Source: an uncultured bacterium (lineage in GTDB: Bacteria; Oederibacteriota; PGYV01; CAWJRG01). From it: a stretch of DNA of 64,000 nt. The stretch is from contig CAWJRG010000005.1 in assembly GCA_963845185.1 (NCBI GenBank), forward strand, positions 256,001-320,000, given 5' to 3'. The translations under genes were made by a program, and so were the position numbers. How positions within the stretch are numbered: the first letter of the stretch is position 1; every line of letters starts with the position of its first letter. Shown here piece by piece: positions 1 to 64,000 of the stretch. The notes under the pieces are model-generated. The model had not been told where the DNA came from, made no database searches, and worked only from the letters and a program-made list of their open reading frames with translations.

Positions 1-609
1 TGCGTCGTAATAAATAGTGAATAACACTTTTGTTCCCACATTTGCAGTTGTACCTTCCGCTACCTTGTATAGATTTATATAAGGTGAAGTTAGCGGTACT
101 GTAAAAGATACACATCCCTGCTGATCCGCTGTTATGCCGGTAGCTTGTAAATAAACATTGTAGCTGCCCATCGCAACAACAGCGTAATAAGTATCGCCGG
201 GAATCAAGGTAGTAGGCATTACAAAAGATTTAGAATAGGAATATGTTCCTGCTACTGTAGGTGTCGGCATATCATTACAACCCGATGAAGTTACACATGA
301 TAAACAGCCATTAGAATAGCTTGGAGTTGGTACAGCACATGCGTCTCCTACCACAACATTCATCTGTGTGCTGCCACCATAACCGGAAGTAATCGGACAT
401 TGGTTATAGATTGCGATGAAATACATCTCAGGCTCCGGGCCATAACTGCAGGTATAACTCCAATTTAATGTGGTAGTTTGCCCGGGATTTGGATTTGATG
501 GACCTAAAGATACATTAGTAATTGCTGTAACAGTGGAAAAAACAGGAGTTTTAAACAAAACAATAATAATGAAAGTTATAAAAATAAGTATACTGACTTT
601 TTTCATCAT
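1..609 (-). CDS. 5' part of a secreted Cys-rich/DUF11-type surface protein, paralog of the family at 24-63 kb (runs off the left edge)
   Basis: Not in the ORF track. Manual translation from ATG 609 (GGAGG upstream) is open to position 1: MMKKVSILIFITFIIIVLFKTPVFS (signal peptide), TVTAITNVSLGPSNPNPGQ...DTYYAVVAMGSYNVY...QQGCVSFTVP...INLYKVAEGTTANVGTKVLFTIYY. This matches GTYYAIVAVRDCNIY...NQACVPFTV...INKRVDGTLALPGDLILYSIDY in 27324..29783. Confidence 0.85.
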   Translation of the reverse strand, partial: MMKKVSILIFITFIIIVLFKTPVFSTVTAITNVSLGPSNPNPGQTTTLNWSYTCSYGPEPEMYFIAIYNQCPITSGYGGSTQMNVVVGDACAVPTPSYSNGCLSCVTSSGCNDMPTPTVAGTYSYSKSFVMPTTLIPGDTYYAVVAMGSYNVYLQATGITADQQGCVSFTVPLTSPYINLYKVAEGTTANVGTKVLFTIYYDA

Positions 610-646
610 ATTGTTTAACTATCCTCCGAAAACGTTTTCATTACTA

Positions 647-674
647 AGTATAACACAATTTTTCAATTTTTCAA
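647..674 (-). promoter_or_regulatory. Putative sigma70 promoter TTGAAA-N16-TATACT with extended -10 TG
   Basis: Minus strand reads TTGAAA aattgaaaaattgtgt TATACT about 40 nt upstream of ATG 609. Confidence 0.45.
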
Positions 675-810
675 GTTGATTATTTTAAATGCTTTTTGAG
701 ACAATTACAGTATTGGAAAGTTGCGAGTGTTTAATTTTATTAAATCAATTTTGCATTTATATCATTATTAGTATTCCACATACATATTAAAGGTTTTTGG
801 CAAAATCTAT

Positions 811-878
811 AAAATAAAAAGAGATGGTAAAGAGTAATTAATTTCTGGTGAGGGAGCTAAACTCTTTATCCATCTCTT
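811..878 (-). ncRNA. Candidate small hairpin RNA (or terminator) directly downstream of an ECF-type promoter
   Basis: 17-bp stem (819-835 with 861-878, one bulge), 25-nt loop, followed by UUUAUUUU on the minus strand. The 5' end lies 6 nt below the -10 element at 884-890. Confidence 0.45.
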
Positions 879-883
879 GATTA

Positions 884-911
884 TTAGACATCTAATAATC
901 AAAAAAGTTCC
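884..911 (-). promoter_or_regulatory. ECF sigma (sigmaE/AlgU-like) promoter GGAACTT-N14-TGTCTAA
   Basis: Equivalent to GGAACTT-N16-TCTAA. The same motif and spacing recur four more times in the window. Confidence 0.7.
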
Positions 912-1000
912 GATTATTTTCATTTTTTTTTAATAAACCAACCTCCTGATTATTTGGTTATTACATCCCCCAATATTGTTTTTCTTCACTGCTCCATGTT

Positions 1001-1873
1001 TTACATGGCTTTTAGCCGTTCAATCCTTTTATCTATCGGAGGGTGGGTGCTGAATAAGACTTCCTCATTTTCGAGCGCCAAAGGCGATGCAAAATACATG
1101 TGATAAAGCGCCCTGTTGTGCTCTTCCGGTATATAGTTTTCGCCTTTAATCTTTCCAAGAGCGCCTATGAGTCCAGCCGGATATCTGGTCAATAAAACGC
1201 TTTGCGCGTCGGCCATATATTCCCTTTCGCGTGATACGGCATAACTTATTATCATCGCTGCAAACGGCGCCAGTATTGCGACAATAAAAGCGAATAAAAT
1301 AAATCCCGCGCCTCTTTTCCGCGCAACATCAAACGAGCGCCTGAATGATCCTCTCCTTATCCAGTCGGCAATCATCACTATCATGCCCACCAGTACTGCC
1401 GAAACCGATGACACAAGTATGTCATATTCTTTTATATGGCTCATTTCATGCCCGATTACGCCTTCAAGCTCCAGCTTTTCGAGCTGTTGCAAGGCGCCTT
1501 CAGTGACGGCTATTGTGCTGTGTTTGGGATTTCTTCCGGTGGCAAAAGCATTGATTGACTGGTCATGCAGCACAAATATCTGCGGCGTCGGCACTCCCGC
1601 GGCAAGCGCCAGGCCTTCGACAGAATAAAAAAGCTGCGGATGGATTTTGCGGTCCGCTGCTTCCGCTCCTGAAATGGTGAGTATTATAGAGTCACTGTAA
1701 TAATAAGATGTGAACATTGCTATTATGGAAATAATAAAAGCTATGCCTATCCCATAGTAAACCTGGCCGTATATTTCTCCAAGGACATAGCCGAGCCCCA
1801 CAAGCACAAGAAAATACCCGAAAAAAAGTACAAATGTGTTGAATTTATTTTTGCCTATTTCTTCATAGACCAT
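1001..1873 (-). CDS. htpX: Zinc metalloprotease HtpX (M48)
   Basis: NAFATG, HEMSH zinc motif, SREREYMADA, STHPP, transmembrane segments; downstream of lemA. Confidence 0.92.
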   Translation of the reverse strand: MVYEEIGKNKFNTFVLFFGYFLVLVGLGYVLGEIYGQVYYGIGIAFIISIIAMFTSYYYSDSIILTISGAEAADRKIHPQLFYSVEGLALAAGVPTPQIFVLHDQSINAFATGRNPKHSTIAVTEGALQQLEKLELEGVIGHEMSHIKEYDILVSSVSAVLVGMIVMIADWIRRGSFRRSFDVARKRGAGFILFAFIVAILAPFAAMIISYAVSREREYMADAQSVLLTRYPAGLIGALGKIKGENYIPEEHNRALYHMYFASPLALENEEVLFSTHPPIDKRIERLKAM

Positions 1874-1896
1874 AGGTTTGCCTTTGATTAATAGTT

Positions 1897-2451
1897 TTAA
1901 AACTTCACTTCCGGCTTTTTCCTGTCTTCCTCGGTTATCTCAAAATAAGCATTTTGCTTATGGCCAAACATTGTTGCAAACATGGCAGCCGGGAATTCCT
2001 GCTGGTACTGGTTGTAATACCTCACACACTCGTTGTAAAACTGCCTTGCATAAGCTATTTTACCTTCTATGCCCGACAATTCCTGCTGCAGATTCATGAA
2101 ATTCTGGTCGGCTTTCAGCTGCGGGTAGTTTTCGACTACGGCAAAAAGGGATTTTAATGCGCCTGCTAGCGCGTTGTTTGCGTCTATGGTTTTTGATATA
2201 TCGCCGCCCGCGCCCTGCATCATTGCCCGCGCTTTTGTAACATCTTCGAGCACCGTGCGTTCATGAGCGGCATAACCTTTTACCGTCTCGACAAGGTTCG
2301 GTATTAAATCCGACCTTAGTTTCAGCTGGACATCAATCTGCGCCCATGCCTCGTTTGACCTGTTCCTCAAAATAACCAGTTTGTTAAAAATAAATGTTAC
2401 ATAAAAAATTAAAAAAAGTACAACTGCTCCGACTGCGATTAATATTGTCAT
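1897..2451 (-). CDS. lemA: LemA family protein
   Basis: AWAQIDVQLKLRSDLIPNLVETVKGYAAHE, ENYPQLKADQNF, ARQFYN. Start moved to ATG 2451 because GGGAGGT precedes it and the longer start lies inside a palindromic repeat. Confidence 0.93.
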   Translation of the reverse strand: MTILIAVGAVVLFLIFYVTFIFNKLVILRNRSNEAWAQIDVQLKLRSDLIPNLVETVKGYAAHERTVLEDVTKARAMMQGAGGDISKTIDANNALAGALKSLFAVVENYPQLKADQNFMNLQQELSGIEGKIAYARQFYNECVRYYNQYQQEFPAAMFATMFGHKQNAYFEITEEDRKKPEVKF

Positions 2452-2463
2452 ACTGTACCTCCC

Positions 2464-2561
2464 AAGCAAGAGTTTATTTTGCAAACCCGTAGGGTGCAGC
2501 AAAATATTACTCTTGCTTGCACCCGTTCCAGTCCAAGGCGATAGCCGAGGACAAGCGGTGC
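2464..2561. repeat. Composite REP-like palindromic repeat (two hairpin modules), empty allele
   Basis: AAGCAAGAGT..TATTTTGC..ACCC-gta-GGGT..GCAAAATA..ACTCTTGCTT, then GCACCCG..GTCC..GGAC-AAGCGGTGC. Nearly the same sequence is at 24082-24244; related copies at 18272-18433 and 55356-55514. Confidence 0.8.
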
Positions 2562-2681
2562 TATTTTAATAATTATTAGTTTACATTGTTTCTTTTCACA
2601 TCTAAAACCCAAAATCTAAATTCTAAAATTATACTGCTTACCCCTTACCCCATACCACTTTTCACTCTTATTTTTAAGCGC

Positions 2682-3659
2682 CTACTGCGCCCACCATACA
2701 TCGTTCTTATAATTGCTACTCCCTTCAGAACCTGCTATTACCCACATTTTATTGCTGAATGCCACGCTTGTATGGTTTCCCCTTATACTGAAACCCGCGG
2801 CTGCAGTTGCCTGATGCCAGTTTATGCCGTCAGCCGAATACCATACGTCGTTTTCATAACCGGCATTGCTGTCTGACCCGGCTATGACCCACATTGCGTT
2901 GTTGTATACTATGCTGGTATGGTAGTCCCTTGCCGGAAATGCCGCGTTGCCTGTAGCTTCTGCCCAGTTTGCGCCGTCAGACGAATACCAGACATCATTT
3001 TTATAACTGTTGTCATAACCTGCTATGACCCACATTTTATTGTTAAATACTACGCTTGTATGCCCTGCTCTTGCGCTGAATGCTGCTGATGCTGTCGCAG
3101 TTAACCAGTTTGCGCCATCTTCCGAATACCATACATCCTTCGTATATCCGCCAAATACGCCGCCTATTACCCACATTGCATTGTTATATACAACACTTGT
3201 ATGCGAATATCTGTTGCCAAAAGCTGCATTTTGTGTGGTAGCCATCCAGTCAACGCCGTCTGTTGAATACCATGCGTCGCTTATGCCGCCGCTGACGCCA
3301 TACCCGCCTATCACCCACATTGCGTTGTTAAATGCTATGCTTGTATGCATTATTCTTGCATTGAAAGCAGTCCCTGAAACAGACTGCTGCCAGTATGTTC
3401 CATCCATTGAATACCATACGTCATTGAAAAGGCTGGTGCTGTTTCCCCCTGCTATCACCCACATTGCGCCGTCATAAACCACGCTGCTATGGTAATTCCG
3501 TGCGCTGAAATCAGCTGCCCTGGATGCCTCTGTCCATGCAGTACCTGATACAGCCGTAGCTGCCGGCGCAGGAAAAGCCGGGTTGACAGTTTTTTTGCAT
3601 CCTAGCGTCAGGATAAGCGTAACAGCTATTATGAAAGCCCCCGATAGTACCTTTTTCAA
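2682..3659 (-). CDS. Lipoprotein with Kelch-like beta-propeller repeats
   Basis: Lipobox LTLGC; six ~50-aa repeats R-x-x-H-T/S-S-V-V-x-N-N-x-M-W-V-I-x-G...DVWYS-x-DG-x-x-W. Confidence 0.8.
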   Translation of the reverse strand: MKKVLSGAFIIAVTLILTLGCKKTVNPAFPAPAATAVSGTAWTEASRAADFSARNYHSSVVYDGAMWVIAGGNSTSLFNDVWYSMDGTYWQQSVSGTAFNARIMHTSIAFNNAMWVIGGYGVSGGISDAWYSTDGVDWMATTQNAAFGNRYSHTSVVYNNAMWVIGGVFGGYTKDVWYSEDGANWLTATASAAFSARAGHTSVVFNNKMWVIAGYDNSYKNDVWYSSDGANWAEATGNAAFPARDYHTSIVYNNAMWVIAGSDSNAGYENDVWYSADGINWHQATAAAGFSIRGNHTSVAFSNKMWVIAGSEGSSNYKNDVWWAQ

Positions 3660-3660
3660 C

Positions 3661-4167
3661 TTAAAATTCCTTTGCTATTTGTATTATTGTTTCGTTTTTC
3701 GCGTTGTTATATCCGGCCTTTATCTGAACAGGAAAAGCATTGTGCAGCCAAAAGTAATCTACCAGAGTGTATAGTACACAGGCGCTGCCGGCTGCCAGTG
3801 GAATCACAACATTTGAAACCCTTGAGTCCACTTTATCTTTTTCATACATAAGCCGCCAGTAATTTGCCTCGGTCGTGTTGTCAATCTGAGCCTTTAATGT
3901 ATTATATGCATCCGCTTGCGAGTTATAGTCCTCTATTGCCCATACCGTAAGCCCTGCTAAAGCCACATCCGATACTAAAATCGCCCAGCCGTATCCCGTA
4001 ATTGACTGGATTGTTTCCGGGCCATTGACTTTAGCTGATGCAGTCAGCGGTATTGCATTCGCTGTCTCCGTCAAGGATACAGCAACCGTGTTGGTATTGC
4101 CGCTTTCACCGAAAATAAACGCGGAAAATAATAATAAAACTATTAAGAAAATTGCTGTTTTTTTCAT
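3661..4167 (-). CDS. Hypothetical exported/membrane protein
   Basis: GGAGG RBS, signal peptide, two hydrophobic stretches, C-terminal Phe; abuts the Kelch lipoprotein gene. Confidence 0.7.
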   Translation of the reverse strand: MKKTAIFLIVLLLFSAFIFGESGNTNTVAVSLTETANAIPLTASAKVNGPETIQSITGYGWAILVSDVALAGLTVWAIEDYNSQADAYNTLKAQIDNTTEANYWRLMYEKDKVDSRVSNVVIPLAAGSACVLYTLVDYFWLHNAFPVQIKAGYNNAKNETIIQIAKEF

Positions 4168-4266
4168 TGTTTACAACACCTCCATTTTGAATTTTTACCG
4201 CTGAAAAAATTATATCAAACCCCTATCGCCGAGGTCAAGCTAAATAAAAATACATTTAGTAGTGGT

Positions 4267-5049
4267 TCACTCCGAAAGTTTTATTATCATGCCGTTTTTT
4301 CTTGCCCTTCTATGCGCTATATTCAATAGATAAAAAAGCAGTATGATATAGAATGCCGTTATGCCAAACCCTATGGATAACGGGTGCGGAAAAACAGGCT
4401 TAAAGCCGTAGCCTGTCCTGAAATACTCGAGAAAATACGTGACCGGTATTAATGCCGAGATATATTGCACGGCTTTCGGAAGCATGTTGACAGGGTAATA
4501 AATCCCGCATATCAGCATTATAATCGTCGTTACCATCCATACTATTTCCACTATCCTCTGGCCGAAAAAAAGTATTATAAAAATCACGCTCATGCCTATT
4601 ATAAGTGCGCTTAAAAAAATCCCTATTATGGATAAAACTACTATTTGAGGCGCCGGCAGGTAAAAATGAAATGCCCACATGGAAAAACCGCCAAGTGCCA
4701 CGTAAACAATAATTCCCCTTACAAGCCCGAAAAGCCATGACCCCAATATATAATCATAATGTGAAATTGGCGTCACAAAGGTCTGCTTTAAGCTCTTCGA
4801 CCACACGTCAAAAAGCAGGCCGTACGCTACATCCACCTGCGTGACCTGCAAAGCGCCCGACACTATTGCTCCGGTCAGTAGAAAAGCCCTCATATCCGCC
4901 GACAGGGAAAGGAAATTTCCCATCATTCCTATTGATATGACACCTATCGCAGGCCAGAATAGTATCTCAACAAAGGCGTAAAAGTTCCTTTTTGCGAAAA
5001 TATAGCTCCTGTAAGTGAAAGCAAGTATTTTATTGATTTGCGAGAGCAA
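4267..5049 (-). CDS. ABC-2 type transporter permease
   Basis: About six TM helices, CGIYYPVNMLP and LIPVTY motifs; overlaps the ATPase gene. Confidence 0.85.
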   Translation of the reverse strand: MLSQINKILAFTYRSYIFAKRNFYAFVEILFWPAIGVISIGMMGNFLSLSADMRAFLLTGAIVSGALQVTQVDVAYGLLFDVWSKSLKQTFVTPISHYDYILGSWLFGLVRGIIVYVALGGFSMWAFHFYLPAPQIVVLSIIGIFLSALIIGMSVIFIILFFGQRIVEIVWMVTTIIMLICGIYYPVNMLPKAVQYISALIPVTYFLEYFRTGYGFKPVFPHPLSIGFGITAFYIILLFYLLNIAHRRARKNGMIIKLSE

Positions 5050-5788
5050 TGAACATTCCCTCCAGGTCTTTTGTTTTGGTGGATTTTTTCAGCTCCGATT
5101 TTGTTCCGAGCGCTATTATTTTCCCGTTTCTTATGAAAGCTATCCTGCCGCACAATTCCTCTGCTTCAGGCATGTAATGTGTGGTCAGTATTGTGGTTAT
5201 GTCCCTTTCCCTGTGTATTTTATTTATTAGCTTGCGTGTCTTATGCGCTATGTCCGGGTCAAGACCTGTAGTCGGCTCGTCAAGAAGCAGTATCTCGGGG
5301 TCGTTGAGCATGGCTTTTGCCATGGCAAGCTTCTGCTTGTTGCCGGTTGAAAGTTCGTCATAAAGCACCCTGCGGTTTTCTTCAAGGTCAAAAATTTCAA
5401 TATTATGTTCTATCCTGTGTTTGAGGTCCCTGCCCGAAAAGCCGTAAAGCATGCCGTAAAACCTCAGGGCTTCTTCCACGTTTAACGACCACGGAAAATT
5501 CGGGTTCCCCGAGCACATATTCATGCGCGACTTTATATTATTGCTGAAATTTTTTGTCACGTCGTGCCCCATAACCCCTACGCTGCCTTCGTCCGTTTCA
5601 AGCTGTCCTATCAGGATATTCAAAAAGGTTGTCTTTCCTGCGCCGTTTGGACCAAGCACTCCGAATATCTCGCCTTTTTTGATATCAAGGTCTATTCCAC
5701 GCAGCGCTTGCGTCTTTCTCCTTCCAAACATGCCGCTTTTGTAGGTTTTATGAATGCCTCTTACTTCTATTATATTTTCGTTTTTCAT
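5030..5788 (-). CDS. ABC transporter ATP-binding protein
   Basis: Walker A GPNGAGKT, signature LSTGNKQK, Walker B LLLDEPT, H-loop TTHYM. Confidence 0.93.
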   Translation of the reverse strand: MKNENIIEVRGIHKTYKSGMFGRRKTQALRGIDLDIKKGEIFGVLGPNGAGKTTFLNILIGQLETDEGSVGVMGHDVTKNFSNNIKSRMNMCSGNPNFPWSLNVEEALRFYGMLYGFSGRDLKHRIEHNIEIFDLEENRRVLYDELSTGNKQKLAMAKAMLNDPEILLLDEPTTGLDPDIAHKTRKLINKIHRERDITTILTTHYMPEAEELCGRIAFIRNGKIIALGTKSELKKSTKTKDLEGMFIALANQ

Positions 5789-5822
5789 ATTATCCTTTTT
5801 TTTAAATACCTGTCATTGCGAG

Positions 5823-5891
5823 AGTTAAGAAGTCCAGTGGACTTCTTAACGGGTAGTCACATCATTTTTTTATAATATAAAAACTACCCTA
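5823..5891. mobile_element. Two-hairpin mini-element copy A, inside a TGTCATTGCGAG-type REP remnant
   Basis: GTTAAGAAGTCC-agt-GGACTTCTTAAC followed directly by GGGTAGT...ACTACCC. Flanks TGTCATTGCGAG and AAGTAACGAAGCA match the repeat at 13108. Confidence 0.7.
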
Positions 5892-5928
5892 AAGTAACGA
5901 AGCATTGACATACTTAAAGTGGCATAGT

Positions 5929-6840
5929 TTATTTTGTCTTTATTATATATTTCTCCACCATGTGATGCGGATAATAAGACATTTTGGCCTTTCTTAACCC
6001 CTCATTGCCTAAATCCTGTTCCCTGTTTATGAATTTGAATTTACCAAGGAATTTCTCGCAGAACATCTGGTTTATTGCCTGATAAATGCCCTTGAACTCA
6101 TGGTTCGCCTTTTCAATATGCACAACCGCGGTTTCAGGGTTTAATTCGCCTGCTACTGTAAACCCGTGCATTATGCTGTCTATTTTCAATGCTGCGCCTA
6201 TCACCGGAAGCTTTTCATAATTTTCCAGTATTTCCATGACTGCAATATTCTCGTTTAAAAGCGAAATGTCGTCCTTGCACGGTTTCATATCACACCATTT
6301 TTTTTGAAAATCTATGCATTCCTTTGTTACTTTGCCTTCTATAGCCACAAACTCGTGATTTGGGTACATGTTTTTAAATTTTTTTATCTGATTCCTTTTC
6401 CCGTCATACTTCCTGCCTTTTAATCCCACGAGGTCTTCTCTCAGGTAAACATAATCCCATTCCTTCCTGTCTTCTTCCACGGCAAACTCATCCTTAAGGC
6501 TCGGGAACCTATCGATAATCTCTTTTGTCGCTGCGAAAATCTGCGCGCATTTCCCGGCCCGGTCGCAGTTGCTCAACAGCGCCTGTATAGTTTTTAAAAT
6601 ATCGTTTTCGCCTATTGGCGGGAAAAAATAATGAGTGCCTTCCCTTTCTATCTCAACGCATATATTGCCGTTAAAACGCGATATTTTTCTTTCCTTTATA
6701 ACGCGCCAGGCAAACAATTCGGTAAACATAAGCTCCGAGACTTGCGGCAGGTATTTTTTTAGCGCAGCTTCGACAATCTCTCTGTGTTCCATGCCAAAAG
6801 AAACGCTTTCAGGGTATTCTGGTAAATGATTTATATTCAT
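5929..6840 (-). CDS. DUF2156 / phosphatidylglycerol lysyltransferase C-terminal-like protein
   Basis: DYVYLREDLVGLKGRKYDGKRNQI, VHIEKA, INREQDLGNEGLRKAKMSYYP. Confidence 0.85.
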   Translation of the reverse strand: MNINHLPEYPESVSFGMEHREIVEAALKKYLPQVSELMFTELFAWRVIKERKISRFNGNICVEIEREGTHYFFPPIGENDILKTIQALLSNCDRAGKCAQIFAATKEIIDRFPSLKDEFAVEEDRKEWDYVYLREDLVGLKGRKYDGKRNQIKKFKNMYPNHEFVAIEGKVTKECIDFQKKWCDMKPCKDDISLLNENIAVMEILENYEKLPVIGAALKIDSIMHGFTVAGELNPETAVVHIEKANHEFKGIYQAINQMFCEKFLGKFKFINREQDLGNEGLRKAKMSYYPHHMVEKYIIKTK

Positions 6841-6886
6841 ATGTTTTTCACGGGTAAAAATTTCTCCTTTGGTAAGATCTCGAGGT

Positions 6887-7915
6887 TTATAAGATTATCA
6901 CCTTGCCGTTACCTTTTGTAATTTCCCCTATATTATAAACTTTTTCTTTTCTTTCAATTAAAAATTTTTTTATTGCAGATTCTTTTTTCCTGTCCACTAT
7001 AAGCACCATGCCTATACCCATGTTATAAACACGGTGCATTTCAATATCATTTACTTTTCCAAGCTTTTGGATTAGTTTGAATATCGGCAAAATTTTCCAG
7101 CTGAATTTATTAATGACACAGTTTGTGTTTTTCGGCATGACTCTCGGTATATTGTCGTAAAATCCTCCTCCTGTCAGGTGAGCTATTCCGTGAACATGTT
7201 TAAAATATTTTTGTATCAGCGGGTAAACGGATTTTAAATAAGATTTATGAGGTTTCAAAAGCGCTGCGCCAAGCGTCGTGCCCAGCTCCTTAATATGCCT
7301 TGTATATGGAATGTTTTTGCCTTCAAATATCTTCCGCGCAAGCGAATACCCGTTTGTATGCAGCCCCACTGACGCAAGGCCCAGCACAACATCGCCTTTT
7401 TTGACTTTTTCCCCTGTTATTATCCTGCCTTTATCTATTTGGCCGATAATGGTGCCTACGAGGTCATAATCCCCCTGTTTGTACATGCCCGGCATTTCTG
7501 CTGTTTCCCCGCCGATTAACACACACTTATTTTCTCTGCAGGCTTTTGACAGGCCTTTTATTACGTCAACAAGCACATTGCCCCGGAGCTTACCTGTGCC
7601 GAAATAATCGAGAAAAAACAGGGGTTTTGCGCCCATTACAAGTATGTCGTTTACACAATGGTTCACTATGTCGCAACCCACAGTATCATGGATATTCAGT
7701 TGCTGGGCTATTTTTAATTTTGTACCTACCCCGTCCGTGCTTGCCACGAGCAGCCTGTTATCTGCTCCTTCAAGCCTGTACACGCCGCCAAATGAGCCGA
7801 TATCCGTGGCTGTATTTTTGTTAAAAGTTGACTTGATAAAAGCTTTTGCCCTGTTCAGCGCTTTTGCTGCAGCATCTATGTCAACTCCGGATTTTTTATA
7901 CAAATTTGACTTCAT
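6887..7915 (-). CDS. purM: Phosphoribosylformylglycinamidine cyclo-ligase (AIR synthetase)
   Basis: YKKSGVDI, STDGVGTK, GGETAEMPG, GLHTNGYSL, HLTGGG, NMGIGM. Confidence 0.97.
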   Translation of the reverse strand: MKSNLYKKSGVDIDAAAKALNRAKAFIKSTFNKNTATDIGSFGGVYRLEGADNRLLVASTDGVGTKLKIAQQLNIHDTVGCDIVNHCVNDILVMGAKPLFFLDYFGTGKLRGNVLVDVIKGLSKACRENKCVLIGGETAEMPGMYKQGDYDLVGTIIGQIDKGRIITGEKVKKGDVVLGLASVGLHTNGYSLARKIFEGKNIPYTRHIKELGTTLGAALLKPHKSYLKSVYPLIQKYFKHVHGIAHLTGGGFYDNIPRVMPKNTNCVINKFSWKILPIFKLIQKLGKVNDIEMHRVYNMGIGMVLIVDRKKESAIKKFLIERKEKVYNIGEITKGNGKVIIL

Positions 7916-7953
7916 TTGATTTTCCTTTTTTCAATTTGAATTTACTGCGAATT

Positions 7954-9021
7954 TCAGAACTTCGGATACGACCCGAGTATTTTCACAAACCCGCACTCCC
8001 TTGCTACTTCGGCCAGTGCTTTTTTAACCTTAAAATCGTCCTTATACCCGGTAAAATCCACAAAAAAATAATAATCCCATGCCTTTTTTCCCGAAGGCCT
8101 TGATTCAATGCTTGTCAGGTTTATGCCGTATTTTGAAAGCGGCTTCAAAAGATTGTAAAGGGCTCCGACTTTGTCTTTTATCGAAACCATTATGGAAGTT
8201 TTGTCATTCCCTGTTTTTCTGCTTTCTTCTTTGCCGAGGATAAAAAATCTTGTGGTATTGTCCGTCATATCCTCAATTGATGAAGCAATTATATTCAATT
8301 TATACATTGACGCAGCAAGTTTGTCGCCTATGCCGGCTGATTTTTTATCTTTTGCGGCCAGCATTGCTGATTTTGAATTGCTGGAAACTTCCTTGAGCTC
8401 GGCATGGGGCAAATTTGCCTCAAGCCAGTTCCTGCACTGTGCCCTAGTCTGGGGGTGAACGTAAACAACTTTTATGTCTTTTAAGTGTTTTGCTTTCGAT
8501 AGAAGATTGTGCTTAATATCCAGCATTACTTCGGAGCATATTTTCAGGTCAAAATCCGCAAACATGTCAAATGTGTAATTGACCGCGCCTTCGGTTGAGT
8601 TCTCTACAGGCACTACGCCATAATCAACATTGCCTTTTTCAACTTCCATAAACACATCTTTTATGCTTTCCGCCGGTATGTATTCCGTTGCACTGCCGAA
8701 CCTCTTCATAGCCGCGAGGTGCGTATAGGACGCCGGCGCTCCGAAATAAGCTACCCTGACTTTCCTCTGCAAATCCCTGCTGGCGGAAAAAATCTCGTTA
8801 TATACCGCCTCAATGGCCCGATGCGGGAACTTCCCTTTTGAGGCTTTTTTAATATTGTTCAGTACATTCGCTTCTCTTGCCGGGTCGTACACTCCGCTTT
8901 CGTTTTTAATTTTTAAACCGGCTATATTTTTTACAGCTGTGGCCCTCTCGTCAAGAAGACTGACTATTTTTTTATCTATAATGTCAATCTGCTTCCTTAT
9001 GCCTTTTATATCTTTTGCCAT
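7954..9021 (-). CDS. pheA: Chorismate mutase / prephenate dehydratase
   Basis: N-terminal CM domain (IRKQIDIID, YDPARE), PVENSTEG, NTTRF, ACT domain with IESRP. Confidence 0.95.
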   Translation of the reverse strand: MAKDIKGIRKQIDIIDKKIVSLLDERATAVKNIAGLKIKNESGVYDPAREANVLNNIKKASKGKFPHRAIEAVYNEIFSASRDLQRKVRVAYFGAPASYTHLAAMKRFGSATEYIPAESIKDVFMEVEKGNVDYGVVPVENSTEGAVNYTFDMFADFDLKICSEVMLDIKHNLLSKAKHLKDIKVVYVHPQTRAQCRNWLEANLPHAELKEVSSNSKSAMLAAKDKKSAGIGDKLAASMYKLNIIASSIEDMTDNTTRFFILGKEESRKTGNDKTSIMVSIKDKVGALYNLLKPLSKYGINLTSIESRPSGKKAWDYYFFVDFTGYKDDFKVKKALAEVARECGFVKILGSYPKF

Positions 9022-9022
9022 A

Positions 9023-9766
9023 TCATCCTCCAGATTGGGAATTGTGCATTGTGGGTTTGCCGATTACCTGTTTGTCAAAAAAGGCAATCTCCCGTTTTGT
9101 CAGGAAGCGCCATTGCCCCGGCTCAAGGCCGTCTATATTTACCGTGCCTACGCTTGTGCGTTTGAGCCAGACTGGCGGTATTCCTGCGGCAGCCATCATT
9201 AATTTTACCTGATGGTTAATTCCTTCGGTAATCGTGATATAAATCACGTCATTTTTATTGTTGCGCTGGTAAATTCCAACGTCTTTTGCCTTCAAAAATC
9301 TCCCGCCTATTTTAATGCCTTTCTTTAATTTATTCAAGGCATAATCATTCAGCCTGCCCTTTATTTTGGCAACATATACTTTCCTTACCTCTGAACTCGG
9401 ATGCGTAATTTTATTTGCCCAGTCGCCGTCGTTTGTCAGAAGCAGGCAACCGGTGGTATTGTAATCAAGCCTTCCTGCAGGAAAAATACGCATATTCAGC
9501 CCTACAATGTCCGTAACCGTCTTTCTTCCCCTGTCGTCAGACACCGTGGTGACGCACCCCTGCGGCTTGTTAAGGACTATATAAACCATTCTTTCGGGCT
9601 TTATAAGTTTGCCTTCAAATTTTACCGCGTCTTTTCCAGGGTTCACTTCAAATCCCGGAGTTGTTATTGTATTGCCGTTTACCTTAATTTGCCCCTGAGA
9701 TATGAGTTCTTCAGCTTTTCTCCTTGAAGTTATGCCGCAGCGGGCAATATATTGTTGTAATTTCAT
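9023..9766 (-). CDS. rluB: rRNA pseudouridine synthase, RluB/RsuA family
   Basis: S4 domain (SRRKAEELI), LNKP, GRLDYNTTG; follows scpAB as usual. Confidence 0.85.
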   Translation of the reverse strand: MKLQQYIARCGITSRRKAEELISQGQIKVNGNTITTPGFEVNPGKDAVKFEGKLIKPERMVYIVLNKPQGCVTTVSDDRGRKTVTDIVGLNMRIFPAGRLDYNTTGCLLLTNDGDWANKITHPSSEVRKVYVAKIKGRLNDYALNKLKKGIKIGGRFLKAKDVGIYQRNNKNDVIYITITEGINHQVKLMMAAAGIPPVWLKRTSVGTVNIDGLEPGQWRFLTKREIAFFDKQVIGKPTMHNSQSGG

Positions 9767-10473
9767 TCTGTTCCTGTATCCCCTTCCGGCCCCGGCCTGC
9801 TTTCTGTTGCCTTACCGCCGTCCTGCCCAGGCTCAGCTTCCGGCTGCGGCTTTCCGACAGAACCAGCGCTTTCTTCTTCAAAATTAAATACGGTCTGGTT
9901 TTTGACGTTCGCAACCCTTTCTTCCCACTTTTCTATGTTTTCCTCTTTTTCGAGTATGTTCTTTATCTCGTCTATTTTAGGCAAATCCTCAAGCGAGTTT
10001 ATGCCCAGGTATTGCAGAAATTCCTTTGTTGTGCTAAATAGAAGCGGCCTGCCCGGCGAGTCTTTCCTGCCTGATATTTTTATAAGGTTTCTTTCAAGGA
10101 GGGTATGGTATACGCCGTCAGAATTTACGCCTCTTATAAGCTCCACTTCCTGTTTTGTAAGCGGCTGCTTGTAAGCTATTATCGAAAGCACCTCAAGTGA
10201 AGGTTTCGACAGCCTCGCGAGCATCTTGTTTTTATATAATTTCTTTATAAAAGGCGCGTATTCCGCGTTTGTAAGAAGCTCATAGCCGCCTCCTATCTCC
10301 CTTATGCTTATTGGCGACCCTGCCTCCTTAAACTGGATATTGAGCCTGTCAATGGCCTCTTCTGCTTCCTTTGGCTGGACCTCCAGCACCTCGGCTATAG
10401 TCGAAATCGGCAAAGGTTTGTCGCTTGTAAAAAGCAGAGCCTCTATTATTTTTTCAATCGGTTTATCCGGCAT
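9763..10473 (-). CDS. scpB: SMC-Scp complex subunit ScpB
   Basis: IEALLF, LSIIAYKQPLTK, IRGVNS, GRPLLFSTTKEFL. ATG 10473 preferred over the ORF-track start at 10521. Confidence 0.93.
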   Translation of the reverse strand: MPDKPIEKIIEALLFTSDKPLPISTIAEVLEVQPKEAEEAIDRLNIQFKEAGSPISIREIGGGYELLTNAEYAPFIKKLYKNKMLARLSKPSLEVLSIIAYKQPLTKQEVELIRGVNSDGVYHTLLERNLIKISGRKDSPGRPLLFSTTKEFLQYLGINSLEDLPKIDEIKNILEKEENIEKWEERVANVKNQTVFNFEEESAGSVGKPQPEAEPGQDGGKATESRPGPEGDTGTE

Positions 10474-10550
10474 TTTTGTCCTTTTTTGTTGCAACGGTTT
10501 ATTGTTGTAGAAACGCCCCACCGGGTCGTCTCGACTTTATTAATAAAGAA

Positions 10551-11312
10551 TTATTCCTGGATGTTATTTAAAATCCCCATATCGATGTCTTTTTGTACGA
10601 GGATAATTTTTATGTCGTCAAAAATTTTTTCCTGATAAACGTTTATGACCCTTAAGCGCATGAGCTCCAGTATCGCGAGAAAAAGCGACACTACGTACAG
10701 CCTGCTTTTATTTTCACTTACAAGGCTGAAAAAACTTACGGATTCCGAATTTTTTAAAAGACCGATAAGCTCGTACATCCTGTCTTTCACCTTCATTGTC
10801 TCGCCCGGTATGAGGATAAGCCGCCTTTCCTTTATCCGGCCGAGCACTTCATCCATGGCTTTCACAAGCGCGTACATGTCGAGTGTAAGTTCCTTGTCCT
10901 GCGCGCTGATATTTATCGGGTAAAGTCTTTCAAACAAATCGCGTTTTCTCGCCTCAAACAGCTTCATTTTTTCCGATATTTCCTTGAAGGTGTTGTATTC
11001 TATGAGGTGCTGAACAAGGTCGAGCCTCGGGTCCTCTTCCTGATCCTCGACAAACTCGTCCTTGGGCAGAAGCATTTTTGACTTTATATAAATAAGCGTC
11101 GCCGCTATCACAATGAACTCGCTCGCAATGTCGAGATTGAGTTTTTTCATCATTTCAATATACGCGAGGTATTCCTCGGTAATCTTGGCTATTGGAATAT
11201 CGTAAATATCTATCTGGTTTTTCTTTATAAGGTATAAAAGCAGGTCAAAAGGGCCCTCAAATACCGCGAGCTTTAGCTGGTAATTTTCCTGTGCTGCCTG
11301 TGCCGCGCTCAT
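10551..11312 (-). CDS. scpA: Segregation and condensation protein ScpA
   Basis: FEGPFDLLLYLI, IKSKMLLP, FLAILEL. Confidence 0.95.
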   Translation of the reverse strand: MSAAQAAQENYQLKLAVFEGPFDLLLYLIKKNQIDIYDIPIAKITEEYLAYIEMMKKLNLDIASEFIVIAATLIYIKSKMLLPKDEFVEDQEEDPRLDLVQHLIEYNTFKEISEKMKLFEARKRDLFERLYPINISAQDKELTLDMYALVKAMDEVLGRIKERRLILIPGETMKVKDRMYELIGLLKNSESVSFFSLVSENKSRLYVVSLFLAILELMRLRVINVYQEKIFDDIKIILVQKDIDMGILNNIQE

Positions 11313-12286
11313 ACTTCACTCAGGTGCATAAGTTTTCTCACATGCGTCATGGTTTCCTCTGCAGTTTTCCGCGCCTGTTTATTGCCTTCGGCCATTATTG
11401 ACGCAATATCGGCCTTTTCCACTTCTTTCCTTTTTTCCCTTATAGGCACAAGTCTCGCGTTTATTTTCGCCGCCAGGCTGTTTTTGCAGTCTACGCAGCC
11501 GAGCTTTCCTGCCTTGCAGTCAGCCACAAGCGCGTCGTATTCTTTTGAGTTATAAATCCTGTGAAACGCGTTGCCCGCGCATGTTTCTGGATGCCCCTGG
11601 TCGTTTTTTCTGATCTTCTGCGGGTCAGTGAACATCAGCCTCACTTTTTCATTCACGGTTTTATCATCGTCAGTTAAGAATATCGCGTTATCGTAACTCT
11701 TGCTCATTTTCCTGCCGTCAATGCCGGGCAGCTTCGGGAATTCGGTAAGAATTTCTTTTGGTTCGTTAAAATATTTGCCGTATAAATTATTGAACCTCCG
11801 CGCGATTTCGCGCGTGATTTCAAGATGCGGCCTCTGGTCCTCGCCTATTGGGACTTTGTCCGCATTATACACAAGTATATCCGCGGCCTGCAGTACCGGA
11901 TATCCCAGGAATCCGTAGGTTGAAAGGTCCCTGTCCTTTAGTTCCTGCCTCTGTTCTTTATAAGTCGGGTTTCTTTCAAGCCACGGCACAGGCACAAGCA
12001 TGCCGAGTAAAAGGTAAAGTTCAGCGTGTTCTTTTACAGACGACTGGACAAAAAGAACGGCCTGCGCCGGGTCAAGCCCGACACTGAGCCAGTCCTTGAA
12101 CATATCCAGCGTATTTTCACGCACATTTTCCGGTTTTTCATAAGTTGTCGTAAGCGCGTGCCAGTCTGCCACCATATAAAAGGCCCGGTATTTATCCTGC
12201 ATGTCTACATAGCTTTTTAACACACCTTCAAGATGGCCCAGGTGCAATTTACCTGTCGGCCTCATTCCGCTTAGTACGCTTTGCAT
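11309..12286 (-). CDS. trpS: Tryptophan--tRNA ligase
   Basis: SGMRPTGKLHLGH, ADWHALTT, YPVLQAADIL, VPIGEDQ, KMSKS. Start at ATG 12286 after GGAG. Confidence 0.96.
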   Translation of the reverse strand: MQSVLSGMRPTGKLHLGHLEGVLKSYVDMQDKYRAFYMVADWHALTTTYEKPENVRENTLDMFKDWLSVGLDPAQAVLFVQSSVKEHAELYLLLGMLVPVPWLERNPTYKEQRQELKDRDLSTYGFLGYPVLQAADILVYNADKVPIGEDQRPHLEITREIARRFNNLYGKYFNEPKEILTEFPKLPGIDGRKMSKSYDNAIFLTDDDKTVNEKVRLMFTDPQKIRKNDQGHPETCAGNAFHRIYNSKEYDALVADCKAGKLGCVDCKNSLAAKINARLVPIREKRKEVEKADIASIMAEGNKQARKTAEETMTHVRKLMHLSEV

Positions 12287-12354
12287 ATTTTCTCCAATCA
12301 ACATTTTTGCATCAGCCCCAGGTATTCACAATCAGAGGCTTGGATACCCGAATT

Positions 12355-12984
12355 TTACATAAAAAATTTCATTAAAAGCATAATAAATTCAAATATGGGC
12401 CTGAATATAACGTTAAGCAGCCCTGTGACAAGAAGAATTATTACTATTATCATTCCCATCGGCTCAAGCCTGGCATATTTATATGCCAGATTTTCAGGCA
12501 GAAGCCCCATAATAATTTTTGACCCGTCAAGCGGCGGTACAGGTATCAGGTTAAAAGCAGCCAGCACAACATTTATGATCAGGTTTGCTTCCACAAAAGC
12601 CTGGAGCCCTGGCGACTGCAGCGCCGGCATAAATCCGGCTAATTTCCATATTAACAAGCCTACGATTGCGAGCAGTATGTTTGAACCCGGCCCTGCCAGA
12701 CTTACAAGCATCATGTCCCGCCTTGGATTTTTAAAATATCTCCAGTCCACAGGCACTGGTTTTGCCCCGCCAAGCACAAAAGGGGAATGAGTCAATATAA
12801 GGCCGACCGGCAGTATTATTGACCAGAATGGGTCTATATGGGGAAGCGGATTTAAAGTAAGCCTGCCCATGGTCTTTGCCGTGGGGTCTCCGAGTTTATA
12901 AGCTACGTAACCGTGTGATACTTCATGCACAATGACCGCAAGTATTAATACTATTATTTGTATTGCTATGCCCATTTTTTTCAC
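12355..12984 (-). CDS. Site-2 protease family protein (M50)
   Basis: HEVSHG, GRLTLNP, AGPGSN, NLIPVPPLDG. Confidence 0.92.
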   Translation of the reverse strand: MKKMGIAIQIIVLILAVIVHEVSHGYVAYKLGDPTAKTMGRLTLNPLPHIDPFWSIILPVGLILTHSPFVLGGAKPVPVDWRYFKNPRRDMMLVSLAGPGSNILLAIVGLLIWKLAGFMPALQSPGLQAFVEANLIINVVLAAFNLIPVPPLDGSKIIMGLLPENLAYKYARLEPMGMIIVIILLVTGLLNVIFRPIFEFIMLLMKFFM

Positions 12985-13107
12985 CTGATAAATTTTAAGT
13001 TGAATAATTATATCATATTTTAAAAATTAAGAAACCGTATTTTAACTGCCGCATTGCGTATATGAAACGATTAATATCTAGTAGATTACTGAAAAATTAT
13101 TTTAACG

Positions 13108-13203
13108 TGTCATTGCGAGAAGCGAAGCGACGAAGCAATCTCTCATTTAAAGAGAAAAACGAGATTGCTACGCCCATAAAAATAAAACGGGCTCGCAATG
13201 ACA
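13108..13203. repeat. REP-like palindromic element of the GTCATTGCGAG...CTCGCAATGAC type
   Basis: Perfect 12-bp terminal IR TGTCATTGCGAG/CTCGCAATGACA with an inner GCAATCTC/GAGATTGC stem. Confidence 0.8.
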
Positions 13204-13235
13204 AATTTCAGCGTTATTTTAGCAACTTCCCAAAT

Positions 13236-13264
13236 AAAAAAGGCGGCTTAATGCCGCCTTTTTT
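13236..13264. terminator. Intrinsic terminator (bidirectional form)
   Basis: AAAAAAGGCGGC-ttaat-GCCGCCTTTTTT after 13298..13945. Confidence 0.85.
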
Positions 13265-13297
13265 ATTTGTATTAAAATGTTTCACAGTCACTATTTA

Positions 13298-13945
13298 CTA
13301 CTCACCCTCAGTTGCCGCTGCTGTAGCTGTAACTTTTACGGGCATTTCTTTGCTTATTTCTGATTTTGCTTTATTTTTCTTTTGTTTAACTTCTTGTTTT
13401 GCTTCCTGTGTATTCCCTTCAGCAGCTGTTTCTTCTCCGGTTGTGCCTTCTTTTGCTTCTGCCGAACCTGAGTTTTCCGATACAAATTTGGTAACCCATG
13501 CTATAAAATCCGTATTGCTTTGCAATTTCTGCGCTGATTCCTGTGGTTTTAAATCCGTTGCTTCGTCCAGCAGTTTTTTTGACTCATCTAAAAGCCCCAT
13601 TTGAGGGGTAAAAGCGTCTGCCATTTCCTTCTGAAAAGCTATTTTTTCTTCACTTGGCTCCATACCTGATAGTTTCTGGAGTTTTTCATCATAGCCTACG
13701 GCTGCCTTAAAAGTCTGAATAAGCAAATGTCCCGCGTTGTTAAGCTGCCAAGCCTGAATTTCCGTTTTCTTGAATTCCGCCGCTGAGTCAGCTGCTTTTT
13801 TGTAATTTGCCACGGCATTGTAAGTGTCGCCGGCCGCCTCTGCGTCTTTCGCCTTTTGTTTCGCGTCTTTGTAATCCTGCCATGTACCTGCATAGGCCAG
13901 TCCTGATAAAGCAAAAACAGAAATTAAAACGATAAGTTTTCTCAT
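13298..13945 (-). CDS. Hypothetical secreted alpha-helical protein
   Basis: GGAGG RBS, signal peptide ending AYA, helical TPR-like composition, charged low-complexity tail, followed by a terminator. Confidence 0.75.
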   Translation of the reverse strand: MRKLIVLISVFALSGLAYAGTWQDYKDAKQKAKDAEAAGDTYNAVANYKKAADSAAEFKKTEIQAWQLNNAGHLLIQTFKAAVGYDEKLQKLSGMEPSEEKIAFQKEMADAFTPQMGLLDESKKLLDEATDLKPQESAQKLQSNTDFIAWVTKFVSENSGSAEAKEGTTGEETAAEGNTQEAKQEVKQKKNKAKSEISKEMPVKVTATAAATEGE

Positions 13946-14030
13946 GTTTCCCTCCTTTTTAAAAATTTTAAATACTTATTGTATATTATTGTATAACAGA
14001 GGTAAAAAAATGTCAAAATGTTTTATTCTA

Positions 14031-15209
14031 TTATCCGGAAATTTTGCTTAAAACTTCGCTGATGCTTACTGAATCGCAGTCTCCGTCTTTTTTTTGGAGT
14101 ATTGTTATTTTATTTGGGCCTATCGGCGACCAGCGTTTCGCTGTGCTTGGCCCGAATATCGCGATGACATCCGTAACCAGGGACACTGCATGCATTATAC
14201 CGCTGTCATTGCATACAAACTTGTTAAACCTCTGCGCTGCTGCCATGATTCTTAATATGTCGTTATGCGGAAATATAAAGACGTCCTTGATTCCAGCTAT
14301 AAGCTGTCTGAAAGCTTGTATTTCATCCTGCTCCCCAATGCCGTAAACAACAACTATTTTAGCTTTGAACTTCCTCTGTACTGCTATAATTAAATCCCTG
14401 TAATTTTCCTTTTTCCACCTGTTGTCCTTTTTCTTCAATGTCGGATGCATGCCTATCACAAAGTCCCTGCCTGTTATGCCGCAGTTTTTATAAAAATCCC
14501 TGGCGTGCCCTTTGGATTCTACCGGCAAATCAAACTTCGGCATTGTATTTTTCCCTTTTGCCGTTATTTTTAAGGGTTTTAATAGCAGCATATCTTTAAT
14601 GCTTTCATGTAGGCTATCGTTGTTTAAAGCAATTCCTTTATTGAATATTTTATGGCCCAGCGGGTTTTTTGCGCCTGTTTTTTTATAACCTATCCTTACC
14701 CTGCACTTTGACGCCAGCGTCATGATGGCAGATGTAATTGAAAAAGGGTATGAATGGAAATTGATTGCCACATCGTATTTGCCGGCCATAAGGCGAACCG
14801 CGACTTTCAGAAAGGAAAAAAAGTTTTTGTTGTAGACTATTATTTCGTTGTTTGTGGAGCCACCTTTAAAAAAATTTCTATTATGCTCCCTCCCCGGAGT
14901 GCTATCCATCCCCGCCTCTATCAGCGGGGATTTTCGTGGAGCGGGATTAAAAAATAGCCGCGCAATATCCTCGCCCCTTTTACCTGCTACTATCGTGAGT
15001 TTCGCTTCTTTGCCAAGTTTGTCCTTTAGCATATTTATAGCCGGCACGGCAAGTATAAAATCGCCCAGCCTGTCCGGCCTGAGCACAAGCGCGGAATTTA
15101 TATTTTTTATGTCCGGTACAGGCGCGTTCCCGCCGTCCGGAATAAACATCCCAAGAAGGTTTATAAAACTATTTTTTATGATTTTTTCAATTGCTTTTAC
15201 TGGCTGCAA
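14031..15209 (-). CDS. Glycosyltransferase family 9 (heptosyltransferase-like) with an in-frame palindromic insert
   Basis: RPDRLGDFIL, GMHP...NRW, VCNDSGIMH, AIFGPSTAKRWSP. Confidence 0.88.
   Translation of the reverse strand: MQPVKAIEKIIKNSFINLLGMFIPDGGNAPVPDIKNINSALVLRPDRLGDFILAVPAINMLKDKLGKEAKLTIVAGKRGEDIARLFFNPAPRKSPLIEAGMDSTPGREHNRNFFKGGSTNNEIIVYNKNFFSFLKVAVRLMAGKYDVAINFHSYPFSITSAIMTLASKCRVRIGYKKTGAKNPLGHKIFNKGIALNNDSLHESIKDMLLLKPLKITAKGKNTMPKFDLPVESKGHARDFYKNCGITGRDFVIGMHPTLKKKDNRWKKENYRDLIIAVQRKFKAKIVVVYGIGEQDEIQAFRQLIAGIKDVFIFPHNDILRIMAAAQRFNKFVCNDSGIMHAVSLVTDVIAIFGPSTAKRWSPIGPNKITILQKKDGDCDSVSISEVLSKISG
14908..14931. repeat. GC hairpin resembling an IS200/IS605 end, inside the GT9 coding sequence
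   Basis: ATCCCCGC-ctctatca-GCGGGGAT lying in a ~30-codon segment atypical for GT9. Confidence 0.55.
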
Positions 15210-15260
15210 TTTCTGCTCCCTCTGAATTATCTCCGATTATGTCGGAGGGTTCAAAAACTT

Positions 15261-15520
15261 CCCTTCCCCCTCGACGGGAGTTCAATACCCCTGTGGGGTG
15301 TTGAACGGGTAGAAGTCATCTTAATACTCTCAAATATGTCCTTTCTACACACAGCCGGGATGGGGGTGAGGTAGCGGCTGATTCTGTATCACTTCACGCC
15401 AACATCAGATCCCAAAACTTCTTTTTCTTATTTTGCATTATATCTTTTAGCTTAATTCACTTAGTTGTTGCTGCTGCTTCACCCTCACTTTTTTCTCCTC
15501 TCCCGTCAAGGGAGAGGAGA
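15261..15520. repeat. Pair of REP-like palindromes (CCCTTCCCCCTCGACGGG...GGGATGGGGGTGA and CACCCTCAC...TCCTCTCCC-gtcaa-GGGAGAGGA)
   Basis: Two oppositely oriented copies of a C-rich/G-rich palindromic repeat type; the left one is interrupted by mini-element copy B. Confidence 0.6.
15279..15352. mobile_element. Two-hairpin mini-element copy B (divergent)
   Basis: GTTCAATACCCC-tgt-GGGGTGTTGAAC then GGGTAGAA...TTCTACAC; same geometry as the other copies with compensatory changes. Confidence 0.65.
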
Positions 15521-15552
15521 CCGCCCACTTTAGTCGGTGGATTAATTAGAAT

Positions 15553-16473
15553 TTAAAAAAATACCGCAAGCGAAAGCTTATGGTCAAATTCGTCCTGAGC
15601 AAGGATGGTTTCTTTTAAAAATGCGTAATCAAGCTGTACTAAAAAATTTGCTATCTGGTATTTTATCCCGCCGCCAAGGGTGTAGTTGGATTCATAACTT
15701 TTTATGTCGTAATACCCGCCTGCCCTGATAAAAAATATTTTTATGAAGGATGCTTCGACGCCGGACCTTAGTGTCACGCCTTCAAACTCGTTTTCCTCAG
15801 CATCGATTGACACCGAAAGCAACTCCGGCAAAGCATCGATTTTAGCGCCTATCTTCATGTCAAGGGGAATCTGCTCCGTTGTTCCCGTTGACCAGTTCAA
15901 AAAGTTTGCCAAATCCTGAAGCATTACTCCAAACTGTACTAAAGGGATCGGCCTTATCATGACTCCTACGTCGCAGCTGATGCCGAAAGCAGGCACGCCC
16001 GAGTTGTTTATTGACAATATTTTTAAATTACCTCCGACAGAAAACCCCTTTGTTAATTCCCGCGCATAAGTAACGAAAAAAGCATTTTCCGTATCCGACA
16101 AAGGCGTAAAAGCCTCGGTATCGGTCTGTCTGCCTTCAATGCCGCTTATTGAAAAATTAATCCAGTTCAGGGCAAAGCTGCCAATCTGCGAAGGATAAAT
16201 TAAATTAAAAAAATTGTACGATCTGTCCTCGGTCATCCATGAAACCATTGTATTAAGTGCCATCTGGTTTATATAAACAGTTGCTGCCGGGTTCCAGTAC
16301 GGCACCGAAGGGTCGTCAGAGTATGCGGTAAAAGCGCTGCCCAGTGCCAGTCCTCTTGCTCCCACACCGGCGCGTAAAAACGGAGCTGCCCCGCCGGCAG
16401 CTCCGGTGATGCCGAAAATACCGTCAGCCAGTAATAATGACACTACAATAGCAGTAAAAATTGTTTTCTTCAA
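15553..16473 (-). CDS. PorV/PorQ-like (UPF0164) outer-membrane beta-barrel
   Basis: Signal peptide, FLRAGVGARGLALGSAFTAYSDD..YWNPA motif, amphipathic strands, C-terminal Phe. Confidence 0.85.
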   Translation of the reverse strand: MKKTIFTAIVVSLLLADGIFGITGAAGGAAPFLRAGVGARGLALGSAFTAYSDDPSVPYWNPAATVYINQMALNTMVSWMTEDRSYNFFNLIYPSQIGSFALNWINFSISGIEGRQTDTEAFTPLSDTENAFFVTYARELTKGFSVGGNLKILSINNSGVPAFGISCDVGVMIRPIPLVQFGVMLQDLANFLNWSTGTTEQIPLDMKIGAKIDALPELLSVSIDAEENEFEGVTLRSGVEASFIKIFFIRAGGYYDIKSYESNYTLGGGIKYQIANFLVQLDYAFLKETILAQDEFDHKLSLAVFF

Positions 16474-16526
16474 ATTCGAAACTCCCTTGCTTTCCGTTCA
16501 GAACCGGTTTACGCGTGCATAAAATG

Positions 16527-16557
16527 ATACAGGGCGGGCTTACCGCCCGCCCTGTAT
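16527..16557. terminator. Strong intergenic hairpin (terminator or mRNA stabiliser)
   Basis: Perfect 13-bp stem ATACAGGGCGGGC-ttacc-GCCCGCCCTGTAT; only a weak U tract on the minus strand. Confidence 0.5.
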
Positions 16558-16587
16558 ATTTGCCGCGTTCTGCCTGCGGCATGGATT

Positions 16588-18258
16588 TTATTTTACAACC
16601 GAGATTTTCTTTGTTACGGTCTTTGTCTTTGAAGCTACCCTTAAAATATACACCCCATTGGCCACGTTCGCACCGCTGTCATTTACGCAGTTCCACTGTA
16701 TTGCATTGACGCCGGCAATTACGTCTGCCGCGCTTAAATCTTTGTGCCATACTGTCCTGGCGTTTATATCAGTTATAATTATCTTGATATCCTGCGCGGT
16801 TACAAGCGGGAACCTTATTGTGGTTGTCCCCTTGCAGGGATTGGGATAGTTGTATACGTTTTTCTCCGACATCTCTTCGGTAATGTTTATCTTATAAACT
16901 GACTGTTTGCCCACATTGCCGGCAGAGTCCTTTACAGCCGCGGTAAATACCCACGGGCCGGTTTCAAGTCCGGATAATTTTATATCCGGTGAAGCGCTGA
17001 ATACAGCCTTGTCCGCTGAAAAAGCACCGGAATTTTTAGAAACACAGTACATGTATCCTGCTATGCCGTTTAAGTCGTCCTGCGCCTGCATATGTATTAC
17101 AGGAGAGTTGTCAGCGTACCACATGCTCTGTTCCGGATGGGACGAGGAACTGACCACCGGCGCAGCAGGCGGTTCCTGGTATATTACCCTAACTGTATTG
17201 GTCCTCATATGCGTGAACACTATATCATTCAGGCCGTCGCCGTTGACATCGCCCGCAGTAACTTCCACCGGGCCGAAAGTCTGGTCTTTATCGTCTGTTA
17301 CTTTATAGCTTTTTACCACCTGGAATACATTATCTTTCTGCATAATTATATCGATGCTGTCGCTGTCCCTGTCTGCCGTGATGATTTCATTCTTGCCCCC
17401 TCCTGTAACGTCAGCCACGCACATCCCGTTTGGCCTGAGGCCCGCCAGCTTTACAGTCGTTGTCAGCGTTAAGTTCGGCCCTTCAAGTATGGAAACCGTG
17501 TTATCGTAAAAATTCGCCGTTATAATATCGTTGCTGTCGTTGTTCATTACATTTGCTATTGCCACTTTGCAAGGCCCGCTTCCCGTTGCTATGTCCTTTT
17601 CCTTAACAAGCCCCGTGGCCGCGAGTTTTATGACGCTCACGTTTGCCGAGTTGTAGTTCGCGCTCACAACAACGTTTTCATTGCCTATTTTTCCCATGGC
17701 CACATCCGTGGGGTTCCCCGGCACCGGTATTTCCAGTTTCTGCGTATTTTTTGTCAGTTCATTCATTATAACGACAACTTTGCTGTCGTTATAAACCGCG
17801 CACGCTATGTCCGGCTGGCCGTTATTGTCCAGGTCGCCTATCGCCACTCCTACCGGATGTTTTCCGACTGCAATCGTGTCTTTTAATACTGGTGTGCCGT
17901 TTTCGTTCGTATATACCATTAAAGTGCCGTCATCGTAATTTGATATGACTAACATGCCGTTCCATATTGCCACGCCCCTCGGTGATTTCCCGGTCTGCAC
18001 CGGTATTGATAAAGCGTTGGTATTTGAAAAAATGGAAACAGACGAATTCGGCGTGTTTGAAGTATCCTGGCCTATCAGCGTGCCTGCCCCGAAATTTGCG
18101 ACAATTACCTGGTTTTTCCCGTTTGCAATTAAATCCCCTATGGCAATTCCCCTGGGACATACACCCGTTGACACTGTAGTAATATTTGACAGGTTATTCG
18201 CGTTAACTGTCCCAAAAACCAAAAGAACTACTGCTAAAACAACCATTGTTTTTTTCAT
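16588..18258 (-). CDS. Secreted FG-GAP/VCBS-repeat beta-propeller protein with FlgD/T9SS-type C-terminal domain
   Basis: Signal peptide; GDLDNNGQPDI and GDVNGDGLNDI repeats; C-terminus YNYPNP...WNCVNDSGANVANGVYILRV...KKISVVK. Confidence 0.85.
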   Translation of the reverse strand: MKKTMVVLAVVLLVFGTVNANNLSNITTVSTGVCPRGIAIGDLIANGKNQVIVANFGAGTLIGQDTSNTPNSSVSIFSNTNALSIPVQTGKSPRGVAIWNGMLVISNYDDGTLMVYTNENGTPVLKDTIAVGKHPVGVAIGDLDNNGQPDIACAVYNDSKVVVIMNELTKNTQKLEIPVPGNPTDVAMGKIGNENVVVSANYNSANVSVIKLAATGLVKEKDIATGSGPCKVAIANVMNNDSNDIITANFYDNTVSILEGPNLTLTTTVKLAGLRPNGMCVADVTGGGKNEIITADRDSDSIDIIMQKDNVFQVVKSYKVTDDKDQTFGPVEVTAGDVNGDGLNDIVFTHMRTNTVRVIYQEPPAAPVVSSSSHPEQSMWYADNSPVIHMQAQDDLNGIAGYMYCVSKNSGAFSADKAVFSASPDIKLSGLETGPWVFTAAVKDSAGNVGKQSVYKINITEEMSEKNVYNYPNPCKGTTTIRFPLVTAQDIKIIITDINARTVWHKDLSAADVIAGVNAIQWNCVNDSGANVANGVYILRVASKTKTVTKKISVVK

Positions 18259-18271
18259 GTTTTTCCTCCTT

Positions 18272-18433
18272 AGAGTCCGTTGATTTTGCTGAGCGTCAAC
18301 AGCGCAAGCAAAATCTTACGGAGTCTTATACCCGCTCCAGTCCCGAACTTGCCAAGAGTCAAATAGTCCAATGGACTATTTGACGGGTAGTTTCCAAAAT
18401 TTATTATCATCTAAAAACTACCCTGAAGCGGTG
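18272..18433. repeat. Composite REP-like repeat carrying mini-element copy C
   Basis: TCCGT..GATTTTGC...GCAAAATC..ACGGA hairpin, then TACCCGCTCCAGTCC...AAGCGGTG interrupted by the insert. Confidence 0.7.
18357..18425. mobile_element. Two-hairpin mini-element copy C
   Basis: GTCAAATAGTCC-aat-GGACTATTTGAC-GGGTAGTTT...AAACTACCC. Confidence 0.75.
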
Positions 18434-18453
18434 TTCCTACTTTTACTTATATA

Positions 18454-18482
18454 ATTATATATCCTATTATCCTGATTGTCAA
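18454..18482 (-). promoter_or_regulatory. Consensus sigma70 promoter TTGACA-N17-TATAAT
   Basis: Perfect match on the minus strand upstream of 16588..18258. Confidence 0.8.
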
Positions 18483-18542
18483 GACTGTCTAAAAATTTGT
18501 ATTACGTTCCTAAAAGTGATATAAAAATATGTCTATAATAAC

Positions 18543-18576
18543 AAAACCCCGGTTGCTGAAAAACAACCGGGGTTTT
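18543..18576. terminator. Intrinsic terminator
   Basis: AAAACCCCGGTTG-N8-CAACCGGGGTTTT after 18608..20068. Confidence 0.85.
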
Positions 18577-18607
18577 ATATTGCGAAAGCTTTAAAAAATA
18601 TGCTTAT

Positions 18608-20068
18608 TTAAAACGCGTACTTTGCCGAAATCTGGGAAGCTATTGAGCCCGGCATTTTCAAGTTCAGGCTGCCGATATTGGCTACAGGAAGCCAGTCCGC
18701 ATTGATTCCGCCTGTAATCGTCGCGTCAATTGTGGCTGCTCCCACTTTGATTGAAACGCCGCCTGACATATTTACGGAATTGTTAAATCCAAAGTCCATT
18801 GTCATTTTTGGCGCCGGATTATGTGTTACCCCGCCGGTGACTGTCTGTGTTTGTTGCAGGCTGACGCTGTTTATCAAGTTCTTGCTCAAGCCGCCTCTTA
18901 CAACCAGCGCGTCATTGAGTTTTCCTTCTGCTGCAACATAAAGCGGTATGCTTACAACCGACATGTCAATTTCCTCATTGTCCACAACTGTGCCAGGATT
19001 TACCAGCGTATACTTGTATGTTTCTTTTGCTGATGCATAATCAATGGCTAATCCCGGAATTAGTGTCACTTTATCATTTAAGGCAAGATTTGACCCAGCG
19101 CCGAAGTTTATTCCGATCAAACTGCGTGTATCGACTTCTTTATCATTGGTATCGAGCGCGCTTGTAAAATTTCCATCGTAAGGAAAATCACCATCAAGCT
19201 GCTGAGTATCTGTTGTCTGCATATTATCAAACGTAAAACCAAGGCCGACAATAATAGGAGCAACAATAGACGCAAGGTTTGCCCTTGCGTTTAATCCAAA
19301 ATCTATACCGGAATTTGATTGTAAGGTTTCCGACTGAAAAAGATCTTTGTTTGCGTAATTAGTATCTGTCCCTTTATTGTTGATCATTGGCAATGAAATT
19401 GAAATGCCTAAATCAACCATATGCACGCTTAAACCCAATCCCAGATTAATTGCCGTTGACCCGTTTGAAAAATTTTCAAGGGTTCCGTTATTGCCCGCCG
19501 GGTTTGTTAAACTGTTTTTTTCGCTCTGGGAACTGTCCGCAAGGCCCAGCATAATGCCTGCCGACATTACTCCCAGCCCAATATCCGGGATCTTCATCCC
19601 ATAAAGCAGCCCATAGGACCTGTCAGGCGTAAGTATTGTGTGCGGGTCCTCCCCAAGATTACTGGTAATAAACCCGGCTCCAAGGCTCATCATATTCGGC
19701 GGCATTAAGAGCGAACCCTTGTAAGGCAGCGCAAATACGCCAATCACGCTTTTCTCAAGACTGAGCGTGATATATCCGCTGTCCGGAGTTGTTACCTGCT
19801 GAATAATTGAAGCGTTAATACCGCCCCCTGTCATTTCGGTATACAGCAAATTAATCGTGCCCATTGTGTCCAGGCTTACCGAAGAATTTGAGTTTACTGC
19901 AATCAGGTCTTTGTAGTTCACTGCCTGGCCAGGAAATGTAGCGATTAAAGAATCATCAGAGCTTACCATCCACGCAGGCACGCCAAGCCCGGCTATTCTT
20001 GAATTCGTCGCAAAAACCATTCCGCAAAAAGCCAAAACAACCGCAATAACCAATAAAGTTTTTTTCAT
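18608..20068 (-). CDS. Putative outer-membrane beta-barrel protein
   Basis: AGGAGG RBS, signal peptide, Gly-rich amphipathic strands, ends ISAKYAF. Confidence 0.75.
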   Translation of the reverse strand: MKKTLLVIAVVLAFCGMVFATNSRIAGLGVPAWMVSSDDSLIATFPGQAVNYKDLIAVNSNSSVSLDTMGTINLLYTEMTGGGINASIIQQVTTPDSGYITLSLEKSVIGVFALPYKGSLLMPPNMMSLGAGFITSNLGEDPHTILTPDRSYGLLYGMKIPDIGLGVMSAGIMLGLADSSQSEKNSLTNPAGNNGTLENFSNGSTAINLGLGLSVHMVDLGISISLPMINNKGTDTNYANKDLFQSETLQSNSGIDFGLNARANLASIVAPIIVGLGFTFDNMQTTDTQQLDGDFPYDGNFTSALDTNDKEVDTRSLIGINFGAGSNLALNDKVTLIPGLAIDYASAKETYKYTLVNPGTVVDNEEIDMSVVSIPLYVAAEGKLNDALVVRGGLSKNLINSVSLQQTQTVTGGVTHNPAPKMTMDFGFNNSVNMSGGVSIKVGAATIDATITGGINADWLPVANIGSLNLKMPGSIASQISAKYAF

Positions 20069-20199
20069 TGTTTCCTCCTTTTGTTTTGAGATAAATTACT
20101 TCAGGTCATTTTCTTTGATTCACACCTCCCTTCATAGCTTTAAATTCCTCTATTCCTTTTGGAATAAAAATATTACTGGCTAAGCCCCAGGGACTTTTA

Positions 20200-21159
20200 T
20201 TACAGCTGCAACTCAAGCGAAAGTATGTGTGTGTTGTCGAAAACACCCACGCCGTTCCAAAAAACCGGCCTGTATGTGTAATTAACTGAAACAATGCCGA
20301 ATTCAAACTGCGTAATGGACAGCCCTACGCCCAGTGATATAAAAGACGGTGATTTTAAATCCAGGTTCAAAGTGTATCCTGCCCTGAGAAAAAATATTTT
20401 TGCTACGCCGTCTTCAAGTCCGAACGCAACCTGGCCGGTGTCGTAAAAATCCTGGATATAATCAACATCCACAAGCAATAAATTATTTTTCTGCAAATCT
20501 ATCTTATAAGCCGCGCCGAGGCGCAGTGTCAGCGGCAGCGGTTCGCTGTCCTTTATCAGCGTTACCGGCATGCCTAAATTCTGGAGCACAGCTCCGAATT
20601 TAAGGTTTGAACCCGGCGGCGTAAGCTGGGCCCCCAGATCAAGAGCGTAAGCCGTAAGAGGATATATGCCGATATTCTCGTAAATTATTTTCAGGTTCAT
20701 TCCCACGTCAATGTTTTTATTGAAATCCCCGGGAAGAAAATAATCAAGCTTCGACGCATAGGTTCCCGCAAGCACAAAATCATAATAATTTACCGGCGCA
20801 TCGGTGGCATTTTCGTTTGATATTGTCGGCATATACCTGTAAACCCCTGAAATGCCCACTTTGCCTTCTACAAAAAAGTTTTCAAGGCTTTGCGCGTACG
20901 ATATATTGTGCACGCCAATATCGGCGAAAGAAAACCAGTACATGTACTGCATTTGTATTTTTGTTATATCGGCAATGCCTGCCGGATTGTAATTTATGGA
21001 TTCGACATCGTTGCCAGCGGCAGTATACGCGCTTCCCATGCCTGTTGCCCTGCCGCCGACCGCGACATTTAAAACGTCCCCTATTGTGGTGCCTGCGGCG
21101 TATATGTTGACGGATATGAGGATGATGGCCATGCCTGCGACTAATGTTTTAACTTTCAT
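20200..21159 (-). CDS. PorV/PorQ-like (UPF0164) outer-membrane beta-barrel
   Basis: LNVAVGGRATGMGSAYTAAGND...YNPAG, QNLG...LPLTLRLG, LRAGY. Confidence 0.85.
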   Translation of the reverse strand: MKVKTLVAGMAIILISVNIYAAGTTIGDVLNVAVGGRATGMGSAYTAAGNDVESINYNPAGIADITKIQMQYMYWFSFADIGVHNISYAQSLENFFVEGKVGISGVYRYMPTISNENATDAPVNYYDFVLAGTYASKLDYFLPGDFNKNIDVGMNLKIIYENIGIYPLTAYALDLGAQLTPPGSNLKFGAVLQNLGMPVTLIKDSEPLPLTLRLGAAYKIDLQKNNLLLVDVDYIQDFYDTGQVAFGLEDGVAKIFFLRAGYTLNLDLKSPSFISLGVGLSITQFEFGIVSVNYTYRPVFWNGVGVFDNTHILSLELQL

Positions 21160-21228
21160 TTAAACTCCTTATCTTTAACTACCCGGTCTTAAGTATTTCA
21201 ATTAAAAATCTAAATTCTAGAATCAAAA

Positions 21229-21918
21229 TTATTTCAGTTTTCTGTAAAGCTTGAATAATTCCTTAAATGCCCTTAATATGACTTTTATCTTCGCGCCGGT
21301 CTGTGCTCCTGCCGTCCGCGGATAATGGTGAACTCCCACTTCCTTTATTTTATAACCCATCTTATTTGCCTTTGCCAGCAGTTCGGTTGAAATCATGGCG
21401 CCCTCAGCCTCAGGCTTTGCCCTGTCTATTATTTCTTTTTTAAAAAGCTTGAAAGCGCAGTCAACATCCCGCACCTTGAAACGGAAAAGCAGCTTAACCA
21501 TGGTGCCCCACGCGAAAGCGTTCAGCTTCCTCATAAAAGAATCTGCCCTTTTTATCCGGTATCCGGCTATGAAATCCGCTTCATTCGTGTATTTAGCGAG
21601 CTCTTTGATTTCATTGACGTCAAACTGCCCGTCGCCGTCGGTAAAAAATACCCATTCCAGCCTTGCGCCGTATAAACCCGATTTAACCGCTGCGCCGTAA
21701 CCCTTGTTTGTTTCGTGGTTTATGACCCTTATTTTGGGGTTTTCCTTTGCGAGCGCTTCGGCTATCTCGCGTGTCCTGTCCTTTGAGCCGTCATTTACAA
21801 CAATAACCTCATAGTCACTGCATATTTCAGAAAGGACTTTCGCTGTTTTTCTTGTGAGTGCCTCTATGTTTGCTTCTTCGTTATGCGCCGGAAAAAACGC
21901 TGAAATCTGCAAGCCCAT
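21229..21918 (-). CDS. GT2 glycosyltransferase, DPM1-like polyprenol-phosphate sugar synthase
   Basis: PAHNEEANI, VNDGSKD, NKGYGAA, TDGDGQFD, DVDCAFKLF, HYPRTAG. Confidence 0.85.
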   Translation of the reverse strand: MGLQISAFFPAHNEEANIEALTRKTAKVLSEICSDYEVIVVNDGSKDRTREIAEALAKENPKIRVINHETNKGYGAAVKSGLYGARLEWVFFTDGDGQFDVNEIKELAKYTNEADFIAGYRIKRADSFMRKLNAFAWGTMVKLLFRFKVRDVDCAFKLFKKEIIDRAKPEAEGAMISTELLAKANKMGYKIKEVGVHHYPRTAGAQTGAKIKVILRAFKELFKLYRKLK

Positions 21919-21952
21919 TATATTTCCACCTTAATTGAAAATTGATAATTAT

Positions 21953-23254
21953 TCACTTTTCTTTCAATATTATACCGCTTACTTCATTCGCAACCCTTAT
22001 GCTGTAGCTCATTCCCCTGTCCTCGGGATACACCTGGCTCATATTCGCTATGTACAGGTTTTTTACCGGCGTCCTGTAATCAAGCTTTATTTTCGAATAT
22101 TCCTTTTCAATCACAGGCTGGCTGAACGGCTCCCTGAACACCCTCCACTCTATAACGTCATTCGGGTCAAACTTGGGATTTATCTGCTTGAGGTACGCAA
22201 AGAAAATTTCCTTAACTTCCTCGTTTGGGGCCTTGTAAAGCGCGTCATCCGTTGACAGGTATTTTCCTAGGTAAATAATCACATTGTTGTTGTAGTGTTC
22301 CTTCGGCATGAAATTTGTATGCTCCACCGCCGCCACAAAAGGCGACTGCCTGTCGCCTATGTTCAGCCAGTATATCTTGCTCAATGATTTTTTTACGGCC
22401 ATGACAAGGTTCAGCGCGCCGTAATACTGGATTTTGCCCAGCCGCTCCATGTAGGCTGTGTCCGGGAATTCCACCATGTGTTTAATAAGAGCCGGCGCGC
22501 AGGTAAGGATGATTTTATCAAACTTGTATTCCCTGCCCCTTGCCTCCAGTCCGACGGCAGTTCCGTTTTCGATGAAAACCCTGTTGCCGGAAACTCCTTT
22601 TAAAATCGATACCCCCTGCTTTATATTGACGGATTCCAGCTCGTCTATGAGCGTTTGGAATCCGTCAAGAATATAGCCCAGGACTTCTTTTGTGCCTCCC
22701 TTTTCGCGCGAAGCAAAGCGCGCATGAATCCTGCCGTAAAGCCAGGCCATTGCGATATCTTTTGCCTTGTCGCCGAACTTCTGCTCAAGCAGAGCCCCCC
22801 ACACGACCTTATATACTTTTTTGCCTATATATTTTTCTATCCATTCTTTTACTGTTATCTTCTCGTATTTTTTCCAGTTTTTTACCCTGGCGAGGTATAC
22901 CGTCATTAACCCGAGCTTTATCCTGCTGATTATAGACAAAGGGGAAAACAGCATCAAGTCCATAGGCGTGGTAAAATTATGAATTTTCCCCTTATAGTAA
23001 AATCCGACTTTTGACTCTATCCACCAGAGTTTGTCGGTAAGTCCTAATTCGTCCACCAGTTTTATGATATCAGTATCGCTTTTAAAAATATGCCGGTAAA
23101 ATTTGTCGAGCCTTGATCCGGCGAGCGTGAAACCCTGCGCAAGTCCGCCAAGCTCAATGTTGGACTCAAAAATAGTTACTTTATGCCCGGCGCCCGAAAG
23201 CCGGTATGCCGCCGTAAGGCCAGCTATGCCTCCTCCGACAATAGCAATATTCAT
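21953..23254 (-). CDS. FAD-dependent oxidoreductase (amine oxidase/protoporphyrinogen oxidase-like fold)
   Basis: IAIVGGGIAGLTAA Rossmann motif, LGGLA, FYRHIF, C-terminal YPEDRGM. Confidence 0.85.
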   Translation of the reverse strand: MNIAIVGGGIAGLTAAYRLSGAGHKVTIFESNIELGGLAQGFTLAGSRLDKFYRHIFKSDTDIIKLVDELGLTDKLWWIESKVGFYYKGKIHNFTTPMDLMLFSPLSIISRIKLGLMTVYLARVKNWKKYEKITVKEWIEKYIGKKVYKVVWGALLEQKFGDKAKDIAMAWLYGRIHARFASREKGGTKEVLGYILDGFQTLIDELESVNIKQGVSILKGVSGNRVFIENGTAVGLEARGREYKFDKIILTCAPALIKHMVEFPDTAYMERLGKIQYYGALNLVMAVKKSLSKIYWLNIGDRQSPFVAAVEHTNFMPKEHYNNNVIIYLGKYLSTDDALYKAPNEEVKEIFFAYLKQINPKFDPNDVIEWRVFREPFSQPVIEKEYSKIKLDYRTPVKNLYIANMSQVYPEDRGMSYSIRVANEVSGIILKEK

Positions 23255-23388
23255 TATAAATTATGCTCCTCTTTGTTTTGAAATTTGTTGGCTTAGAGAA
23301 GTATATCACAGGAGTTTAGATAGTCAATTGCAAAGATATATTATAAGATTTTCTTTTGGACTTTTATTTTTTTGAACATTTAATTATA

Positions 23389-24069
23389 TTATTTGAGTTT
23401 TAAAGCAGGCTTTTTCCCCAGGATGTAAACCTTTACTTTTTTTCTTCCCCATCTCAACGCCTCAGGCGTGCTGTTATAGCAAAGGTCTATCCTTTTGCCT
23501 TTTATATCTCCCCCTGTATCGCCTGCCCACGCGAAGCCGTACCCGTCCACGTATATCAGCGACCGCAGGGGTATTACCCTGGGGTCCACGGCCGCAATGC
23601 CGTATCTCGCCCTCCAGCCAAGGAATGTAGTGCCTGCCCAGTCAAGCTGTCCCGAATCCGGGTAAGGGTCATAACCTGTGGCTTCCATGGTAAAGACGTC
23701 ATGCATGTAAGTGACCTGCGGCGCGTTTATCGGGCATTTTTTGTCTGATGCGCCCCTTATCAGATAAGCTTCTTCCGGCTTTTTTAATATGCCTGTTTCG
23801 AATTTCTCGGCGCTTTTTAAGATTTTCCCGGCAAAAGAAAATTTCTCCTTTACCGCGTTTTTATATCCTTTCACGCCTTCTTTAATCCATATCAGCCAGC
23901 CCTTCTGCGCGTAATTGCTTTTTCTTTCGTTTACCTTGAATTGTATATATTCCTTTTCCACAGAGGAATATTTATTTATCCCGAAAGAAAAAATTACCCC
24001 CAGGAACCACGCGCAAAAAAGAACCACAGCTGTTATTTTCATTGTTTCAAGGTATTTCCCCGTTGTCAT
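23389..24069 (-). CDS. 3D-domain cell-wall protein
   Basis: MEATGY, IAAVDPRVIPLRS, AGDTGGDIKGKRIDL; N-terminal membrane anchor. Confidence 0.88.
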   Translation of the reverse strand: MTTGKYLETMKITAVVLFCAWFLGVIFSFGINKYSSVEKEYIQFKVNERKSNYAQKGWLIWIKEGVKGYKNAVKEKFSFAGKILKSAEKFETGILKKPEEAYLIRGASDKKCPINAPQVTYMHDVFTMEATGYDPYPDSGQLDWAGTTFLGWRARYGIAAVDPRVIPLRSLIYVDGYGFAWAGDTGGDIKGKRIDLCYNSTPEALRWGRKKVKVYILGKKPALKLK

Positions 24070-24081
24070 TTATATCTCCCT

Positions 24082-24244
24082 GCAAGAGTTTATTTTGCAA
24101 GCCTTCAGGGCGCAGCAAAATATTACTCTTGCATGCACCCGCTCAAGTCCGAGGCCTTCAGGCCGAGAGTCAAATAGTCCAGTGGACTATTTGACGGGTA
24201 GTTTCCGTAAATTATTATCATATAAAACTACCCTAAAGCGGTGA
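24082..24244. repeat. Composite REP-like repeat, filled counterpart of 2464-2561
   Basis: GCAAGAGTTTATTTTGCAA...GCAGCAAAATATTACTCTTGC.TGCACCCG is shared with 2466-2525. Confidence 0.8.
24168..24235. mobile_element. Two-hairpin mini-element copy D
   Basis: GTCAAATAGTCC-agt-GGACTATTTGAC-GGGTAGTTT...AAACTACCC. Confidence 0.78.
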
Positions 24245-24269
24245 TATTATATTCCCGTCTTAAAACTCT

Positions 24270-27200
24270 TTATTGCCTTATCAGAAATATTTTCCCGAGA
24301 TAATTGCTTTTATTGTTGTCCCATGATATCACAAAATAATAAATTCCTGCTGAAACATCGATATTGTAAGCGTTCTTACCGTCCCAGTCAACATGCGAAT
24401 TGATTTCCTTGAAAGACTTCACTTCCTCCCCCGATACCGTGTAAATCAGCACCTGCGAACCCGCCGGAAGATTGTCGAATTTGAGCCTGTGATTATAGGC
24501 TGTGTTCGGGTTAAACGGGTTCGGGTATATGACTATGTCCCCTACGCTGATAGTCAGCGAACCGCATATAAAATTCCTGTCCTGGTTAAAAGCGACATCA
24601 TGATACGATCCTGTCAGGCCGCCTATTGTTATGGTGTCGCCTGTCACCAGGTTATTGCTCGTCTGCAGGGTAAAATATATTGTTGTGCTTCCGCCTGCGG
24701 CCAAATTGCCCACGTCATAACTGAAGACATTGCCGTTAAGTGTCCAGCCGGCATTTCCCGGGTCAGTTGTCGAAAAGCTTGTATTCGCCGGCAGGGTGTC
24801 CCAGATTATCACGTTTGATGCCTGTGAACCCGGATTTGTTATAACAACCATAAGCTGCACGGGCCCGCCGGGCATTGTTGAGTAATTCACTGCCTGCAGT
24901 ACCATGGTAGGCATGGCAGGCACCGGCGATGGTGTTGCGGTAACCGTAGCGGTATCTGTAACCGTATAGGTCGCGGTGGAAGTCGGGGTTATTGTTGCAG
25001 TCGCTGTAATAGTAGGGGTATTTGTAGCTGTATAGGTTGCGGTGGAAGTAGGGGTTATTGTATATGTTGGAGTTATTGTCGGCGTATCCGTGGGCGACAA
25101 TATCGGCGTATTGGTGCTGGTCTGCGTAATTGTAAGAGTTGGCGTATCCGTAACTGTATTTGTGTATGTTGCCGTCTGTGTAGAAGTGTCTGTACCAGAA
25201 GGCACAGGTGACGGAACTATGCACGACACATTGAATATTGTCTGGTTTGAGAATATAGGCGCGCCAGTACCGGATAACCCGCCCACATTCGTGAAACTCT
25301 GGCTGCATGCATTCGTAGTTGCCCACCATGTGTATGAGCCGCTCTGGTCTCCCACAGTTCCCAGGTTCCAGCTGACCATTGGACTTGTAGTTCCTGCGGC
25401 CGGATTTGAACCTGAGTATGTCAATCCTGTTGGTAAGGTATCGTACAATACCGCGTTTGCCGATAAACTCGTTGGCGATGACAGGGAAAAATTATTATAT
25501 GAGTCCTGCGTTGTGCCGTCATTGTTATTGCCCTGCTCGCCCAAGCCAGGCCTCCAGTCTGAACTGTTCCCGCCGTGGTCAGGGCATTCCCAGTTTGGGT
25601 CTGTGTTTGATGTGGTATCGGTCCAATCTAACTGGTATGCAGTGGGCTCTGCCGTATTCACCGGCCATATTTTTGCCTGGAAACGAAATCCGTTATTGCT
25701 AACCAGTATTTTTATCCTGTACCATGTATTGCCCGTTATTACAAGACTTCCCGGATTCACATTAGCCGGCCAACTACAGCCTCCGCCGCCGCATTTTTGT
25801 ATGCCAACATATCCGCCAGCTGGAAAAGTGTCTATTGATAAAAGTAATGAATACGCGTACCCGGCAGCGCCGGACTTCCCGTTACTGCGGATTGTTATGA
25901 GGGCGTCTGAACCAACAAAATTACCCGGGTTTATCATTACATCTGATTCTATTATCCCTGAATCGCAAAGCTGTACGTTGTCCGTGTTTCCTGAAGCGTC
26001 ATCCAATAGCAAAGAAGGGTATTTTGATGCGCTTGATACGCTGCCTGTTATTATTTTATCTCCTGTATTGCAAGCGTCGCTTATTGTCCATGTTCCATAC
26101 TGCCCGCTGCCGTTGCCGTCCGGAATCATTTTCCATCCAGGCGGCGGCGCTGCAGGGTTCGTGTAAGCGCCCAAATTATTGTCGTCAAACGTCCTCACTG
26201 CCTTCAATGAATCGCCGCTTATATTGTAGTTTAAATAATAAGTTATTGTTACCACGTCGGTCGGCGCTTTTACAAAAGTGCTTACGCTCTGCAATTTCGT
26301 CAGCGACATAGCCACATTTCCCACTGTGATTGAAGTTGATGCGTTGCTGTTGTTTGACCCGCTTGTGCCGGTGGCAGAGTTTGTCACGACTATACCCGGA
26401 GCTATTGCCGTGGACATGCTCAGCAGCATCCACACGCTGCCTGTAGCTGTGTATACCGAGCTTGGGAATGTCCATACGATGTTGCCTGATGTCGAGCCTA
26501 CAGGCGGCGCGGTTACAGTGCCTGTGCCGGGCATGGGGTTCGGGCCGTAATCTACCAGCGCCAGGCTGCCCCCGCCAGGTATGGCGTCGGTTATTTGCAA
26601 CGGGCCGTTTCCGTATGTATAATTAATTGAAAAAAATACCAGGTCTCCCACGTTCTGGAGCGTGCCCTCCACGCTCTTGGAAATGCTTACCGTATCCAGC
26701 GGCGGGATTGGAAGCGGCATAGTCAGTGTATATTGGCTCGAGCTGCATAAGCCTGTCCAGTCGCTGCCCTGCATCTCGTAATTTTTGCATCCTACATGCA
26801 GGTATAAACTGGTCGCGCTGCATCCTGCCTGGCCCAGTTCGCTCGGCTCCGGCATTGTAAGGTTGAATTGCTGCGTAAGAATTGCGCCGTCATCTGAACC
26901 AGAACCGCATGTCATGCATGTAAGCGTGACGCCATACCCCGGTCCGGTACCTGCAGATATTGCTATGCCTAACGAGCCTGATGTCGGATTCGTGGTATGC
27001 GCGTCAATGCCGCTGTTGCTGACAAGGAATACCTGGCCGCCTGTGTTGGGCGGAATAAAAGACGAGTTGGTCCCTATGGCAATTGCCATGACTGCCGGAT
27101 TGACATATTGTCCCACGCAATACTGGATTGTGATGTTGAACTGCTGTCCCCATCCGGGATTTGTAGGATTTATGCTGACCGAAACAATTGAAGGGTCTCC

Positions 27201-27275
27201 CGCGTATGCTGCGTCCGCGTAAAAAAATATTGATATCATTAACATAAAAAATAATAATATTTTATATTTCATCAT
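24270..27275 (-). CDS. Secreted surface protein: Cys-rich tip, DUF11-like domains, lectin-like insert, short Thr stalk, extra DUF11-like domain, T9SS-like CTD
   Basis: Signal peptide, [29 protein letters not shown] motifs, C-terminus IYPNPFNP...IYTVSGEEV...WDGKN...SAGIYYF. GGAGG favours a start at 27272/27275 over 27296. Confidence 0.85.
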   Translation of the reverse strand: MMKYKILLFFMLMISIFFYADAAYAGDPSIVSVSINPTNPGWGQQFNITIQYCVGQYVNPAVMAIAIGTNSSFIPPNTGGQVFLVSNSGIDAHTTNPTSGSLGIAISAGTGPGYGVTLTCMTCGSGSDDGAILTQQFNLTMPEPSELGQAGCSATSLYLHVGCKNYEMQGSDWTGLCSSSQYTLTMPLPIPPLDTVSISKSVEGTLQNVGDLVFFSINYTYGNGPLQITDAIPGGGSLALVDYGPNPMPGTGTVTAPPVGSTSGNIVWTFPSSVYTATGSVWMLLSMSTAIAPGIVVTNSATGTSGSNNSNASTSITVGNVAMSLTKLQSVSTFVKAPTDVVTITYYLNYNISGDSLKAVRTFDDNNLGAYTNPAAPPPGWKMIPDGNGSGQYGTWTISDACNTGDKIITGSVSSASKYPSLLLDDASGNTDNVQLCDSGIIESDVMINPGNFVGSDALITIRSNGKSGAAGYAYSLLLSIDTFPAGGYVGIQKCGGGGCSWPANVNPGSLVITGNTWYRIKILVSNNGFRFQAKIWPVNTAEPTAYQLDWTDTTSNTDPNWECPDHGGNSSDWRPGLGEQGNNNDGTTQDSYNNFSLSSPTSLSANAVLYDTLPTGLTYSGSNPAAGTTSPMVSWNLGTVGDQSGSYTWWATTNACSQSFTNVGGLSGTGAPIFSNQTIFNVSCIVPSPVPSGTDTSTQTATYTNTVTDTPTLTITQTSTNTPILSPTDTPTITPTYTITPTSTATYTATNTPTITATATITPTSTATYTVTDTATVTATPSPVPAMPTMVLQAVNYSTMPGGPVQLMVVITNPGSQASNVIIWDTLPANTSFSTTDPGNAGWTLNGNVFSYDVGNLAAGGSTTIYFTLQTSNNLVTGDTITIGGLTGSYHDVAFNQDRNFICGSLTISVGDIVIYPNPFNPNTAYNHRLKFDNLPAGSQVLIYTVSGEEVKSFKEINSHVDWDGKNAYNIDVSAGIYYFVISWDNNKSNYLGKIFLIRQ

Positions 27276-27323
27276 TCCTCCCGGACTTGCTTTCATCCTG
27301 ACACCGCCAAAAAATGACTAAAC

Positions 27324-29783
27324 TTACTTCATTACTGCTATTTTTCCATTCGCTTTCGCCTTGTTGCCGCCTGCCACTGCTTCCATCAAGTATATGTATA
27401 TTCCGCTCGAGACATCATTGTTATACTGGTTTTTTAAATTCCAGAATAATGTCTTATTATTGCCCGGAGGCGTATTTTGCTGTTCCACTTCGCCGATATA
27501 TTCCCCGCTGATTGTGTAAAATTTGGCAGTAACATCAGCGGTGCATCCGAGGTTGTAAACAATATAAACTCCTGTTGTGGACGGGTTTGGATATTCTGTT
27601 ATTTTATGGAAAGAAAAAGGCGGCTGTGTCGGCGTATACGTCGGAGTGATTGTGTAAGTCGGAGTGATTGTCATGGTCAAGGTAACTGTCAATGTCGATG
27701 TGAGTGTCAATGTCACAGTAGTCGTAGGTGATATATACGGCGTAAGCGTAGGCGTAATTGTTGGCGTCCCGCACGGTATGTCGAATTCCACCGGTGGATT
27801 TGAAAACATAGGTATTGGGTTGCTGCACCACGCCACTCCGCCGAGCCCTGCCGTATTGATAAATGTCCCGCAACTTGACGCAGTCGCCCACCACGTGTAC
27901 GAATCGCTGATATTCGATATTGCCCCCAGGCTCCAGGTCACCATCTGCGGCGTTCCTCCGGTTCCTCCTGCGACTGTCCCTGCTGATCCTACATAAGTCA
28001 GCCCTGCCGGTATAGTATCGTATAATACCGCGTCTGCTATTTCCCTTGCTGCTAATGCCTCAAAATTATTATACGAGTCCTGCGTGCTTCCGTCCTGATC
28101 ATTTCCCTGCTCTCCTATTCCCGGTCTCCAGTCAGAATAAGTGCCGTCGCACGACCAGTTTGGGTCCGTTTGTGCCCCGGAAATGTCGGTCCATGTTAAG
28201 GTATATGTTGCTGGCTCTGCTGAACCAAGAGGCCAAACTTTTGCATTGAATGTAAATCCATTATTACTTACAATTATTTTCACCCTGTACCATGTGCTGC
28301 CCTGTATTGTAATCGCATTGCTAAAAGTAGGCCAGGAAGCATTTCCACCCTGTACTTTTTGTATAGCAACATACCCGCCTGCCGGATTTTGGTCTATTGA
28401 CAAAAGCAGGGAATATGCGTACTGGTTACCGCCTGTCTGGCCGTTGCAGCGTATTACCACAAGCCCGTCTGCCCCGGGGTATGATCCCGGGTTAATATAA
28501 ACATCTGATTCAATTATGCCGTCGCAAAACTGTACATTATCCGTATTTCCATTAGGGTCGTCCAGCAGCAAAGAAGGATAATCCGATACTCCCGGTACGC
28601 TTCCTGTTATTATGTAGTCGCCTGTATTATTCAGATTGTTTACGGTCCACACCCCGTTTGTTCCGTTTTCCGGCATGAATTTCCATCCTGGCGGAGGCGA
28701 GCTGTTGTAGACCGTGCCTGAAGTTAAATCGTCAAACGTCCTAATTGCCTTCAGCGCATAGTCGCCTTCATTTACCGAGTAATTTAATGTATATGTTACT
28801 GTCATCCCCGGACCCATTGTTTGGGTACCATTTACGCTTGCTGTTTTATTAAGCGACATTGACACGCTTTCAACCGTTGCGGAAGCTGTGGATGTACTGG
28901 TGTTTGGCCCGCTTGCGCCCGTGGCTGAATTTATCACTTGAGTACCGGCCGTTATTGGGCTGACCATCTGCAACAGCATCCATACAGTGCCTGTTGTAGT
29001 GTATGTTAATATCGGAAATGTCCATGTAACTGTGCCTGACGTGTCGCCTGCCGCAGGCGTTGATACGCTGCCGCCCGTGGGGTTTGGACCTGCTGAAACA
29101 AATGCAAGGCCTCCTGCAGGAATATTATCGGTTATTGTAAACGGCGTTGTATTGTTACCGTATGAATAATCTATAGAATAAAGTATAAGGTCTCCCGGCA
29201 GCGCCAAAGTGCCGTCAACCCTCTTGTTTATGCCTACAGAGTCTGCCGGCGGCGGCGGAACATATACAGTGAACGGCACACAAGCCTGGTTGTCTATTGC
29301 AAGGCCTGGATTTGCATATATGTTGCAGTCCCTCACTGCTACTATGGCGTAGTATGTGCCTGTTGTCCAGTTTGCTGGCACAGTCATGTATATATTGGAG
29401 TCCAGGTCCGTAGATTGATGCCATGTGCCATCCCCGTTTGGCCCGTTCTGTCTGCCGCCGTTTACCTGCGCGTTGCAGCAGGCAACATCTATTCCGCTTT
29501 CATTTACAAGTATTGCCTGACCTGATGTGCCGGCTTTTTGCAATGCGCACTGGTTTGATAAAGCCGCGAAATAAGCAGTTTTACATCCTGTATTCGTGCC
29601 CATAAATTGAAATGTTATTGTTACTTGTTGTCCGGGCGATACATTGGTATTTGGTAAAACTGCCAGGTTCTGGATGGATGAAGTGGCAAAAATCGATGTG
29701 CTGAACATCAAACATAATGCTGTTATAAAAATCCGGAAATTTAAATATCTAAAAATAGAATTATTTTTTTTGTTCTTATTCAT
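27324..29783 (-). CDS. Secreted surface protein, short paralog (tip, DUF11-like, lectin-like insert, short Thr linker, CTD)
   Basis: Signal peptide; shared block DGIIESDVYINPGSYPGADG...YSLLLSID...SDWRPGIGEQ; C-terminus YPNP...YTISGE...WNLKN...SSGIYIY...KIAVMK. Confidence 0.85.
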   Translation of the reverse strand: MNKNKKNNSIFRYLNFRIFITALCLMFSTSIFATSSIQNLAVLPNTNVSPGQQVTITFQFMGTNTGCKTAYFAALSNQCALQKAGTSGQAILVNESGIDVACCNAQVNGGRQNGPNGDGTWHQSTDLDSNIYMTVPANWTTGTYYAIVAVRDCNIYANPGLAIDNQACVPFTVYVPPPPADSVGINKRVDGTLALPGDLILYSIDYSYGNNTTPFTITDNIPAGGLAFVSAGPNPTGGSVSTPAAGDTSGTVTWTFPILTYTTTGTVWMLLQMVSPITAGTQVINSATGASGPNTSTSTASATVESVSMSLNKTASVNGTQTMGPGMTVTYTLNYSVNEGDYALKAIRTFDDLTSGTVYNSSPPPGWKFMPENGTNGVWTVNNLNNTGDYIITGSVPGVSDYPSLLLDDPNGNTDNVQFCDGIIESDVYINPGSYPGADGLVVIRCNGQTGGNQYAYSLLLSIDQNPAGGYVAIQKVQGGNASWPTFSNAITIQGSTWYRVKIIVSNNGFTFNAKVWPLGSAEPATYTLTWTDISGAQTDPNWSCDGTYSDWRPGIGEQGNDQDGSTQDSYNNFEALAAREIADAVLYDTIPAGLTYVGSAGTVAGGTGGTPQMVTWSLGAISNISDSYTWWATASSCGTFINTAGLGGVAWCSNPIPMFSNPPVEFDIPCGTPTITPTLTPYISPTTTVTLTLTSTLTVTLTMTITPTYTITPTYTPTQPPFSFHKITEYPNPSTTGVYIVYNLGCTADVTAKFYTISGEYIGEVEQQNTPPGNNKTLFWNLKNQYNNDVSSGIYIYLMEAVAGGNKAKANGKIAVMK

Positions 29784-29874
29784 TTCCTTTTCTTACCTCC
29801 AAAAAATTTATTCTTTCGAAACCGCAAAAATAACTCTAAAATAATTGCAAAAAAATCTTTATCAACTTAAACGA

Positions 29875-29903
29875 ATTATACACCAGAAAATTGACTTTGT
29901 CAT
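29875..29903 (-). promoter_or_regulatory. Putative sigma70 promoter ATGACA-N17-TATAAT
   Basis: Minus strand, about 90 nt upstream of ATG 29783. Confidence 0.55.
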
Positions 29904-30017
29904 TATTTTTTTAATATCTTTTTTTCGCCATGCGGCACAAATGCAATTGTTTTAATTTGACTTTCATATTATAATATAATAATATGAAATCAAAATTCTA
30001 AACAGGTCGTGTAAAGA

Positions 30018-30950
30018 ATGGTAAAAATTGAAGACATAATGGTCAGAGATGTGCTCACAGGCAAGAAAGACGACGGCATTATTTCCCTTGTCGAAAAAAT
30101 GCAAAAACACCACATCGGCGACGTGGTCATAGTCGACATTGATAATGTCCCCATAGGCATTATCACCGAAAGGGATATTATAAGAGGGCTGTTTAATTTC
30201 AAGGAAGAACTTCTGCATAAAACCGCGCAGGACTTAATGAGCGCGCCTGTGGCTTCCCTGGAACCCCAGGAAGATATTGAGACAGCCGTTATTTTTATGT
30301 CGTTAAACAGGATAAAAAGGGTCCCTGTCACCCATGACAACAAACTGGTCGGTATCATAAGCTACATGGACATAACCCAGGCCTTAAGGAAAGGCTATTA
30401 CCTTCTCGAGGAAAAGGCTGAAATCCTGGAAGACAGGGTAAACAAGGATTCGCTCACAGGCCTTTATAACAAGGGCTACATGATAAAGGCGCTGAGAAAG
30501 CACATAAAGCTCGCCAAAAGGAACAATACCATGCTCGCGATAATGATGATAGACCTGGATTTTTTTAAGAAGGTAAACGACACTTACGGTCATTTGTGCG
30601 GCGACGAGGTGTTAAAAACCCTGTCAAACCTTTTGCGCGAAAAGTCGCGCGCCGTGAACATCATCTGCAGGTACGGCGGCGACGAATTCATAATCATCGC
30701 GCCCATGGCAAACTTCAAATCCGCGAATTATTTCGCGGAAAGGCTGAGGGCCGCTGCTGAAAATTACGAGTTTTCCTGTGCTGAAAACAAGATCCGCCTT
30801 ACCCTGAGCATAGGGATTGCCCTGTGGAACCCGAAAATCAAAAACGGTCGCGAACTCGTGAAACAAGCCGACCAGGCGCTTTATGCGGCAAAAAGGAACG
30901 GCAGGAACCAGGTCCAGACCGCAGGCCTGGAAGTAAAATACGTGGAATAA
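30018..30950 (+). CDS. CBS-pair plus GGDEF diguanylate cyclase
   Basis: Two CBS motifs (GIITERDI, GIISYMDI), DSLTGLYN, DLDFFKKVNDTYGH, RYGGDEF, ADQALYAAK. Confidence 0.95.
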   Translation: MVKIEDIMVRDVLTGKKDDGIISLVEKMQKHHIGDVVIVDIDNVPIGIITERDIIRGLFNFKEELLHKTAQDLMSAPVASLEPQEDIETAVIFMSLNRIKRVPVTHDNKLVGIISYMDITQALRKGYYLLEEKAEILEDRVNKDSLTGLYNKGYMIKALRKHIKLAKRNNTMLAIMMIDLDFFKKVNDTYGHLCGDEVLKTLSNLLREKSRAVNIICRYGGDEFIIIAPMANFKSANYFAERLRAAAENYEFSCAENKIRLTLSIGIALWNPKIKNGRELVKQADQALYAAKRNGRNQVQTAGLEVKYVE

Positions 30951-31054
30951 ATTTCAGCAGGTTGCTGGCAAAAAATAAAAAAAATTTGCGTAATTTTATG
31001 TATTTTTTTTATCCCAAAAACCTTTCCCCTAACATCAATCAAATATAACGGTCT

Positions 31055-34000
31055 TTATTGCATATTTTTAATCAATGCCGATAATTTAACTATCTTCCTC
31101 GTTTTGTTGCCTGTGGTATCCGCGCCTTCAACCACGCATATATATGTCCCGCTTGATACTGTCTGCCCGCCTACGCTTTTTAAATCCCAGTTTATGCTGG
31201 CAGCGCCCAGGTCTCCTACAAGCGTCCTGACAAGCTCCCCTGCTATGTTATATATCTTTATCTTTATCACGCCGTTTGCGCTTGGCTGCCATGTGAATAC
31301 CAATGGTGTTGACGTATCGCCTGTGTACGGGTTCGGCAGCGTTTTAACTGTGCCGAGAACATCTGAGCTCCCTTCGTCCAGTATAGTAATTGACTTGCTC
31401 GCAACCACGCTGAAACCCGATTTTGTCTTTAACACAAGTTGTACCTCATATACACCGCTCTGTAGATAATCTCCCTGGGAGTTCTTGCCGTCCCATGTTA
31501 AAGGCGGATTTGACGAAGTGTAACCGATTGTTATCAGCGGCGAGCCCTTGCCAACCGGCAATACATAATTGCTGATGCCATTGGTATTGCTTATGCTCAG
31601 CGAAACCTGGTCGCTGCCGTTATATGGAGTTATTATTGTCTGCACAAGCTCTCCTGCGCTGTTGAATATATTTACCTGCACGTACTGGCTTTCGTTAATC
31701 ACTGATACCGGCTTCGTTATTATGTCCGTATGCCCGTACGGGTCTGTTGTCGTTTCCTTTATGTAATACTCGCCGTTTGCCACATTCTGGCCCGCGCTGT
31801 TTGTCCCGTCCCATGTAAAGCTCGCGTACCCGTTTTTCTGCTGGTCAGGCGTCTCCAGGCCCGGCACCTTTATTGTCAGCGCTGTACCCGAGCCGGGCGC
31901 CACCACTGCTGTCTGGCTGCCGTTTATCAGCAGCTGCACCTGCTGCGCTTCCTGCGATGTCGTAGTGCTTGCTATTGTTTTTACCAGCTCTCCTGCCTCG
32001 TTATACACGCTTATGTTCATCACATACGGGAACGGTATCGGCGTTATCGTTATTGTAACTGTCTGCGTGTTTGTATCCGTATATGTTATTGTCGCGCTCA
32101 GCGTATTTGTCGCCGTATTTGTCGCAGTCATCGTTCTTGTATCTGTGTATGTTACTGTTAATGTTATTGTGTCCGTATATGTATATGTCTGCGTAAGTGT
32201 GCTTGTATATGTGGACGTCGACGTTGACGTGTATGTAGGCGTATCTACAGGCGTATCTGTGCATGTTGATGTCAGCGTCACGGTGCTGGTTGAAGTCGCG
32301 CTCACCGTGGACGTAAAAGTCGGAGTATCAGTAGTCGTATCAGTATATGTCGGTGTATCTGTAGTCGTGCTGCTTGGCGTCGGGCTTACAGTAGGCGTGT
32401 ACGTAGGCGTATCCACAGGCGAATCTGTATATGTCGGCGTTGCCGTATCTGTCGGCGTGTCTGTATATGTGAATGTCGGCGTGTCTGTATCCGTATACGT
32501 CGGCGTGTTTTGCACTGTATCTGTAAATGTCGGCGTCGCTGTGCTTGTGTATGTATCTGTCTGCGTGTATGTCAGGGTTATTGTTTTTGTCGCTGTGTAT
32601 GTCGGCGTGAATGTTGCGGACAGTATCACAACCGTGAATGTCATTGTTATCGTATATGTAGGCGTCACCGTGTTTGTATATGTCGCAGTATTCGTGCTTG
32701 TGTATGTCACTGTCATCGTGTACGTGGATGTCGGCGACAGCGTATTTGTATATGTCGGTGTCGACGTAGGTGTGTCCGACTGTGTATCTGTCACTGTTAT
32801 TGTCCTCGTTGCCGTGTATGTCGGCGTGAATGTCGCGGACAGTATCACAACAGTAAATGTCATTGTTATTGTATATGTCGGCGACACCGTATCCGTATAT
32901 GTTGCCGTATTTGTGCTTGTGTACGTCACTGTCCGTGTATACGTGGGCGTGGGTGACATCGTATCTGTGAATGTCGGCGTTGCTGTCGTCGTCACTGTCT
33001 GCGTATCTGTCAGCGTTATTGTATCTGTAGGCGTATTTGTCCTGGTTATTGTGTATGTCGGCGTATATGTCGCGGACAGTATTACAACCGTAAATGTCAT
33101 TGTTATTGTATATGTCGGCGTAACCGTATTTGTCACTGTTGGCGTCACTGTCATCGTGTCAGTGTATGTGTATGTATATGTCACTGTACGTGTGTATGTC
33201 GGCGTCGGCGACATCGTATCTGTGTATGTCGGCGTTGCCGTCGCCGTTACTGTCTGCGTGTCCGTCAGCGTTATTGTATCTGTCGGCGTATTTGTTTTGG
33301 TTATGGTGTATGTCGGCGTGATTGTCGCGGACACTATCACAACCGTGAATGTCATTGTTATTGTGTATGTCGGCGTTATCGTGGATGTGTCAGTCATTGT
33401 CACTGTGGTGGTATCTGTAAATGTATATGTATATGTTACCGTGCGGGTATATGTAGGTGTCGGTGACTGAGTATTTGTGAATGTAGGCGTCGGCGTAGGC
33501 GTGTCAGACTGCGTGAACGTAGGCGTAAATGTCCTGGTATCTGTCACTGATACTGTAATAGTCACGGTTGAAGTAAAAGTCGGCGTATCGGTCACTGTAA
33601 CAGTATTTGTGTATGTGTATGTTACTGTCTGCGTGTATGTAAAAGTATACGTCCTGGTAAATGTAACTGACACTGTGTTTGTCACGGTTAAAGTATCAGT
33701 AGGCGTAGGAGTCACTGTAATAGTATTTGTGTACGTATATGTCACTGTGCGCGTGTATGTCGGCGTCGGCGACATGGTATTTGTGAATGTCGGCGTCGGA
33801 GTCGGCGTGTCAGACTGCGTGTATGTAGGCGTATATGTCCTGGTATCTGTCACCGACACTGTATTTGTTACCGTGTAAGTAACGGTCGGTGAAGGCGTAA
33901 CTGTAATAGTATCTGTGTACGTATATGTCACTGTGCGCGTGTATGTCGGCGTCGGCGATGCGGTGTCTGTGAATGTCGGCGTCGGAGTCGGCGTCATCGT

Positions 34001-36715
34001 CTGAGTATAAGTCGGCGTATATGTCCTCGTGAATGTCACTGACACTGTATTTGTATTTGTCGGCGTAAACGTAATTGTATCTGTCACTGTATTAGTCCGT
34101 GTGTATGTGTATGTCACTGTCTGGGTGTATGTGGGCGTCCGCGTATAAGTAAATGTCGGGCTCGGGTTCGGCGTATTTGTGCGTGTAGGCGTGTCTGTAT
34201 ATGTCGGCGACGCGCATGTGTCATGCATAACAACCGTGGACACAGCCGAAGCAGACATACCGGGGTATGAAAGCGAGGCATTATTGTTCCAGTTGCATGT
34301 CTGCAAATGCTGGTTGTTTGTCAGCCACATCTGCCATGTATAGCATCCCGTGAATCCGCCGGGTGTCGGAACAATAGACACCGTGCTTACACCGTTATTT
34401 GTATTGACGTTTATTGTTGATATTCCTCCGGCATTTACGTTTGAATTGTTGCTCCAGTTAAACTGCCAGCCGTCCGCGTTATCGCTTGACCAGTCGTCAA
34501 TAATGGTAAAATTCTGCGTCGCCCCGCCGCTGGTGTTGCAGAACACGAGGTTGAATGTAACATTATCATTGGTAGTTGTTATTGTCGTTTTGCTGGCTGA
34601 TTTTGTCAGGGTAAATAACGGCGTGGGTGTTGGCGTGATTGTGGGTGTCGGCGATACGCATAGGACATTAAATACAACAGGGTTTGAGAATTCCGGTACC
34701 AAGCTTGTAGCTCCTATACCTCCGACATTTGTAAAGCTCTGGGCGCAGGCCGATGTGGATGCCCACCACGTGTACGAACCGCTCTGGTCGCTTATGTTGC
34801 CAAGGTTCCAGCTTACCGGGCTTGTTCCGCTTGCGCCCGGGCTTGACCCCTGATATGCCAGCCCTGAAGGTACCGTGTCATACAGCACGGCGTTTGCCGC
34901 CACCCTTGGCACTAACACCGTAAAATTATTATATTCGTCCTGTACAGTGCCGTTGCCGTCACCTGACTGGTTCCCGACTCCCGGCCTCCAGTCTGTATAT
35001 GTGGCTCCTGCAGCGCAGCTGTAAGGGCTGCTAGTAGCTGCTGCTCCTGCGTCTGTCCATGACACCTGGTAACCAGTTGGTTCAGGCTGGCCAATTGCCC
35101 ATATTTTTGAGTTAAATATATAGTCTGTACCGTTTGTCGTCATATATGTCTTGGTCCTGTACCATGTGTTCCCTGTTATAACAATCGCGCTTGAAGCGCC
35201 GCCATACGTGCATGCTGTCCCGCCCCCGCATCTTTGTATTGCCATATACCCGTTTGCAGGCGCAGTGTCTATTGATAAAAGCAATGAATATCCGTAGTTT
35301 GCGGTCCCTGAAAGGCCGTTATTCCTTAAAATCACCAGGCCGTCTGCACCCGGATATGTGCCCGGGTTTATAAAAACATCTGCTTCAATTACTCCGGTGC
35401 ATACCTGCACATTGGAAGGTGTCGGGTCGTCAAGTAAAAGCGCAGGATATGATGATGACTGGCCTGCTCCTGTTAAAATCCTGTCCCCTGTATTGCACGG
35501 GTCTGAAATTGTCCACGTGCCGTTGTCGGTATTATAAGGCTGGAATTTCCATCCTGCCGGCGGCGTGGTTTCAGAAGAGCCTGTGTTTGTGTCGTCAAAA
35601 GCCCTTAGTGCCTTTAGCTGGTCGCCGTTTACCTGGTAATTTAGGTAATATGTTATGGTTACCGAAGCGCTGGGCAGTTTCATGAATGTGTCCACGCTTT
35701 CAAGCTTCTGCACTGATATTGCAGCCTGCCCGACTATCAGAGTCGCTGACGCGCTGGCATTGCTGCCCCCGCTTGTTGCGTTTGCCGTATTCGGCACTGA
35801 TGTGCCTGACGCCATTGCTGTTGTCATCCTCATCAATATCCATACAGTGCCTGATTTCGTGTATGTGGAGGTCGGGAATGTCCATGTTACTGTGCCTGAC
35901 GTTGCTCCAGCACCAGGTGAACTCACGCTTCCGCTATTTATCGAGCTTGGGCCGACAGACACCAAAGCAAGACTTCCTCCGCCCGGCAGGCTGTCTGTTA
36001 TTGTGAGCGGCCCGTTGCCGTATGTATAATCCATGGAAAATAATACAAGGTCCCCTACTGACTGCAATACACCCTCTACTCTCTTATCCAAAGTTATTGA
36101 ATTCGCCGGCGGTGTAGGCAGCGGCCAGCTGAAAATCTTTGTATCCCCGTTATTTGCGCAGGCGTTTGACTGGAAACCAGCCCAGTCGCTTGAAGCCAAA
36201 TTCGCGCTTTTCATTGCCGCCATCAGGTATAAAGTCGTTGCCCCGCACGAAGTGCCCATGTCAGCTGCCTGCGGCATGGTCAGGTTAAACTGCAGGCTTT
36301 GATTGTAACCGTCAAAAGAGCCGCTATTTGCGCATGTGTCGCAGGTTAGCGGTGTCGCAGCAGGAACCGGCAACTGATAGCCCATGTTGTTGCCTGTAGT
36401 TTGCGCGTTATTCGGATTTGGGGTATGCACATCAACTCCGTTAAAGCTTACTAAAAACATTTGTCCGCCTGTATTTGCAGGCGACCAGGTCCCGCTTGTG
36501 CTTACGGCTATATCAAGTTCGTTCTGGTTGTAAGCGTCGTGGCATACATTCATGGTTACGACAAATTGCTGCCCCCAGCCCGGGTTGGCAGGATTCATCG
36601 TCATTGATAGTATTGCAGGAATGCCAGCAAAGATATAATTGCCGGATAATAAAAATATTAGTATTATTATTCCTTTTAAAATATTTACCTTTTTAAACTT
36701 TTTCAGTATTTTCAT
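31055..36715 (-). CDS. Giant secreted Thr-x-Thr repeat surface protein, subtype A (1886 aa), three FlgD/CTD-like C-terminal domains
   Basis: Signal peptide, family N-terminal domains, several hundred residues of alternating Thr, YNEAGELV / FNSAGELV / YNIAGELV domains, LPNPY. Confidence 0.9.
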   Translation of the reverse strand: MKILKKFKKVNILKGIIILIFLLSGNYIFAGIPAILSMTMNPANPGWGQQFVVTMNVCHDAYNQNELDIAVSTSGTWSPANTGGQMFLVSFNGVDVHTPNPNNAQTTGNNMGYQLPVPAATPLTCDTCANSGSFDGYNQSLQFNLTMPQAADMGTSCGATTLYLMAAMKSANLASSDWAGFQSNACANNGDTKIFSWPLPTPPANSITLDKRVEGVLQSVGDLVLFSMDYTYGNGPLTITDSLPGGGSLALVSVGPSSINSGSVSSPGAGATSGTVTWTFPTSTYTKSGTVWILMRMTTAMASGTSVPNTANATSGGSNASASATLIVGQAAISVQKLESVDTFMKLPSASVTITYYLNYQVNGDQLKALRAFDDTNTGSSETTPPAGWKFQPYNTDNGTWTISDPCNTGDRILTGAGQSSSYPALLLDDPTPSNVQVCTGVIEADVFINPGTYPGADGLVILRNNGLSGTANYGYSLLLSIDTAPANGYMAIQRCGGGTACTYGGASSAIVITGNTWYRTKTYMTTNGTDYIFNSKIWAIGQPEPTGYQVSWTDAGAAATSSPYSCAAGATYTDWRPGVGNQSGDGNGTVQDEYNNFTVLVPRVAANAVLYDTVPSGLAYQGSSPGASGTSPVSWNLGNISDQSGSYTWWASTSACAQSFTNVGGIGATSLVPEFSNPVVFNVLCVSPTPTITPTPTPLFTLTKSASKTTITTTNDNVTFNLVFCNTSGGATQNFTIIDDWSSDNADGWQFNWSNNSNVNAGGISTINVNTNNGVSTVSIVPTPGGFTGCYTWQMWLTNNQHLQTCNWNNNASLSYPGMSASAVSTVVMHDTCASPTYTDTPTRTNTPNPSPTFTYTRTPTYTQTVTYTYTRTNTVTDTITFTPTNTNTVSVTFTRTYTPTYTQTMTPTPTPTFTDTASPTPTYTRTVTYTYTDTITVTPSPTVTYTVTNTVSVTDTRTYTPTYTQSDTPTPTPTFTNTMSPTPTYTRTVTYTYTNTITVTPTPTDTLTVTNTVSVTFTRTYTFTYTQTVTYTYTNTVTVTDTPTFTSTVTITVSVTDTRTFTPTFTQSDTPTPTPTFTNTQSPTPTYTRTVTYTYTFTDTTTVTMTDTSTITPTYTITMTFTVVIVSATITPTYTITKTNTPTDTITLTDTQTVTATATPTYTDTMSPTPTYTRTVTYTYTYTDTMTVTPTVTNTVTPTYTITMTFTVVILSATYTPTYTITRTNTPTDTITLTDTQTVTTTATPTFTDTMSPTPTYTRTVTYTSTNTATYTDTVSPTYTITMTFTVVILSATFTPTYTATRTITVTDTQSDTPTSTPTYTNTLSPTSTYTMTVTYTSTNTATYTNTVTPTYTITMTFTVVILSATFTPTYTATKTITLTYTQTDTYTSTATPTFTDTVQNTPTYTDTDTPTFTYTDTPTDTATPTYTDSPVDTPTYTPTVSPTPSSTTTDTPTYTDTTTDTPTFTSTVSATSTSTVTLTSTCTDTPVDTPTYTSTSTSTYTSTLTQTYTYTDTITLTVTYTDTRTMTATNTATNTLSATITYTDTNTQTVTITITPIPFPYVMNISVYNEAGELVKTIASTTTSQEAQQVQLLINGSQTAVVAPGSGTALTIKVPGLETPDQQKNGYASFTWDGTNSAGQNVANGEYYIKETTTDPYGHTDIITKPVSVINESQYVQVNIFNSAGELVQTIITPYNGSDQVSLSISNTNGISNYVLPVGKGSPLITIGYTSSNPPLTWDGKNSQGDYLQSGVYEVQLVLKTKSGFSVVASKSITILDEGSSDVLGTVKTLPNPYTGDTSTPLVFTWQPSANGVIKIKIYNIAGELVRTLVGDLGAASINWDLKSVGGQTVSSGTYICVVEGADTTGNKTRKIVKLSALIKNMQ

Positions 36716-36762
36716 GTAAATTTGACTTCCTTGTTTTTGTTTACACGTGCAAGTACTTTGTT

Positions 36763-36790
36763 TTAGACAACGAAATCCCGTTTAAGTTTC
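36763..36790 (-). promoter_or_regulatory. ECF sigma-type promoter GAAACTT-N14-TGTCTAA
   Basis: 48 nt upstream of ATG 36715; one of five identically spaced copies. Confidence 0.75.
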
Positions 36791-36923
36791 GGTCTTTTTT
36801 TGTAATTTTTACTAATATTTTATACAATAAATTAAAGGAAATATGCCGGTTTGGCAAAATAATATTGATATTTTATATCTTATCCCCTGTTTTTGTCAAT
36901 AATTAATTATGGTTTTATGGTAT

Positions 36924-39900
36924 TTACTGCCCCATTTTAATTATTGCTGATAATTTAACTATTTTACGCTCTTTATTGCCTGTATTATCCACGCCTTCCA
37001 CCACGCATATATATGTCCCGCTTGATACTGTCTGGCCGCCTACGCTTTTTAAATCCCAGTTTATGCTGGCAGCGCCAAGGTCGCCGACAAGCGTCCTTAC
37101 AAGCTCGCCTGCTATGTTGTAAATCTTTATTTTTATTGTGCCGTTTGCGCTTGGCTGCCATGTGAATTTCAACGGTGTTGTCGTGTCTCCTGTGTACGGG
37201 TTCGGCAGCGGCTTTACGGTCCCAAGTACGCCGGCGCTTCCTTCGTTTAATATTGTAATTGACTTGCTTATCTTTGAGTTTACGCCCTGGCTTGTCTTTA
37301 CTATAATCTGCACCTCATATACCCCGCTCTGCAGGTAATCTCCCTGCGAATTTTTTCCGTCCCATGTCAAAGGCGGATTTGACGAAGTGTAACTGATTGT
37401 TATAGGCGGCGCTCCCTTGCCCACAGGGAATACGTCATTGCTGCCGTTACTATTGCTTAAGTTAAGCGAAACCTGGCCGCTGCCGCTATATGGCGCCCTT
37501 ATTGTCTGCACAAGTTCTCCAGCGCTGTTGAAGATATTCACCTGCACGTACTGGTCTTCATTAATCGCAGTTATCTGCTTTGTTATTATTTCCGAATGGC
37601 CGTACTGGTCCGTTGTAGTTTCCTTTATATAATACACCCCGTCCGCCACGTTCTGGCCCGCGCTGTTTGTCCCGTCCCACGTGAAATCAGAGTAAGTGTT
37701 TTTCTGCTGGTCAGGCGTTTGTATGCCGGGCACCCTTATTGTCAGCGCTGTCCCTGAGCCGGGCGACACCACTCCTGTCTGGCTGCCGTTCAGCAGCAGC
37801 TGTACCTGCTGCGCCTCCTGCGATGTAGTGGTATTTGCTATCGTTTTCACCAGCTCGCCTGCCTCGTTATACACGCTTATGTTCATTATGTACGGGAACG
37901 GTACAGGCGTTATAGTTATTGTGGGCGATTGGGTGAAAGTTACCGTGAATGTTATTGACGGCGTCATGGTGCATGTCTCGGAAAATGTTACTGTAAGTGT
38001 ATTTGTGTATGAGGCGGTTACGGTATATGTCGAAGTCGCGGACGCAGAAGCAGTCGAGGTCAGTGTGCGCGTCAGCGTGTATGTGGAGCTCGGCGTGTCT
38101 GTAACGGTATATGTGCGCGTATCCGTGACAGTATATGTCGGCGACAGTGTATTTGTCACTGACGGCGTTGCTGTCAATGTCATTGTATCCGTCAATGTGG
38201 GAGTATAAGTGATTGTGTCTGAAGGCGTGGCTGTATCAGTGATTGTGCGCGTCGCTGTTAATGTCATTGTATCAGTGAGCGTAGGTGTATAGGTGTAAGT
38301 ACAGGTGGGCGACAGCGTGTTTGTCACCGTAGGTGTGGCTGTGAACGTGCTCGTTTCGGTAAATGTCGCCGTATCTGTGCGTGTATACGTCACTGTCAGC
38401 GTGTCGGTCTGTGTCGCTGTTATTGTACCTGTATCTGACGGCGTTATCGTGTTTGACGCTGTGGGTGTGTCCGTAAAAGTGCTGGTCTGCGTGAATGTTG
38501 GCGTAAATGTGGCTGTATCTGTAGGCGACAATGTATTTGTGACGGTCGGTGTATTTGTAAATGTGCTCGTTGCCGTGAAGGTGGATGTATCCGTCTTGGT
38601 ATTTGTTAGTGTGCTGGTTTGGGTAAATGTCGAAGTGAATGTCGGTATAAAAGGCGTGCCCGTCACTGTAGCCGTATCTGTCTGTGTAAATGTCAAAGTC
38701 ACTGTCGGTGTGTTTGTCGGGGTGCCCGTTGGTGTGGCCGTAGGAGAGGCCGTCGCTGTGGACGTATAGGTTTTAGTAAGCGTTGCTGTGTATGTGGGCG
38801 TCCACGTGGGCGTATTTGTCGGTGTATCCGTAAGCGTAGGGTTTGGCACTGTATTTGTCAGCGTCGGCGTTGATGTGACTGTGTACGTGTACGTAGGCGT
38901 TTGTGTGCTTGTATAAGTATCGGTCACCGTGTACGTGCTTGTCGGCGTAGGCGAGTTTGTATATGTCGGCGTTGCCGTATATATCGGCGTATTGGTGGCT
39001 GATTTTATTATCTGCGTGAATGTCATTGTTATCGTGTATGTCGGCGTTATTGTGCTTGTCGCCGTCTGCGTCACCGTGAATGTATTTGTATTTGTGGATG
39101 TATATGTCACTGTCTGTGTATACGTGGGCGTCGGCGACGCTGTAACTGTATATGTAGGCGTTGCAGTCGGCGTGGATGTTTTTGTGTCCGTATTTGTCAC
39201 CGTGTTTGTGTCGGTTAATGTCGGCGTTATCGTATATGTCGGAGTATCGGTGGCAGATTTTATTATCTGCGTGAATGTCATTGTTATCGTGTATGTCGGC
39301 GTTATTGTGCTTGTCGCTGTCTGCGTCACCGTCATCGTGTCGGTAAATGTGAATGTATATGTAACTGTCTGTGTATACGTGGGCGTCGGCGATGCTGTAA
39401 CTGTATATGTAGGTGTTGCAGTCGGCGTGGATGTTTTTGTGTCCGTATTTGTCACCGTGTTTGTGTCGGTTAATGTCGGCGTTATCGTATATGTCGGAGT
39501 ATCGGTGGCAGATTTTATTATCTGCGTGAATGTCATTGTTATTGTGTATGTCGGCGTTATCGTGTTTGTCGCTGTCTGCGTCACCGTCATCGTGTCGGTA
39601 AATGTGAATGTATATGTAACTGTCTGTGTATATGTAGGCGTCGGCGTCGCTGTAACTGTATATGTAGGCGTCGATGTCGGCGTGTCCGTCAGCGTGAATG
39701 TCGGCGTTATTGTCTTTGTGAATGTTGCGGATACTGTATTTGTCAGTGTTGAAGTGTAAGTCGTCGTTGCCGTGATTGTATCGGTAAATGTGAATGTATA
39801 CGTCACCGTCTGGGTATATGTGGGCGTAGGCGATGCTGTAATTGTAAACGTCGGCGTATTTGTAGGAGTGGATGTTTTTGTGTCCGTATTTGTCACTGTA

Positions 39901-42900
39901 TAAGTATCGGTTATTGTCGGTGTTATCGTGTATGTCGGTGTAAATGTTGCTGATAAAGTCACCGGAGTGTACGACATTGTTATTGTATATGTCGGTGTTA
40001 TTGTATCTGTATATGTAGCTGTTACTGTCCTCGTGGCAGTGTATGTGAATGTATAAGTCACTGTCTGCGTGTATGTCGGTGTCGGCGATGCTGTAACTGT
40101 ATATGTCGGTGTCGTAGTAGGTGTGTCAGTCAGCGTAAATGTCGGCGTATACGTCTTTGTAAAAGTCACGGACACTGTAATTGTCACTGTTGAAGTATAA
40201 GTCGGCGTCGCTGTCACTGTAAGTATCTGTTTTTGTGTATGTGTATGTTGGCGAAGGCGTGTCTGTCAGCGTTATCGTAGGCGTATTCGTGAGCGTCGGC
40301 GGGTTTTGCGGCGTATTTGTCGCTGTCGTAGTGTTCGTAAATGTATATGTCACTGTCATCGTGTACGTATCTGTCGGCGACAGGGTGTTTGTGTATGTCG
40401 GCGAGCTGGTAGGCGTTGCTGACTGCGTGTCTGTTAATGTAATTGTCAGTGTTATTGTGTACGTTGGTGTAAATGTAGCTGATATTATAAACGGCGTGAA
40501 TGTAAGCGTTATTGTATATGTCGGCGTTGTTGTTTTTGTAGGCGTTGCCGTATTTGTGCTTGTATATGTCACTGTCTGCGTATACGTGGGCGTTGGCGAT
40601 TGCGTGTTTGTGTAAGTGGAGGTTGCCGTAGACGTCGGCGTGTTCGTGCGCGTCACGGTAATGGTTGGTGTTATTGTATATGACGGCGTAAATGTGGCTG
40701 ACAAAGTTATCGGAGTGTATGACATTGTTATAGTATATGTCGGCGTCTGTGACCTTGTCGGCGTAGCAGTGAATGTGAACGTATATGTCACTGTCTGGGT
40801 GTACGTAGGCGTTGGCGATGCCGTGATTGTATATGTCGGCGTCGCTGTCGGCGTGTCTGTCAGCGTGTATGTAAATGTTATTGTCCTGGTAAATGTCATT
40901 GACACAGTATTTGTCAGGGTCGGGGTATCAGTCCGCGTTGCCGTGGATGTGTCCGTATTTGTATATGTATATGTCACTGTTTGCGTGTATGTAGGCGTCG
41001 GCGATGCCGTATTTGTGTATGTCGGCGTTGCTGTCGGCGTGTCCGTCAGCGTATATGTGGACGTTATTGTCTTAGTGAATGTCACTGATACTGTATTTGT
41101 CTGGGTCGGAGTATCAGTCTCCGTAGAAGTCTTTGTGGCAGTAAATGTATATGTATATGTCACTGTCTGGGTGTATGTTGGTGTCGGCGATGCTGTGTTT
41201 GTGTTCGTCGGCGTTACAGTCGGCGTGTCGGTCAGCGTGTATGTAGGCGTTATTGTCCTGGTAAATGTAACAGTAACCGTGTTTGTCACAGTTGGAGTAT
41301 CAGTCAGCGTAGAAGTCCTTGTTGCAGTATTTGTGAATGTGTATGTCTGCGTCTGCGTGTATGTAGGTGTCATGGTGCGTGTGGCAGTGTATGTCGGCGT
41401 CCGCGTATATGTGTAAGTCGGCGTGAATGTAGGCGTCTGCGCCGCGCACTGGTCCTGCAAAAGTACCGTTGATACAACCGAGGGTACTCCATTAAAAGCC
41501 ACTGAAGCGTTATTATGCCAGTTGCATGTGTTATTTGACTGCGCGTTTCCTATAAACATCTGGAATGTAAAGCATCCTGAAAATCCCGTAGGTGTCGGCA
41601 CAAATATAAATTGAGTCCATCCGGCACTCGGAGTCCCGACATTGGCAGTTACGGAATATAATCCCGGCCCAGCCGGGCTGGTGTAATAAGGGTTCATATA
41701 TTGCCACTGGTCAGCAGAACCGCTCGACCAGTCGTCATAAACAGTAAAATTCTGCGTCACAGCGCCGCTGTTGTTGCATATTACCAGGTTAAATGTAAGC
41801 TGGTCGGTGTGGACGATGTTAGTCGTTTTACTGGATGTTTTTACCAGCGTAAATGCCGGCGTGGATGTCGGTGAAACCGTAGGTGTAGGCGACGTGCACA
41901 GCACGTTGAATACTGTCTGGTTTGAAAATACCGCTGCAGGGCTTCCTGCGCCTGAACCTGCAATACCTGCGACATTTGTAAAACTCTGGTTGCACGCATT
42001 TGTCGTGGCCCACCAAGTGTATGAACCGCTCTGGTCGCTTATATTACCAAGGCTCCACTCTACCATGGGGCTTGTGGTGCCTGCGCCGGGATTTGACCCT
42101 GAGTATGTCAACCCTGTAGGTACCGTATCATACAATGTAGTATTTGCCGATACCCTCACGTTGTATGTCAGGAAATTATTATATGAGTCCTGCGTTGTGC
42201 CGTCCTGGTCGTTTCCCTGCTCGGCTATGCCCGGCCTCCAGTCAGAGTTGGTGCCGCCATGGTCAGGGCATTCCCAGTTCGGGTCTGTGCTTGATGCGCT
42301 GCTGTCTGTATAGGTTAGCTGGTATCCGGTAGGCTCTGCCTGTCCCACCTGCCATACCTTTGCCTGGAAAGTAAATCCGTTTCCGCTTATAAGTATTTTT
42401 ACCCTGTACCATGTATTGCCTGTTATCACAAGTGTTGCAGGGTCAACAAAAGCAGGCCATGAGCAGGCTCCGCCGCCGCATTTTTGTATGCCAACATACC
42501 CGCCCGCAGGCGCAGTATCTATTGACAAAAGCAAAGAGTACGCGTAACCCGCGGCCCCATTCAGGCCGTTGCTTCGGATTATTATAAGAGCGTCCGCGCC
42601 TACGTAAGCGCCAGGATTAATCATAACATCGGATTCTATGATTCCGGAATCGCACATCTGCACATTCGCAGGCGTCGGGTCGTCCAGAAGTAGGTCAGGA
42701 TACACTTTGGCTCCGGTCACGCTTGCTGTTACTATCCTGTCGCCTGTATTGCACGCGTCGCTTATTGTCCATGTGCCATACTGGCCGCTACCGTTGCCGT
42801 CAGGCTGAGCTTTCCAGCCAGGCGGCGTTGAGCCCGGAGGATTATATGCCTGGTTTGGATTGTCGTCAAACATCCTTATTGCCTTTAACACATCCCCGTT

Positions 42901-43950
42901 TATCTGGTAATTAAGATAATATGTTATTGCCACTGTGGCGCTCGGCAGTTTCATAAATGTATTAACGCTTTGTGATTTCTCCAACGACAGGGCAACTGTG
43001 CCCACTGTAAGGGATGTCGTGGATGAGCTGTTGCTTGAGCCGTTTGTGCCTGTGGCTGTATTGTTTATCACTGTGCCTGTCGCTATCGCGCACGTCATCT
43101 GCAAAAGTATCCATACTGTCCCGCTTTTGGTATAAGTCGTGCTCGGCAAAGTCCATGATACCGTGCCTGACGTTGCGCCTATAGCTGGCGCTGATACGCT
43201 GCCTCCTGAGGGCGCCGGGTTCGGGCCGTAATCAACAAGCGCCAGGCAGCTGTTCGGAATCGGGTCGGTTATTACCGCAGAGCCGTCGCCGTATGTGTAA
43301 TCAACTTCATAAAGAACCTTATCCCCGACAAGCGCCAGCGTGCCCTCAACCCTCTTATGCACGCTTACTGCGGGTGTCGACGGCGCTGGCAATGGCCAGC
43401 TTAAAGCCTTGTAGCAGGACGCTGACAGCGCGCCCCAGTCGCTTGAGCCCATATTATTGTTTCTGCCGCCCACAAGCAGGTTTAATGTTGTCGCCCCGCA
43501 GCCCGCAGCTCCCATGTCCGTTGCGTTCGGCATTGTCAGAGTATATTGCGCATTTTCCTGCATGCCTGTGCCGCCCGAACATTCAGTGCAATTCGGCATA
43601 AAATTGCCTGGTTGCGGAATAACTACTCCTATATCTCCAGTGCTCGGGTTTGCAGTATGGACATCAACTCCTGCCACGCTCACCAAAAATATCTGTCCGC
43701 CTGTATTTGCCACACGTACTGTATTTTGTGTGCTTACGGCTATGGCATAATCAAAACTGTTATACTGGTCCACGCAATATGAAATAGTAACGTCGAATTG
43801 CTGTCCCCAGCCGGGATTTGTTGGATTCATGCTTACGGAAATTATTCCGTCTGCTTGTATTAAGGAAGGTATTATTAGGAATGATAATATGATAAGGCAT
43901 AAACTGGTGTTTTTAACTGCTTTAGGCGTCTTGTTCAAGATCGTTTTCAT
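36924..43950 (-). pseudogene. Giant Thr-x-Thr surface protein, subtype B, split by a frameshift near 40222 (ORFs 40126..43950 and 36924..40217)
   Basis: The two halves match the N- and C-terminal halves of intact 55776..62831. Restoring 2 nt gives one 2342-aa ORF. May be a sequencing error. Confidence 0.8.
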
Positions 43951-43990
43951 ATTTCATCGCCGCCTTTCAAATCCTTTCTTTTCTATACTA

Positions 43991-44018
43991 TTAGACAATA
44001 TTAAATAGAAAAAGTTTC
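43991..44018 (-). promoter_or_regulatory. ECF sigma-type promoter GAAACTT-N14-TGTCTAA
   Basis: 41 nt upstream of ATG 43950. Confidence 0.75.
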
Positions 44019-44075
44019 GCAAAAAACAGGCAATTCGTTTTATCTTGCGAAATTATTTCTTTTTACCCATATATA

Positions 44076-44104
44076 ATTATACAAAATAAAATACTTTGCG
44101 TCAA
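44076..44104 (-). promoter_or_regulatory. sigma70 promoter TTGACG-N17-TATAAT
   Basis: Near consensus; the same boxes occur at 62963-62991 before the paralog. Confidence 0.7.
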
Positions 44105-44188
44105 GTTTTTATGTATATAAAATGATATTATTATTCGCAGAATTTAACAAGCCAACCATTAACTTATATTGATTCATTCTATATAAAC

Positions 44189-44216
44189 AAAAAGGCGGGA
44201 TTTTGGCCCGCCTTTT
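44189..44216. terminator. Intrinsic terminator
   Basis: AAAAAGGCGGG-attttgg-CCCGCCTTTT after 44270..49927. Confidence 0.8.
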
Positions 44217-44269
44217 CTATATTATAATGCTTGACTATATTTATATTTACTCTTGCTGTTTAATTATCT

Positions 44270-47200
44270 TCATTGCCCCGACTGAATTATTGCGGACAAT
44301 TTAACTATCTTCCTCGTTTTGTTTCCTATAGTATCCACGCCTTCAACCACGCATATATATGTCCCGCTTGATACTGTCTGCCCGCCCACGCTTTTCAAAT
44401 CCCAGTTTATACTGGCCGCACCCAGGTCTCCAACAAGCGTCCTTACAAGCTCCCCTGCGATGTTGTAAATCTTTATTTTTATCGCGCCGTTTGCACTTGG
44501 CTGCCATGTGAATATCAACGGCGTTGACGTGTCTCCAATGTACGGGTTCGGCAGGGACTTTATGGTCCCGAGCACGTCTGTGTTTCCTTCATTCAGTAAC
44601 GTTATTGACTTGCTCGCCTTTATGCTTATGCCCTGGTTTGTCTTTACCACAAGCTGTACCTCGTATACCCCGCTCTGCAGGTAATTTCCCTGCGCGTTCT
44701 TCCCGTCCCATGGCACATTCAATCCTGTTGTTGTATAGCCTATAACTATCGCCGGCGCTCCCTTGCCGATGCCGAATACATAATTATTGCTGCCTGTGCT
44801 GTTGCTGATGCTCAGCGATACCTGGCCGCTGCCGTTATACGGGGCTGTTATTGTCTGCACAAGCTCTCCCGCGCTGTTGAATATATTCACCTGCACGTAC
44901 TGGTCTTCGTTAATCGCGGTTATCTGCTTTGTTATTATATCTGAATGCCCGTACGGGTCTGTTGTCGTTTCTTTGATGTAATATGTCCCGTTTGTTACAT
45001 CCTGGCCAGCGCTGTTTGTCCCGTCCCATGTAAAGCTCGCGTACCCGTTTTTCTGCTGGTCAGGTGTCTCCAGGCCCGGCACCTTTATTGTCAGTGGTGT
45101 CCCTGAACCGGGCGCCACCACTGTTGCCTGGTTGCCGTTTAATAGCAGCTGCACCTGCTGCGCCTCCTGCGATGTCGTAGTGCTTACTATTGTTTTTACC
45201 AACTCTCCTGCCTCGTTATACACGCTTATGTTCATCACATACGGGAACGGCACTGGCGTTATCGTTATTGTCACCGTCTGCGTGTTTGTGGATGTGTATG
45301 TTATTGTCGCGCTTAGCGTGTTTGTCGCCGTGTTTGTTGTAGTCAATGTTCTTGTGTTTGTCCACGTCATTGTTGCTGTTATTGTGTCCGTGTATGTGTA
45401 TGTCTGCGTAAGTGTGCTGGTATATGTCGGTGTCGACGTTGACGTGTATGTAGGAGTATCCACCGGCGTATCTGTGTATGTCGATGTCAATGTGTATGTG
45501 TATGTCAGTGTAAGCGTGCTGCTTGAAGTAATGCTTACAGTAGGCGTGAACGTAGGCGTGTCTGTCGGCGTATTTGTGTATGTCGATGTATCTGTCGGCG
45601 TGCTGCTAGGTGTCGGGCTTACAGTCGGCGTATCCGTCGGCGTATCCACCGGAGAATTTGTATATGTCGGTGTTGCCGTATCTGTCGCTGTGGCTGTCGG
45701 CGTAGCTGTATATGTATATGTGGGTGTGCCCGTATCAGTTTCTGTACTTGTATAAGTGTATGTCGGCGTATCTGACGGGGTATCAGTTTGCGTATATGTC
45801 AGGGTCGTTGTTTTTGTCACAGTATATGTCGGCGTGAACGTCGCAGACAATATCACCACCGTAAATGTCATTGTTATAGTGCATGTCGGCGTATCTGTAT
45901 TTGTATATGAAGGCGTCGCCGTGCTTGTGTCCGTCACTGTCTGCGTATATGTGAATGTCGGCGAAGTTGTGTTTGTGTACGTGGGCGTTGCTGTCGGAGT
46001 ATCTGTCTGCGTGTCTGTCACAGTTATTGTCCTTGTTGCTGTGTATGTTGGCGTATATGTGGCGGACAGTATTACAACCGTGAATGTCATTGTTATAGTG
46101 TATGTCGGCGATACCGTATCCGTATATGTCCCTGTCGCCGTACTTGTGTCTGTCACTGTTTGCGTGTATGTAGGCGTCGGCGATGTCGTGTTTGTATATG
46201 TCGGCGTTGCTGTCGGCGTGTCTGTCTGCGTGTCTGTCACGGTTATTGTCCTCGTTGCCGTGTATGTCGGCGTAAATGTCGCGGACAGTATCACCACCGT
46301 GAATGTCATTGTTATCGTGTATGTAGGCGTTACTGTATTTGTATATGACGCCGTGTTCGTGCTTGTGTATGTCACCGTCTGAGTGTATGTGGGCGTCGGC
46401 GATGTGGTGTTTGTATATGTAGGCGTCGACGTCGGCGTATATGTCTGAGTATCTGTCACTGTTATTGTTTTCGTTACCGTATATGTTGGAGTAATTGTCG
46501 CGGACACTATCACAACCGTGAATGTCATTGTTATTGTGTATGTCGGCGTCACCGTATCCGTTGGTGTAGGCGTCGCTGTGCTTGTGTACGTCACTGTCCG
46601 GGTATATGTGGGCGTCGGTGATGCCGTGTTTGTATATGTCGGCGTGGGCGTGGGCGTGTCAGTCAGCGTAAATGTAGGCGTATATGTCCTGGTAAACGTT
46701 ACTGACACTGTGATTGTCATAGTTGGAGAAGGCGACGGCGTCACCGTCATTGTATCGGTAAAAGTATAAGTATATGTCACTGTTTGCGTGTATGTTGGCG
46801 TCGGCGATGCGGTGTTTGTGTATGTCGGCGTATTTGTCGGCGTATATGTTTTTGTATCCGTCACTGTCACCGTGTAAGTCGGGGTTGACGTTTGCGTTAT
46901 CGTAAACGTCGGAGTATATGTCGCGGACAGTATCACGACAGTGAATGTCATTGTTATCGTGTATGTCGGGGTTACTGTATTTGTCACTGTCGGTGTATAC
47001 GTCTTTGTGGCAGTGTACGTGAATGTATATGTCACTGTCTGCGTGTATGTTGGTGTAGGCGATTGCGTGTTTGTATATGTTGGTGTCGCCGTAGGTGTGT
47101 ACGTCCGGGTAAATGTCGGTGTCTGCGTATATGTATATGTAGGTGACAGCGTGTTTGTGAACGTCGACGTAGGTGTTGGCGTGGCGGTCTGCGTGTATGT

Positions 47201-49927
47201 AGGCGTATATGTCCTGGTATCTGTCACGGATACTGTATTTGTAACTGTTAAAGTAAAAGTCGGCGTCGGCGTCACTGTAATGGTATACGTATATGTATAT
47301 GTAACTGTCCGCGTGTACGTGGATGTCGGCGAAAGCGTGTTTGTGAATGTCGGCGTCGGCGTCGGTGTCTGCGTCTGCGTGAATGTAGGCGTATCTGTCC
47401 TGGTATCTGTCACTGACACTGTATTTGTCACTGTCAAAGTAAACGTGGGCGTCGGCGTCACTGTAATGGTATCTGTATATGTATATGTAACTGTCTGGGT
47501 GTATGTGTATGTCTGTGTATTTGTCCTTGTAAATGTCGGAGTGGGTGACGGTGTATTCGTGTTTGTCGGCGTAAATGTATTCGTGTATGTCGGTGTCTGC
47601 GAAGGCGTATCTGTCCTTGTAAATGTCGGAGTATAAGTAACTGTGTATGTAAAGGTATATGTGTAAGTGTATGTTGCTGTGTTCGTATAAGTGTCTGTCG
47701 GCGTCGGAGTCTTTGTATATGTGGGCGATGGCGTGTCTGTATAAGTAAACGTGCTTGTCGGCGTATCTGTCCTGGTAAACGTATATGTAGGTGTGAATGT
47801 AGGCGTGTATGTAAATGTTGGCGTATTTGGATTAACAGTCGGTGTCGGTGTCCTTGTCGGCGTTGCCGTGAATGTAGGCGACATGCATATAATGTTAAAT
47901 ACAACCGGGTTTGAAAATTCCGATACTATATTTGTCGCTCCTATGCCTCCCACATTTGTAAAGCTCTGGGCGCATGCATTCGTTGATGCCCACCAAGTGT
48001 ATGACCCGCTCTGGTCGCTTATATTACCGAGGCTCCAGCTTACAATGCCTCCTGAATCTGTCCCGCTCGGGTTTGACCCCTGATATGTCAGCCCTGTAGG
48101 CACTGTATCGTACAAAGTCGCGTTTGCCGCCACTCTCGGTATTAATACTGCAAAGTTATTATATGAATCCTGCGTTGTGCCGTAGTCGCCTGACTGCTGC
48201 CCGACACCCGGCCTCCAGTCAGTATATGTACCTGTGCCTGAGCAGTTCCAGGCAGCGTTGGACGCTGCTCCGGTATCTGTCCATGTAACCTGGTAACCTG
48301 TCGGTTCAGGCTGGCCCACCTGCCATACTTTTGCCTGGAATATATAATCACTACCGTTTGTCGTCATCCATGTCTTTGTCCTATACCATGTATCCCCGGT
48401 TATTGTCACAGAACTTGAAGCGCCGTTCCACGTGCAGCTTGAGCCTGCACATTTCTGTATAGCCATGAATCCGCCTGCGGGAGCCGTATCTATTGATAAA
48501 AGCAGACTGTAAGCTTCGGCATTGCCTCCTGATTGCCCATTGCTTCTCAGGATTACCAGTCCGTCTGCGCCCGGGTATGTTCCTGGGTTTATATAAATAT
48601 CAGACTCAATTATTCCTGTGCAAACCTGCACGTTCGAAGGAGTCGGGTCGTCAAGCAAAAGCGCGGGATATGAAGCTGTCTGTCCTGCTCCTGTCAATAT
48701 CCTGTCACCTGTATTGCACGGGTCTCCTATTGTCCATGTTCCATTGTCGCCGCTTGTAAATGGCAATAATTTCCACCCGGAAGGCGGCCCGCTGTTGCCG
48801 TATGTCCCTGTCGCTGTGTCGTCAAACGCCCTGTAGTCTTGGAGCTTGTCCCCGTTCACCTGGTAATTGAGATAATATGATATCGTCACTGTGGCGTTTG
48901 TCGCTTTCATAAATGTGGTTACGCTTTCCAGTTTTTCCACTGATATTGCTGCCTGGCCAACTATCAGCGTTGCTGACGCGCTTGCATTGGTTGAACCGCT
49001 TGTTGCGTTTGCAGTATTCGGCACTGACGTTCCTGACGCCATTGCAGTTGTCATCCTCATCAATATCCATACTGTTCCTTGTTTTGTATAGGTTGAAGCA
49101 GGGAATGTCCATGTTACCGTGCCTGACGTGGATCCTGCCGCAGGCGCGCTCACGCTCCCGCTGTTTATTGAGCTCGGACCTACAGACACCAAAGCAAGGC
49201 TTCCTCCGCCCGGCAAAGCGTCTGTTATTGTCAGCGATCCGTTACCGTATGTGTAATCTATTGAAAATAATACAAGGTCGCCGACTGACTGCAGAACTCC
49301 CTCTACTCTTTTATCCAAAGTAACTGAATTAGCAGGCGGCGTAGGTAATGACCAGCTTAATACTGCCCCTGAGCCGCTTGTACTGCATGCTCCATTTGAT
49401 AAAGCAGTCCAAAGACTCCCCCCAAAATATGAAGTTTGTGCTCCTATCAGTAAATTAAGTGTTGTCGAGCCGCATGCTGTGCCCATCTGCTGTGCGCTCG
49501 GCATTGTCAGGTTATACGACTCTGTAACCAACATGCCTGAACCGCTACCGCAATCAGTACAATTGGCAACAAATGGTGATGGTTGAGGCATATGATAGCC
49601 AAAATCAGTGCCGCTGCTTCCGTTATTCGGATTTGTGTCCGGAATGTTAATGCCATCACTGCTTATTAAAAATATCTGTCCTCCCGTCTGTGCCGGCTGG
49701 AATGTGCTGCTCGTGCTCACTGCTACAAGCAACTCATTGGGAGTAGAATACTGATCCACGCACATTTGCAAAGTCAGAATAAATTGCTGTCCCCAGCCCG
49801 GGCTTGCCGGTGCTATATTCTCAGAAATTATCTGCGGAGAGCCAGCGTAAAGTAAGCTGCCGGATAATATTAATATTATTATGCCAATAAAAATATTTAT
49901 CTTTTTTAAACTGTTTCGCATTCTCAT
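44270..49927 (-). CDS. Giant secreted Thr-x-Thr repeat surface protein, subtype A (1885 aa)
   Basis: Closest paralog of 31055..36715 (LDKRVEGVLQSVGDLVLFS, GASSS, near-identical tail) but lacks its third DUF11-like domain. Confidence 0.9.
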   Translation of the reverse strand: MRMRNSLKKINIFIGIIILILSGSLLYAGSPQIISENIAPASPGWGQQFILTLQMCVDQYSTPNELLVAVSTSSTFQPAQTGGQIFLISSDGINIPDTNPNNGSSGTDFGYHMPQPSPFVANCTDCGSGSGMLVTESYNLTMPSAQQMGTACGSTTLNLLIGAQTSYFGGSLWTALSNGACSTSGSGAVLSWSLPTPPANSVTLDKRVEGVLQSVGDLVLFSIDYTYGNGSLTITDALPGGGSLALVSVGPSSINSGSVSAPAAGSTSGTVTWTFPASTYTKQGTVWILMRMTTAMASGTSVPNTANATSGSTNASASATLIVGQAAISVEKLESVTTFMKATNATVTISYYLNYQVNGDKLQDYRAFDDTATGTYGNSGPPSGWKLLPFTSGDNGTWTIGDPCNTGDRILTGAGQTASYPALLLDDPTPSNVQVCTGIIESDIYINPGTYPGADGLVILRSNGQSGGNAEAYSLLLSIDTAPAGGFMAIQKCAGSSCTWNGASSSVTITGDTWYRTKTWMTTNGSDYIFQAKVWQVGQPEPTGYQVTWTDTGAASNAAWNCSGTGTYTDWRPGVGQQSGDYGTTQDSYNNFAVLIPRVAANATLYDTVPTGLTYQGSNPSGTDSGGIVSWSLGNISDQSGSYTWWASTNACAQSFTNVGGIGATNIVSEFSNPVVFNIICMSPTFTATPTRTPTPTVNPNTPTFTYTPTFTPTYTFTRTDTPTSTFTYTDTPSPTYTKTPTPTDTYTNTATYTYTYTFTYTVTYTPTFTRTDTPSQTPTYTNTFTPTNTNTPSPTPTFTRTNTQTYTYTQTVTYTYTDTITVTPTPTFTLTVTNTVSVTDTRTDTPTFTQTQTPTPTPTFTNTLSPTSTYTRTVTYTYTYTITVTPTPTFTLTVTNTVSVTDTRTYTPTYTQTATPTPTSTFTNTLSPTYTYTQTPTFTRTYTPTATPTYTNTQSPTPTYTQTVTYTFTYTATKTYTPTVTNTVTPTYTITMTFTVVILSATYTPTFTITQTSTPTYTVTVTDTKTYTPTNTPTYTNTASPTPTYTQTVTYTYTFTDTMTVTPSPSPTMTITVSVTFTRTYTPTFTLTDTPTPTPTYTNTASPTPTYTRTVTYTSTATPTPTDTVTPTYTITMTFTVVIVSATITPTYTVTKTITVTDTQTYTPTSTPTYTNTTSPTPTYTQTVTYTSTNTASYTNTVTPTYTITMTFTVVILSATFTPTYTATRTITVTDTQTDTPTATPTYTNTTSPTPTYTQTVTDTSTATGTYTDTVSPTYTITMTFTVVILSATYTPTYTATRTITVTDTQTDTPTATPTYTNTTSPTFTYTQTVTDTSTATPSYTNTDTPTCTITMTFTVVILSATFTPTYTVTKTTTLTYTQTDTPSDTPTYTYTSTETDTGTPTYTYTATPTATATDTATPTYTNSPVDTPTDTPTVSPTPSSTPTDTSTYTNTPTDTPTFTPTVSITSSSTLTLTYTYTLTSTYTDTPVDTPTYTSTSTPTYTSTLTQTYTYTDTITATMTWTNTRTLTTTNTATNTLSATITYTSTNTQTVTITITPVPFPYVMNISVYNEAGELVKTIVSTTTSQEAQQVQLLLNGNQATVVAPGSGTPLTIKVPGLETPDQQKNGYASFTWDGTNSAGQDVTNGTYYIKETTTDPYGHSDIITKQITAINEDQYVQVNIFNSAGELVQTITAPYNGSGQVSLSISNSTGSNNYVFGIGKGAPAIVIGYTTTGLNVPWDGKNAQGNYLQSGVYEVQLVVKTNQGISIKASKSITLLNEGNTDVLGTIKSLPNPYIGDTSTPLIFTWQPSANGAIKIKIYNIAGELVRTLVGDLGAASINWDLKSVGGQTVSSGTYICVVEGVDTIGNKTRKIVKLSAIIQSGQ

Positions 49928-49969
49928 TACTGTATTGACCGCCTTATTTTGCTAAATTTTTACTATATT

Positions 49970-49997
49970 TTAGACAACAGAAAACAGCTTAAGTTTC
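49970..49997 (-). promoter_or_regulatory. ECF sigma-type promoter GAAACTT-N14-TGTCTAA
   Basis: 43 nt upstream of ATG 49927. Confidence 0.75.
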
Positions 49998-50180
49998 GGT
50001 TAAAATTAAGGTTTTATTGACTCGCTTTCTATAATATTAAGGGATTTTGCCAAGGCCGCCTTTTTCTGTTTTACAATGCAATATTATATATCACAAATTG
50101 CTACGTGTAAATACATAAAATTTCTTTTTAAATTGCTTTATTTAGCTTTTTATCGAATGTACACTGGTATTTATGCAAAT

Positions 50181-50207
50181 AAAAAAGGCGGCTTTCACCG
50201 CCTTTTT
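50181..50207. terminator. Intrinsic terminator
   Basis: AAAAAAGGCGG-cttt-ca-CCGCCTTTTT. Confidence 0.8.
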
Positions 50208-50237
50208 GCCCTATAATCTGCCAATATTGCAGATTAT

Positions 50238-50312
50238 TTACCTTATAACCGCAATTTTTTTCCTTACAACCTTTCCTTCTGCCTGAATTTTAAGAAGATA
50301 TAGGCTGTTTAC
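50238..50312 (-). pseudogene. Remnant 3' end of a CTD-bearing gene (VNSLYLLKIQAEGKVVRKKIAVIR*)
   Basis: Manual translation resembles the CTD tails VANGVYILRVASKTKTVTKKISVVK* and SGIYIYLMEAVAGGNKAKANGKIAVMK*; no start of its own. Confidence 0.55.
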
Positions 50313-50313
50313 C

Positions 50314-52650
50314 CTATTTCTTTGCTTTTTCCGCCTGCTGAATTTGGTTGTACAAATTCACCAGTTGCGGGTCATTGCCAACTGTCTGTATTGCTTCTTT
50401 AAGTATATTTAATGCTTTGCCGGGTTGCCCCAATTTATAATATGTTTGAGCTATATCAGCGTAAATTCCGGCGCTTTTATCCCAATCCTCTGCTTTCTGA
50501 AAATATTTTAGTGCCTCCTCAAAATTGCTGTTTTTAAAATTATATACCCCTATATTTCTATATATTTCATTTGCCTTATATCCATATTCGAGTAAAAAGT
50601 CAAAATAATCCAACGCTTTTAAATACTTGCCGGCCGCCAACAAAGCAACAGCTTGATTAAACAGCGCTTCTAACTGCGTAGGCATATCAATATTTCCCAA
50701 CTGATATATATATTGTTGTAAAGCTGTTTTATTTTCACTGCCATATTTCATTGCTTCTTCAAACATATCCTTTGCCATTGGCCATAGCTTTTCGTTATAA
50801 TAAATTCTGCCTAATAATTCGTAAGCCTGATAATAATTTTCTTTTGTCTTAATAGTTTTCTTTAAATATTTTATCTGGTTATCTTTATCATTAAGTTCTT
50901 TGTAAACAAATGATAAGTCATAATAAATATGTGCAGTTTCTGAATCCTCAGGAAATAACAAAGCATAATTAAAATATTTTATTGCTAATGTATAATTTTT
51001 TTCTTCAAAAAACTCATAAGCTTTTTCAGCAAATTTTTCTTTATATAAAGAAACCAGCTTTTTATCATAATCAGTATTTGTATCATAAATACCACGACAT
51101 GAATAAATTTTATAAATTTCATCAGTTGTATTTTCATTTCTTGAATTTATTTTATAAAGTAACCCGTAAGTTTCATGGCTAAAATTACTTTTAAGAAATT
51201 CTTCAAAATTGCTCAAATAAAAATCATTATTTCCGGAAAATTTTCTGATTATATTGATTAAATTATTAGCAGAGCTTTGTGCGTCCATATTCAAATCTCC
51301 ATACTTCCGGTTAAAATCCTTTATTCCCCACATATATTGAAGTGAATAAATGCTTGCGTATTTAATATCCCGTGCCCTGTGTTCCACCCAGCGCAAATAT
51401 GTAATCGGCATTATAAAATAATCACCGTACGCCATATAAAAACTGCCCGGTTTTATCGTATCAAGGATATTATCCCCAAAATCATACGCAATAAAATTAT
51501 ACCGGTTATTATTTGTCTTAAACTGTAAAAATCCGGTATATAATAAAATGATAATTAAAAAAACAAAAAGGATGCCTTTGTAAACTTTCTTAATAAATAT
51601 TCCCGATATTAAATATATTCCGTTTATTGAAAAAATTGCCAATATATATAAGGAAGGCATTAGAAACGTTCCTGTCGCCCATTCGAATTTCTCTCCCAAG
51701 CGCAGAGAAAAAATTACTATAAATAGATTTACCAAAAATATGCTTAAATAAAGAAATGAAATTTCTTTTTTCACCTTTCTTAATGCATAAAATCCAATAA
51801 CGCCAAATATTCCAAATAAGTTAAAATTCGTAAAAAATAAACCAATTATTTCTTTTATGTGATATCCCTTGACAAATACTGACGGAAAACCACCATGCGA
51901 ATAACCGGATAAAAAAATTGTCCAGAATAAGTCCTTTAAATTATCGGGCCTGTCCATAAAAACAAAAATATTTTCATTTTCAGCCCTTATTGGCAAATAA
52001 ATATATGTGCTTAGGCCCAATAATAACAATAGCAGGCACTCGGCAAAATTTTTCCCTGTTAGTTTTCTCCTGTATTTATAGAATATAAATGCGAGAAAAG
52101 GCAAAAAAATCGCCATGCTTGGCCAGTGGTTTGTAAGCGAAAGCCCGAAAACATATATTATTAAATATAAATTTTTAATATCGAATGCATTTGACAAGCG
52201 CAAACTTAAAAATATTAAAACAGATAAAAATAAAAGATTTAAAATATATATCCCGCCTTTTGCTTCTATTGCCTGATTCCAGTAAATATATGAAAATGCG
52301 AGTATAAAGATACTTAAAAAATTTATATTTTTATTCTCATAGTGAAAAATTTGAAACGTAATTTGTTTGCTAAGATAATAAAACAATAATAGTACTAAAA
52401 TGGCAAGAAATATTGCAAATAAGTTTATTCTGAAAGCAGGCGAGCCAACCGGCAATAAACTAAATATTTTAGCCGCCATTGTAAAAAATGGGTATCCCGG
52501 CGGGTGGCTTATGCCGAGGGTGTATGCAGATGTTATTGTTTCAGGCGAGTCGTCATTCTTAAATGCCGGGAATGTGGTATAAATATATATTTGAAATATT
52601 GCAATTAGAGATAATAACAATACTATAATATCTTTATATTTTTTGGGCAT
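50314..52650 (-). CDS. DUF2723 / TMEM260-like membrane glycosyltransferase with C-terminal TPRs
   Basis: DDSPETITSAYTLGISHPPGYP, WNQAIEA, GLSLTNHW, YLPIRA; multiple TM helices; TPR tail. Confidence 0.85.
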   Translation of the reverse strand: MPKKYKDIIVLLLSLIAIFQIYIYTTFPAFKNDDSPETITSAYTLGISHPPGYPFFTMAAKIFSLLPVGSPAFRINLFAIFLAILVLLLFYYLSKQITFQIFHYENKNINFLSIFILAFSYIYWNQAIEAKGGIYILNLLFLSVLIFLSLRLSNAFDIKNLYLIIYVFGLSLTNHWPSMAIFLPFLAFIFYKYRRKLTGKNFAECLLLLLLGLSTYIYLPIRAENENIFVFMDRPDNLKDLFWTIFLSGYSHGGFPSVFVKGYHIKEIIGLFFTNFNLFGIFGVIGFYALRKVKKEISFLYLSIFLVNLFIVIFSLRLGEKFEWATGTFLMPSLYILAIFSINGIYLISGIFIKKVYKGILFVFLIIILLYTGFLQFKTNNNRYNFIAYDFGDNILDTIKPGSFYMAYGDYFIMPITYLRWVEHRARDIKYASIYSLQYMWGIKDFNRKYGDLNMDAQSSANNLINIIRKFSGNNDFYLSNFEEFLKSNFSHETYGLLYKINSRNENTTDEIYKIYSCRGIYDTNTDYDKKLVSLYKEKFAEKAYEFFEEKNYTLAIKYFNYALLFPEDSETAHIYYDLSFVYKELNDKDNQIKYLKKTIKTKENYYQAYELLGRIYYNEKLWPMAKDMFEEAMKYGSENKTALQQYIYQLGNIDMPTQLEALFNQAVALLAAGKYLKALDYFDFLLEYGYKANEIYRNIGVYNFKNSNFEEALKYFQKAEDWDKSAGIYADIAQTYYKLGQPGKALNILKEAIQTVGNDPQLVNLYNQIQQAEKAKK

Positions 52651-52986
52651 TAAATTATCCTTTCAATTATTATTGTACTTTTCGCATTAATTTAACATAA
52701 AAAAATATTTTTTTCAGAAGTATTTTTTATGGGCATAAATATATCGGGTGGAATTTTTAGTATTTATTTTTTATAGTAAATCATGCCCGACGATTCATAA
52801 TTTTTTCCAAAAATCCGGGTCTGTTTCCTTGATTTTTTTCAAGGCAAAAAAGCTTGTTTTGCTGGTCGCCATTGCTCTCTAATAAGCAAGCGCCAACTGG
52901 CAATAAACGCCTTTCGATTGGTTTGTAATCATACGGAAACCGTTCCTTATTTCTAAAAACGCTTATAAAGGTATAAGCCGTTTACC

Positions 52987-55347
52987 TTATTTCTTTACTT
53001 TTTCCGCATGCTGAATCTGGTTATATAAATTTACAAGCTGCGGATCGTTGCCAAAGACCTGCATTGCCTCTCTTAAAGTGTTTAAAGCCTTGTACGGTTG
53101 TCCTAGTTTAATATATGTTTGGGCTATATCAGTATAATTTACGGCACTTTTATCTGATTCCGATGCTTTCTGAAAGTACTTTAATGCTTCTTCAAAATTA
53201 TTGATTTTAAAATTACATATCCCCATATTTTTATATACTTCAACCGCGGCGTAATTCTGTTCAAGTAAAAATCCGAATAAATCGAGTGCTTTTAAATACC
53301 TGCCCGAAGCCATAAATGCTGCAGCCTGTCCGGATAGCGCTTTAAATTGTGAATAAGTATTTATTTCATCTATCTGATTTACATATTGTTGAAGCATGGC
53401 CTTATTATCACTGCCGTATTGTATTGCTTTTTCAAACATTTCTTTAGCCATAGGCCATAATCTTTCATTAAAATAAATTCCGCCCAATACCTCATATGCC
53501 TTATAATAATTTTCCTTTGCTCTAAAAGTCTCTTTTAAATATTTTATCTGGTTATCTTCGTCACTGATCGCTTTATAAGCCAAAAATAAATCATAATAAG
53601 TATAAGCCTTTGCTGAATTCCAGGGAAATAACAATGCGTATTTATAAGTTTCTATTGCTTCCTTGTATCTTTTTTCATCAAAAAAATCATATGCTTGATT
53701 TGTTAATTGTGCGCTGTACAGCGATATAAGAGCTTTGTCATAATCATCTTTGGCCGCGAATATCCCCCTGAATGCATAATTTTTAAATATCCCCGCCGGA
53801 ATGTGTTCGTTTTCGGCCGCAACCCTAAGCAACAGGCCTTTTGATTTTAGTTTAAAATTACCAATGTGATTTTTCATTTTTCCGGGAAAACCCTGTGAAA
53901 AATAAATGTTTTTTTCAGGAAAATACTTTCCGGTTATATTGCCTATATTGTCCATTACATTTAAATAACCCTGCTTAAGGGTAATTTGCCCGTATTTTTT
54001 TACAATGCTGTTGATTCCCCATTCATGTGAAAGATTATATATTGTCAGAATATTGATGTTGTCCGCTTTATGTTGCACTATCTGCCTGTAGCTGGCCGGC
54101 AGTGCATAATTGTCCCCGTAAGGTATGTAAAAACTCCCTGGTTCCATAGTCGCGGCCACATTATTTTCAAAATCGTAGGAAAGGTAATTAACGCTGCTAT
54201 TATTTATACTGAAATTCAAAAAACCGGCACATAATAAAATTACGATTGAAAGAGAGTAAAACGTATTTTTTAAAAATATCGCTTTTGCGTTTTTTGACAA
54301 TAAATGCATTCCGTTAATTAAAAAAATAAACAGTATATAGATGCTCGGCATTAGGAAGGTTCCCGTTGCCCATTTATATATTTCACCCAAACGCAAAGAA
54401 AATACAACTATGAATAAATTGGTTAAAAGCATACTGAGATAAAAAAATAGAATTTCCTTTTTCCTGCGCCAAAGCTCATAAATACCCAAAATTATGAATA
54501 TCCAGAATACATAAAAATCTTTTAGTAATAAAGTAATAATTTCTTCTATTTGATAATTATTAATGTCTAAATTTGGCAAAGTTTTATGTTCATAACCTGA
54601 TAAAAAAATTAGCCGGAGGAAATCGCCGATATTATCAGGCCTGTCAATAAAAACAAAAATATTCTCATTTTGTATTCTTAAAGGCAAAAAAGCGTATACG
54701 CTTAATCCCAATAATAATAATATTAAGGATATTATGAGATTTTTTACGGCTAATTTTTCCCGGTATTTATAAAAAATATATCCCAGGGCCGGAAAAAAAA
54801 TCAGCATACTCGGCCAATGGTTTGTCAATGAAAGTCCAAAAATATAAATTAACAGGTAAAAACGCCCGGTATTAAATGTGTAAAACAAATTAAAACTTAG
54901 GTATATTAATGCCGATAAAAACAATAAATTCAGTATGTATATCCCGCCTTTTGCCTCAATAGTTTGATTCCAAAACAAAAAGGAAAAAGCCATGACAAAA
55001 ACCCCAAAACAATTTATGATTTTGTTATTGTCGTTAAAAATAAAATAGATATTTTTTTTGATTATGAAATAAAAAAGCAGCAGGGCCATCAGGCCGAGAA
55101 ATATTGCAAATAAGTTTATTCTGAAAGCAGGCGAACCAACCGGCAATAAACTAAATATTTTAGCCGCCATTGTAAAAAGCGGGTATCCCGGAGGGTGGCT
55201 TATTCCGAGGGTATATGCAGATGTTATTGTTTCAGGCGAGTCGTCATTTTTAAATGTCGGAAATGTAGTATATAGATATATTTGAAATATCCCGGCTAAA
55301 GAAACTATTAGTATTATAATTTCTTTGTATTTTTTAATCATTTTCAC
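52987..55347 (-). CDS. DUF2723 / TMEM260-like membrane glycosyltransferase with C-terminal TPRs (tandem paralog)
   Basis: Same motifs as 50314..52650; near-identical N-terminal region. Confidence 0.85.
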   Translation of the reverse strand: MKMIKKYKEIIILIVSLAGIFQIYLYTTFPTFKNDDSPETITSAYTLGISHPPGYPLFTMAAKIFSLLPVGSPAFRINLFAIFLGLMALLLFYFIIKKNIYFIFNDNNKIINCFGVFVMAFSFLFWNQTIEAKGGIYILNLLFLSALIYLSFNLFYTFNTGRFYLLIYIFGLSLTNHWPSMLIFFPALGYIFYKYREKLAVKNLIISLILLLLGLSVYAFLPLRIQNENIFVFIDRPDNIGDFLRLIFLSGYEHKTLPNLDINNYQIEEIITLLLKDFYVFWIFIILGIYELWRRKKEILFFYLSMLLTNLFIVVFSLRLGEIYKWATGTFLMPSIYILFIFLINGMHLLSKNAKAIFLKNTFYSLSIVILLCAGFLNFSINNSSVNYLSYDFENNVAATMEPGSFYIPYGDNYALPASYRQIVQHKADNINILTIYNLSHEWGINSIVKKYGQITLKQGYLNVMDNIGNITGKYFPEKNIYFSQGFPGKMKNHIGNFKLKSKGLLLRVAAENEHIPAGIFKNYAFRGIFAAKDDYDKALISLYSAQLTNQAYDFFDEKRYKEAIETYKYALLFPWNSAKAYTYYDLFLAYKAISDEDNQIKYLKETFRAKENYYKAYEVLGGIYFNERLWPMAKEMFEKAIQYGSDNKAMLQQYVNQIDEINTYSQFKALSGQAAAFMASGRYLKALDLFGFLLEQNYAAVEVYKNMGICNFKINNFEEALKYFQKASESDKSAVNYTDIAQTYIKLGQPYKALNTLREAMQVFGNDPQLVNLYNQIQHAEKVKK

Positions 55348-55355
55348 CCTTTTAT

Positions 55356-55514
55356 GACAGCGTTTGTTTTATCAAGCCGTCATTATGGCAGTCAAATAGT
55401 CCTATGGACTATTTGACGGGTAGTTTCCATAAGCTATCATATAAAAACTACCCGACAAAACATTACGCTGTCTTATACCCGCTCAAGTCCGGATTCTATC
55501 CGGACAAGCGGTAT
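55356..55514. repeat. Composite REP-like repeat carrying mini-element copy E in its first hairpin; second hairpin intact
   Basis: GACAGCGT..TGTTTT...AAAACA..ACGCTGTC then TACCCGCTCAAGTCCGGA-ttcta-TCCGGACAAGCGGTA. Confidence 0.72.
55390..55455. mobile_element. Two-hairpin mini-element copy E
   Basis: GTCAAATAGTCC-tat-GGACTATTTGAC-GGGTAGTTT...AAACTACCC. Confidence 0.75.
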
Positions 55515-55715
55515 TAATTCATTTAAATTGTTCGTGTTCGCTGCACCCCATCAATTTAACATCAAATAATGTTTTTTTCATTAAAAATTCATGGGATTAT
55601 TTGCTGCTGTTCTTACCCTTTTTACAAATACACGCCAGCCATCTCCGCAAAGTAACCTTTGGCTGCGGCTACCGGATGTCGTGTTTCTGCCTTATAACTG
55701 CCTGCCTGCACAACT

Positions 55716-55743
55716 AAAAAAGGCGGCTTTCGCCGCCTTTTTT
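55716..55743. terminator. Intrinsic terminator
   Basis: AAAAAAGGCGGC-tttc-GCCGCCTTTTTT right after the stop at 55776. Confidence 0.88.
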
Positions 55744-55775
55744 AGTGAAACTTTTACTTATTCGCTATCCCTTTA

Positions 55776-58700
55776 TCACTGCCCCGCTTGAATCACCGCG
55801 GACAGCTTCACTATTTTGGTCTTTTTGTTGCCCATATTATCCACGCCCTGCACGACGCATATATACGTTCCGCTCGATACTGTCTCTCCGCCTACGCTCT
55901 TAAAATCCCATGTTATGCTGGCAGCTGCAAGGTCGCCTATCAGTGTCCTTACCAGTTCACCTGCTATGTTGTATATTTTTATCTTTATTACGCCGCCAGC
56001 GTTTGGTTGCCATGTGAATTTAACAGGCGTTGACGTGTCGCCTATATACGGGTTGGGCAGCATTTTTATGGTCCCTAGCATGTCGGTGTTTCCTTCGTTC
56101 AATAAGGTGACCGCCTTGCTTATCCTTGAAGTTAAGCCCTGGTTTGTCTTTACCACAATCTGTATCTCATAAACCCCGCTCTGCACATAGTCTCCCAGCG
56201 AATTTTGCCCGTTCCATGTCAGCGGAGGATTTGCAGAATCATAATTAATTACTATCGGCGGCGCCCCCTTGCCTACCGGGAATACGTCGTTGCTGCCGTT
56301 AACGTTGCTCAGGTTGAGCGATACCTGGCTTGTGCCGTTATACGGTCCTGATATTGTCTGCACAAGCTCTCCCGCGCTGTTGAATATATTTACCTGCACA
56401 TACTGGGTCTCGCTGATAGTTGTTATCTGCTTTATTATTATATTGGTATGCCCGTACTGGTCTGTTGTAGTTTCCTTTATGTAATATACCCCGTCTGCCA
56501 CGGTCTGGCCCGCGCTGGTTGTCCCGTCCCACGAATACTGCGCGTATCCGTTTTTCTGCTGGTCAGGAGTCTCAAGTCCCGGAACCTTTATCGTAAGCAG
56601 CGTGCCTGAGCCGGGCGACATTACCCCTGTCGGGGTGTTGTTCAGGAGCAACTGCACATCCTGCGCTTCCTGCGACGTAGTAGTATTTACTATGGTTTTT
56701 ACAAGCTCTCCAGCCTCATTATATACGCTTATATTCATAACATACGGGAAAGGAACAGGCGTTATTGTTATTGTGGGCGACTGCGTACCGGTTTCCGTAA
56801 ATGTTATTGACGGAGTCATGGTGCTTGTCTGAGAGAATGTTACTGTAAGCGTATTTGTGTATGACACGGTTACGGTATATGTCGCTGTCGCGGATGCGGA
56901 AGCAGTCGAGGTCAATGTGCGCGTCAGCGTGTATGTGTATGTCGGCGTACTTGTTACTGTATAAGTGCGAGTGTCTGTGACCGTGTATGTAGGCGACAGC
57001 GTGTCTGTTACTGTCGGAGTCGGCGTCAGTGTCATTGTATCTGTCAATGTCGGAGTGTCGGTAACCGTGCATGTAGGCGTATCTGTATTGGTAATTGTGC
57101 GGGTCGATGTAAGCGTCAATGTCTCGGTGAATGTCGGCGTATTCGTGTAAGTGTATGTCGGCGACAGCGTATTGGTCACGGTCGGTGAGTCTGTTTGTGT
57201 GCTTGTTTCGGTAAATGTCGCGGTATCTGTGCGCGTGGGTGTAGATGTCATTGTATCGGTTTCTGTCGGTGTCACTGTCCATGTGTCTGACGGCGTTATT
57301 GTGTTTGACTGTGTTACCGTGTCCGTAAAAGTGCTTGTCACCGTGAATGTCGGCGTGCATGTAGCCGTATCGCTCGGCGACAATGTGTCCGTCACTGTCG
57401 GCGTGTTTGTAAATGTACTTGTCTCCGTGAATGTGGGTGTATATGTCTTAGTATTTGTAAGCGTGCTGGTTTCAGTTGACGTAGATGTAAATGTAGCTAT
57501 GAAAGGCGTACCAGTCACTGTGGGCGTGTCTGTCTGCGTAAATGTCGGTGTCCACGTAGACGTGTTTGTCGGCGTGCCTGTGGGCGTAAATGTCGGTGTC
57601 CACGTAGACGTGTTCGTCGGGGTTCCCGTGGGCGTAAACGTAGGAGAAGCTGTGACCGTGTCCGTCTGCGTATATGTCGATGTATACGTCCTGGTTGCCG
57701 TCAATGTCGGCGTTATTGTGGCCGAGAATATTATCTGTGTGAATGTCATTGTTATCGTGTATGTCAGCGTCAGCGTGCTTGTGTACGTGCTTGTCTGCGT
57801 GTATGTGGGAGACGGCGAAGTTGTGTCTGTATATGTTGCTGTTGCCGTCGGCGTAGGCGTCAGCGTGCTTGTCAGCGTTAATGTATATGTCGACGTATAA
57901 GTCCTGGTTATGGTGTATGTCGGCGTGAATGTTGCGGACAGTATAACAACCGTGAATGTCATTGTTATGGTGTATGTCTGCGTTATGGTGCTCGTTACCG
58001 TCTGTGTAATCGTGTATGTAGCTGTATTTGTGGATGTATATGTCATTGTCTGCGTATATGTGGGAGTCGGCGATGTCGTGTCTGTGTATGTCGATGTTGC
58101 CGTCGGCGTAGGCGTCTGCGTACTTGTCAGTGTTAATGTATATGTAGACGTATAAGTCCTGGTTATGGTGTATGTCGGCGTGAATGTTGCGGACAGTATA
58201 ACAACCGTGAATGTCATTGTTATGGTGTATGTCTGCGTTATGGTGCTCGTTACCGTCTGTGTAATCGTGTATGTGGCTGTATTTGTGGACGTATATGTGA
58301 CTGTCTGCGTGTATGTGGGAGTCGGCGATGCTGTATTTGTGTATGTCGGCGTCGCAGTAGGTGTAGATGTTTTTGTATCAGTCGGTGTTATTGTATAAGT
58401 CGAGGTTAGCGTAGGCGTTGCCGTGAATGTCGGAGTAATGGTGGCCGAGAATATTATTGTCGTGAATGTCATTGTTATGGTATATGTCGGCGTTATCGTG
58501 GCTGTCACTGTCGGCGTCACTGTCATTGTGTCTGTATATGTGGATGTATATGTCACAGTACGCGTATAAGTGGGCGTCGGCGATGCTGTATCTGTGTATG
58601 TAGGCGTTGCCGTCGGCGTATACGTCAGAGTGTACGTCAGCGTTATTGTATCTGTTGGAGTATCTGTCCTGGTTATAGTATATGTAGGCGTAAATGTAGC

Positions 58701-61700
58701 CGATAATATCACAATAGTGAATGTCATTGTTATCGTATATGTTGGCGTTATTGTAGATGTGTCAGTAGGCGTCACTGTAACAGTATTCGTGTACGTGGAT
58801 GTGTATGTCACCGTGCGCGTGTATGTTGGAGTCGGCGATGCCGTATTTGTATATGTCGGTGTCGCCGTAGGCGTGTCGGTCAGCGTGAATGTGGGCGTGA
58901 ATGTCCTGGTAAATGTCACTGACACCGTGATTGTAAGGGTTGAAGTGAAAGTCGGCGTCGCTGTTACAGTATCGGTGAATGTGGATGTATATGTAACTGT
59001 CTGAGTGTAAGTAGGGGTTGGCGATGCTGTAATTGTATATGTAGGAGTATTCGTAGGCGTCGATGTTTTTGTATCCGTCAATGTCACGGTATATGTAGGG
59101 GTATTTGTAGGTGTTATAGTAAATGTCGGCGTATATGTCGCGGACAGTATCACAATCGTGAATGTCATTGTTATCGTGTATGTAGGCGTTATTGTGGGCG
59201 TTGCTGTAGGTGTATAAGTCTTTGTGTCCGTGTTTGTGTATGTATATGTCACTGTATTAGTGTACGTGGGCGTCGGCGATGCCGTGTTTGTAAATGTAGG
59301 TGTAGCCGTAGGCGTATAAGTCAGCGTGAATGTAGGCGTATATGTCTTTGTAAAAGTCACTGACACTGTGATTGTCACCGTATCAGTGTACGTCGGCGTC
59401 GCTGTAACTGTAATAGTGTATGTGTATGTATATGTCACTGTCTGCGTGTATGTGGGCGTAGGCGATGCTGTATTTGTAAATGTCGGCGTATTTGTCGGCG
59501 TATAAGTCCGGGTGAATGTCGGCGTAAATGTATATGTATATGTCGGCGAAAGCGTGTTTGTGAATGTCGGCGTAGGTGTTGCCGTATTCGTAGATGTGTA
59601 TGTCGGCGTATATGTCCTGGTAAATGTCACGGTATTTGTATATGTCGATGTCAAAGTCACTGTAATAGTGTATGTGTATGTATATGTCACGGTCTGCGTG
59701 TATGTGGGCGTCGGTGTTGTAGTGTTTGTGAATGTAAGCGTCGCCGTGGGCGTATCAGTCAGTGTATAAGTAGGCGTATAAGTCCTGGTATATGTAACGG
59801 ACACTGTAATTGTAACGGTATAAGTGTATGTCGGCGTAGGGGTTATGGTTATAGTATCCGTGTATGTGTATGTAACTGTGCGCGTGTATGTCGGCGTAGG
59901 CGTAGTTGTGTCTGTAAACGTAGACGTCGGCGTAGGCGTGTCGGTAAGCGTGTATGTAGGCGTATCTGTCTTGCTGACTGTCTGGGTCACTGTATTTGTC
60001 ACGGTCAGAGTATAAGTCGGCGTCGGAGTAACTGTAATAGTGTCTGTGAATGTATATGTAACTGTCACCGTGTACGTATATGTCGGCGTATATGTCTTTG
60101 TATATGTAGGCGTAGGCGTGAATGTAAATGTAGGCGTGCTTGTATCTGTGTATGTCGGCGACAGCGTGTTTGTAAGTGTATATGTGTATGTCGGTGTGTC
60201 ACTCCTGGTGTATGTCGGAGTGGGCGTCATTGTGTATGTCGGCGACAGAGTGTTTGTGAGTGTGGGAGTCGAAGTATATGTAACTGTTTTCGTAAATGTG
60301 TATGTCGGTGTTATTGTGAAAGTCGGCGACGAGCACTGGTCTGACAGAAGCACCGTGGATACAGGCGATGGCAGGCCGTTCCATCCGAGCGAAACGTTAT
60401 TGTGCCAGTTGCATGTGTTGTTTGACTGGGCATTGTCAAGGGCCATTACCCACGTAAAGCATCCAGTAAACCCTGTGGGTGTCGGCACCAACACAAATGT
60501 GGTCCAATATTGGCTCGGGGAGCCAACGCTGGCTGTCAGGGAATATATACCATTGCCTGCCGGTTGTATGTTATACGGGGTATTATACTGCCACTGGTCT
60601 CCCGGAGAGCTCGACCAGTCGTCATAAACAGTAAAATTCTGCATTATCGCGCCGCTGTTGTTGCATACCACAATGGTAAATGACAGCTGGTCTGTTTTTA
60701 CTATATTTGTGGTTTTGCTGGATGTTTTGGATATTGTAAATGCAGGAGTGGATGTTGGCGTGACCGTGGGTGTCGGCGATATGCAATTTACGTTAAATAC
60801 AACCGGGTTTGAGTATACTGTCGCAGGACCGCCTGCCCCCGTGCCTGATATGCCTGCCGTGTTTGTAAAGCTCTGGTTGCAGGCTGATGTCGATGCCCAC
60901 CACGTATATGACCCGCTCTGGTCGCTGATATTGCCGAGGCTCCAGTTTAACATACTGCCTGACAATGTCCCGGCCGGGTTTGAACTCTGGTATGTCAATC
61001 CAGTGGGTATTGTGTCAAACAATACAGTGTTTGCCGAAACCCTGGTGTTGTAAGTCATAAAATTATTGTATGAATCCTGCGTTGTGCCGTCCTGGTCATT
61101 TCCCTGCTCGCCCACGCCCGGCCTCCAGTCAGAGTTTGTTCCGCCGTGGTCAGGGCATTCCCAGTTTGTATTTGACTGGTCAGCGGCAGGCGCGGTCCAA
61201 TTTAGCTGAAATGCTGTTGGCTCTGCTGTGCCCACCTGCCATATCTTTGCCGCAAAAGTAAATCCGTTTCCGCTTATTTGTATTTTTACCCTGTACCATG
61301 TATTGCCTGTTATTACAAGTGTTGCAGGGTCAACATAAGTTGGCCATGAGCATGTCCCGCCTCCGCATTCCTGTACTCCCACATACCCGCCCGCAGGCGC
61401 TGTATCAATCGACAGCAGCAAAGAATATGCGTAACCGGCGTTTCCTGTCAGCCCGTTGCTTCGCATTACTATTAAGGCGTCAGATCCGGAATAAGAGCCC
61501 GGATTTATCATTACATCTGATTCTATGATTCCTGAGTCGCACATTTGTGCGTTTGCCTCGTTGGCAGGGTCGTCTAAAAGCAAGTCAGGATAAACCGATG
61601 TCCCGGTTACGCTGCCTGTCATTATCCTGTCTCCTGTGTTACAGGCGTCGCTTATTGTCCAAGTGCCGTTCTGGTTGTTTTGCGGCAGGAACTTCCATCC

Positions 61701-62831
61701 GCTCGGAGCAGTAGTGCTTGATGACCCGTTTGCATCGTCGTCAAACATCCTTATTTCCTTAAGCACGTCTCCGTTTATCTGATAATTAAGGTAATATGTT
61801 ATTGTCACTGACGCGCTCGGCAGTTTCAGGAATGAATTAATGCTTTCTGATTTTTGCAGGGACAGGGCAACTGTGCCCACTGTGAGGTTCGCCGTGGAGT
61901 TGGATGTTGCCGAACCGTTTGTACCTGTGACAGTGTTCGTTATAACTGTGCCTGTTGCTATTGCGCATGTCATCTGCAGCAGGATCCAGACCGTACCTGA
62001 CTTGGTGTAGGTCGTGCTCGGCATAGTCCATGACACTGTGCCTGAAGTTGAGCCAAGCGCAGGTGCGGTTACCGAACCCGTGCTTGGCGCTGGGTTCGGG
62101 CCGTAATCAACAAGCGCGAGGCAACCTCCACCGGGTATCGGGTCTGTTATTGTGGCAGCGCCGTTGCCGTATGTGTAATCAACAGAATAAAGGACTTTGT
62201 CTCCTACAAGCGCGAGCGTGCCCTGCACATTCTTATGCACGGTTACTGACTGCGCCGGCGTCGGAAGAGACCAGTTTAAGGAAGTAATATCGCATGCTGC
62301 CATGCCCTGGCCCCAGTTCTGCATATTATTATTTTCATAAGCAGCATAAAGGTATAAGGTTGATGCACCGCACCCGGATGCTCCCATATCAGTAGCCTGC
62401 GGCATTGTAAGCGTATACTGGACTGATACCGTTTCACCGCTTGTCGAGCCGCCGCATTCTGTGCAGTTCGGCGTAAAAGGGCTTGGAATGGAAACAGGCA
62501 GGCCCATCTGGCAGTTGTTCGGGCAAGGGTTCGCAGAATGCACATCGACGCCAAGCACGCTTACCAGGAATACCTGGCCGCCTGTGTTTTCAACCTGCGG
62601 CGTATTATGCGTGCTTACAGCTATGGCAAAGTCTCCGGCATTATACTGGTCAACGCAGTATGTGGCATAAACATTGAACTGCTGTCCCCATCCGGGGTTT
62701 GTGGGATTCATGGTCAATGAAACCATTCCGTCGGCTTTTATTATGGAAGGAATCAATAGAATTGATAAAATTATAAGGCACAAAGTGCCGCTTTTGAATG
62801 CTTTAGGCGTTTTACTCAATAACTTTTTCAT
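55776..62831 (-). CDS. Giant secreted Thr-x-Thr repeat surface protein, subtype B (2351 aa)
   Basis: Start moved to ATG 62831: [11 protein letters not shown] aligns with [11 protein letters not shown] of the paralog, and TTG 62888 lies inside the promoter. Same architecture as the family. Confidence 0.9.
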
Positions 62832-62877
62832 CTTTAATCTCCGCCTTTTAAATCTCTTTTCCTTTGTTGACCTAATT

Positions 62878-62905
62878 TTAGACAACAATAACTGTCAAAA
62901 GTTTC
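62878..62905 (-). promoter_or_regulatory. ECF sigma-type promoter GAAACTT-N14-TGTCTAA
   Basis: 47 nt upstream of ATG 62831. Confidence 0.75.
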
Positions 62906-62962
62906 GCTAAAAATCAAATAATCTGTTCTACCCACTAAAATTACTTTCTATTAAGTGTAGTA

Positions 62963-62991
62963 ATTATACATAAAATATTGATTTACGTCAA
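62963..62991 (-). promoter_or_regulatory. sigma70 promoter TTGACG-N17-TATAAT
   Basis: Same boxes as 44076-44104 with a diverged spacer. Confidence 0.7.
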
Positions 62992-63078
62992 GTTTTTTAT
63001 AGATAAAATGATATGAATTTGAAGAGGTTTTGTCTATACATGCGTAGAAACAGAATTTTGTTCCATTTTTGTGTAAAT

Positions 63079-63109
63079 AAAAAGAGGCGGGCAAACAATC
63101 CCGCCTCTT
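63079..63109 (-). terminator. Intrinsic terminator after degP
   Basis: AAGAGGCGGG-N9-CCCGCCTCTT with a U tract on the minus strand. Confidence 0.8.
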
Positions 63110-63153
63110 CTCTATATGATGATACTATAATATTTAGATTTCTTTACCGGCTT

Positions 63154-64000
63154 TTATTTCACCGTAAACGCCAGGTATATCATGGCATTGCCGCGTTCAA
63201 TCAGTACGACCACATCCCTGCCTCTTTCTGTTTTGCCCTTTGTTGCCTTTTCAAAATCATCCGTATTTTTTATTTCAACGCCGTTGATTTCATGTATGAC
63301 ATCGCCTTTCATTACTCCCGCCTCGTCCGCCACAGAATTATCCGCAACGTCTATAACAACAACGCCTATTTTTGCGGTAATGCCGTATTGCTGCGCTATG
63401 TCCGGAGTTATGTCATTTACCGTCATGCCGAAAGTTTCCGCCCCTTCTTTTTGCGCCGGCTGCTCCATTGCCTCGGTCCCCTCGGGTTTCTTTTCGCCGA
63501 CTTTGACTGAAATGTCTTTTTCATCGCCGTTCCTGACTATTTTTATTTTCGCCTCGGTTCCCACGTCTGTGTCTGCTATCATTCCCTGCAGTTCCCTGTA
63601 GGATGCGACTTTTTTTCCTTCATATTCTGTAATCACGTCGCCCCTTTTCAGGCCTGCCTTGTCCGCAGGGGTCCCTTTAAATACCTGCGCTATCAGGACT
63701 CCTTCTTTTACCTTGAAGTGTTTTGCCAGTTCAGGCGTAATTTCCTGTATACCCACGCCGAGCCATCCCCTTACAACCTTGCCTTGTTTTATGATGTCCG
63801 TGTAGATTTTTTTCGCCATGTTTACCGGTATTGCGAATCCCACGCCTTCATACCCGCCTGTGTTTGAGGCTATGGCGGAATTTATGCCGACGACTTCTCC
63901 GTTCAGGTTAATAAGCGGCCCGCCCGAGTTGCCCGGGTTAATGGCAGCGTCTGTCTGCAAAAAATTATCATACGGCCCTGCTCCTATTATCCTGCCTTTG
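63154..64000 (-). CDS. degP: HtrA/DegP (Do-type) serine protease, 3' part (runs off the right edge)
   Basis: Frame open to the edge ([29 protein letters not shown]); two PDZ domains (RGWLGV, FGMTV). Confidence 0.9.

Follow-up and report, generated by a model that had tools for sequence, protein, structure and literature searches.

The window, a 64,000-nucleotide stretch of the GCA_963845185.1 genome, carries five copies of a gene-less cassette of about 62-71 nt built from two abutting hairpins; all five were found at the starts given in the initial annotation, and all lie on the plus strand. Copy 1 (5823..5889), a member of subfamily A, consists of an A and a 12-bp stem with a 3-nt loop, abutting a GGGTAG...CTACCC stem with an AT-rich loop, and it splits host C, a plus-strand TGTCATTGCGAG...CGAAGCAATC-type REP (5811..5905), with about 3 host bases lost. 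Copy 2 (15279..15350) belongs to subfamily B, has a longer second stem, and splits the 3' arm of host B, a plus-strand CCCCTTCCCCC...GGGATGGGGG-type REP (15261..15376), with a net change of -2 bases relative to 26 empty paralogues. The remaining copies are of subfamily A and lie in plus-strand copies of host A, a two-hairpin repeat of about 100 nt. Copy 3 (18357..18423) sits in hairpin 2 (site d) of the host at 18270..18433, which adjoins a minus-strand ribosome-binding site; copy 4 (24168..24233) splits hairpin 2 of the host at 24081..24243, again at site d; and copy 5 (55390..55453) splits hairpin 1 (site a) of the host at 55354..55514, whose left flank carries an allele shared by 4 filled copies and absent from the rest of the genome. 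Four different host hairpins had been proposed for these insertions; the hairpins were as described but belong to only three repeat families, as two of them are the hairpins of the one ~100-nt repeat. The five copies were the top covariance-model matches in the window (E 7e-19 to 9e-7, for a model whose training set included four of them), and folding against 200 shuffles gave z scores of -7.3 to -8.6 for four copies and -3.4 for the copy at 15279.

Genome-wide, we found 65 copies, with 25 more in 23 metagenome loci; 5 genome-collection matches and 3 of 26 metagenome matches that had hairpin 1 only (L057, L058 and L075) were left out. A descriptor of the first hairpin (3-nt loop) followed by GGGTAG gave 52 seeds in the genome and none in each of 3 locally shuffled genomes. 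The genome of another order (G027) carried 14 full copies with the same layout and different stem letters; their mean pairwise identity was about 66%, and stem 1 was Watson-Crick in 150 of 154 cells. The proposed layout stood apart from its first base, which among 87 copies was A 77 times and G 10 times (3 of the 65 copies were left out of this count and of the end, junction, promoter and stem-cell counts). The stems covaried, as had been claimed: in a 24-copy alignment, 99.8% of cells paired and 7 of 18 pairs changed on both sides, which 0 of 500 shuffles matched, a figure that is no probability given that the copies are related. Mismatched cells, which could tell the folding strand from its complement, gave a mixed signal: stem 1 held 17 G-T and 2 A-C cells, stem 2 held 7 and 8, and stem 1 in G027 held 0 and 2. 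The copies were otherwise divergent, with a median pairwise distance of 0.32 and a single identical pair among 89 (one of the 65 was left out of the distance clustering and the tree); this pair consists of two 70-nt copies in different host subtypes. No copy was hit by an Rfam covariance model, at cutoffs of E 5 or, in a further search, E 1, so the Rfam search proposed at the outset assigned the element to no family.

One alternative is that the cassette is retained because it is useful, for instance as a portable promoter or as a regulatory hairpin within gene leaders. The words of loop 2 and the overall length are kept across orders. In 37 of 62 copies, TTGACG or TTAACG in stem 1 lies at promoter spacing from a TATAAT-like hexamer (at least 5/6), compared with 10.7 copies on average and at most 21 over 300 shuffles of the loop, although the count is inflated because the copies are related. 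The promoter-like pair appeared in only 2 of 14 G027 copies, however, the predicted promoter would point antisense to neighbor genes in 54 of 65 cases, and presence of the element is not conserved at orthologous genes. Retention for function therefore appears very unlikely.

The association with palindromic repeats held up well beyond the window: 53 of the 65 copies had a repeated flank, as did 21% of 4000 randomly placed intergenic points. The hosts came from at least four unrelated repeat families and included the element's own copies, and the junctions fell into at least 12 distinct classes. Self-nesting, in which one element lies within another, occurred in both genomes, and the hosts in G027 differed from those in GCA_963845185.1. 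We confirmed that terminal inverted repeats and target duplications are both lacking. In place of a duplication, 46 of the 75 copies with an empty paralogue showed a net loss of 2-3 host bases, and the first lost base was G in 44 of the 75; these junctions were read off against whichever paralogue matched best, at times poorly, and the count also leaves out 2 of the 25 metagenome copies. Flanks varied on both sides, with no fixed tetranucleotide at either junction, and AG was common at both element ends. The G bias, along with some G027 copies that lie directly after stop codons with no repeat evident, argues against the original suggestion that the element targets structure alone.

The shared orientation of the five window copies extended to the whole genome, where 58 of 65 copies were on the C-rich strand. 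This bias is confounded by host orientation, as empty host A repeats are themselves on the C-rich strand in 132 of 145 cases; for the other hosts, the filled repeats were on that strand in 18 of 23 cases versus 40 of 71 for the empty ones (p=0.08). In G027, 14 of 18 copies were on one strand, with mixed direction of the flanking genes. Together with the two hairpins and the lack of terminal repeats and duplication, a replication-strand bias fits the single-strand model set out in the available part of PMC5027513, and the element could be a PATE- or REPIN-like unit moved in trans on the lagging-strand template by a Y1 HUH enzyme (TnpA or RAYT) that has since been lost here. Stem 2 also holds GTAG...CTAC, and the bottom strand ends in CT, given as the RAYT cleavage dinucleotide in the part of PMC8266576 available to us, and G027 has 6 Y1 matches. 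None of those 6 loci carries the element, however, and the GCA_963845185.1 genome, which is 99% complete, contained no match to Y1/HUH or to TnpB, leaving the HUH mover that had been suggested for the window copies without a candidate in this genome. Moreover, no junction tetranucleotide is fixed, host bases are lost rather than kept, and the GTAG paired inside stem 2 gives way to other letters in subfamily C and in most copies from G027. We consider a Y1-driven origin unlikely.

An IS110-family recombinase acting in trans, the other mover originally put forward, fares worse and seems quite improbable. IS110 elements are present in both genomes, host B is a target of one IS110 family, which also directly adjoins one element copy, and the AG common to both element ends would suit such an enzyme. 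Nevertheless, the IS110 elements of both genomes have ends unrelated to the cassette and targets of their own, their proteins are only 33-35% identical between the two genomes, and 11 of the 13 genomes with IS110 (among 60) were without the element. By our own reasoning, recombination at a 2-base core would also not lose 2-3 bases. A resident group II intron enzyme might instead reverse-transcribe an RNA copy from the nascent lagging-strand 3' end; this would fit an element with a fixed left end and a variable right end that loses target bases and shows strand polarity, and the GCA_963845185.1 genome has 6 reverse-transcriptase copies. G027, however, had no reverse-transcriptase match, and the element resembles neither the coding region of the intron nor the intron ends listed, making this the least probable of the routes considered and barely plausible. 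Resemblance to IscB/HEARO ends, to group II intron domain VI and to the inverted repeats of IS1182 was also considered and was not supported by Rfam, the intron comparison or the IS ends listed. At least three IS1182-type end pairs were compared, and those listed were unrelated to the element; for a MITE-type source, the best profile match on 16 multi-copy regions had an E value of 2.3 or worse. Finally, long copies enclosing a transposase or nuclease, which the initial annotation had envisaged, were looked for, and no long autonomous copy with the element's ends was found. The two lineages, which differ in their stems, have no candidate enzyme in common that is tied to the element.

We then considered whether each copy represents a separate insertion, as had been assumed. 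Among host-A copies, the nearest neighbor of 28 of 40 was at the same site, compared with 10.3 after shuffling. On the element tree, which is weakly resolved, we counted 36 site changes; this lies between the minimum of 11 and the shuffled value of 61, indicating that both co-propagation and repeated new entry occur. Left flanks were in part private to filled repeats: one allele was found in 4 filled copies and no other place, and a second in 5 filled copies and one other, non-repeat place, while the commonest empty left-flank allele was filled in 0 of 26 cases. The private alleles span 2-4 host subtypes, and in host B, two cassette types and two subtypes form a 2x2 pattern. The hosts are themselves mobile, being present or absent between relatives, and one composite of host and element lies upstream of different, non-orthologous genes in two genomes. 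One apparent case of activity at the element's left end, a difference between L060 and C10:633358, is explained by insertion of host A at a ribosome-binding site.

Comparison of orthologous loci gave a similar picture. Empty orthologous sites had been named as a check on the proposal, and at 7 loci the GCA_963845185.1 genome lacks host and element together; a host repeat devoid of only the element was seen at none of the loci compared. The case for movement apart from the host therefore rests on paralogues. Taken together, the site-tracking sequence, the private flanks across subtypes and the mobile hosts suggest that conversion or hitchhiking, rather than fresh insertion, is the likely origin of many copies, and the assumption of one insertion per copy is not supported. 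These same features (clustering by site, joint absence at the 7 loci and the composite at non-orthologous genes) could be taken further, to a pure passenger that made a few ancient accidental entries and has since been carried only as a module of mobile repeats. Against this stand a common junction rule across at least 12 classes of junction in hosts of unrelated sequence, the identical 70-nt pair split between host subtypes, the self-nesting, the different hosts in G027 and the 36 site changes, and we view a passive history as rather unlikely.

We therefore lean toward a mixed mode of spread, in which rare fresh insertions are combined with copying between related repeats or riding on mobile hosts, the latter being likely the commoner route. 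Fresh insertion would likely use DNA that is single-stranded at the replication fork: a host arm that has folded may be cut or expose a 3' end, and the cassette would be copied in with minor loss of host sequence. Repeats already filled would then likely serve as donors to their sister repeats, taking along up to ~10 flanking bases, and the fixed fold is likely the feature read by a putative processing protein. A bolder proposal, which we offer only tentatively, is that the element may be the first to be defined in a class of structure-encoded REP hyperparasites, with a cassette fold conserved across orders, fork-time entry into unrelated hairpin arms deleting 2-3 bases, and subsequent homing between sister repeats with short co-converted flanks, driven by host replication or repair proteins or an undescribed enzyme and by no known transposase family.

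The matches in G027 came from covariance models rather than pattern searches, which found the element in none of 30 and none of 98 relatives. Four weak covariance matches in a further genome (G007, E 0.002-0.006) were not counted as copies. The covariance searches of other genomes scored about 52-54 candidates per genome under strict filters, which does not establish absence elsewhere. No copies were found in the viral contigs scanned, plasmids gave no match, and phages gave only AT-rich matches of 24-25 bases. One DNA sequencing run gave fragmentary cover of the genome and no joint across any copy. The host organisms appear to be uncultured.

No description of the element was found in literature listings and the opening parts of abstracts, and the repeat tables of PMC3733652 and PMC3119063, sources available in part, could bear on its novelty. 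The family speaks to the question of how small palindromic repeats move when they have no cognate transposase, and it offers many empty paralogues, a repeated junction rule and co-carried flanks as handles. It also illustrates that counts of copies inside repeats overstate the number of insertions. As far as the accessible portions of the literature go, the element belongs to an already known, mechanistically unexplained kind, with SMR-A, PATEs and nested REPs as its closest described counterparts. Unlike a MITE, it lacks terminal inverted repeats shared with a transposon and a target duplication; unlike a non-autonomous IS110 derivative, it shares no ends or donor junction with an IS110 element, and its loss of host bases is not what conservative recombination at a 2-base core should give. 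The SDR elements of Nostocaceae (Elhai et al. 2008) are reportedly very small, nested repeats, shorter than the present element and cyanobacterial, and we know of no enzyme for them.

SMR-A of Haloquadratum walsbyi, as described in the available part of PMC3119063, is ~110 bp long, is bounded by prominent terminal inverted repeats and is >95% identical within a type, and SMR mobilization is called enigmatic there. Like our element, it is short and gene-less, has dozens of copies and no target duplication, and prefers palindromes of other mobile elements; the present element differs in its size (62-71 nt), its two abutting hairpins without terminal repeats, its divergent covarying copies and its removal of host bases. 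With PATEs and IS200/IS605 ends, in the sections of PMC3119063 and PMC5027513 at hand, it shares the lack of terminal repeats and duplication and near-terminal palindromes, and it may share a replication-strand bias, which here is confounded by host orientation. It has no fixed target tetra- or pentanucleotide, however, its insertion is not conservative, its hairpins lie at the very ends, and in contrast to PATEs no cognate IS or Y1 gene was found. The accessible text of PMC3116915, PMC3733652 and PMC8266576 describes GTAG-15, GTAG-23 and CGTC-1 repeats lying within other palindromes, and with REPs and REPINs as presented there the element shares small intergenic palindromic units that nest in palindromes. 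It departs from them in not being an inverted doublet of one REP, in lacking a RAYT and in using several unrelated hosts. REPs are recognized by a conserved, unpaired GTAG 5' of the hairpin, whereas the GTAG of this element is paired within its stem and varies among copies.

All five copies of the element reported in the window (5823, 15279, 18357, 24168 and 55390) were found there on re-examination, each on the plus strand among genes on the minus strand. Every copy opens with a purine, followed by a 12-bp stem whose loop is 3 nt; a second stem, enclosing an AT-rich loop, directly abuts the first. Searched with a sequence profile, the 3.5-Mb genome yielded 57 full-length matches (E < 1e-6), which, with 8 weaker variants picked by eye, bring the genome total to 65 copies; as a control, a descriptor of the layout had no matches in three shuffled genomes. 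Watson-Crick pairs filled 713 of 744 stem-1 cells across 62 copies, and the covariation of the stems described in the initial annotation was borne out in a 24-copy alignment, where both sides change in 7 of 18 pairs. Three subfamilies are distinguished by the second stem, one having GTTGAG/CTCAAC in place of GGGTAG/CTACCC. The search of Rfam proposed in the same annotation returned no match on any copy examined.

Other features were seen along the way. The window holds several very large minus-strand ORFs between 24270 and 62888 (up to 2370 aa), largely threonine-rich repeats, and the one that was scanned had weak DUF11 and C-terminal sorting-domain matches. Elsewhere in the genome, the CC-NGY-GG loop core also occurs in short hairpins directly adjoining tRNA-like sequences (C1:96351, C1:96514 and C5:346777, contig:position), and a second structured repeat, a GATATCCC-NGT-GGGATAT hairpin that is possibly a distant relative of the element, occurs twice on the minus strand (C9:824402 and C10:688402).

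The element prefers other repeats as its insertion sites: a repeated 12-mer was present in the flank of 53 of 65 copies, compared to 21% of 4000 random intergenic points, and the remaining 12 also touch repeats as judged by eye. These hosts are mutually unrelated in sequence. By our own assignment, 40 copies lie at five sites in host A, a ~100-nt two-hairpin repeat, 12 in CCCTCTCCC-type REPs (host B), 3 in TGTCATTGCGAG-type REPs (host C) and 8 in CCCCTTAACAAGGGG-type REPs (host D), with two further hosts besides; in two cases, the first hairpin of an older element copy holds a newer one. Empty paralogues of the host repeats are plentiful in this genome. Of the 86 copies compared, 75 could be paired with an empty paralogue, and relative to these paralogues, some of them poor matches, there was a net loss of 2-3 host bases at 46 of 75 junctions and G was the first lost host base at 44 of 75. 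The junctions fell into 12 classes defined by eye, with no target duplication, as had been claimed.

In this genome 58 of 65 copies are carried on the C-rich strand, a bias that is confounded because empty host A is itself already on that strand in 132 of 145 cases. For hosts B-D, the C-rich strand carried 18 of 23 filled vs 40 of 71 empty repeats (p=0.08). Wobble pairs in the stems gave no consistent sign of which strand folds.

Filled repeats carry their flanks with them. Left-flank allele 1 was found in 4 filled copies and nowhere else in the genome, and allele 2 in 5 filled copies plus one non-repeat match; these private alleles span different host subtypes and are missing from empty repeats, and the commonest empty allele was filled in 0 of 26. 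The sequence of an element goes with its site: the nearest neighbour in sequence was at the same site for 28 of 40 host-A copies, compared to 10.3 with shuffled labels, and a tree built from 89 copies, with weak resolution, required 36 site changes (minimum 11, shuffled 61). Two cassette types and two subtypes of host B occur in crossed combinations, and one entire host-element composite precedes different genes in two genomes. Fresh insertion would be rare yet recurrent, and the majority of copies would be products of conversion from one sister repeat to another or of carriage by the host repeat; we infer fork-coupled entry and homing of the element.

A metagenome scan yielded 26 loci, 23 of them with the full layout (25 pattern-matched copies), many from relatives whose flanking genes are roughly 77-93% identical. 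Host and element were both absent from this genome at seven orthologous loci (L052, L054, L059, L062, L064, L073 and L074), and among the orthologous metagenome loci compared none had the host without the element. At L071, the element lies in the same gene leader as in this genome but at a different site; at L060, the same element is common to both. Flavobacteriaceae records from three genomes (L076-L078) contain a hairpin resembling hairpin 1, lacking the second stem, nested in similar flanking sequence.

Covariance models run on 98 other genomes of the phylum identified one clear carrier, G027, which belongs to another order and holds 18 copies, of which 14 are full and 4 interrupted. These retain a 27-nt first hairpin (11 bp, TGAAY loop) and a GGG...CCC second stem; their stem letters differ from those of this genome, and their mean identity to one another is ~66%. 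Some were found in host C and some inside their own copies; another palindrome has the element at its ends in 3 of its 7 copies, and two element copies lie immediately 3' of stop codons, with no evident repeat. Fourteen of 18 are on the C-rich strand in G027 too, where gene direction is mixed. Other small hairpins interrupt the TGAAY loop in three copies (L161, L162 and L164), and 11 of 18 copies are grouped in three short regions (L200, L201 and L204), two of which also contain an IS110. A further genome, G007, has four near-identical weak model matches (L148-L150 and L152) that adjoin REP-like palindromes; their first hairpin contains TGAA, their second stem is CGGTA...TACCG, and they are possibly a third lineage.

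The initial annotation suggested an HUH (IS200/IS605, RAYT) or IS110-type enzyme as a possible mover. This genome had no Y1 or TnpB match; it did contain 7 IS110 matches, several DDE transposase families, 6 reverse-transcriptase copies, all of one group II intron, two DUF559 matches and two four-helix-bundle genes. No element-like ends were seen in its IS110s, 16 multi-copy regions or group II intron. In G027, which has 6 Y1 and 4 IS110 matches and no reverse-transcriptase match, the element was at none of the 6 Y1 loci, and its IS110 (33-35% protein identity to those here) has ends unrelated to the element. Since no long form appeared among partial matches either, these results leave both candidates unsupported, and the mover may be an enzyme since lost or unlisted.

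A 1288-bp IS110 with five near-identical copies (L011-L015) inserts 3' of GGAGAG. At least three of its insertions are in host-B REPs, and one directly adjoins an element copy. A stand-alone DUF559 gene (L016, C10:215445-215765) sits between host-B-type palindromes and is a candidate partner of that REP. The group II intron (L081-L085) is present in six near-identical copies (C9:699945, C9:813074, C9:846914, C10:385218, the C10:831796 region and C11:63444) and a diverged copy (C1:269894); its insertion point is immediately 3' of the ATG downstream of a GGAGG ribosome-binding site, and close to its 3' end the intron itself carries a GGAGG and an ATG. Start-codon-targeting introns have been described; our literature search gave nothing on point.

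The element is real and absent from the libraries and papers searched, where we found no description of it, and it belongs with small palindrome-targeting mobile repeats. Its layout, its preference for repeat hosts, the loss of host bases at its junctions and the flanks carried along with it are demonstrated. IS200/IS605 elements use the lagging-strand template, inserting 3' of a fixed tetra- or pentanucleotide (PMC5027513), RAYTs recognise GTAG plus a hairpin and cleave at CT (PMC8266576), REPINs are REP doublets (PMC3116915), and some GTAG and CGTC repeats are nested in other palindromes (PMC3733652). Haloquadratum SMR-A is short, makes no duplication and targets palindromes of other elements by an unexplained mechanism, and has terminal inverted repeats; PATEs are without these, their palindromes being near-terminal (PMC3119063). 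The element acts like an SMR-A or a PATE, yet departs from each in a defining feature.

Follow-up and report, generated by a model that had tools for sequence, protein, structure and literature searches.

The T9SS of Bacteroidota is described as consisting of a SprA/Sov translocon, a PorV carrier, and cargo with a type A CTD (PMC10994853), and published descriptions restrict it to Bacteroidota or the FCB group, with a motor needed for cargo release. In Flavobacterium johnsoniae, type B CTDs and PorP-SprF barrels are reported to form cognate shuttle pairs (PMC12618676). Among systems that modify Thr, human TMEM260 has been assigned to GT117, with a structure in PDB 9rql (PMC10214176; bioRxiv 10.64898/2026.03.17.711096), and streptococcal GtrB/PgtC2 and Pgf are reported to O-glycosylate Ser/Thr-rich disordered regions (PMC12041528). 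Agl23 of Haloarcula hispanica, assayed as a flippase and not as a transferase, is presented as putatively flipping the hexose-P-dolichol donors used for N- and O-glycans (PMC11182771), and archaeal S-layer Ser/Thr clusters are reported to be O-glycosylated by enzymes described there as unidentified (PMC6098224).

Here we compare with these systems a window of 64,000 nucleotides (the whole stretch of DNA analysed) from an uncultured, Goldbacteria-like bacterium. A preliminary description had read the window as holding a donor synthase, a transferase, Thr-rich acceptors, and export shuttles. All the parts that it named were found where it had placed them, on the minus strand, but a SprA-like gene and GT-C candidates are encoded elsewhere, and the window is one hotspot, not a self-contained system. 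The genome encodes ~150 CTD proteins (the tail is present in 152 genes by our own HMM), 37-40 PorV-family barrels, and 25 DUF2723 genes. The explanation that we favor, with a probability of roughly 0.5, combines a variable hotspot, part of a surface-display system that spans the genome and the phylum, with T9SS-like export and with O-glycosylation of the stalks via a GT2, an FAD enzyme, and Agl23-like and DUF2298 proteins. The features are as follows:

1..609, minus strand, 5' end of a 1649-aa protein running past the window edge; distant paralogue, Thr-rich, with CTD
15553..16473, minus strand, PorV-family barrel PorVa (NF033709, 111.7 against a cut-off of 90)
16588..18258, minus strand, protein of FG-GAP repeats that has a type A-like CTD but no Thr stalk (PF13517, PF18962; TIGR04183, 31.3 against 23)
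18608..20068, minus strand, probable outer-membrane barrel, itself a variable insert in the locus (PF13568, E 9.5e-5, below cut-off)
20200..21159, minus strand, PorV-family barrel PorVb, no cargo gene of its own (NF033709, 134.5 against 90)
21229..21918, minus strand, polyprenyl-phosphate glycosyltransferase-like GT2, single-copy orthologue (PDB relatives ArnC, GtrB, DPMS)
21953..23254, minus strand, FAD oxidoreductase of the PRK07233 family, coupled with the GT2 (NF005560, 486.7 against 252)
24270..27296, minus strand, paralogue 1, 1008 aa: Ig-like and ConA/L-lectin-like head, 108-aa stalk, DUF11, CTD
27324..29783, minus strand, paralogue 2 of 819 aa, with a head, a stalk of 66 aa, and a CTD
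31055..36715, minus strand, giant paralogue 3 of 1886 aa, with a head, a T-x stalk of ~740 aa, FlgD-Ig domains, and a CTD
36924..43950, minus strand, giant paralogue 4, frameshifted within the stalk, by a genuine break or an assembly artefact, so that the ORFs of 1274 aa (40126-43950) and 1097 aa (36924-40217) overlap
44270..49927, minus strand, giant paralogue 5, 1885 aa, ~890-aa stalk
50314..52650, minus strand, DUF2723/TMEM260-like GT-C with TPR, 778 aa, 30% GC, lacking an R264 equivalent
52987..55347, minus strand, DUF2723/TMEM260-like GT-C with TPR, 786 aa, 32% GC (9rql, E 4.8e-18, residues 17-451)
55722..55734, no strand assigned, terminator-like GC hairpin flanked by T runs, separating giant paralogue 6 from the first DUF2723 gene
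55776..62888, minus strand, giant paralogue 6 of 2370 aa, its stalk (~1200 aa) built from repeats of 62 and 85 residues

The two PorV-like barrels and the two DUF2723 genes inside the array pass their model cut-offs (PF11028 at 90 bits against 24.2 for the latter), the further CTD protein of the preliminary description is the FG-GAP protein, and its FAD oxidoreductase near the GT2 belongs to the PRK07233 family. Its additional barrel, at 18608..20068, is present, but the match is weak, and this gene is missing from the matching slot in 11 of 11 relatives. All six proposed secreted paralogues were found, their first 700 residues being 42-72% identical. The gene at 1-609, which had been counted as a seventh, is related only distantly (26-28% identity to the six heads); "giant" fits four of the six, the others having the short stalks listed above, and the IY.IAGELV tail is exact in four of six. 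PF18962 matches the 36924 ORF (28.8 against 27) and, below cut-off, two other giants, while the CTD region of the 44270 giant matches only FlgD_ig/CHU_C. The head of paralogue 1 was modeled with a pLDDT of 85.6 and resembles CBM66 and BT3469 (Z 17.6, rmsd 2.6, 163-185 residues aligned), and on this modeling the giants are probably sugar-binding stalked surface proteins.

The stalks consist of 36-46% Thr, 83-93% of which is followed by another Thr two residues on, with 9-11% Pro, 11-12% aromatic residues, and almost no Gly, arranged in repeats of 62, 73, or 85 residues in which the hydrophobic positions are fixed. A (T-x)13 DNA pattern has 5543 matches in this genome compared to 4 for a reversed control, so the alternation, as proposed, is far beyond chance. 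Strict alternation, aromatic residues, scarcity of Gly, and fixed-position repeats are unlike random mucin sequence and would suit unglycosylated beta-rich rods or fibers with Thr on one face and Tyr/Phe/Val/Ile on the other, the GT2, FAD, and GT-C enzymes then decorating LPS or another envelope polymer. The best solved relatives of the GT2 are ArnC and GtrB, which serve lipid A and O-antigen decoration, and this would fit such a role. However, the Pro content, the poor conservation of the repeats between genera, the failure of structure prediction to yield a confident stalk fold (pLDDT 31.7, weak evidence given a 9-row alignment), and the four glycosylation genes that follow the tracts (below) make rods of this kind improbable. 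The stalks are likely to carry O-glycans.

Export by the route that the CTDs imply is very likely. The SprA-like gene lies on another contig (C9:181574-188011), and its product matches TIGR04189 in four colinear segments (E 3.6e-54), its 183.7 bits falling just under the cut-off of 200; a PDB search with this single sequence found nothing, and a profile of 18 orthologues matches solved SprA 6h3i (E 4.3e-39). By these comparisons it is a SprA/Sov homologue that narrowly misses the equivalog cut-off. The gene occurs in 40 of 41 phylum genomes, so the earlier statement that no core T9SS genes are visible holds for the window but not for the genome. PorV_fam matches occur in all 41 genomes. The system thus shares with the Bacteroidota T9SS a SprA homologue, PorV-family barrels, and type A-like CTDs, but it lies outside Bacteroidota, has 10-46 PorV-family matches in each genome where Bacteroidota have a single general PorV (the window barrels score 36.6 and 47.4 with the strict PorV equivalog NF033710, whose cut-off is 250), and has a SprA-like protein with N-terminal FnIII domains, with an FnIII-CTD gene behind it in 17 of 21 loci.

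In this genome, 23 of 37 PorV-family genes immediately follow a CTD gene, compared to 44 of 1489 background genes. Such linkage of a cargo gene to its own carrier barrel is shared with the PorP-SprF pairs of F. johnsoniae, although here it joins type A-like CTDs to PorV-family barrels. PorVa remains paired with the FG-GAP CTD gene in 8 of the 11 same-order loci, and it is the probable cognate carrier of this upstream protein. A complex model, made for PorVa with the CTD of the 16588 protein, scored 0.93, and the best of three controls 0.01. The mark was reached by 116 of 157 solved pairs and 2 of 215 mismatched ones, and since a like PorV:CTD complex has already been solved, the pass may echo that structure. 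At least 97% of contacts agreed between runs, the pLDDT of the partners was at least 89, and a C-terminal Lys of the CTD made the lowest-error contact with the barrel. These results support the T9SS-like route put forward in the preliminary description.

The search for the remaining components recovered the SprA-like gene but not GldL, GldM, or GldN. GldM was found in 0 of 41 phylum genomes and GldL gave one match (E 0.007) and none over cut-off in 41, in searches in which no positive-control genome gave a signal. GldN was found in 0 of 41 genomes, PorU gave no match at E <= 1e-20 in any of 25, and GldK gave only partial C-terminal matches of up to 45 bits against 350 in this genome, all without a positive control; 50 of the 51 PorU matches in this genome cover the CTD part only. 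As these searches turned up neither a PorLM motor nor a PorN ring nor a PorU sortase, in contrast with Bacteroidota, cargo may stay anchored on the barrel.

The preliminary description had assigned stalk transfer to the two DUF2723 genes, as dedicated O-mannosyltransferases fed by the window GT2, with the window barrels exporting the stalks. Both copies share with human TMEM260 the PF11028 GT-C module, a Rossmann-like region, TPRs, and equivalents of D52, H67, Y267, and D441 (conserved in 25, 24, 25, and 24 of the 25 paralogues, respectively), and since human TMEM260 is reported to accept extended peptides with Thr flanked by Ile, it may be relevant that 260 of 552 Thr in the paralogue 6 stalk come after a hydrophobic residue. 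In this genome, DUF2723 genes adjoin Thr-rich genes more often than others do (7/25 versus 73/1182; 6/13 versus 1/70 when matched for low GC), and one close relative (L144) repeats the order degP-giant-DUF2723-giant, with DUF2723 at the same spot. On the other hand, adjacency in five relatives shows no linkage (2/45 versus 5/105), and of 34 long loci of the window's gene family taken from metagenomes only 3 contain DUF2723. Six genomes without Thr-x tracts have 3-16 copies each, two tract-bearing genomes (97-99% complete) have none and three more have one, and within the order, copies per Mb show no significant correlation with the load of tracts (rho 0.08-0.19). Moreover, the R264 column, which holds Arg in 20 of 25 copies, with 3 more having a basic residue in the next column, reads Leu-Ser in both window copies, the only two without a basic residue there, a loss seen by alignment alone for which compensation elsewhere is possible; the R355 equivalent is also missing. 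R264 of human TMEM260 is reported to be phosphate-binding and essential, R264A abolishing activity. The terminator-like hairpin also separates the DUF2723 genes from the upstream giant, in a region where totals of such sites are not above shuffles. A dedicated role in stalk transfer is therefore unlikely, and the DUF2723 link to the stalks is weak. The absence of linkage in related genomes, which the preliminary description had itself named as evidence against its proposal, is in large part what we found. Under the favored explanation, the two genes would be recent arrivals in the hotspot, and the stalks would not need them.

Two layers of modification are also conceivable, with Agl23/DUF2298 proteins serving the stalks and the expanded DUF2723 clade, its donor site changed, modifying certain sequences in the folded domains (Ig-like, DUF11, or head) of neighboring cargo or adding a second sugar. 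The reported domain selectivity of human TMEM260, the presence in this genome of 14 of the 16 members of the window copies' clade, and the adjacency just described would fit. We nevertheless consider this arrangement rather unlikely, given that the strict TMEM260 IPT sequon has 0 matches in 2847 ORFs of the genome (the sequon is reported to tolerate variation), that 18 of 25 copies lie >700 bp from any Thr-rich gene, and that the paralogues are non-independent observations.

Across relatives, the genes that follow the stalks are the GT2/FAD pair and the Agl23-like and DUF2298 genes, not DUF2723. Of 41 phylum genomes, 35 carry (T-x)13 tracts. Agl23-like and DUF2298 genes each occur in 35/35 of these, and the GT2 and FAD genes each in 33/35 (the misses being genomes 61-84% complete), all four compared to 0/6 tract-free genomes, which form two families and so represent one or two independent events (the topology bearing on their number gave an AU p of 0.023 under LG+G4 and was left open under a mixture model). 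Many unrelated genes could share such a profile, and Agl23 and DUF2298 were picked after a screen of 27 PMT_2 proteins. The GT2, previously called DPM1-like, is polyprenyl-phosphate GT2-like, but ArnC (5.6e-14) and GtrB (1e-12) score ahead of DPMS (2.8e-11), and it falls far below cut-off with all NCBIfam polyprenyl-P GT models. The order FAD-GT2-PorVb is kept in 11 of 11 same-order loci, and in two genomes of another class the FAD gene stands behind a TIGR00374 flippase-like gene. Together with the profiles, the constant PorV neighbor lends indirect support to the proposed role of the pair in donor supply.

In this genome (G000), neighboring genes at C5:66173-70598 exceed the cut-offs of TIGR03663 (Agl23; 318.5 against 126.25) and TIGR03662 (DUF2298; 523.2 against 300.25), recalling Agl22/Agl23 of H. 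hispanica and the TIGR03662/TIGR03663 pair; a second GT-C candidate location is C5:355409. In two other genomes (G031 and G034), a distance of 24-51 kb separates FAD-GT2 from DUF2298/Agl23-like genes, with PMT_2 genes around them. The DUF2298 search also gave matches in the H. volcanii and M. acetivorans controls. Unlike H. hispanica, the present organism is a diderm bacterium, and the proposed acceptors are T9SS-like cargo stalks. The streptococcal enzymes offer a functional precedent, in that dedicated envelope glycosyltransferases act on extracytoplasmic Thr-rich regions, but they belong to other families, and their regions are short, irregular, and on membrane proteins, whereas the stalks here are strictly alternating and 1000 residues long.

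Under the favored explanation, each protein, which has a signal-like peptide at its N terminus and a type A-like CTD, would be bound through its CTD by a PorV-family barrel at the SprA-like translocon. Many cargoes would use the carrier encoded directly downstream, as with the FG-GAP protein and PorVa, and the giants, which lack one, presumably share PorVb or the best-scoring copy, C1:286027. The window GT2 would load a sugar on polyprenyl phosphate, which the FAD enzyme may modify; that Agl23-like and DUF2298 GT-C proteins then flip the donor and transfer the sugar to stalk Thr in the periplasm is tentatively suggested by the gene profiles, at slightly less than an even chance. The Ig-like and lectin/CBM-like head would be held far out on a 700-1200-residue stalk and may adhere to polysaccharide. 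The most specific version, an outer-membrane half of a T9SS (a SprA-like pore and cargo-specific PorV-family carriers by the dozen) with a different motor or none, coupled to dense O-glycosylation of kilobase-scale alternating-Thr stalks via GT2, PRK07233, Agl23, and DUF2298 proteins, is doubtful.

With the pore in 40 of 41 genomes, carriers in all 41, and the motor undetected, the power source of cargo release becomes directly testable. The profile result moves the experimental focus from TMEM260 homologues to DUF2298 and Agl23-type proteins; if the proposal is true, the stalks would be the first acceptor class for the widespread orphan DUF2298/TIGR03663 module, and candidates would be named for the enzymes that O-glycosylate haloarchaeal S-layer Thr clusters. 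Since the group is known for cellulose binding and degradation (PMC7031533), and Thr-rich proteins account for ~14% of this genome, their display and protection are central to the lifestyle of the organism.

The genome from which the window is drawn (3.50 Mb, 99.4% complete; window at contig C5:256001-320000) was placed by PurM, a check proposed in the preliminary description, whose best named matches are Ca. Goldiibacteriota/Goldbacteria (64-72% identity), and the named homologues of the head domain of its large secreted proteins are likewise Goldbacteria. Cellulose binding and cellulases are known from this phylum (PMC7031533), and in the main text of that paper type IX secretion appears solely within a reference title. 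A literature search, with most subscription journals outside it, returned no T9SS-like system or glycosylation described for Goldbacteria, and no function for bacterial DUF2723 or DUF2298; the one paper in it that mentions DUF2723 reports no bacterial homologues other than distant ones.

The gene content of the window was confirmed: an array of secreted paralogues with alternating-Thr stalks, two genes for the human TMEM260-like GT-C protein DUF2723 (PF11028), two PorV-family barrels (PorVa, behind an FG-GAP gene with a type A-like C-terminal domain, or CTD, and PorVb, behind a GT2 gene), the FG-GAP CTD protein, the GT2 and an FAD protein. The window captures one part of a system spread across the genome. 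By our own ORF calls (2847 genes), the genome holds 130 Thr-rich genes, occupying 14% of its length, and 152 CTD genes, with 104 genes having both features; it also has 25 PF11028 matches and 40 PorV_fam matches (37 genes by our own HMM). The array and its surroundings comprise:

Window 24270-62888, minus strand: six paralogous genes, 42-72% identical over their first 700 residues
Window 1-609: ORF forming the start of a 1649-aa distant paralogue
Window 62991-62963, 50111-50083 and 44104-44076, minus strand: sigma-70-like site (11/12) upstream of three giant genes, with similar flanks
Window 30018-30950, plus strand: CBS-GGDEF gene opposite the array

Four of the six paralogues are giants, one of which is split within its stalk into two overlapping frames. 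Thr makes up 36-46% of the stalks, with another Thr at +2 for 83-93% of these residues. They contain almost no Gly, and repeats of 62, 73 and 85 residues make up the long ones. Several other Thr-rich genes of the genome also appear split. A conserved programmed frameshift was ruled out, since at the head-plus-second-ORF junctions listed for relatives, with one exception (L175), the second ORF has the start of a secreted protein in its own right; the frameshift in the giant is either a real break or an assembly error, one DNA run (share 0.08) having no coverage of it. The sigma-70-like sites suggest, from sequence, duplicated promoter cassettes and separate transcription of the three giants; overall, promoter and terminator sites were no more numerous than in shuffled sequence (59 vs 55 and 24 vs 20). 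The CBS-GGDEF gene marks a conserved hotspot edge in most same-order relatives, and c-di-GMP control of the adhesins through it is possible.

The head was modelled confidently (pLDDT 85.6, 35-row alignment). Its central domain resembles ConA/L-lectin folds (CBM66, BT3469; Z 17.6, rmsd 2.6, 163-185 aligned) and is flanked by predicted beta-sandwiches; this predicted lectin-like fold alone shows no function. Foldseek with the whole head gave generic Ig-rich matches only (TM about 0.15), and ESM Atlas matches, all below 0.9, were to DUF11 and lectin-like clusters and serve as leads only. The stalk model failed (pLDDT 31.7) and is uninformative in either direction.

The preliminary description had proposed a T9SS-like export route with the barrels as shuttles, and a genome search for sprA now supplies a candidate translocon: a SprA-like gene is present in 40 of 41 phylum genomes, above cut-off in 4. 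In the source genome this is a 2145-aa protein (contig C9:181574-188011) scoring just below cut-off against TIGR04189 SprA (E 3.6e-54); as a single sequence it found no match in the PDB, and a profile of 18 orthologues matched solved SprA (E 4.3e-39). An FnIII-rich CTD gene lies directly behind the SprA-like gene in 17/21 loci (C9:188047-191457, equivalent to L003:13048-16458; L010-L029), and its product is possibly a dedicated translocon partner.

PorV_fam matches number 10-46 per genome in 41/41 genomes, and the best-scoring copy of the source genome lies outside the window, on contig C1. PorV-like genes stand directly behind a CTD gene in 23/37 cases, compared to 44/1489 other genes, an arrangement reminiscent of F. 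johnsoniae, where type B CTDs are matched with cognate PorP proteins (PMC12618676), and the FG-GAP/PorVa pair is conserved in 8 of 11 same-order loci. Structure prediction gave a complex score of 0.93 for PorVa and the FG-GAP CTD and 0.01 for the best of 3 controls, on a scale whose mark is reached by 116/157 solved and 2/215 mismatched pairs; contact agreement was at least 97% and partner pLDDT at least 89. Because a PorV-CTD complex has already been solved (PMC10994853), the model shows likeness rather than binding.

Searches in which no positive control rang gave no GldM or GldN (0/41 genomes each), no GldL above cut-off in 41 genomes, no PorU (0/25) and only partial GldK matches in the source genome. 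Goldbacteria export probably works like the outer-membrane half of a T9SS, with cognate PorV-family carriers, and, because GldM, GldN, GldL and PorU were not found in these uncontrolled searches, is not classed as a full T9SS. In Bacteroidota, release of cargo from the translocon requires the motor (PMC10994853).

The second proposal, that DUF2723 is the O-mannosyltransferase of the stalks, has evidence on both sides. Alignment of the window copies to human TMEM260 spans residues 17-451 (E 4.8e-18), and both copies keep the equivalents of D52, H67, Y267 and D441 (human numbering; residue roles in bioRxiv 10.64898/2026.03.17.711096). Within the source genome, 7/25 DUF2723 genes have a Thr-rich gene no more than 700 bp away, compared to 73/1182 other genes (p 8e-4), and among low-GC genes 6/13 DUF2723 genes adjoin one, compared to 1/70 others; a generic low-GC island effect was ruled out on that last figure. 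In one close relative the corresponding position holds degP-giant-DUF2723-giant (locus L144).

In five well-assembled relatives, adjacency to a Thr-rich gene was found for 2/45 DUF2723 genes and 5/105 control genes (p 0.68; 47 copies called, 2 too close to a region edge). Of the 34 metagenome loci of the paralogue family that are 9 kb or longer (61 loci in total), 3 hold DUF2723, two of them from one assembly, and a genome-collection search with one DUF2723 protein found one unrelated locus only. The clade of the window copies has 16 members, 14 of them from the source genome; the local enrichment is therefore carried by recent copies that are not independent of one another. Of the 25 copies, the two in the window alone lack a basic residue both in the R264 column and next to it, and R264A abolishes activity in human TMEM260 (bioRxiv 10.64898/2026.03.17.711096). 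A search of the genome for the strict IPT sequon gave no match.

Stalk-coding tracts, scored as (T-x)13 DNA patterns, are present in 35/41 genomes and absent from all six of families f12 and f13 (G025, G026, G032, G033, G038 and G039; 81-98% complete), and a (T-x)8 pattern was also zero in four of these retested. DUF2723 does not follow this distribution: the tract-free genomes have 3-16 copies each, no match was found in tract-bearing G031 and G040, and G027, G028 and G034 have a single match each. DUF2723 number showed no correlation with tract load across 41 genomes (rho 0.24, p 0.13); within the order, rho was 0.53, a relation absent per Mb, copies per Mb not tracking tract load. With 29 PMT_2 matches over cut-off, two of them DUF2723 genes, and 13 Wzy_C matches in the source genome, DUF2723 is far from the sole GT-C candidate.

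Other genes do follow the stalks. Orthologues of the GT2 and of the FAD protein each occur in 33/35 tract-bearing genomes, the misses being in genomes 61-84% complete, and were not found with the window queries in the 6 tract-free genomes. FAD-GT2-PorVb are adjacent in 11/11 same-order loci. In 5/11 the trio is closely preceded by a gene that is Thr-rich or of the head family, and no DUF2723 was found nearby in these 11. Two other-class genomes have a TIGR00374 flippase-like gene immediately before the FAD gene, and in G031 and G034 the GT2/FAD pair ends a run of PMT_2 genes. Among solved relatives of the GT2, ArnC and GtrB score above DPMS; the genome has six GT2s of this kind.

A screen of 27 PMT_2 proteins of the source genome against 30/52 tract-bearing and 30/62 tract-free match loci (three genomes each) pointed to an Agl23-like protein (TIGR03663) beside DUF2298 (TIGR03662), both above cut-off. 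Each is found in 35/35 tract-bearing and 0/6 tract-free genomes, and the DUF2298 search also gives matches in two controls, H. volcanii and M. acetivorans. This match of profiles is post hoc, and many unrelated genes could share it. The sole solved relative of the Agl23-like protein is the GT-C ArnT (E 4.4e-5). In H. hispanica, Agl23 is described as a putative flippase acting on the hexose-phosphate-dolichol donors that supply N- and O-glycans, and it can flip a lipid-linked glycan in vitro (PMC11182771). Thr clusters in haloarchaeal S-layers carry O-glycans added by enzymes that had not been identified by 2018 (PMC6098224). A lipid-linked O-glycosylation route is predicted as probable from gene distributions, its best-supported members not being the DUF2723 genes. 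The earlier interpretation is supported in part: T9SS-like export gains support, and the link of DUF2723 to the stalks is weak.

Further candidates lie elsewhere. Clusters of large PMT_2 proteins (C9:48434-66983 and C9:464449-473809; PA14 on the one checked) have counterparts, among the loci compared, in genomes with tracts but in none of those without, and may be rival transferases. Core DUF2723 clades often adjoin Wzy_C (O-antigen-ligase-like) and TPR proteins (L030, L034, L037), possible additional enzymes of the oligosaccharyltransferase-like kind. A conserved block (C9:973313-981395; L034, L042, L049, L052, L064) contains the sister lineage of the expanded clade: a small CTD protein and PorV-like barrel face a sigma-54 regulator and DUF2723, in most cases with Wzy_C-TPR next. 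In one DUF2723 clade the gene comes after those for spermidine synthase, an arginase-family protein and a YfhO-like protein, as annotated for L031 (C9:576101-580226; L031, L040, L047, L055, L063), and one expanded-clade copy (C5:466250-469905) appears interrupted by two ORFs resembling an insertion sequence, judged by sequence inspection. Of 14 control genomes, PF11028 rings in B. thetaiotaomicron only. A 2025 review states that the Bacteroidota O-glycan begins with mannose, that its transferase is undiscovered, and suggests homologues of eukaryotic O-mannosylation; DUF2723 is an obvious candidate.

The tract-free families retain SprA and 13-46 PorV-family matches. Union of f12 and f13 on SprA (one genome each) is rejected by the AU test under LG+G4 (p 0.023), the tree under the mixture model does not settle this node, and the absences are one or two events. 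These families would serve as natural controls, with export uncoupled from the predicted glycosylation of stalks.

Follow-up and report, generated by a model that had tools for sequence, protein, structure and literature searches.

Genes and features of the locus

The window, meaning the whole 64,000-nucleotide stretch of DNA that was analysed, carries a set of paralogous genes for large secreted proteins (Table 1). The product of gene C begins with a signal peptide, followed by an all-beta head, an alternating Thr-x stalk, FlgD-Ig domains and a T9SS-like tail. The signal peptide is judged by eye, and similar N-termini are found by a crude regular expression in 77 of 112 stalk ORFs.

Table 1. 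Coordinates of the stalk gene C, its parts and its neighbours in the window
Feature	Position	Strand	Basis
Two PorV/PorQ-family outer-membrane protein genes, 15553-16473 and 20200-21159	15553..21159	-	NF033709
Cargo gene with FG-GAP repeats and sorting tail, between the two PorV/PorQ genes	16588-18258		Pfam
Paralogs A (1008 aa) and B (819 aa): gene C head family, short stalks of 115 and 77 aa	24270..29783	-	
Gene C: 1886-aa secreted surface protein holding the Thr-x stalk	31055..36715	-	ORF and translation
Gene C C-terminal FlgD-Ig-like domains and T9SS-like sorting tail, aa 1559-1886	31055..32041	-	Pfam, NCBIfam
Gene C alternating Thr-x stalk, aa 836-1558, 723 residues	32042..34210	-	Run counts, translation
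Gene C node modules, [10 protein letters not shown](V/L)SAT, aa 1118, 1203, 1282, 1355	32612..33364	-	Motif positions
Gene C, three 62-aa (186-nt) TVSVT modules, motifs at aa 890, 952, 1014	33491..34048	-	Motif positions, Tandem Repeats Finder
Gene C short PT linker and second small beta domain, aa 691-835	34211..34645	-	Translation
Gene C head, aa 31-690: predicted all-beta, Ig-like domain string and lectin-like jelly roll	34646..36625	-	AlphaFold2, Foldseek
Gene C signal peptide, aa 1-30: Lys-rich start, then hydrophobic stretch to IFAG	36626..36715	-	Read from translation
Paralog D: one gene as two overlapping ORFs, 40126-43950 and 36924-40217, with apparent in-stalk frameshift	36924..43950	-	
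Paralog E, 1885 aa, architecture as gene C	44270..49927	-	
Two tandem TMEM260-like GT-C membrane proteins with C-terminal TPR repeats, 50314-52650 and 52987-55347	50314..55347	-	PF11028, 9rql
Paralog F, 2370 aa, stalk of about 1210 aa, 6 nodes	55776..62888	-	

The head has no match in Pfam or in sequence searches of the PDB. Its AlphaFold2 model, built from a 19-row alignment, has a mean pLDDT of 82.4 and a pTM of 0.69, and a Foldseek search with this model returns the Ig-like domains of PrgB (8beg, E 4e-9), the C-terminal domains of AgI/II and the lectin-fold chain 1dhk_B (TM 0.55 on the target). The head is accordingly modelled as an Ig-like and lectin-like adhesin. The family is a small one: a large protein database yields 24 matches in total, and 21 of the 24 genomes of the order contain it. 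The segment that joins head and stalk has a single, weak match in Pfam, DUF7507 (E 4.3), and by eye ORFs C, D1 and F have its small beta domain, which A, B and E lack.

Heads and stalks of the paralogs diverge to different degrees. Paralog E is 83% identical to gene C over a piece of the stalk and only 70% over the head; for a further gene of the family (G000 C1:63582-69323) the corresponding values are 93% and only 62%. Paralogs E and F are separated by the two TMEM260-like genes, which are 57% identical to each other. Elsewhere in the window, the two PorV/PorQ-family genes score 111.7 and 134.5 bits on NF033709 (cut-off 90), and the gene at 21229-21918 encodes a GT2 similar to polyprenyl-phosphate sugar synthases, part of a possible glycosylation setting. 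A search of sequencing runs listed one DNA run, containing 0.07 of the sampled words, and no RNA run.

Pattern, modules and nodes of the stalk

A preliminary description of this DNA, made from the sequence alone, placed a Thr-x stalk at 32030-34210, which fits aa 836-1558 (nt 32042-34210) of the minus-strand ORF 31055-36715. It also stated that Thr or Ser is kept at every second residue; the longest run of T/S at i, i+2 has 137 consecutive members in gene C and 196 in ORF 55776-62888. The x positions admit A, S, L, M, K and W in addition to the residues first listed, and the 723 residues of the gene C stalk include no glycine. The plus-strand ORFs that overlie the stalks (e.g. 31965-33470) are rejected as genes and would be shadows of the ACN periodicity.

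The stalk is built from modules. Towards its N-terminal end lies the TVSVT module, whose repetition every 62 aa (186 bp) agrees with the earlier claim; the three full copies are followed by a partial one at aa 1054. Further on, the chain is punctuated by nodes ([14 protein letters not shown] type). Nowhere else in the stalk do four hydrophobic residues stand in a row, and each node moves the Thr register by one residue. In gene C the nodes are 85, 79 and 73 aa apart (255, 237 and 219 nt). The paralogs follow the same plan: in ORF 44270-49927 the spacings are 423 nt and then three times 219 (node codons at 46537, 46318, 46099 and 45880), in ORF 36924-40217 they are 441 nt and then twice 255 (39545, 39290 and 39035), and in ORF 55776-62888 they are 441, three times 255 and 213 nt (58736 to 57758). 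Motif positions thereby reproduce the recurrences reported before (219/237/255; 219 x3; 255 x2; 255 x3), and the repeat detection proposed there, carried out with Tandem Repeats Finder, gives periods of 219, 255, 186 and 441.

All unit lengths in the stalks (71, 73, 79, 85, 141 and 147) are odd, as had been noted, and genome-wide the rule extends to all 55 node-to-node spacings (23 ORFs). The proposed two-residue register holds equally well. Every gap in the module alignment is even; among 273 run junctions the register is kept in 165 and flipped in 108, and 92 of the 108 flips are four-residue hydrophobic node inserts. This near-confinement of flips to the nodes accounts for the odd node spacings.

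The stalk across the genome and the phylum

The pattern is widespread in the source genome. Runs of at least 10 T/S occur in 143 ORFs, against 2 after per-ORF shuffling, and total 587 runs with 21,257 register positions (92% T, 8% S); these about 42,500 residues take up about 3.65% of the 3.5-Mb genome. Stalk lengths range from 77 to >1800 residues, the longest unbroken run having 934 register positions (about 1870 residues). Hydrophobic or aromatic residues (V, I, L, M, F, Y or W) make up 39% of x genome-wide and Pro 22%; the aromatic share is 18.5% (Y 9.9%, F 4.9%, W 3.7%). In composition the stalk is unlike classical disordered linkers, given this 39% of hydrophobic or aromatic x and the absence of Gly in gene C.

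Codon usage indicates that Thr is under selection at the level of the protein, because 117 of 125 all-Thr alignment columns use at least two Thr codons while the amino acid varies in 138 of 169 x columns. The stalk is thus no ordinary PT linker, as the preliminary description had held: the register is kept and Thr is selected. A hydroxylated beta-branched residue at every second position would be the only strongly selected feature of the stalk.

Within the proteins, the stalk usually directly precedes the C-terminal sorting domain. The 112 stalk ORFs have a median of 448 aa ahead of the stalk and 130 aa behind it, and a stalk is present in 37 of the 50 ORFs with a CTD-like tail. Identical node modules join unrelated heads and tails, the nodes themselves being nearly invariant (78 nodes in 23 ORFs). 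Judged by these sequences, the stalk is a generic, portable linker.

At the DNA level, the pattern is found in 81 of the 99 genomes of the phylum, families f11-f15 being without it. Among relatives, all 20 head-family loci have T-x stalks, roughly 200-370 aa long, whose x residues and lengths differ from those of gene C; VVILSAT nodes are missing from the stalks of these 20 loci (10 relatives). In the relatives' stalks Pro recurs every 4-6 residues, for example in TPTFTA and TPTW units, as it does in many stalks of the source genome, the largest of which also contain TPTW units. The pattern is conserved and the sequence is not: an extreme and unusually clean sequence rule is kept without conserved sequence. 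Searches of the literature outside subscription journals found no description of such Thr-x stalks, and the words 'threonine' and 'linker' are absent from the available text of the sole Goldbacteria genome paper (PMC7031533).

Predicted structure of the stalk

The predicted order of the stalk is low. An AlphaFold2 model of three stalk modules has a mean pLDDT of 35.9 and a pTM of 0.31, all 307 residues lying below 50, values that would also be expected of a never-seen fold and do not prove disorder. The stalk model rests on a 13-row alignment, similar in depth to the 19 rows of the head, and the gap in pLDDT (35.9 vs 82.4) separates the two parts of the protein. DSSP assigns almost the whole stalk model to strand; stretches of 17-21 residues that lack Pro have a strong beta propensity, and AlphaFold2 places long hairpins there at very low confidence. 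An autocorrelation of the gene C stalk at lags 2-60 gives no short coil or solenoid period (Pro at most 0.25, hydrophobic residues at most 0.30, no single peak), and the aromatic residues of the stalks are not regularly spaced. A search of the ESM Atlas with a piece of the stalk reaches a best score of 0.82, under the useful range. The profile search of the PDB returns nothing besides 6xi1, a match rejected as compositional (E 6e-4, bias about 30, per-stretch E 0.2-0.6).

The stalk is probably a long, non-globular, extended spacer under pattern constraint, likely O-glycosylated, that holds the head off the cell. Its unusual composition and the beta-prone stretches without Pro count against this reading. 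Fully extended, the gene C stalk would measure about 180-245 nm by arithmetic.

Proposed export and surface attachment

The C-terminal part of gene C scores 68.4 bits on FlgD_ig PF13860 (cut-off 27) and 25.0 bits on Por_Secre_tail (Pfam cut-off 27). On the latter model, ORF 36924-40217 reaches 28.8 bits and ORF 55776-62888 reaches 23.3, and on TIGR04183 ORF 24270-27296 scores 19.6 bits against a cut-off of 23. The proteins resemble T9SS type A cargo (Por_Secre_tail, TIGR04183/PF18962) in their Sec signal peptide, their C-terminal beta-sandwich tail and the PorV-family genes near the stalk genes. They differ from it in that their tails score at or below the curated cut-offs, in that PorU is not found here and the SprA-like protein stays below its cut-off, and in that the lineage lies outside Bacteroidota. 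In the genome, the PorU model is matched only in its CTD part, at 50 of 51 places; a single 2148-aa ORF matches the SprA model at four collinear places, for a combined score of about 198 bits (cut-off 200), and SprA_N of Pfam has zero matches in this genome and is equally silent in control genomes. For the PorV family, the genome gives 40 matches, mostly exceeding the cut-off. Since the family is present in 99 of the 99 genomes of the phylum, it is rejected as a discriminator of pattern presence and offers no explanation for the absence of the Thr pattern from families f11-f15.

The stalk separates a functional head from the C-terminal domains, which would anchor the protein at the outer membrane by a T9SS-like route, so that in gene C the Ig-like/lectin-like head would be held up to roughly 200 nm off the cell. 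The Thr-x proteins would thus be an example of very long surface tethers passing such a route.

Probable glycosylation and the TMEM260-like genes

By analogy with known stalks, the Thr-x stalk is most likely glycosylated, the Thr ladder providing a dense array of O-glycosylation sites. The sugars may stiffen the chain, give protection against proteases and cover the many x residues of aromatic or aliphatic kind, while the hydrophobic VVIL nodes would punctuate it as almost the only places of register change.

The TMEM260-like genes are candidates for the acting enzyme by position. Both score about 90 bits on PF11028 (cut-off 24.2), and the match to the solved TMEM260 structure 9rql has E 1.8e-21 over residues 16-455; the translations show an acidic NDDSPE stretch after the first membrane helix, and several TPR families match C-terminally (E 1e-8 to 1e-14). 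The source genome has 25 such genes, of which 6 immediately adjoin stalk genes against 1.51 expected (P 0.003); a cruder proximity test in the same genome is marginal (P 0.04-0.13). Low G+C as a sign of foreign origin is rejected, 24 of the 25 copies lying below the genome mean of 0.423.

Among relatives, a dedicated glycosyltransferase does not appear to be conserved beside the stalk genes. A TMEM260-like gene occurs in 0 of 20 flanks of head homologs (10 relatives), in a search whose positive control recovered 6 of 6 known genes, and such genes abut a stalk ORF in 1 of 27 cases (24 loci, 13 relatives). Across the 99 phylum genomes, PF11028 copy number and the Thr pattern are uncorrelated (Spearman 0.14; family medians -0.08): 18 genomes have at least two copies without the pattern, and 18 others have the pattern with 0-1 copies. 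The sequon of eukaryotic TMEM260, given as Px6Px3Px2GGx3T in the available text of bioRxiv 10.64898/2026.09.21.753134, has 0 matches in the 7 ORFs, and Gly is absent from the gene C stalk. Bacterial TMEM260 paralogs may have other specificities. The link between the stalk and the embedded genes for putative TMEM260-like O-mannosyltransferases is weak, and comparative data give no support to the guess that these enzymes serve the stalks, which spares a wrong assumption.

Alternative readings

The preliminary description favoured a regular beta structure. In its fullest form this would be an ordered Thr-ladder beta rod, in which Pro-free T-x segments pair as long hairpins or ribbons that have a Thr face and an opposite face of Y/F/V/I, the latter being buried within or between stalks and the nodes flipping the faces. 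Such a rod is unlikely. It would fit the odd node spacings (55/55), the flips at nodes (92/108), the even gaps throughout the module alignment, the hydrophobic and aromatic share of x, the gene C stalk without Gly, the preference for Thr over Ser (92:8) and the strand assigned by DSSP; the prediction itself (pLDDT below 50 at 307/307 residues, pTM 0.31) speaks against it, as do the lack of a short coil period or a constant strand-turn period, the Pro residues, at 22% of x and each 4-6 residues in many stalks of the source genome and its relatives, and the failure of orthologs to conserve x identity or stalk length. It is quite unlikely that the rod is an undescribed fold in which the aromatic/aliphatic face is buried between ribbons or neighbouring stalks and the VVIL nodes rotate the faces and zip stalks into a surface lattice. 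Were this so, 3.65% of the genome DNA would build a proteinaceous coat and not merely tethers. There is a slim chance that the nodes act as amyloid cores, zipping stalks in cis or between cells in the manner of Als/Flo adhesins, and this would be compatible with the extended spacer as an added function. The nodes, the only runs of four hydrophobic residues and nearly invariant in their 78 copies, suit such a role, and passages of PMC9306254 describe how Als5 pairs an Ig-like head and a Thr-rich region with a GIVIVA core with tandem repeats and a glycosylated stalk. Nodes are, however, missing from the stalks of the 20 loci in 10 relatives and so appear dispensable for basic stalk function.

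The composition of x invites another reading, in which aromatic residues on an extended chain stick to cellulose or other glycans and add avidity. That glycosylated cellulase linkers bind cellulose is a published idea, and both the content of Y, F and W and the TPTW units of the largest stalks would suit it; with irregular aromatic spacing and one stalk type serving many unrelated heads, it is very unlikely here. The preliminary description offered two functions, a water- or ice-ordering surface and a glycosylation scaffold, which part company at this point. Ice binding of the kind seen in the TxT arrays of insect antifreeze proteins has the local TxT motif as its sole support and is extremely improbable, because the pattern is a generic pre-anchor linker found in more than 100 proteins (143 ORFs) and in 81 of 99 phylum genomes. 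The stalk also has no coil period of 12-19 residues and no confident solenoid, and it runs unbroken to 934 register positions, far past any ice-binding face. The glycosylation scaffold stands as the better of the two, mostly by analogy.

Relation to known stalks and linkers

The Thr-x stalk is a variant of the dipeptide-repeat stalks, and as a glycosylated extended spacer it may be the bacterial counterpart of both the Ser-x dipeptide-repeat stalks and the stalks of fungal adhesins. Serine-rich repeat glycoproteins (Fap1, GspB) are adhesins with glycosylated dipeptide-repeat stalks. In these and in the Ser-Asp stalks of Sdr/Clf proteins, as here, hundreds of residues separate a binding head from a surface anchor, and every second one of them is a hydroxy amino acid. 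The differences are several: Thr here replaces Ser, x is Pro, aromatic or aliphatic where theirs is Asp, Ala or Val, the host is a diderm with a T9SS-like tail on its proteins (LPXTG motifs are 0 in 7 ORFs), hydrophobic nodes flip the register, and a dedicated glycosyltransferase does not appear to be conserved beside the genes; the stalks are not homologous. The available text of PMC3794999 describes the Ser-Asp repeats as glycosylated by SdgA/SdgB, with a protective effect.

Candida Als and yeast Flo adhesins offer an analogy only. According to passages of PMC9306254, they too have an Ig-like head and tandem repeats, along with a Thr-rich region in which a short hydrophobic beta-aggregation core lies, and their O-glycosylated stalk of 500-1000 residues is left unstructured by AlphaFold, that of Als5 likewise remaining without an AlphaFold structure. 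In contrast with the proteins described here, they belong to eukaryotes, have a GPI anchor and receive O-mannose from PMT enzymes in the ER, and the strict two-residue register is absent there. The Thr ladder makes a tractable system in which to ask whether such a sequence serves as an acceptor code for glycosylation, as a stiff spacer or as a beta scaffold.

The TxT ice-binding beta-solenoids of the Tenebrio, Choristoneura and Rhagium antifreeze proteins share the local T-x-T motif and differ from the stalk, which has no coil period or confident fold, and whose length and genomic spread are very different. In bacterial cellulases of the Cellulomonas fimi type, the PT box linkers are 20-50 residues long, have Pro only as x and are glycosylated in the native host. 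Their (P-T)n sequence is a special case of T-x alternation, and they too join domains of secreted enzymes, whereas the stalks here extend from 77 to >1800 residues, with diverse x (P only 22%) and modules of 62-85 aa set with nodes.

The threonine stalk and its punctuation

Gene C, the bearer of the stalk, is one of several related adhesin-like genes in the window (see table). In its stalk (32030-34210, aa 836-1558), Thr or Ser stands at every second residue over 723 residues, separated by a residue called x here. The ladder is punctuated by hydrophobic nodes, each a ten-residue string followed by (V/L)SAT, which a motif search places at aa 1118, 1203, 1282 and 1355, so that the spacings are 85, 79 and 73 aa (255, 237 and 219 nt). 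The search also finds spacings of 219 nt three times in paralog E, 255 nt twice in the downstream ORF of paralog D (36924-40217) and 255 nt three times in paralog F, together with a TVSVT module of 62 aa (186 nt). Tandem Repeats Finder, as an independent check, returns periods of 219, 255, 186 and 441; the coordinates, node spacings and TVSVT period of the preliminary description are thus all reproduced. The longest unbroken alternation covers 137 register positions in gene C and 196 in paralog F. The stalk stretches have a strong GC and AT skew because of their ACN-NNN periodicity, and the long plus-strand ORFs at 31965-33470, 38929-39759, 45132-46382 and elsewhere are shadows of it.

Features of the window discussed in the text
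Feature	Position	Strand	Description
PorV/PorQ-family gene	15553-16473		
PorV/PorQ-family gene	20200-21159		
GT2	21229-21918	minus	229 aa; most like polyprenyl-phosphate sugar transferases (ArnC, GtrB-like sll0501, dolichol-P-mannose synthase)
Paralogs A and B	within 24270-29783		
CBS-GGDEF gene	30018-30950	plus	Diguanylate cyclase
Gene C	31055-36715	minus	1886 aa (ORF and translation)
Paralog D	40126-43950 and 36924-40217		Two ORFs
Paralog E	44270-49927		
Two tandem TMEM260-like genes	50314-55347		Lie between paralogs E and F; GT-C membrane proteins, TPR repeats at the C-terminus
Paralog F	55776-62888		

Distribution in the genome and the phylum

The alternating Thr pattern is a property of the whole genome, not of the gene C locus. 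At least one run of at least 10 register positions is present in 143 ORFs of the 3.50-Mb assembly, compared with 2 after per-ORF shuffling. The 587 runs hold 21,257 register positions (T 92%, S 8%), the longest having 934, and amount to ∼42,500 residues or 3.65% of genome DNA. In 112 stalk ORFs the median lengths on the N-terminal and C-terminal sides of the stalk are 448 and 130 aa, and 37 of the 50 ORFs with a sorting-tail-like end contain a stalk.

A DNA pattern of 12 Thr codons at period 6 was scanned across 99 genomes of the phylum. It occurs in 81, usually with hundreds to thousands of matches, and has zero matches in all 18 genomes of families f11-f15 (G001-G018); reversed-pattern controls give about zero in most genomes and 149 at most. 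The 18 genomes without the pattern carry 2-16 TMEM260-like genes plus PorV-family genes.

Selection on the register

In a 13-row alignment of the module array, at least two Thr codons are used in 117 of the 125 all-Thr columns, and the residue differs between rows in 138 of the 169 x columns. Since Thr codons are mixed while x varies, Thr is kept by protein-level selection and not by DNA homogenisation alone. Node-to-node spacings are odd in all 55 cases genome-wide. Between neighbouring runs the register is kept at 165 of 273 junctions and flipped at 108, a four-residue hydrophobic node insert accounting for 92 of these flips. Gaps in the module alignment are all even, a count to be read with the bias of an aligner matching T to T towards even gaps.

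Stalk pieces of paralogs are more similar than their heads (93% against 62% identity in one pair), and one piece, 92% identical, is carried by a gene with an unrelated head. The stretch at window 32612-33532 is 92-93% identical to two on contig C1 of this genome (G000:C1:65571-66491 and C1:60144-61064). These sequence comparisons suggest that stalk cassettes are copied between genes, by gene conversion or by copying of stalk DNA among paralogs.

Head, tail and paralogs

The translated N-terminus of gene C is a typical signal peptide. The head that follows has no sequence match in Pfam or PDB; an AlphaFold2 model of aa 31-690 from a 19-row alignment is all-beta, multi-domain and confident (mean pLDDT 82.4, pTM 0.69). 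Foldseek relates this model to Ig-like adhesin domains arranged in strings (PrgB 8beg at E 4e-9, C-terminal domains of antigen I/II, macroglobulin-type domains) and to the legume-lectin-fold chain 1dhk_B (TM 0.55 on the target). TM values over the whole query stay low (0.10-0.20), which is normal for a model with several domains. Past the head come a short PT linker, a small second domain, the stalk, FlgD_ig domains (68.4 bits, cut-off 27) and a tail scoring slightly below the cut-off for Por_Secre_tail (25.0 bits, cut-off 27).

The head family and overall plan are common to gene C and six more window ORFs, which make up five further genes, with paralog stalks of 77 to ∼1210 aa. The two ORFs of paralog D form one gene of ∼2330 aa with a frameshift within the stalk at the ORF junction (40126-40260), which may be genuine, may reflect misassembly of the repeats or may mark a slippage site. 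In the order, 21 of 24 genomes have the head family. At all 20 head-family loci fetched (10 genomes of the order) it comes with T-x stalks of roughly 200-370 aa, built with other x residues and other punctuation.

Probable role of the stalk

The stalk is probably an extended spacer under pattern constraint, which would project a binding or enzymatic head away from an outer-membrane anchor. The preliminary description had favoured a regular beta structure. AlphaFold2, given three modules with their flanks (307 residues; 13-row alignment), does draw nearly all of the stalk as long beta hairpins, at a low confidence (mean pLDDT 35.9, pTM 0.31, every residue below 50). The stalk composition is unlike that of classical disordered linkers: 39% of x residues are hydrophobic or aromatic (V/I/L/M/F/Y/W) genome-wide, next to P 22%, acidic 6% and basic 3%, and the 723 residues of gene C (32042-34210) include no glycine, with 38 acidic and 17 basic residues. 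Neither Pro nor hydrophobic residues recur in the stalk at the short period of a solenoid coil, and the Pro found every 4-6 residues in other stalks of this genome and its relatives fits poorly with an uninterrupted sheet. A beta rod with an ordered Thr ladder is considered unlikely.

Clustering through the nodes, as an added function, is somewhat less probable still. There are 78 nodes in 23 ORFs with differing heads and tails, and none of the VVILSAT type in stalks of the 20 head-family loci from 10 relatives. The aromatic share of x could provide contacts with polysaccharide, an idea given little credence, and the ice binding raised in the preliminary description is very improbable.

Under the spacer reading, the Thr ladder would most likely serve as a dense O-glycosylation array, by analogy with other repeat stalks. 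Cellulase PT boxes are an analogue of the Thr-x stalk, not a relative. The same applies to the dipeptide-repeat stalks, Ser-Asp or serine-rich, of Gram-positive adhesins (PMC3794999) and to yeast Als/Flo adhesins (PMC9306254). No description of the Thr-x stalk form was found in the literature searched. What this analysis adds is the rule on nodes and parity, the evidence from codons, the census of genome and phylum, the fold of the head and the negative comparative tests of a link between stalks and TMEM260-like genes.

TMEM260-like genes and possible glycosylation

According to PMC10214176, TMEM260 acts as a protein O-mannosyltransferase, and bacteria have distant homologs of it. The two tandem genes match the TMEM260-like family PF11028 (90 bits, cut-off 24.2) and the solved TMEM260 structure 9rql (E 1.8e-21). 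The 3.5-Mb genome has 25 such genes, the highest number among the 99 phylum genomes, and 24 of them (G+C 0.28-0.41) lie below the genome mean of 0.423. Six of the 25 adjoin a stalk gene, against 1.51 expected in a gene-neighbour permutation within this genome (P 0.003) and 0.58 under an interval-based null; eight are at most two genes away (2.71 expected by permutation). A cruder proximity test, with random points allowed inside stalk genes, gives only P 0.04-0.13.

Pairing of the stalk with these enzymes is unsupported beyond this genome. Copy number and pattern count are uncorrelated over the 99 genomes (Spearman 0.14, p 0.17; family medians -0.08), of which 18 lack the pattern and have at least two copies, and another 18 show it with no more than one copy (0-1); among the 81 pattern-bearing genomes the raw correlation is 0.49, and 0.28 per megabase. 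A home-made HMM, which recovered 6/6 known genes as a positive control, finds no TMEM260-like gene in the 20 flanks (∼380 kb) of head homologs in relatives, and one of 27 TMEM260-like genes (24 loci, 13 relatives) abuts a stalk ORF. The eukaryotic TMEM260 sequon, as defined in bioRxiv 10.64898/2026.09.21.753134, occurs in none of the seven window ORFs. Glycosylation of the stalk itself is plausible by analogy, and the GT2, from its sequence likeness, could be a donor synthase for periplasmic GT-C enzymes.

Secretion and a signalling neighbour

A T9SS-like secretion route is likely; membership in the T9SS is not established. The SprA (T9SS translocon) model gives four collinear matches in a 2148-aa ORF on contig C9 (G000:C9:182882-186208) with a summed score of ∼198 bits (cut-off 200). 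The PorU model matches the genome through its tail only and reveals no PorU-like sortase. The PorV/PorQ family has ∼40 matches in the genome; among the 37 listed, 12 directly adjoin stalk genes (0.92 expected), as if each cargo cluster had its own shuttle-like outer-membrane protein. The CBS-GGDEF gene lies on the opposite strand amid the adhesin gene array and could link c-di-GMP signalling to the adhesin surface proteins.
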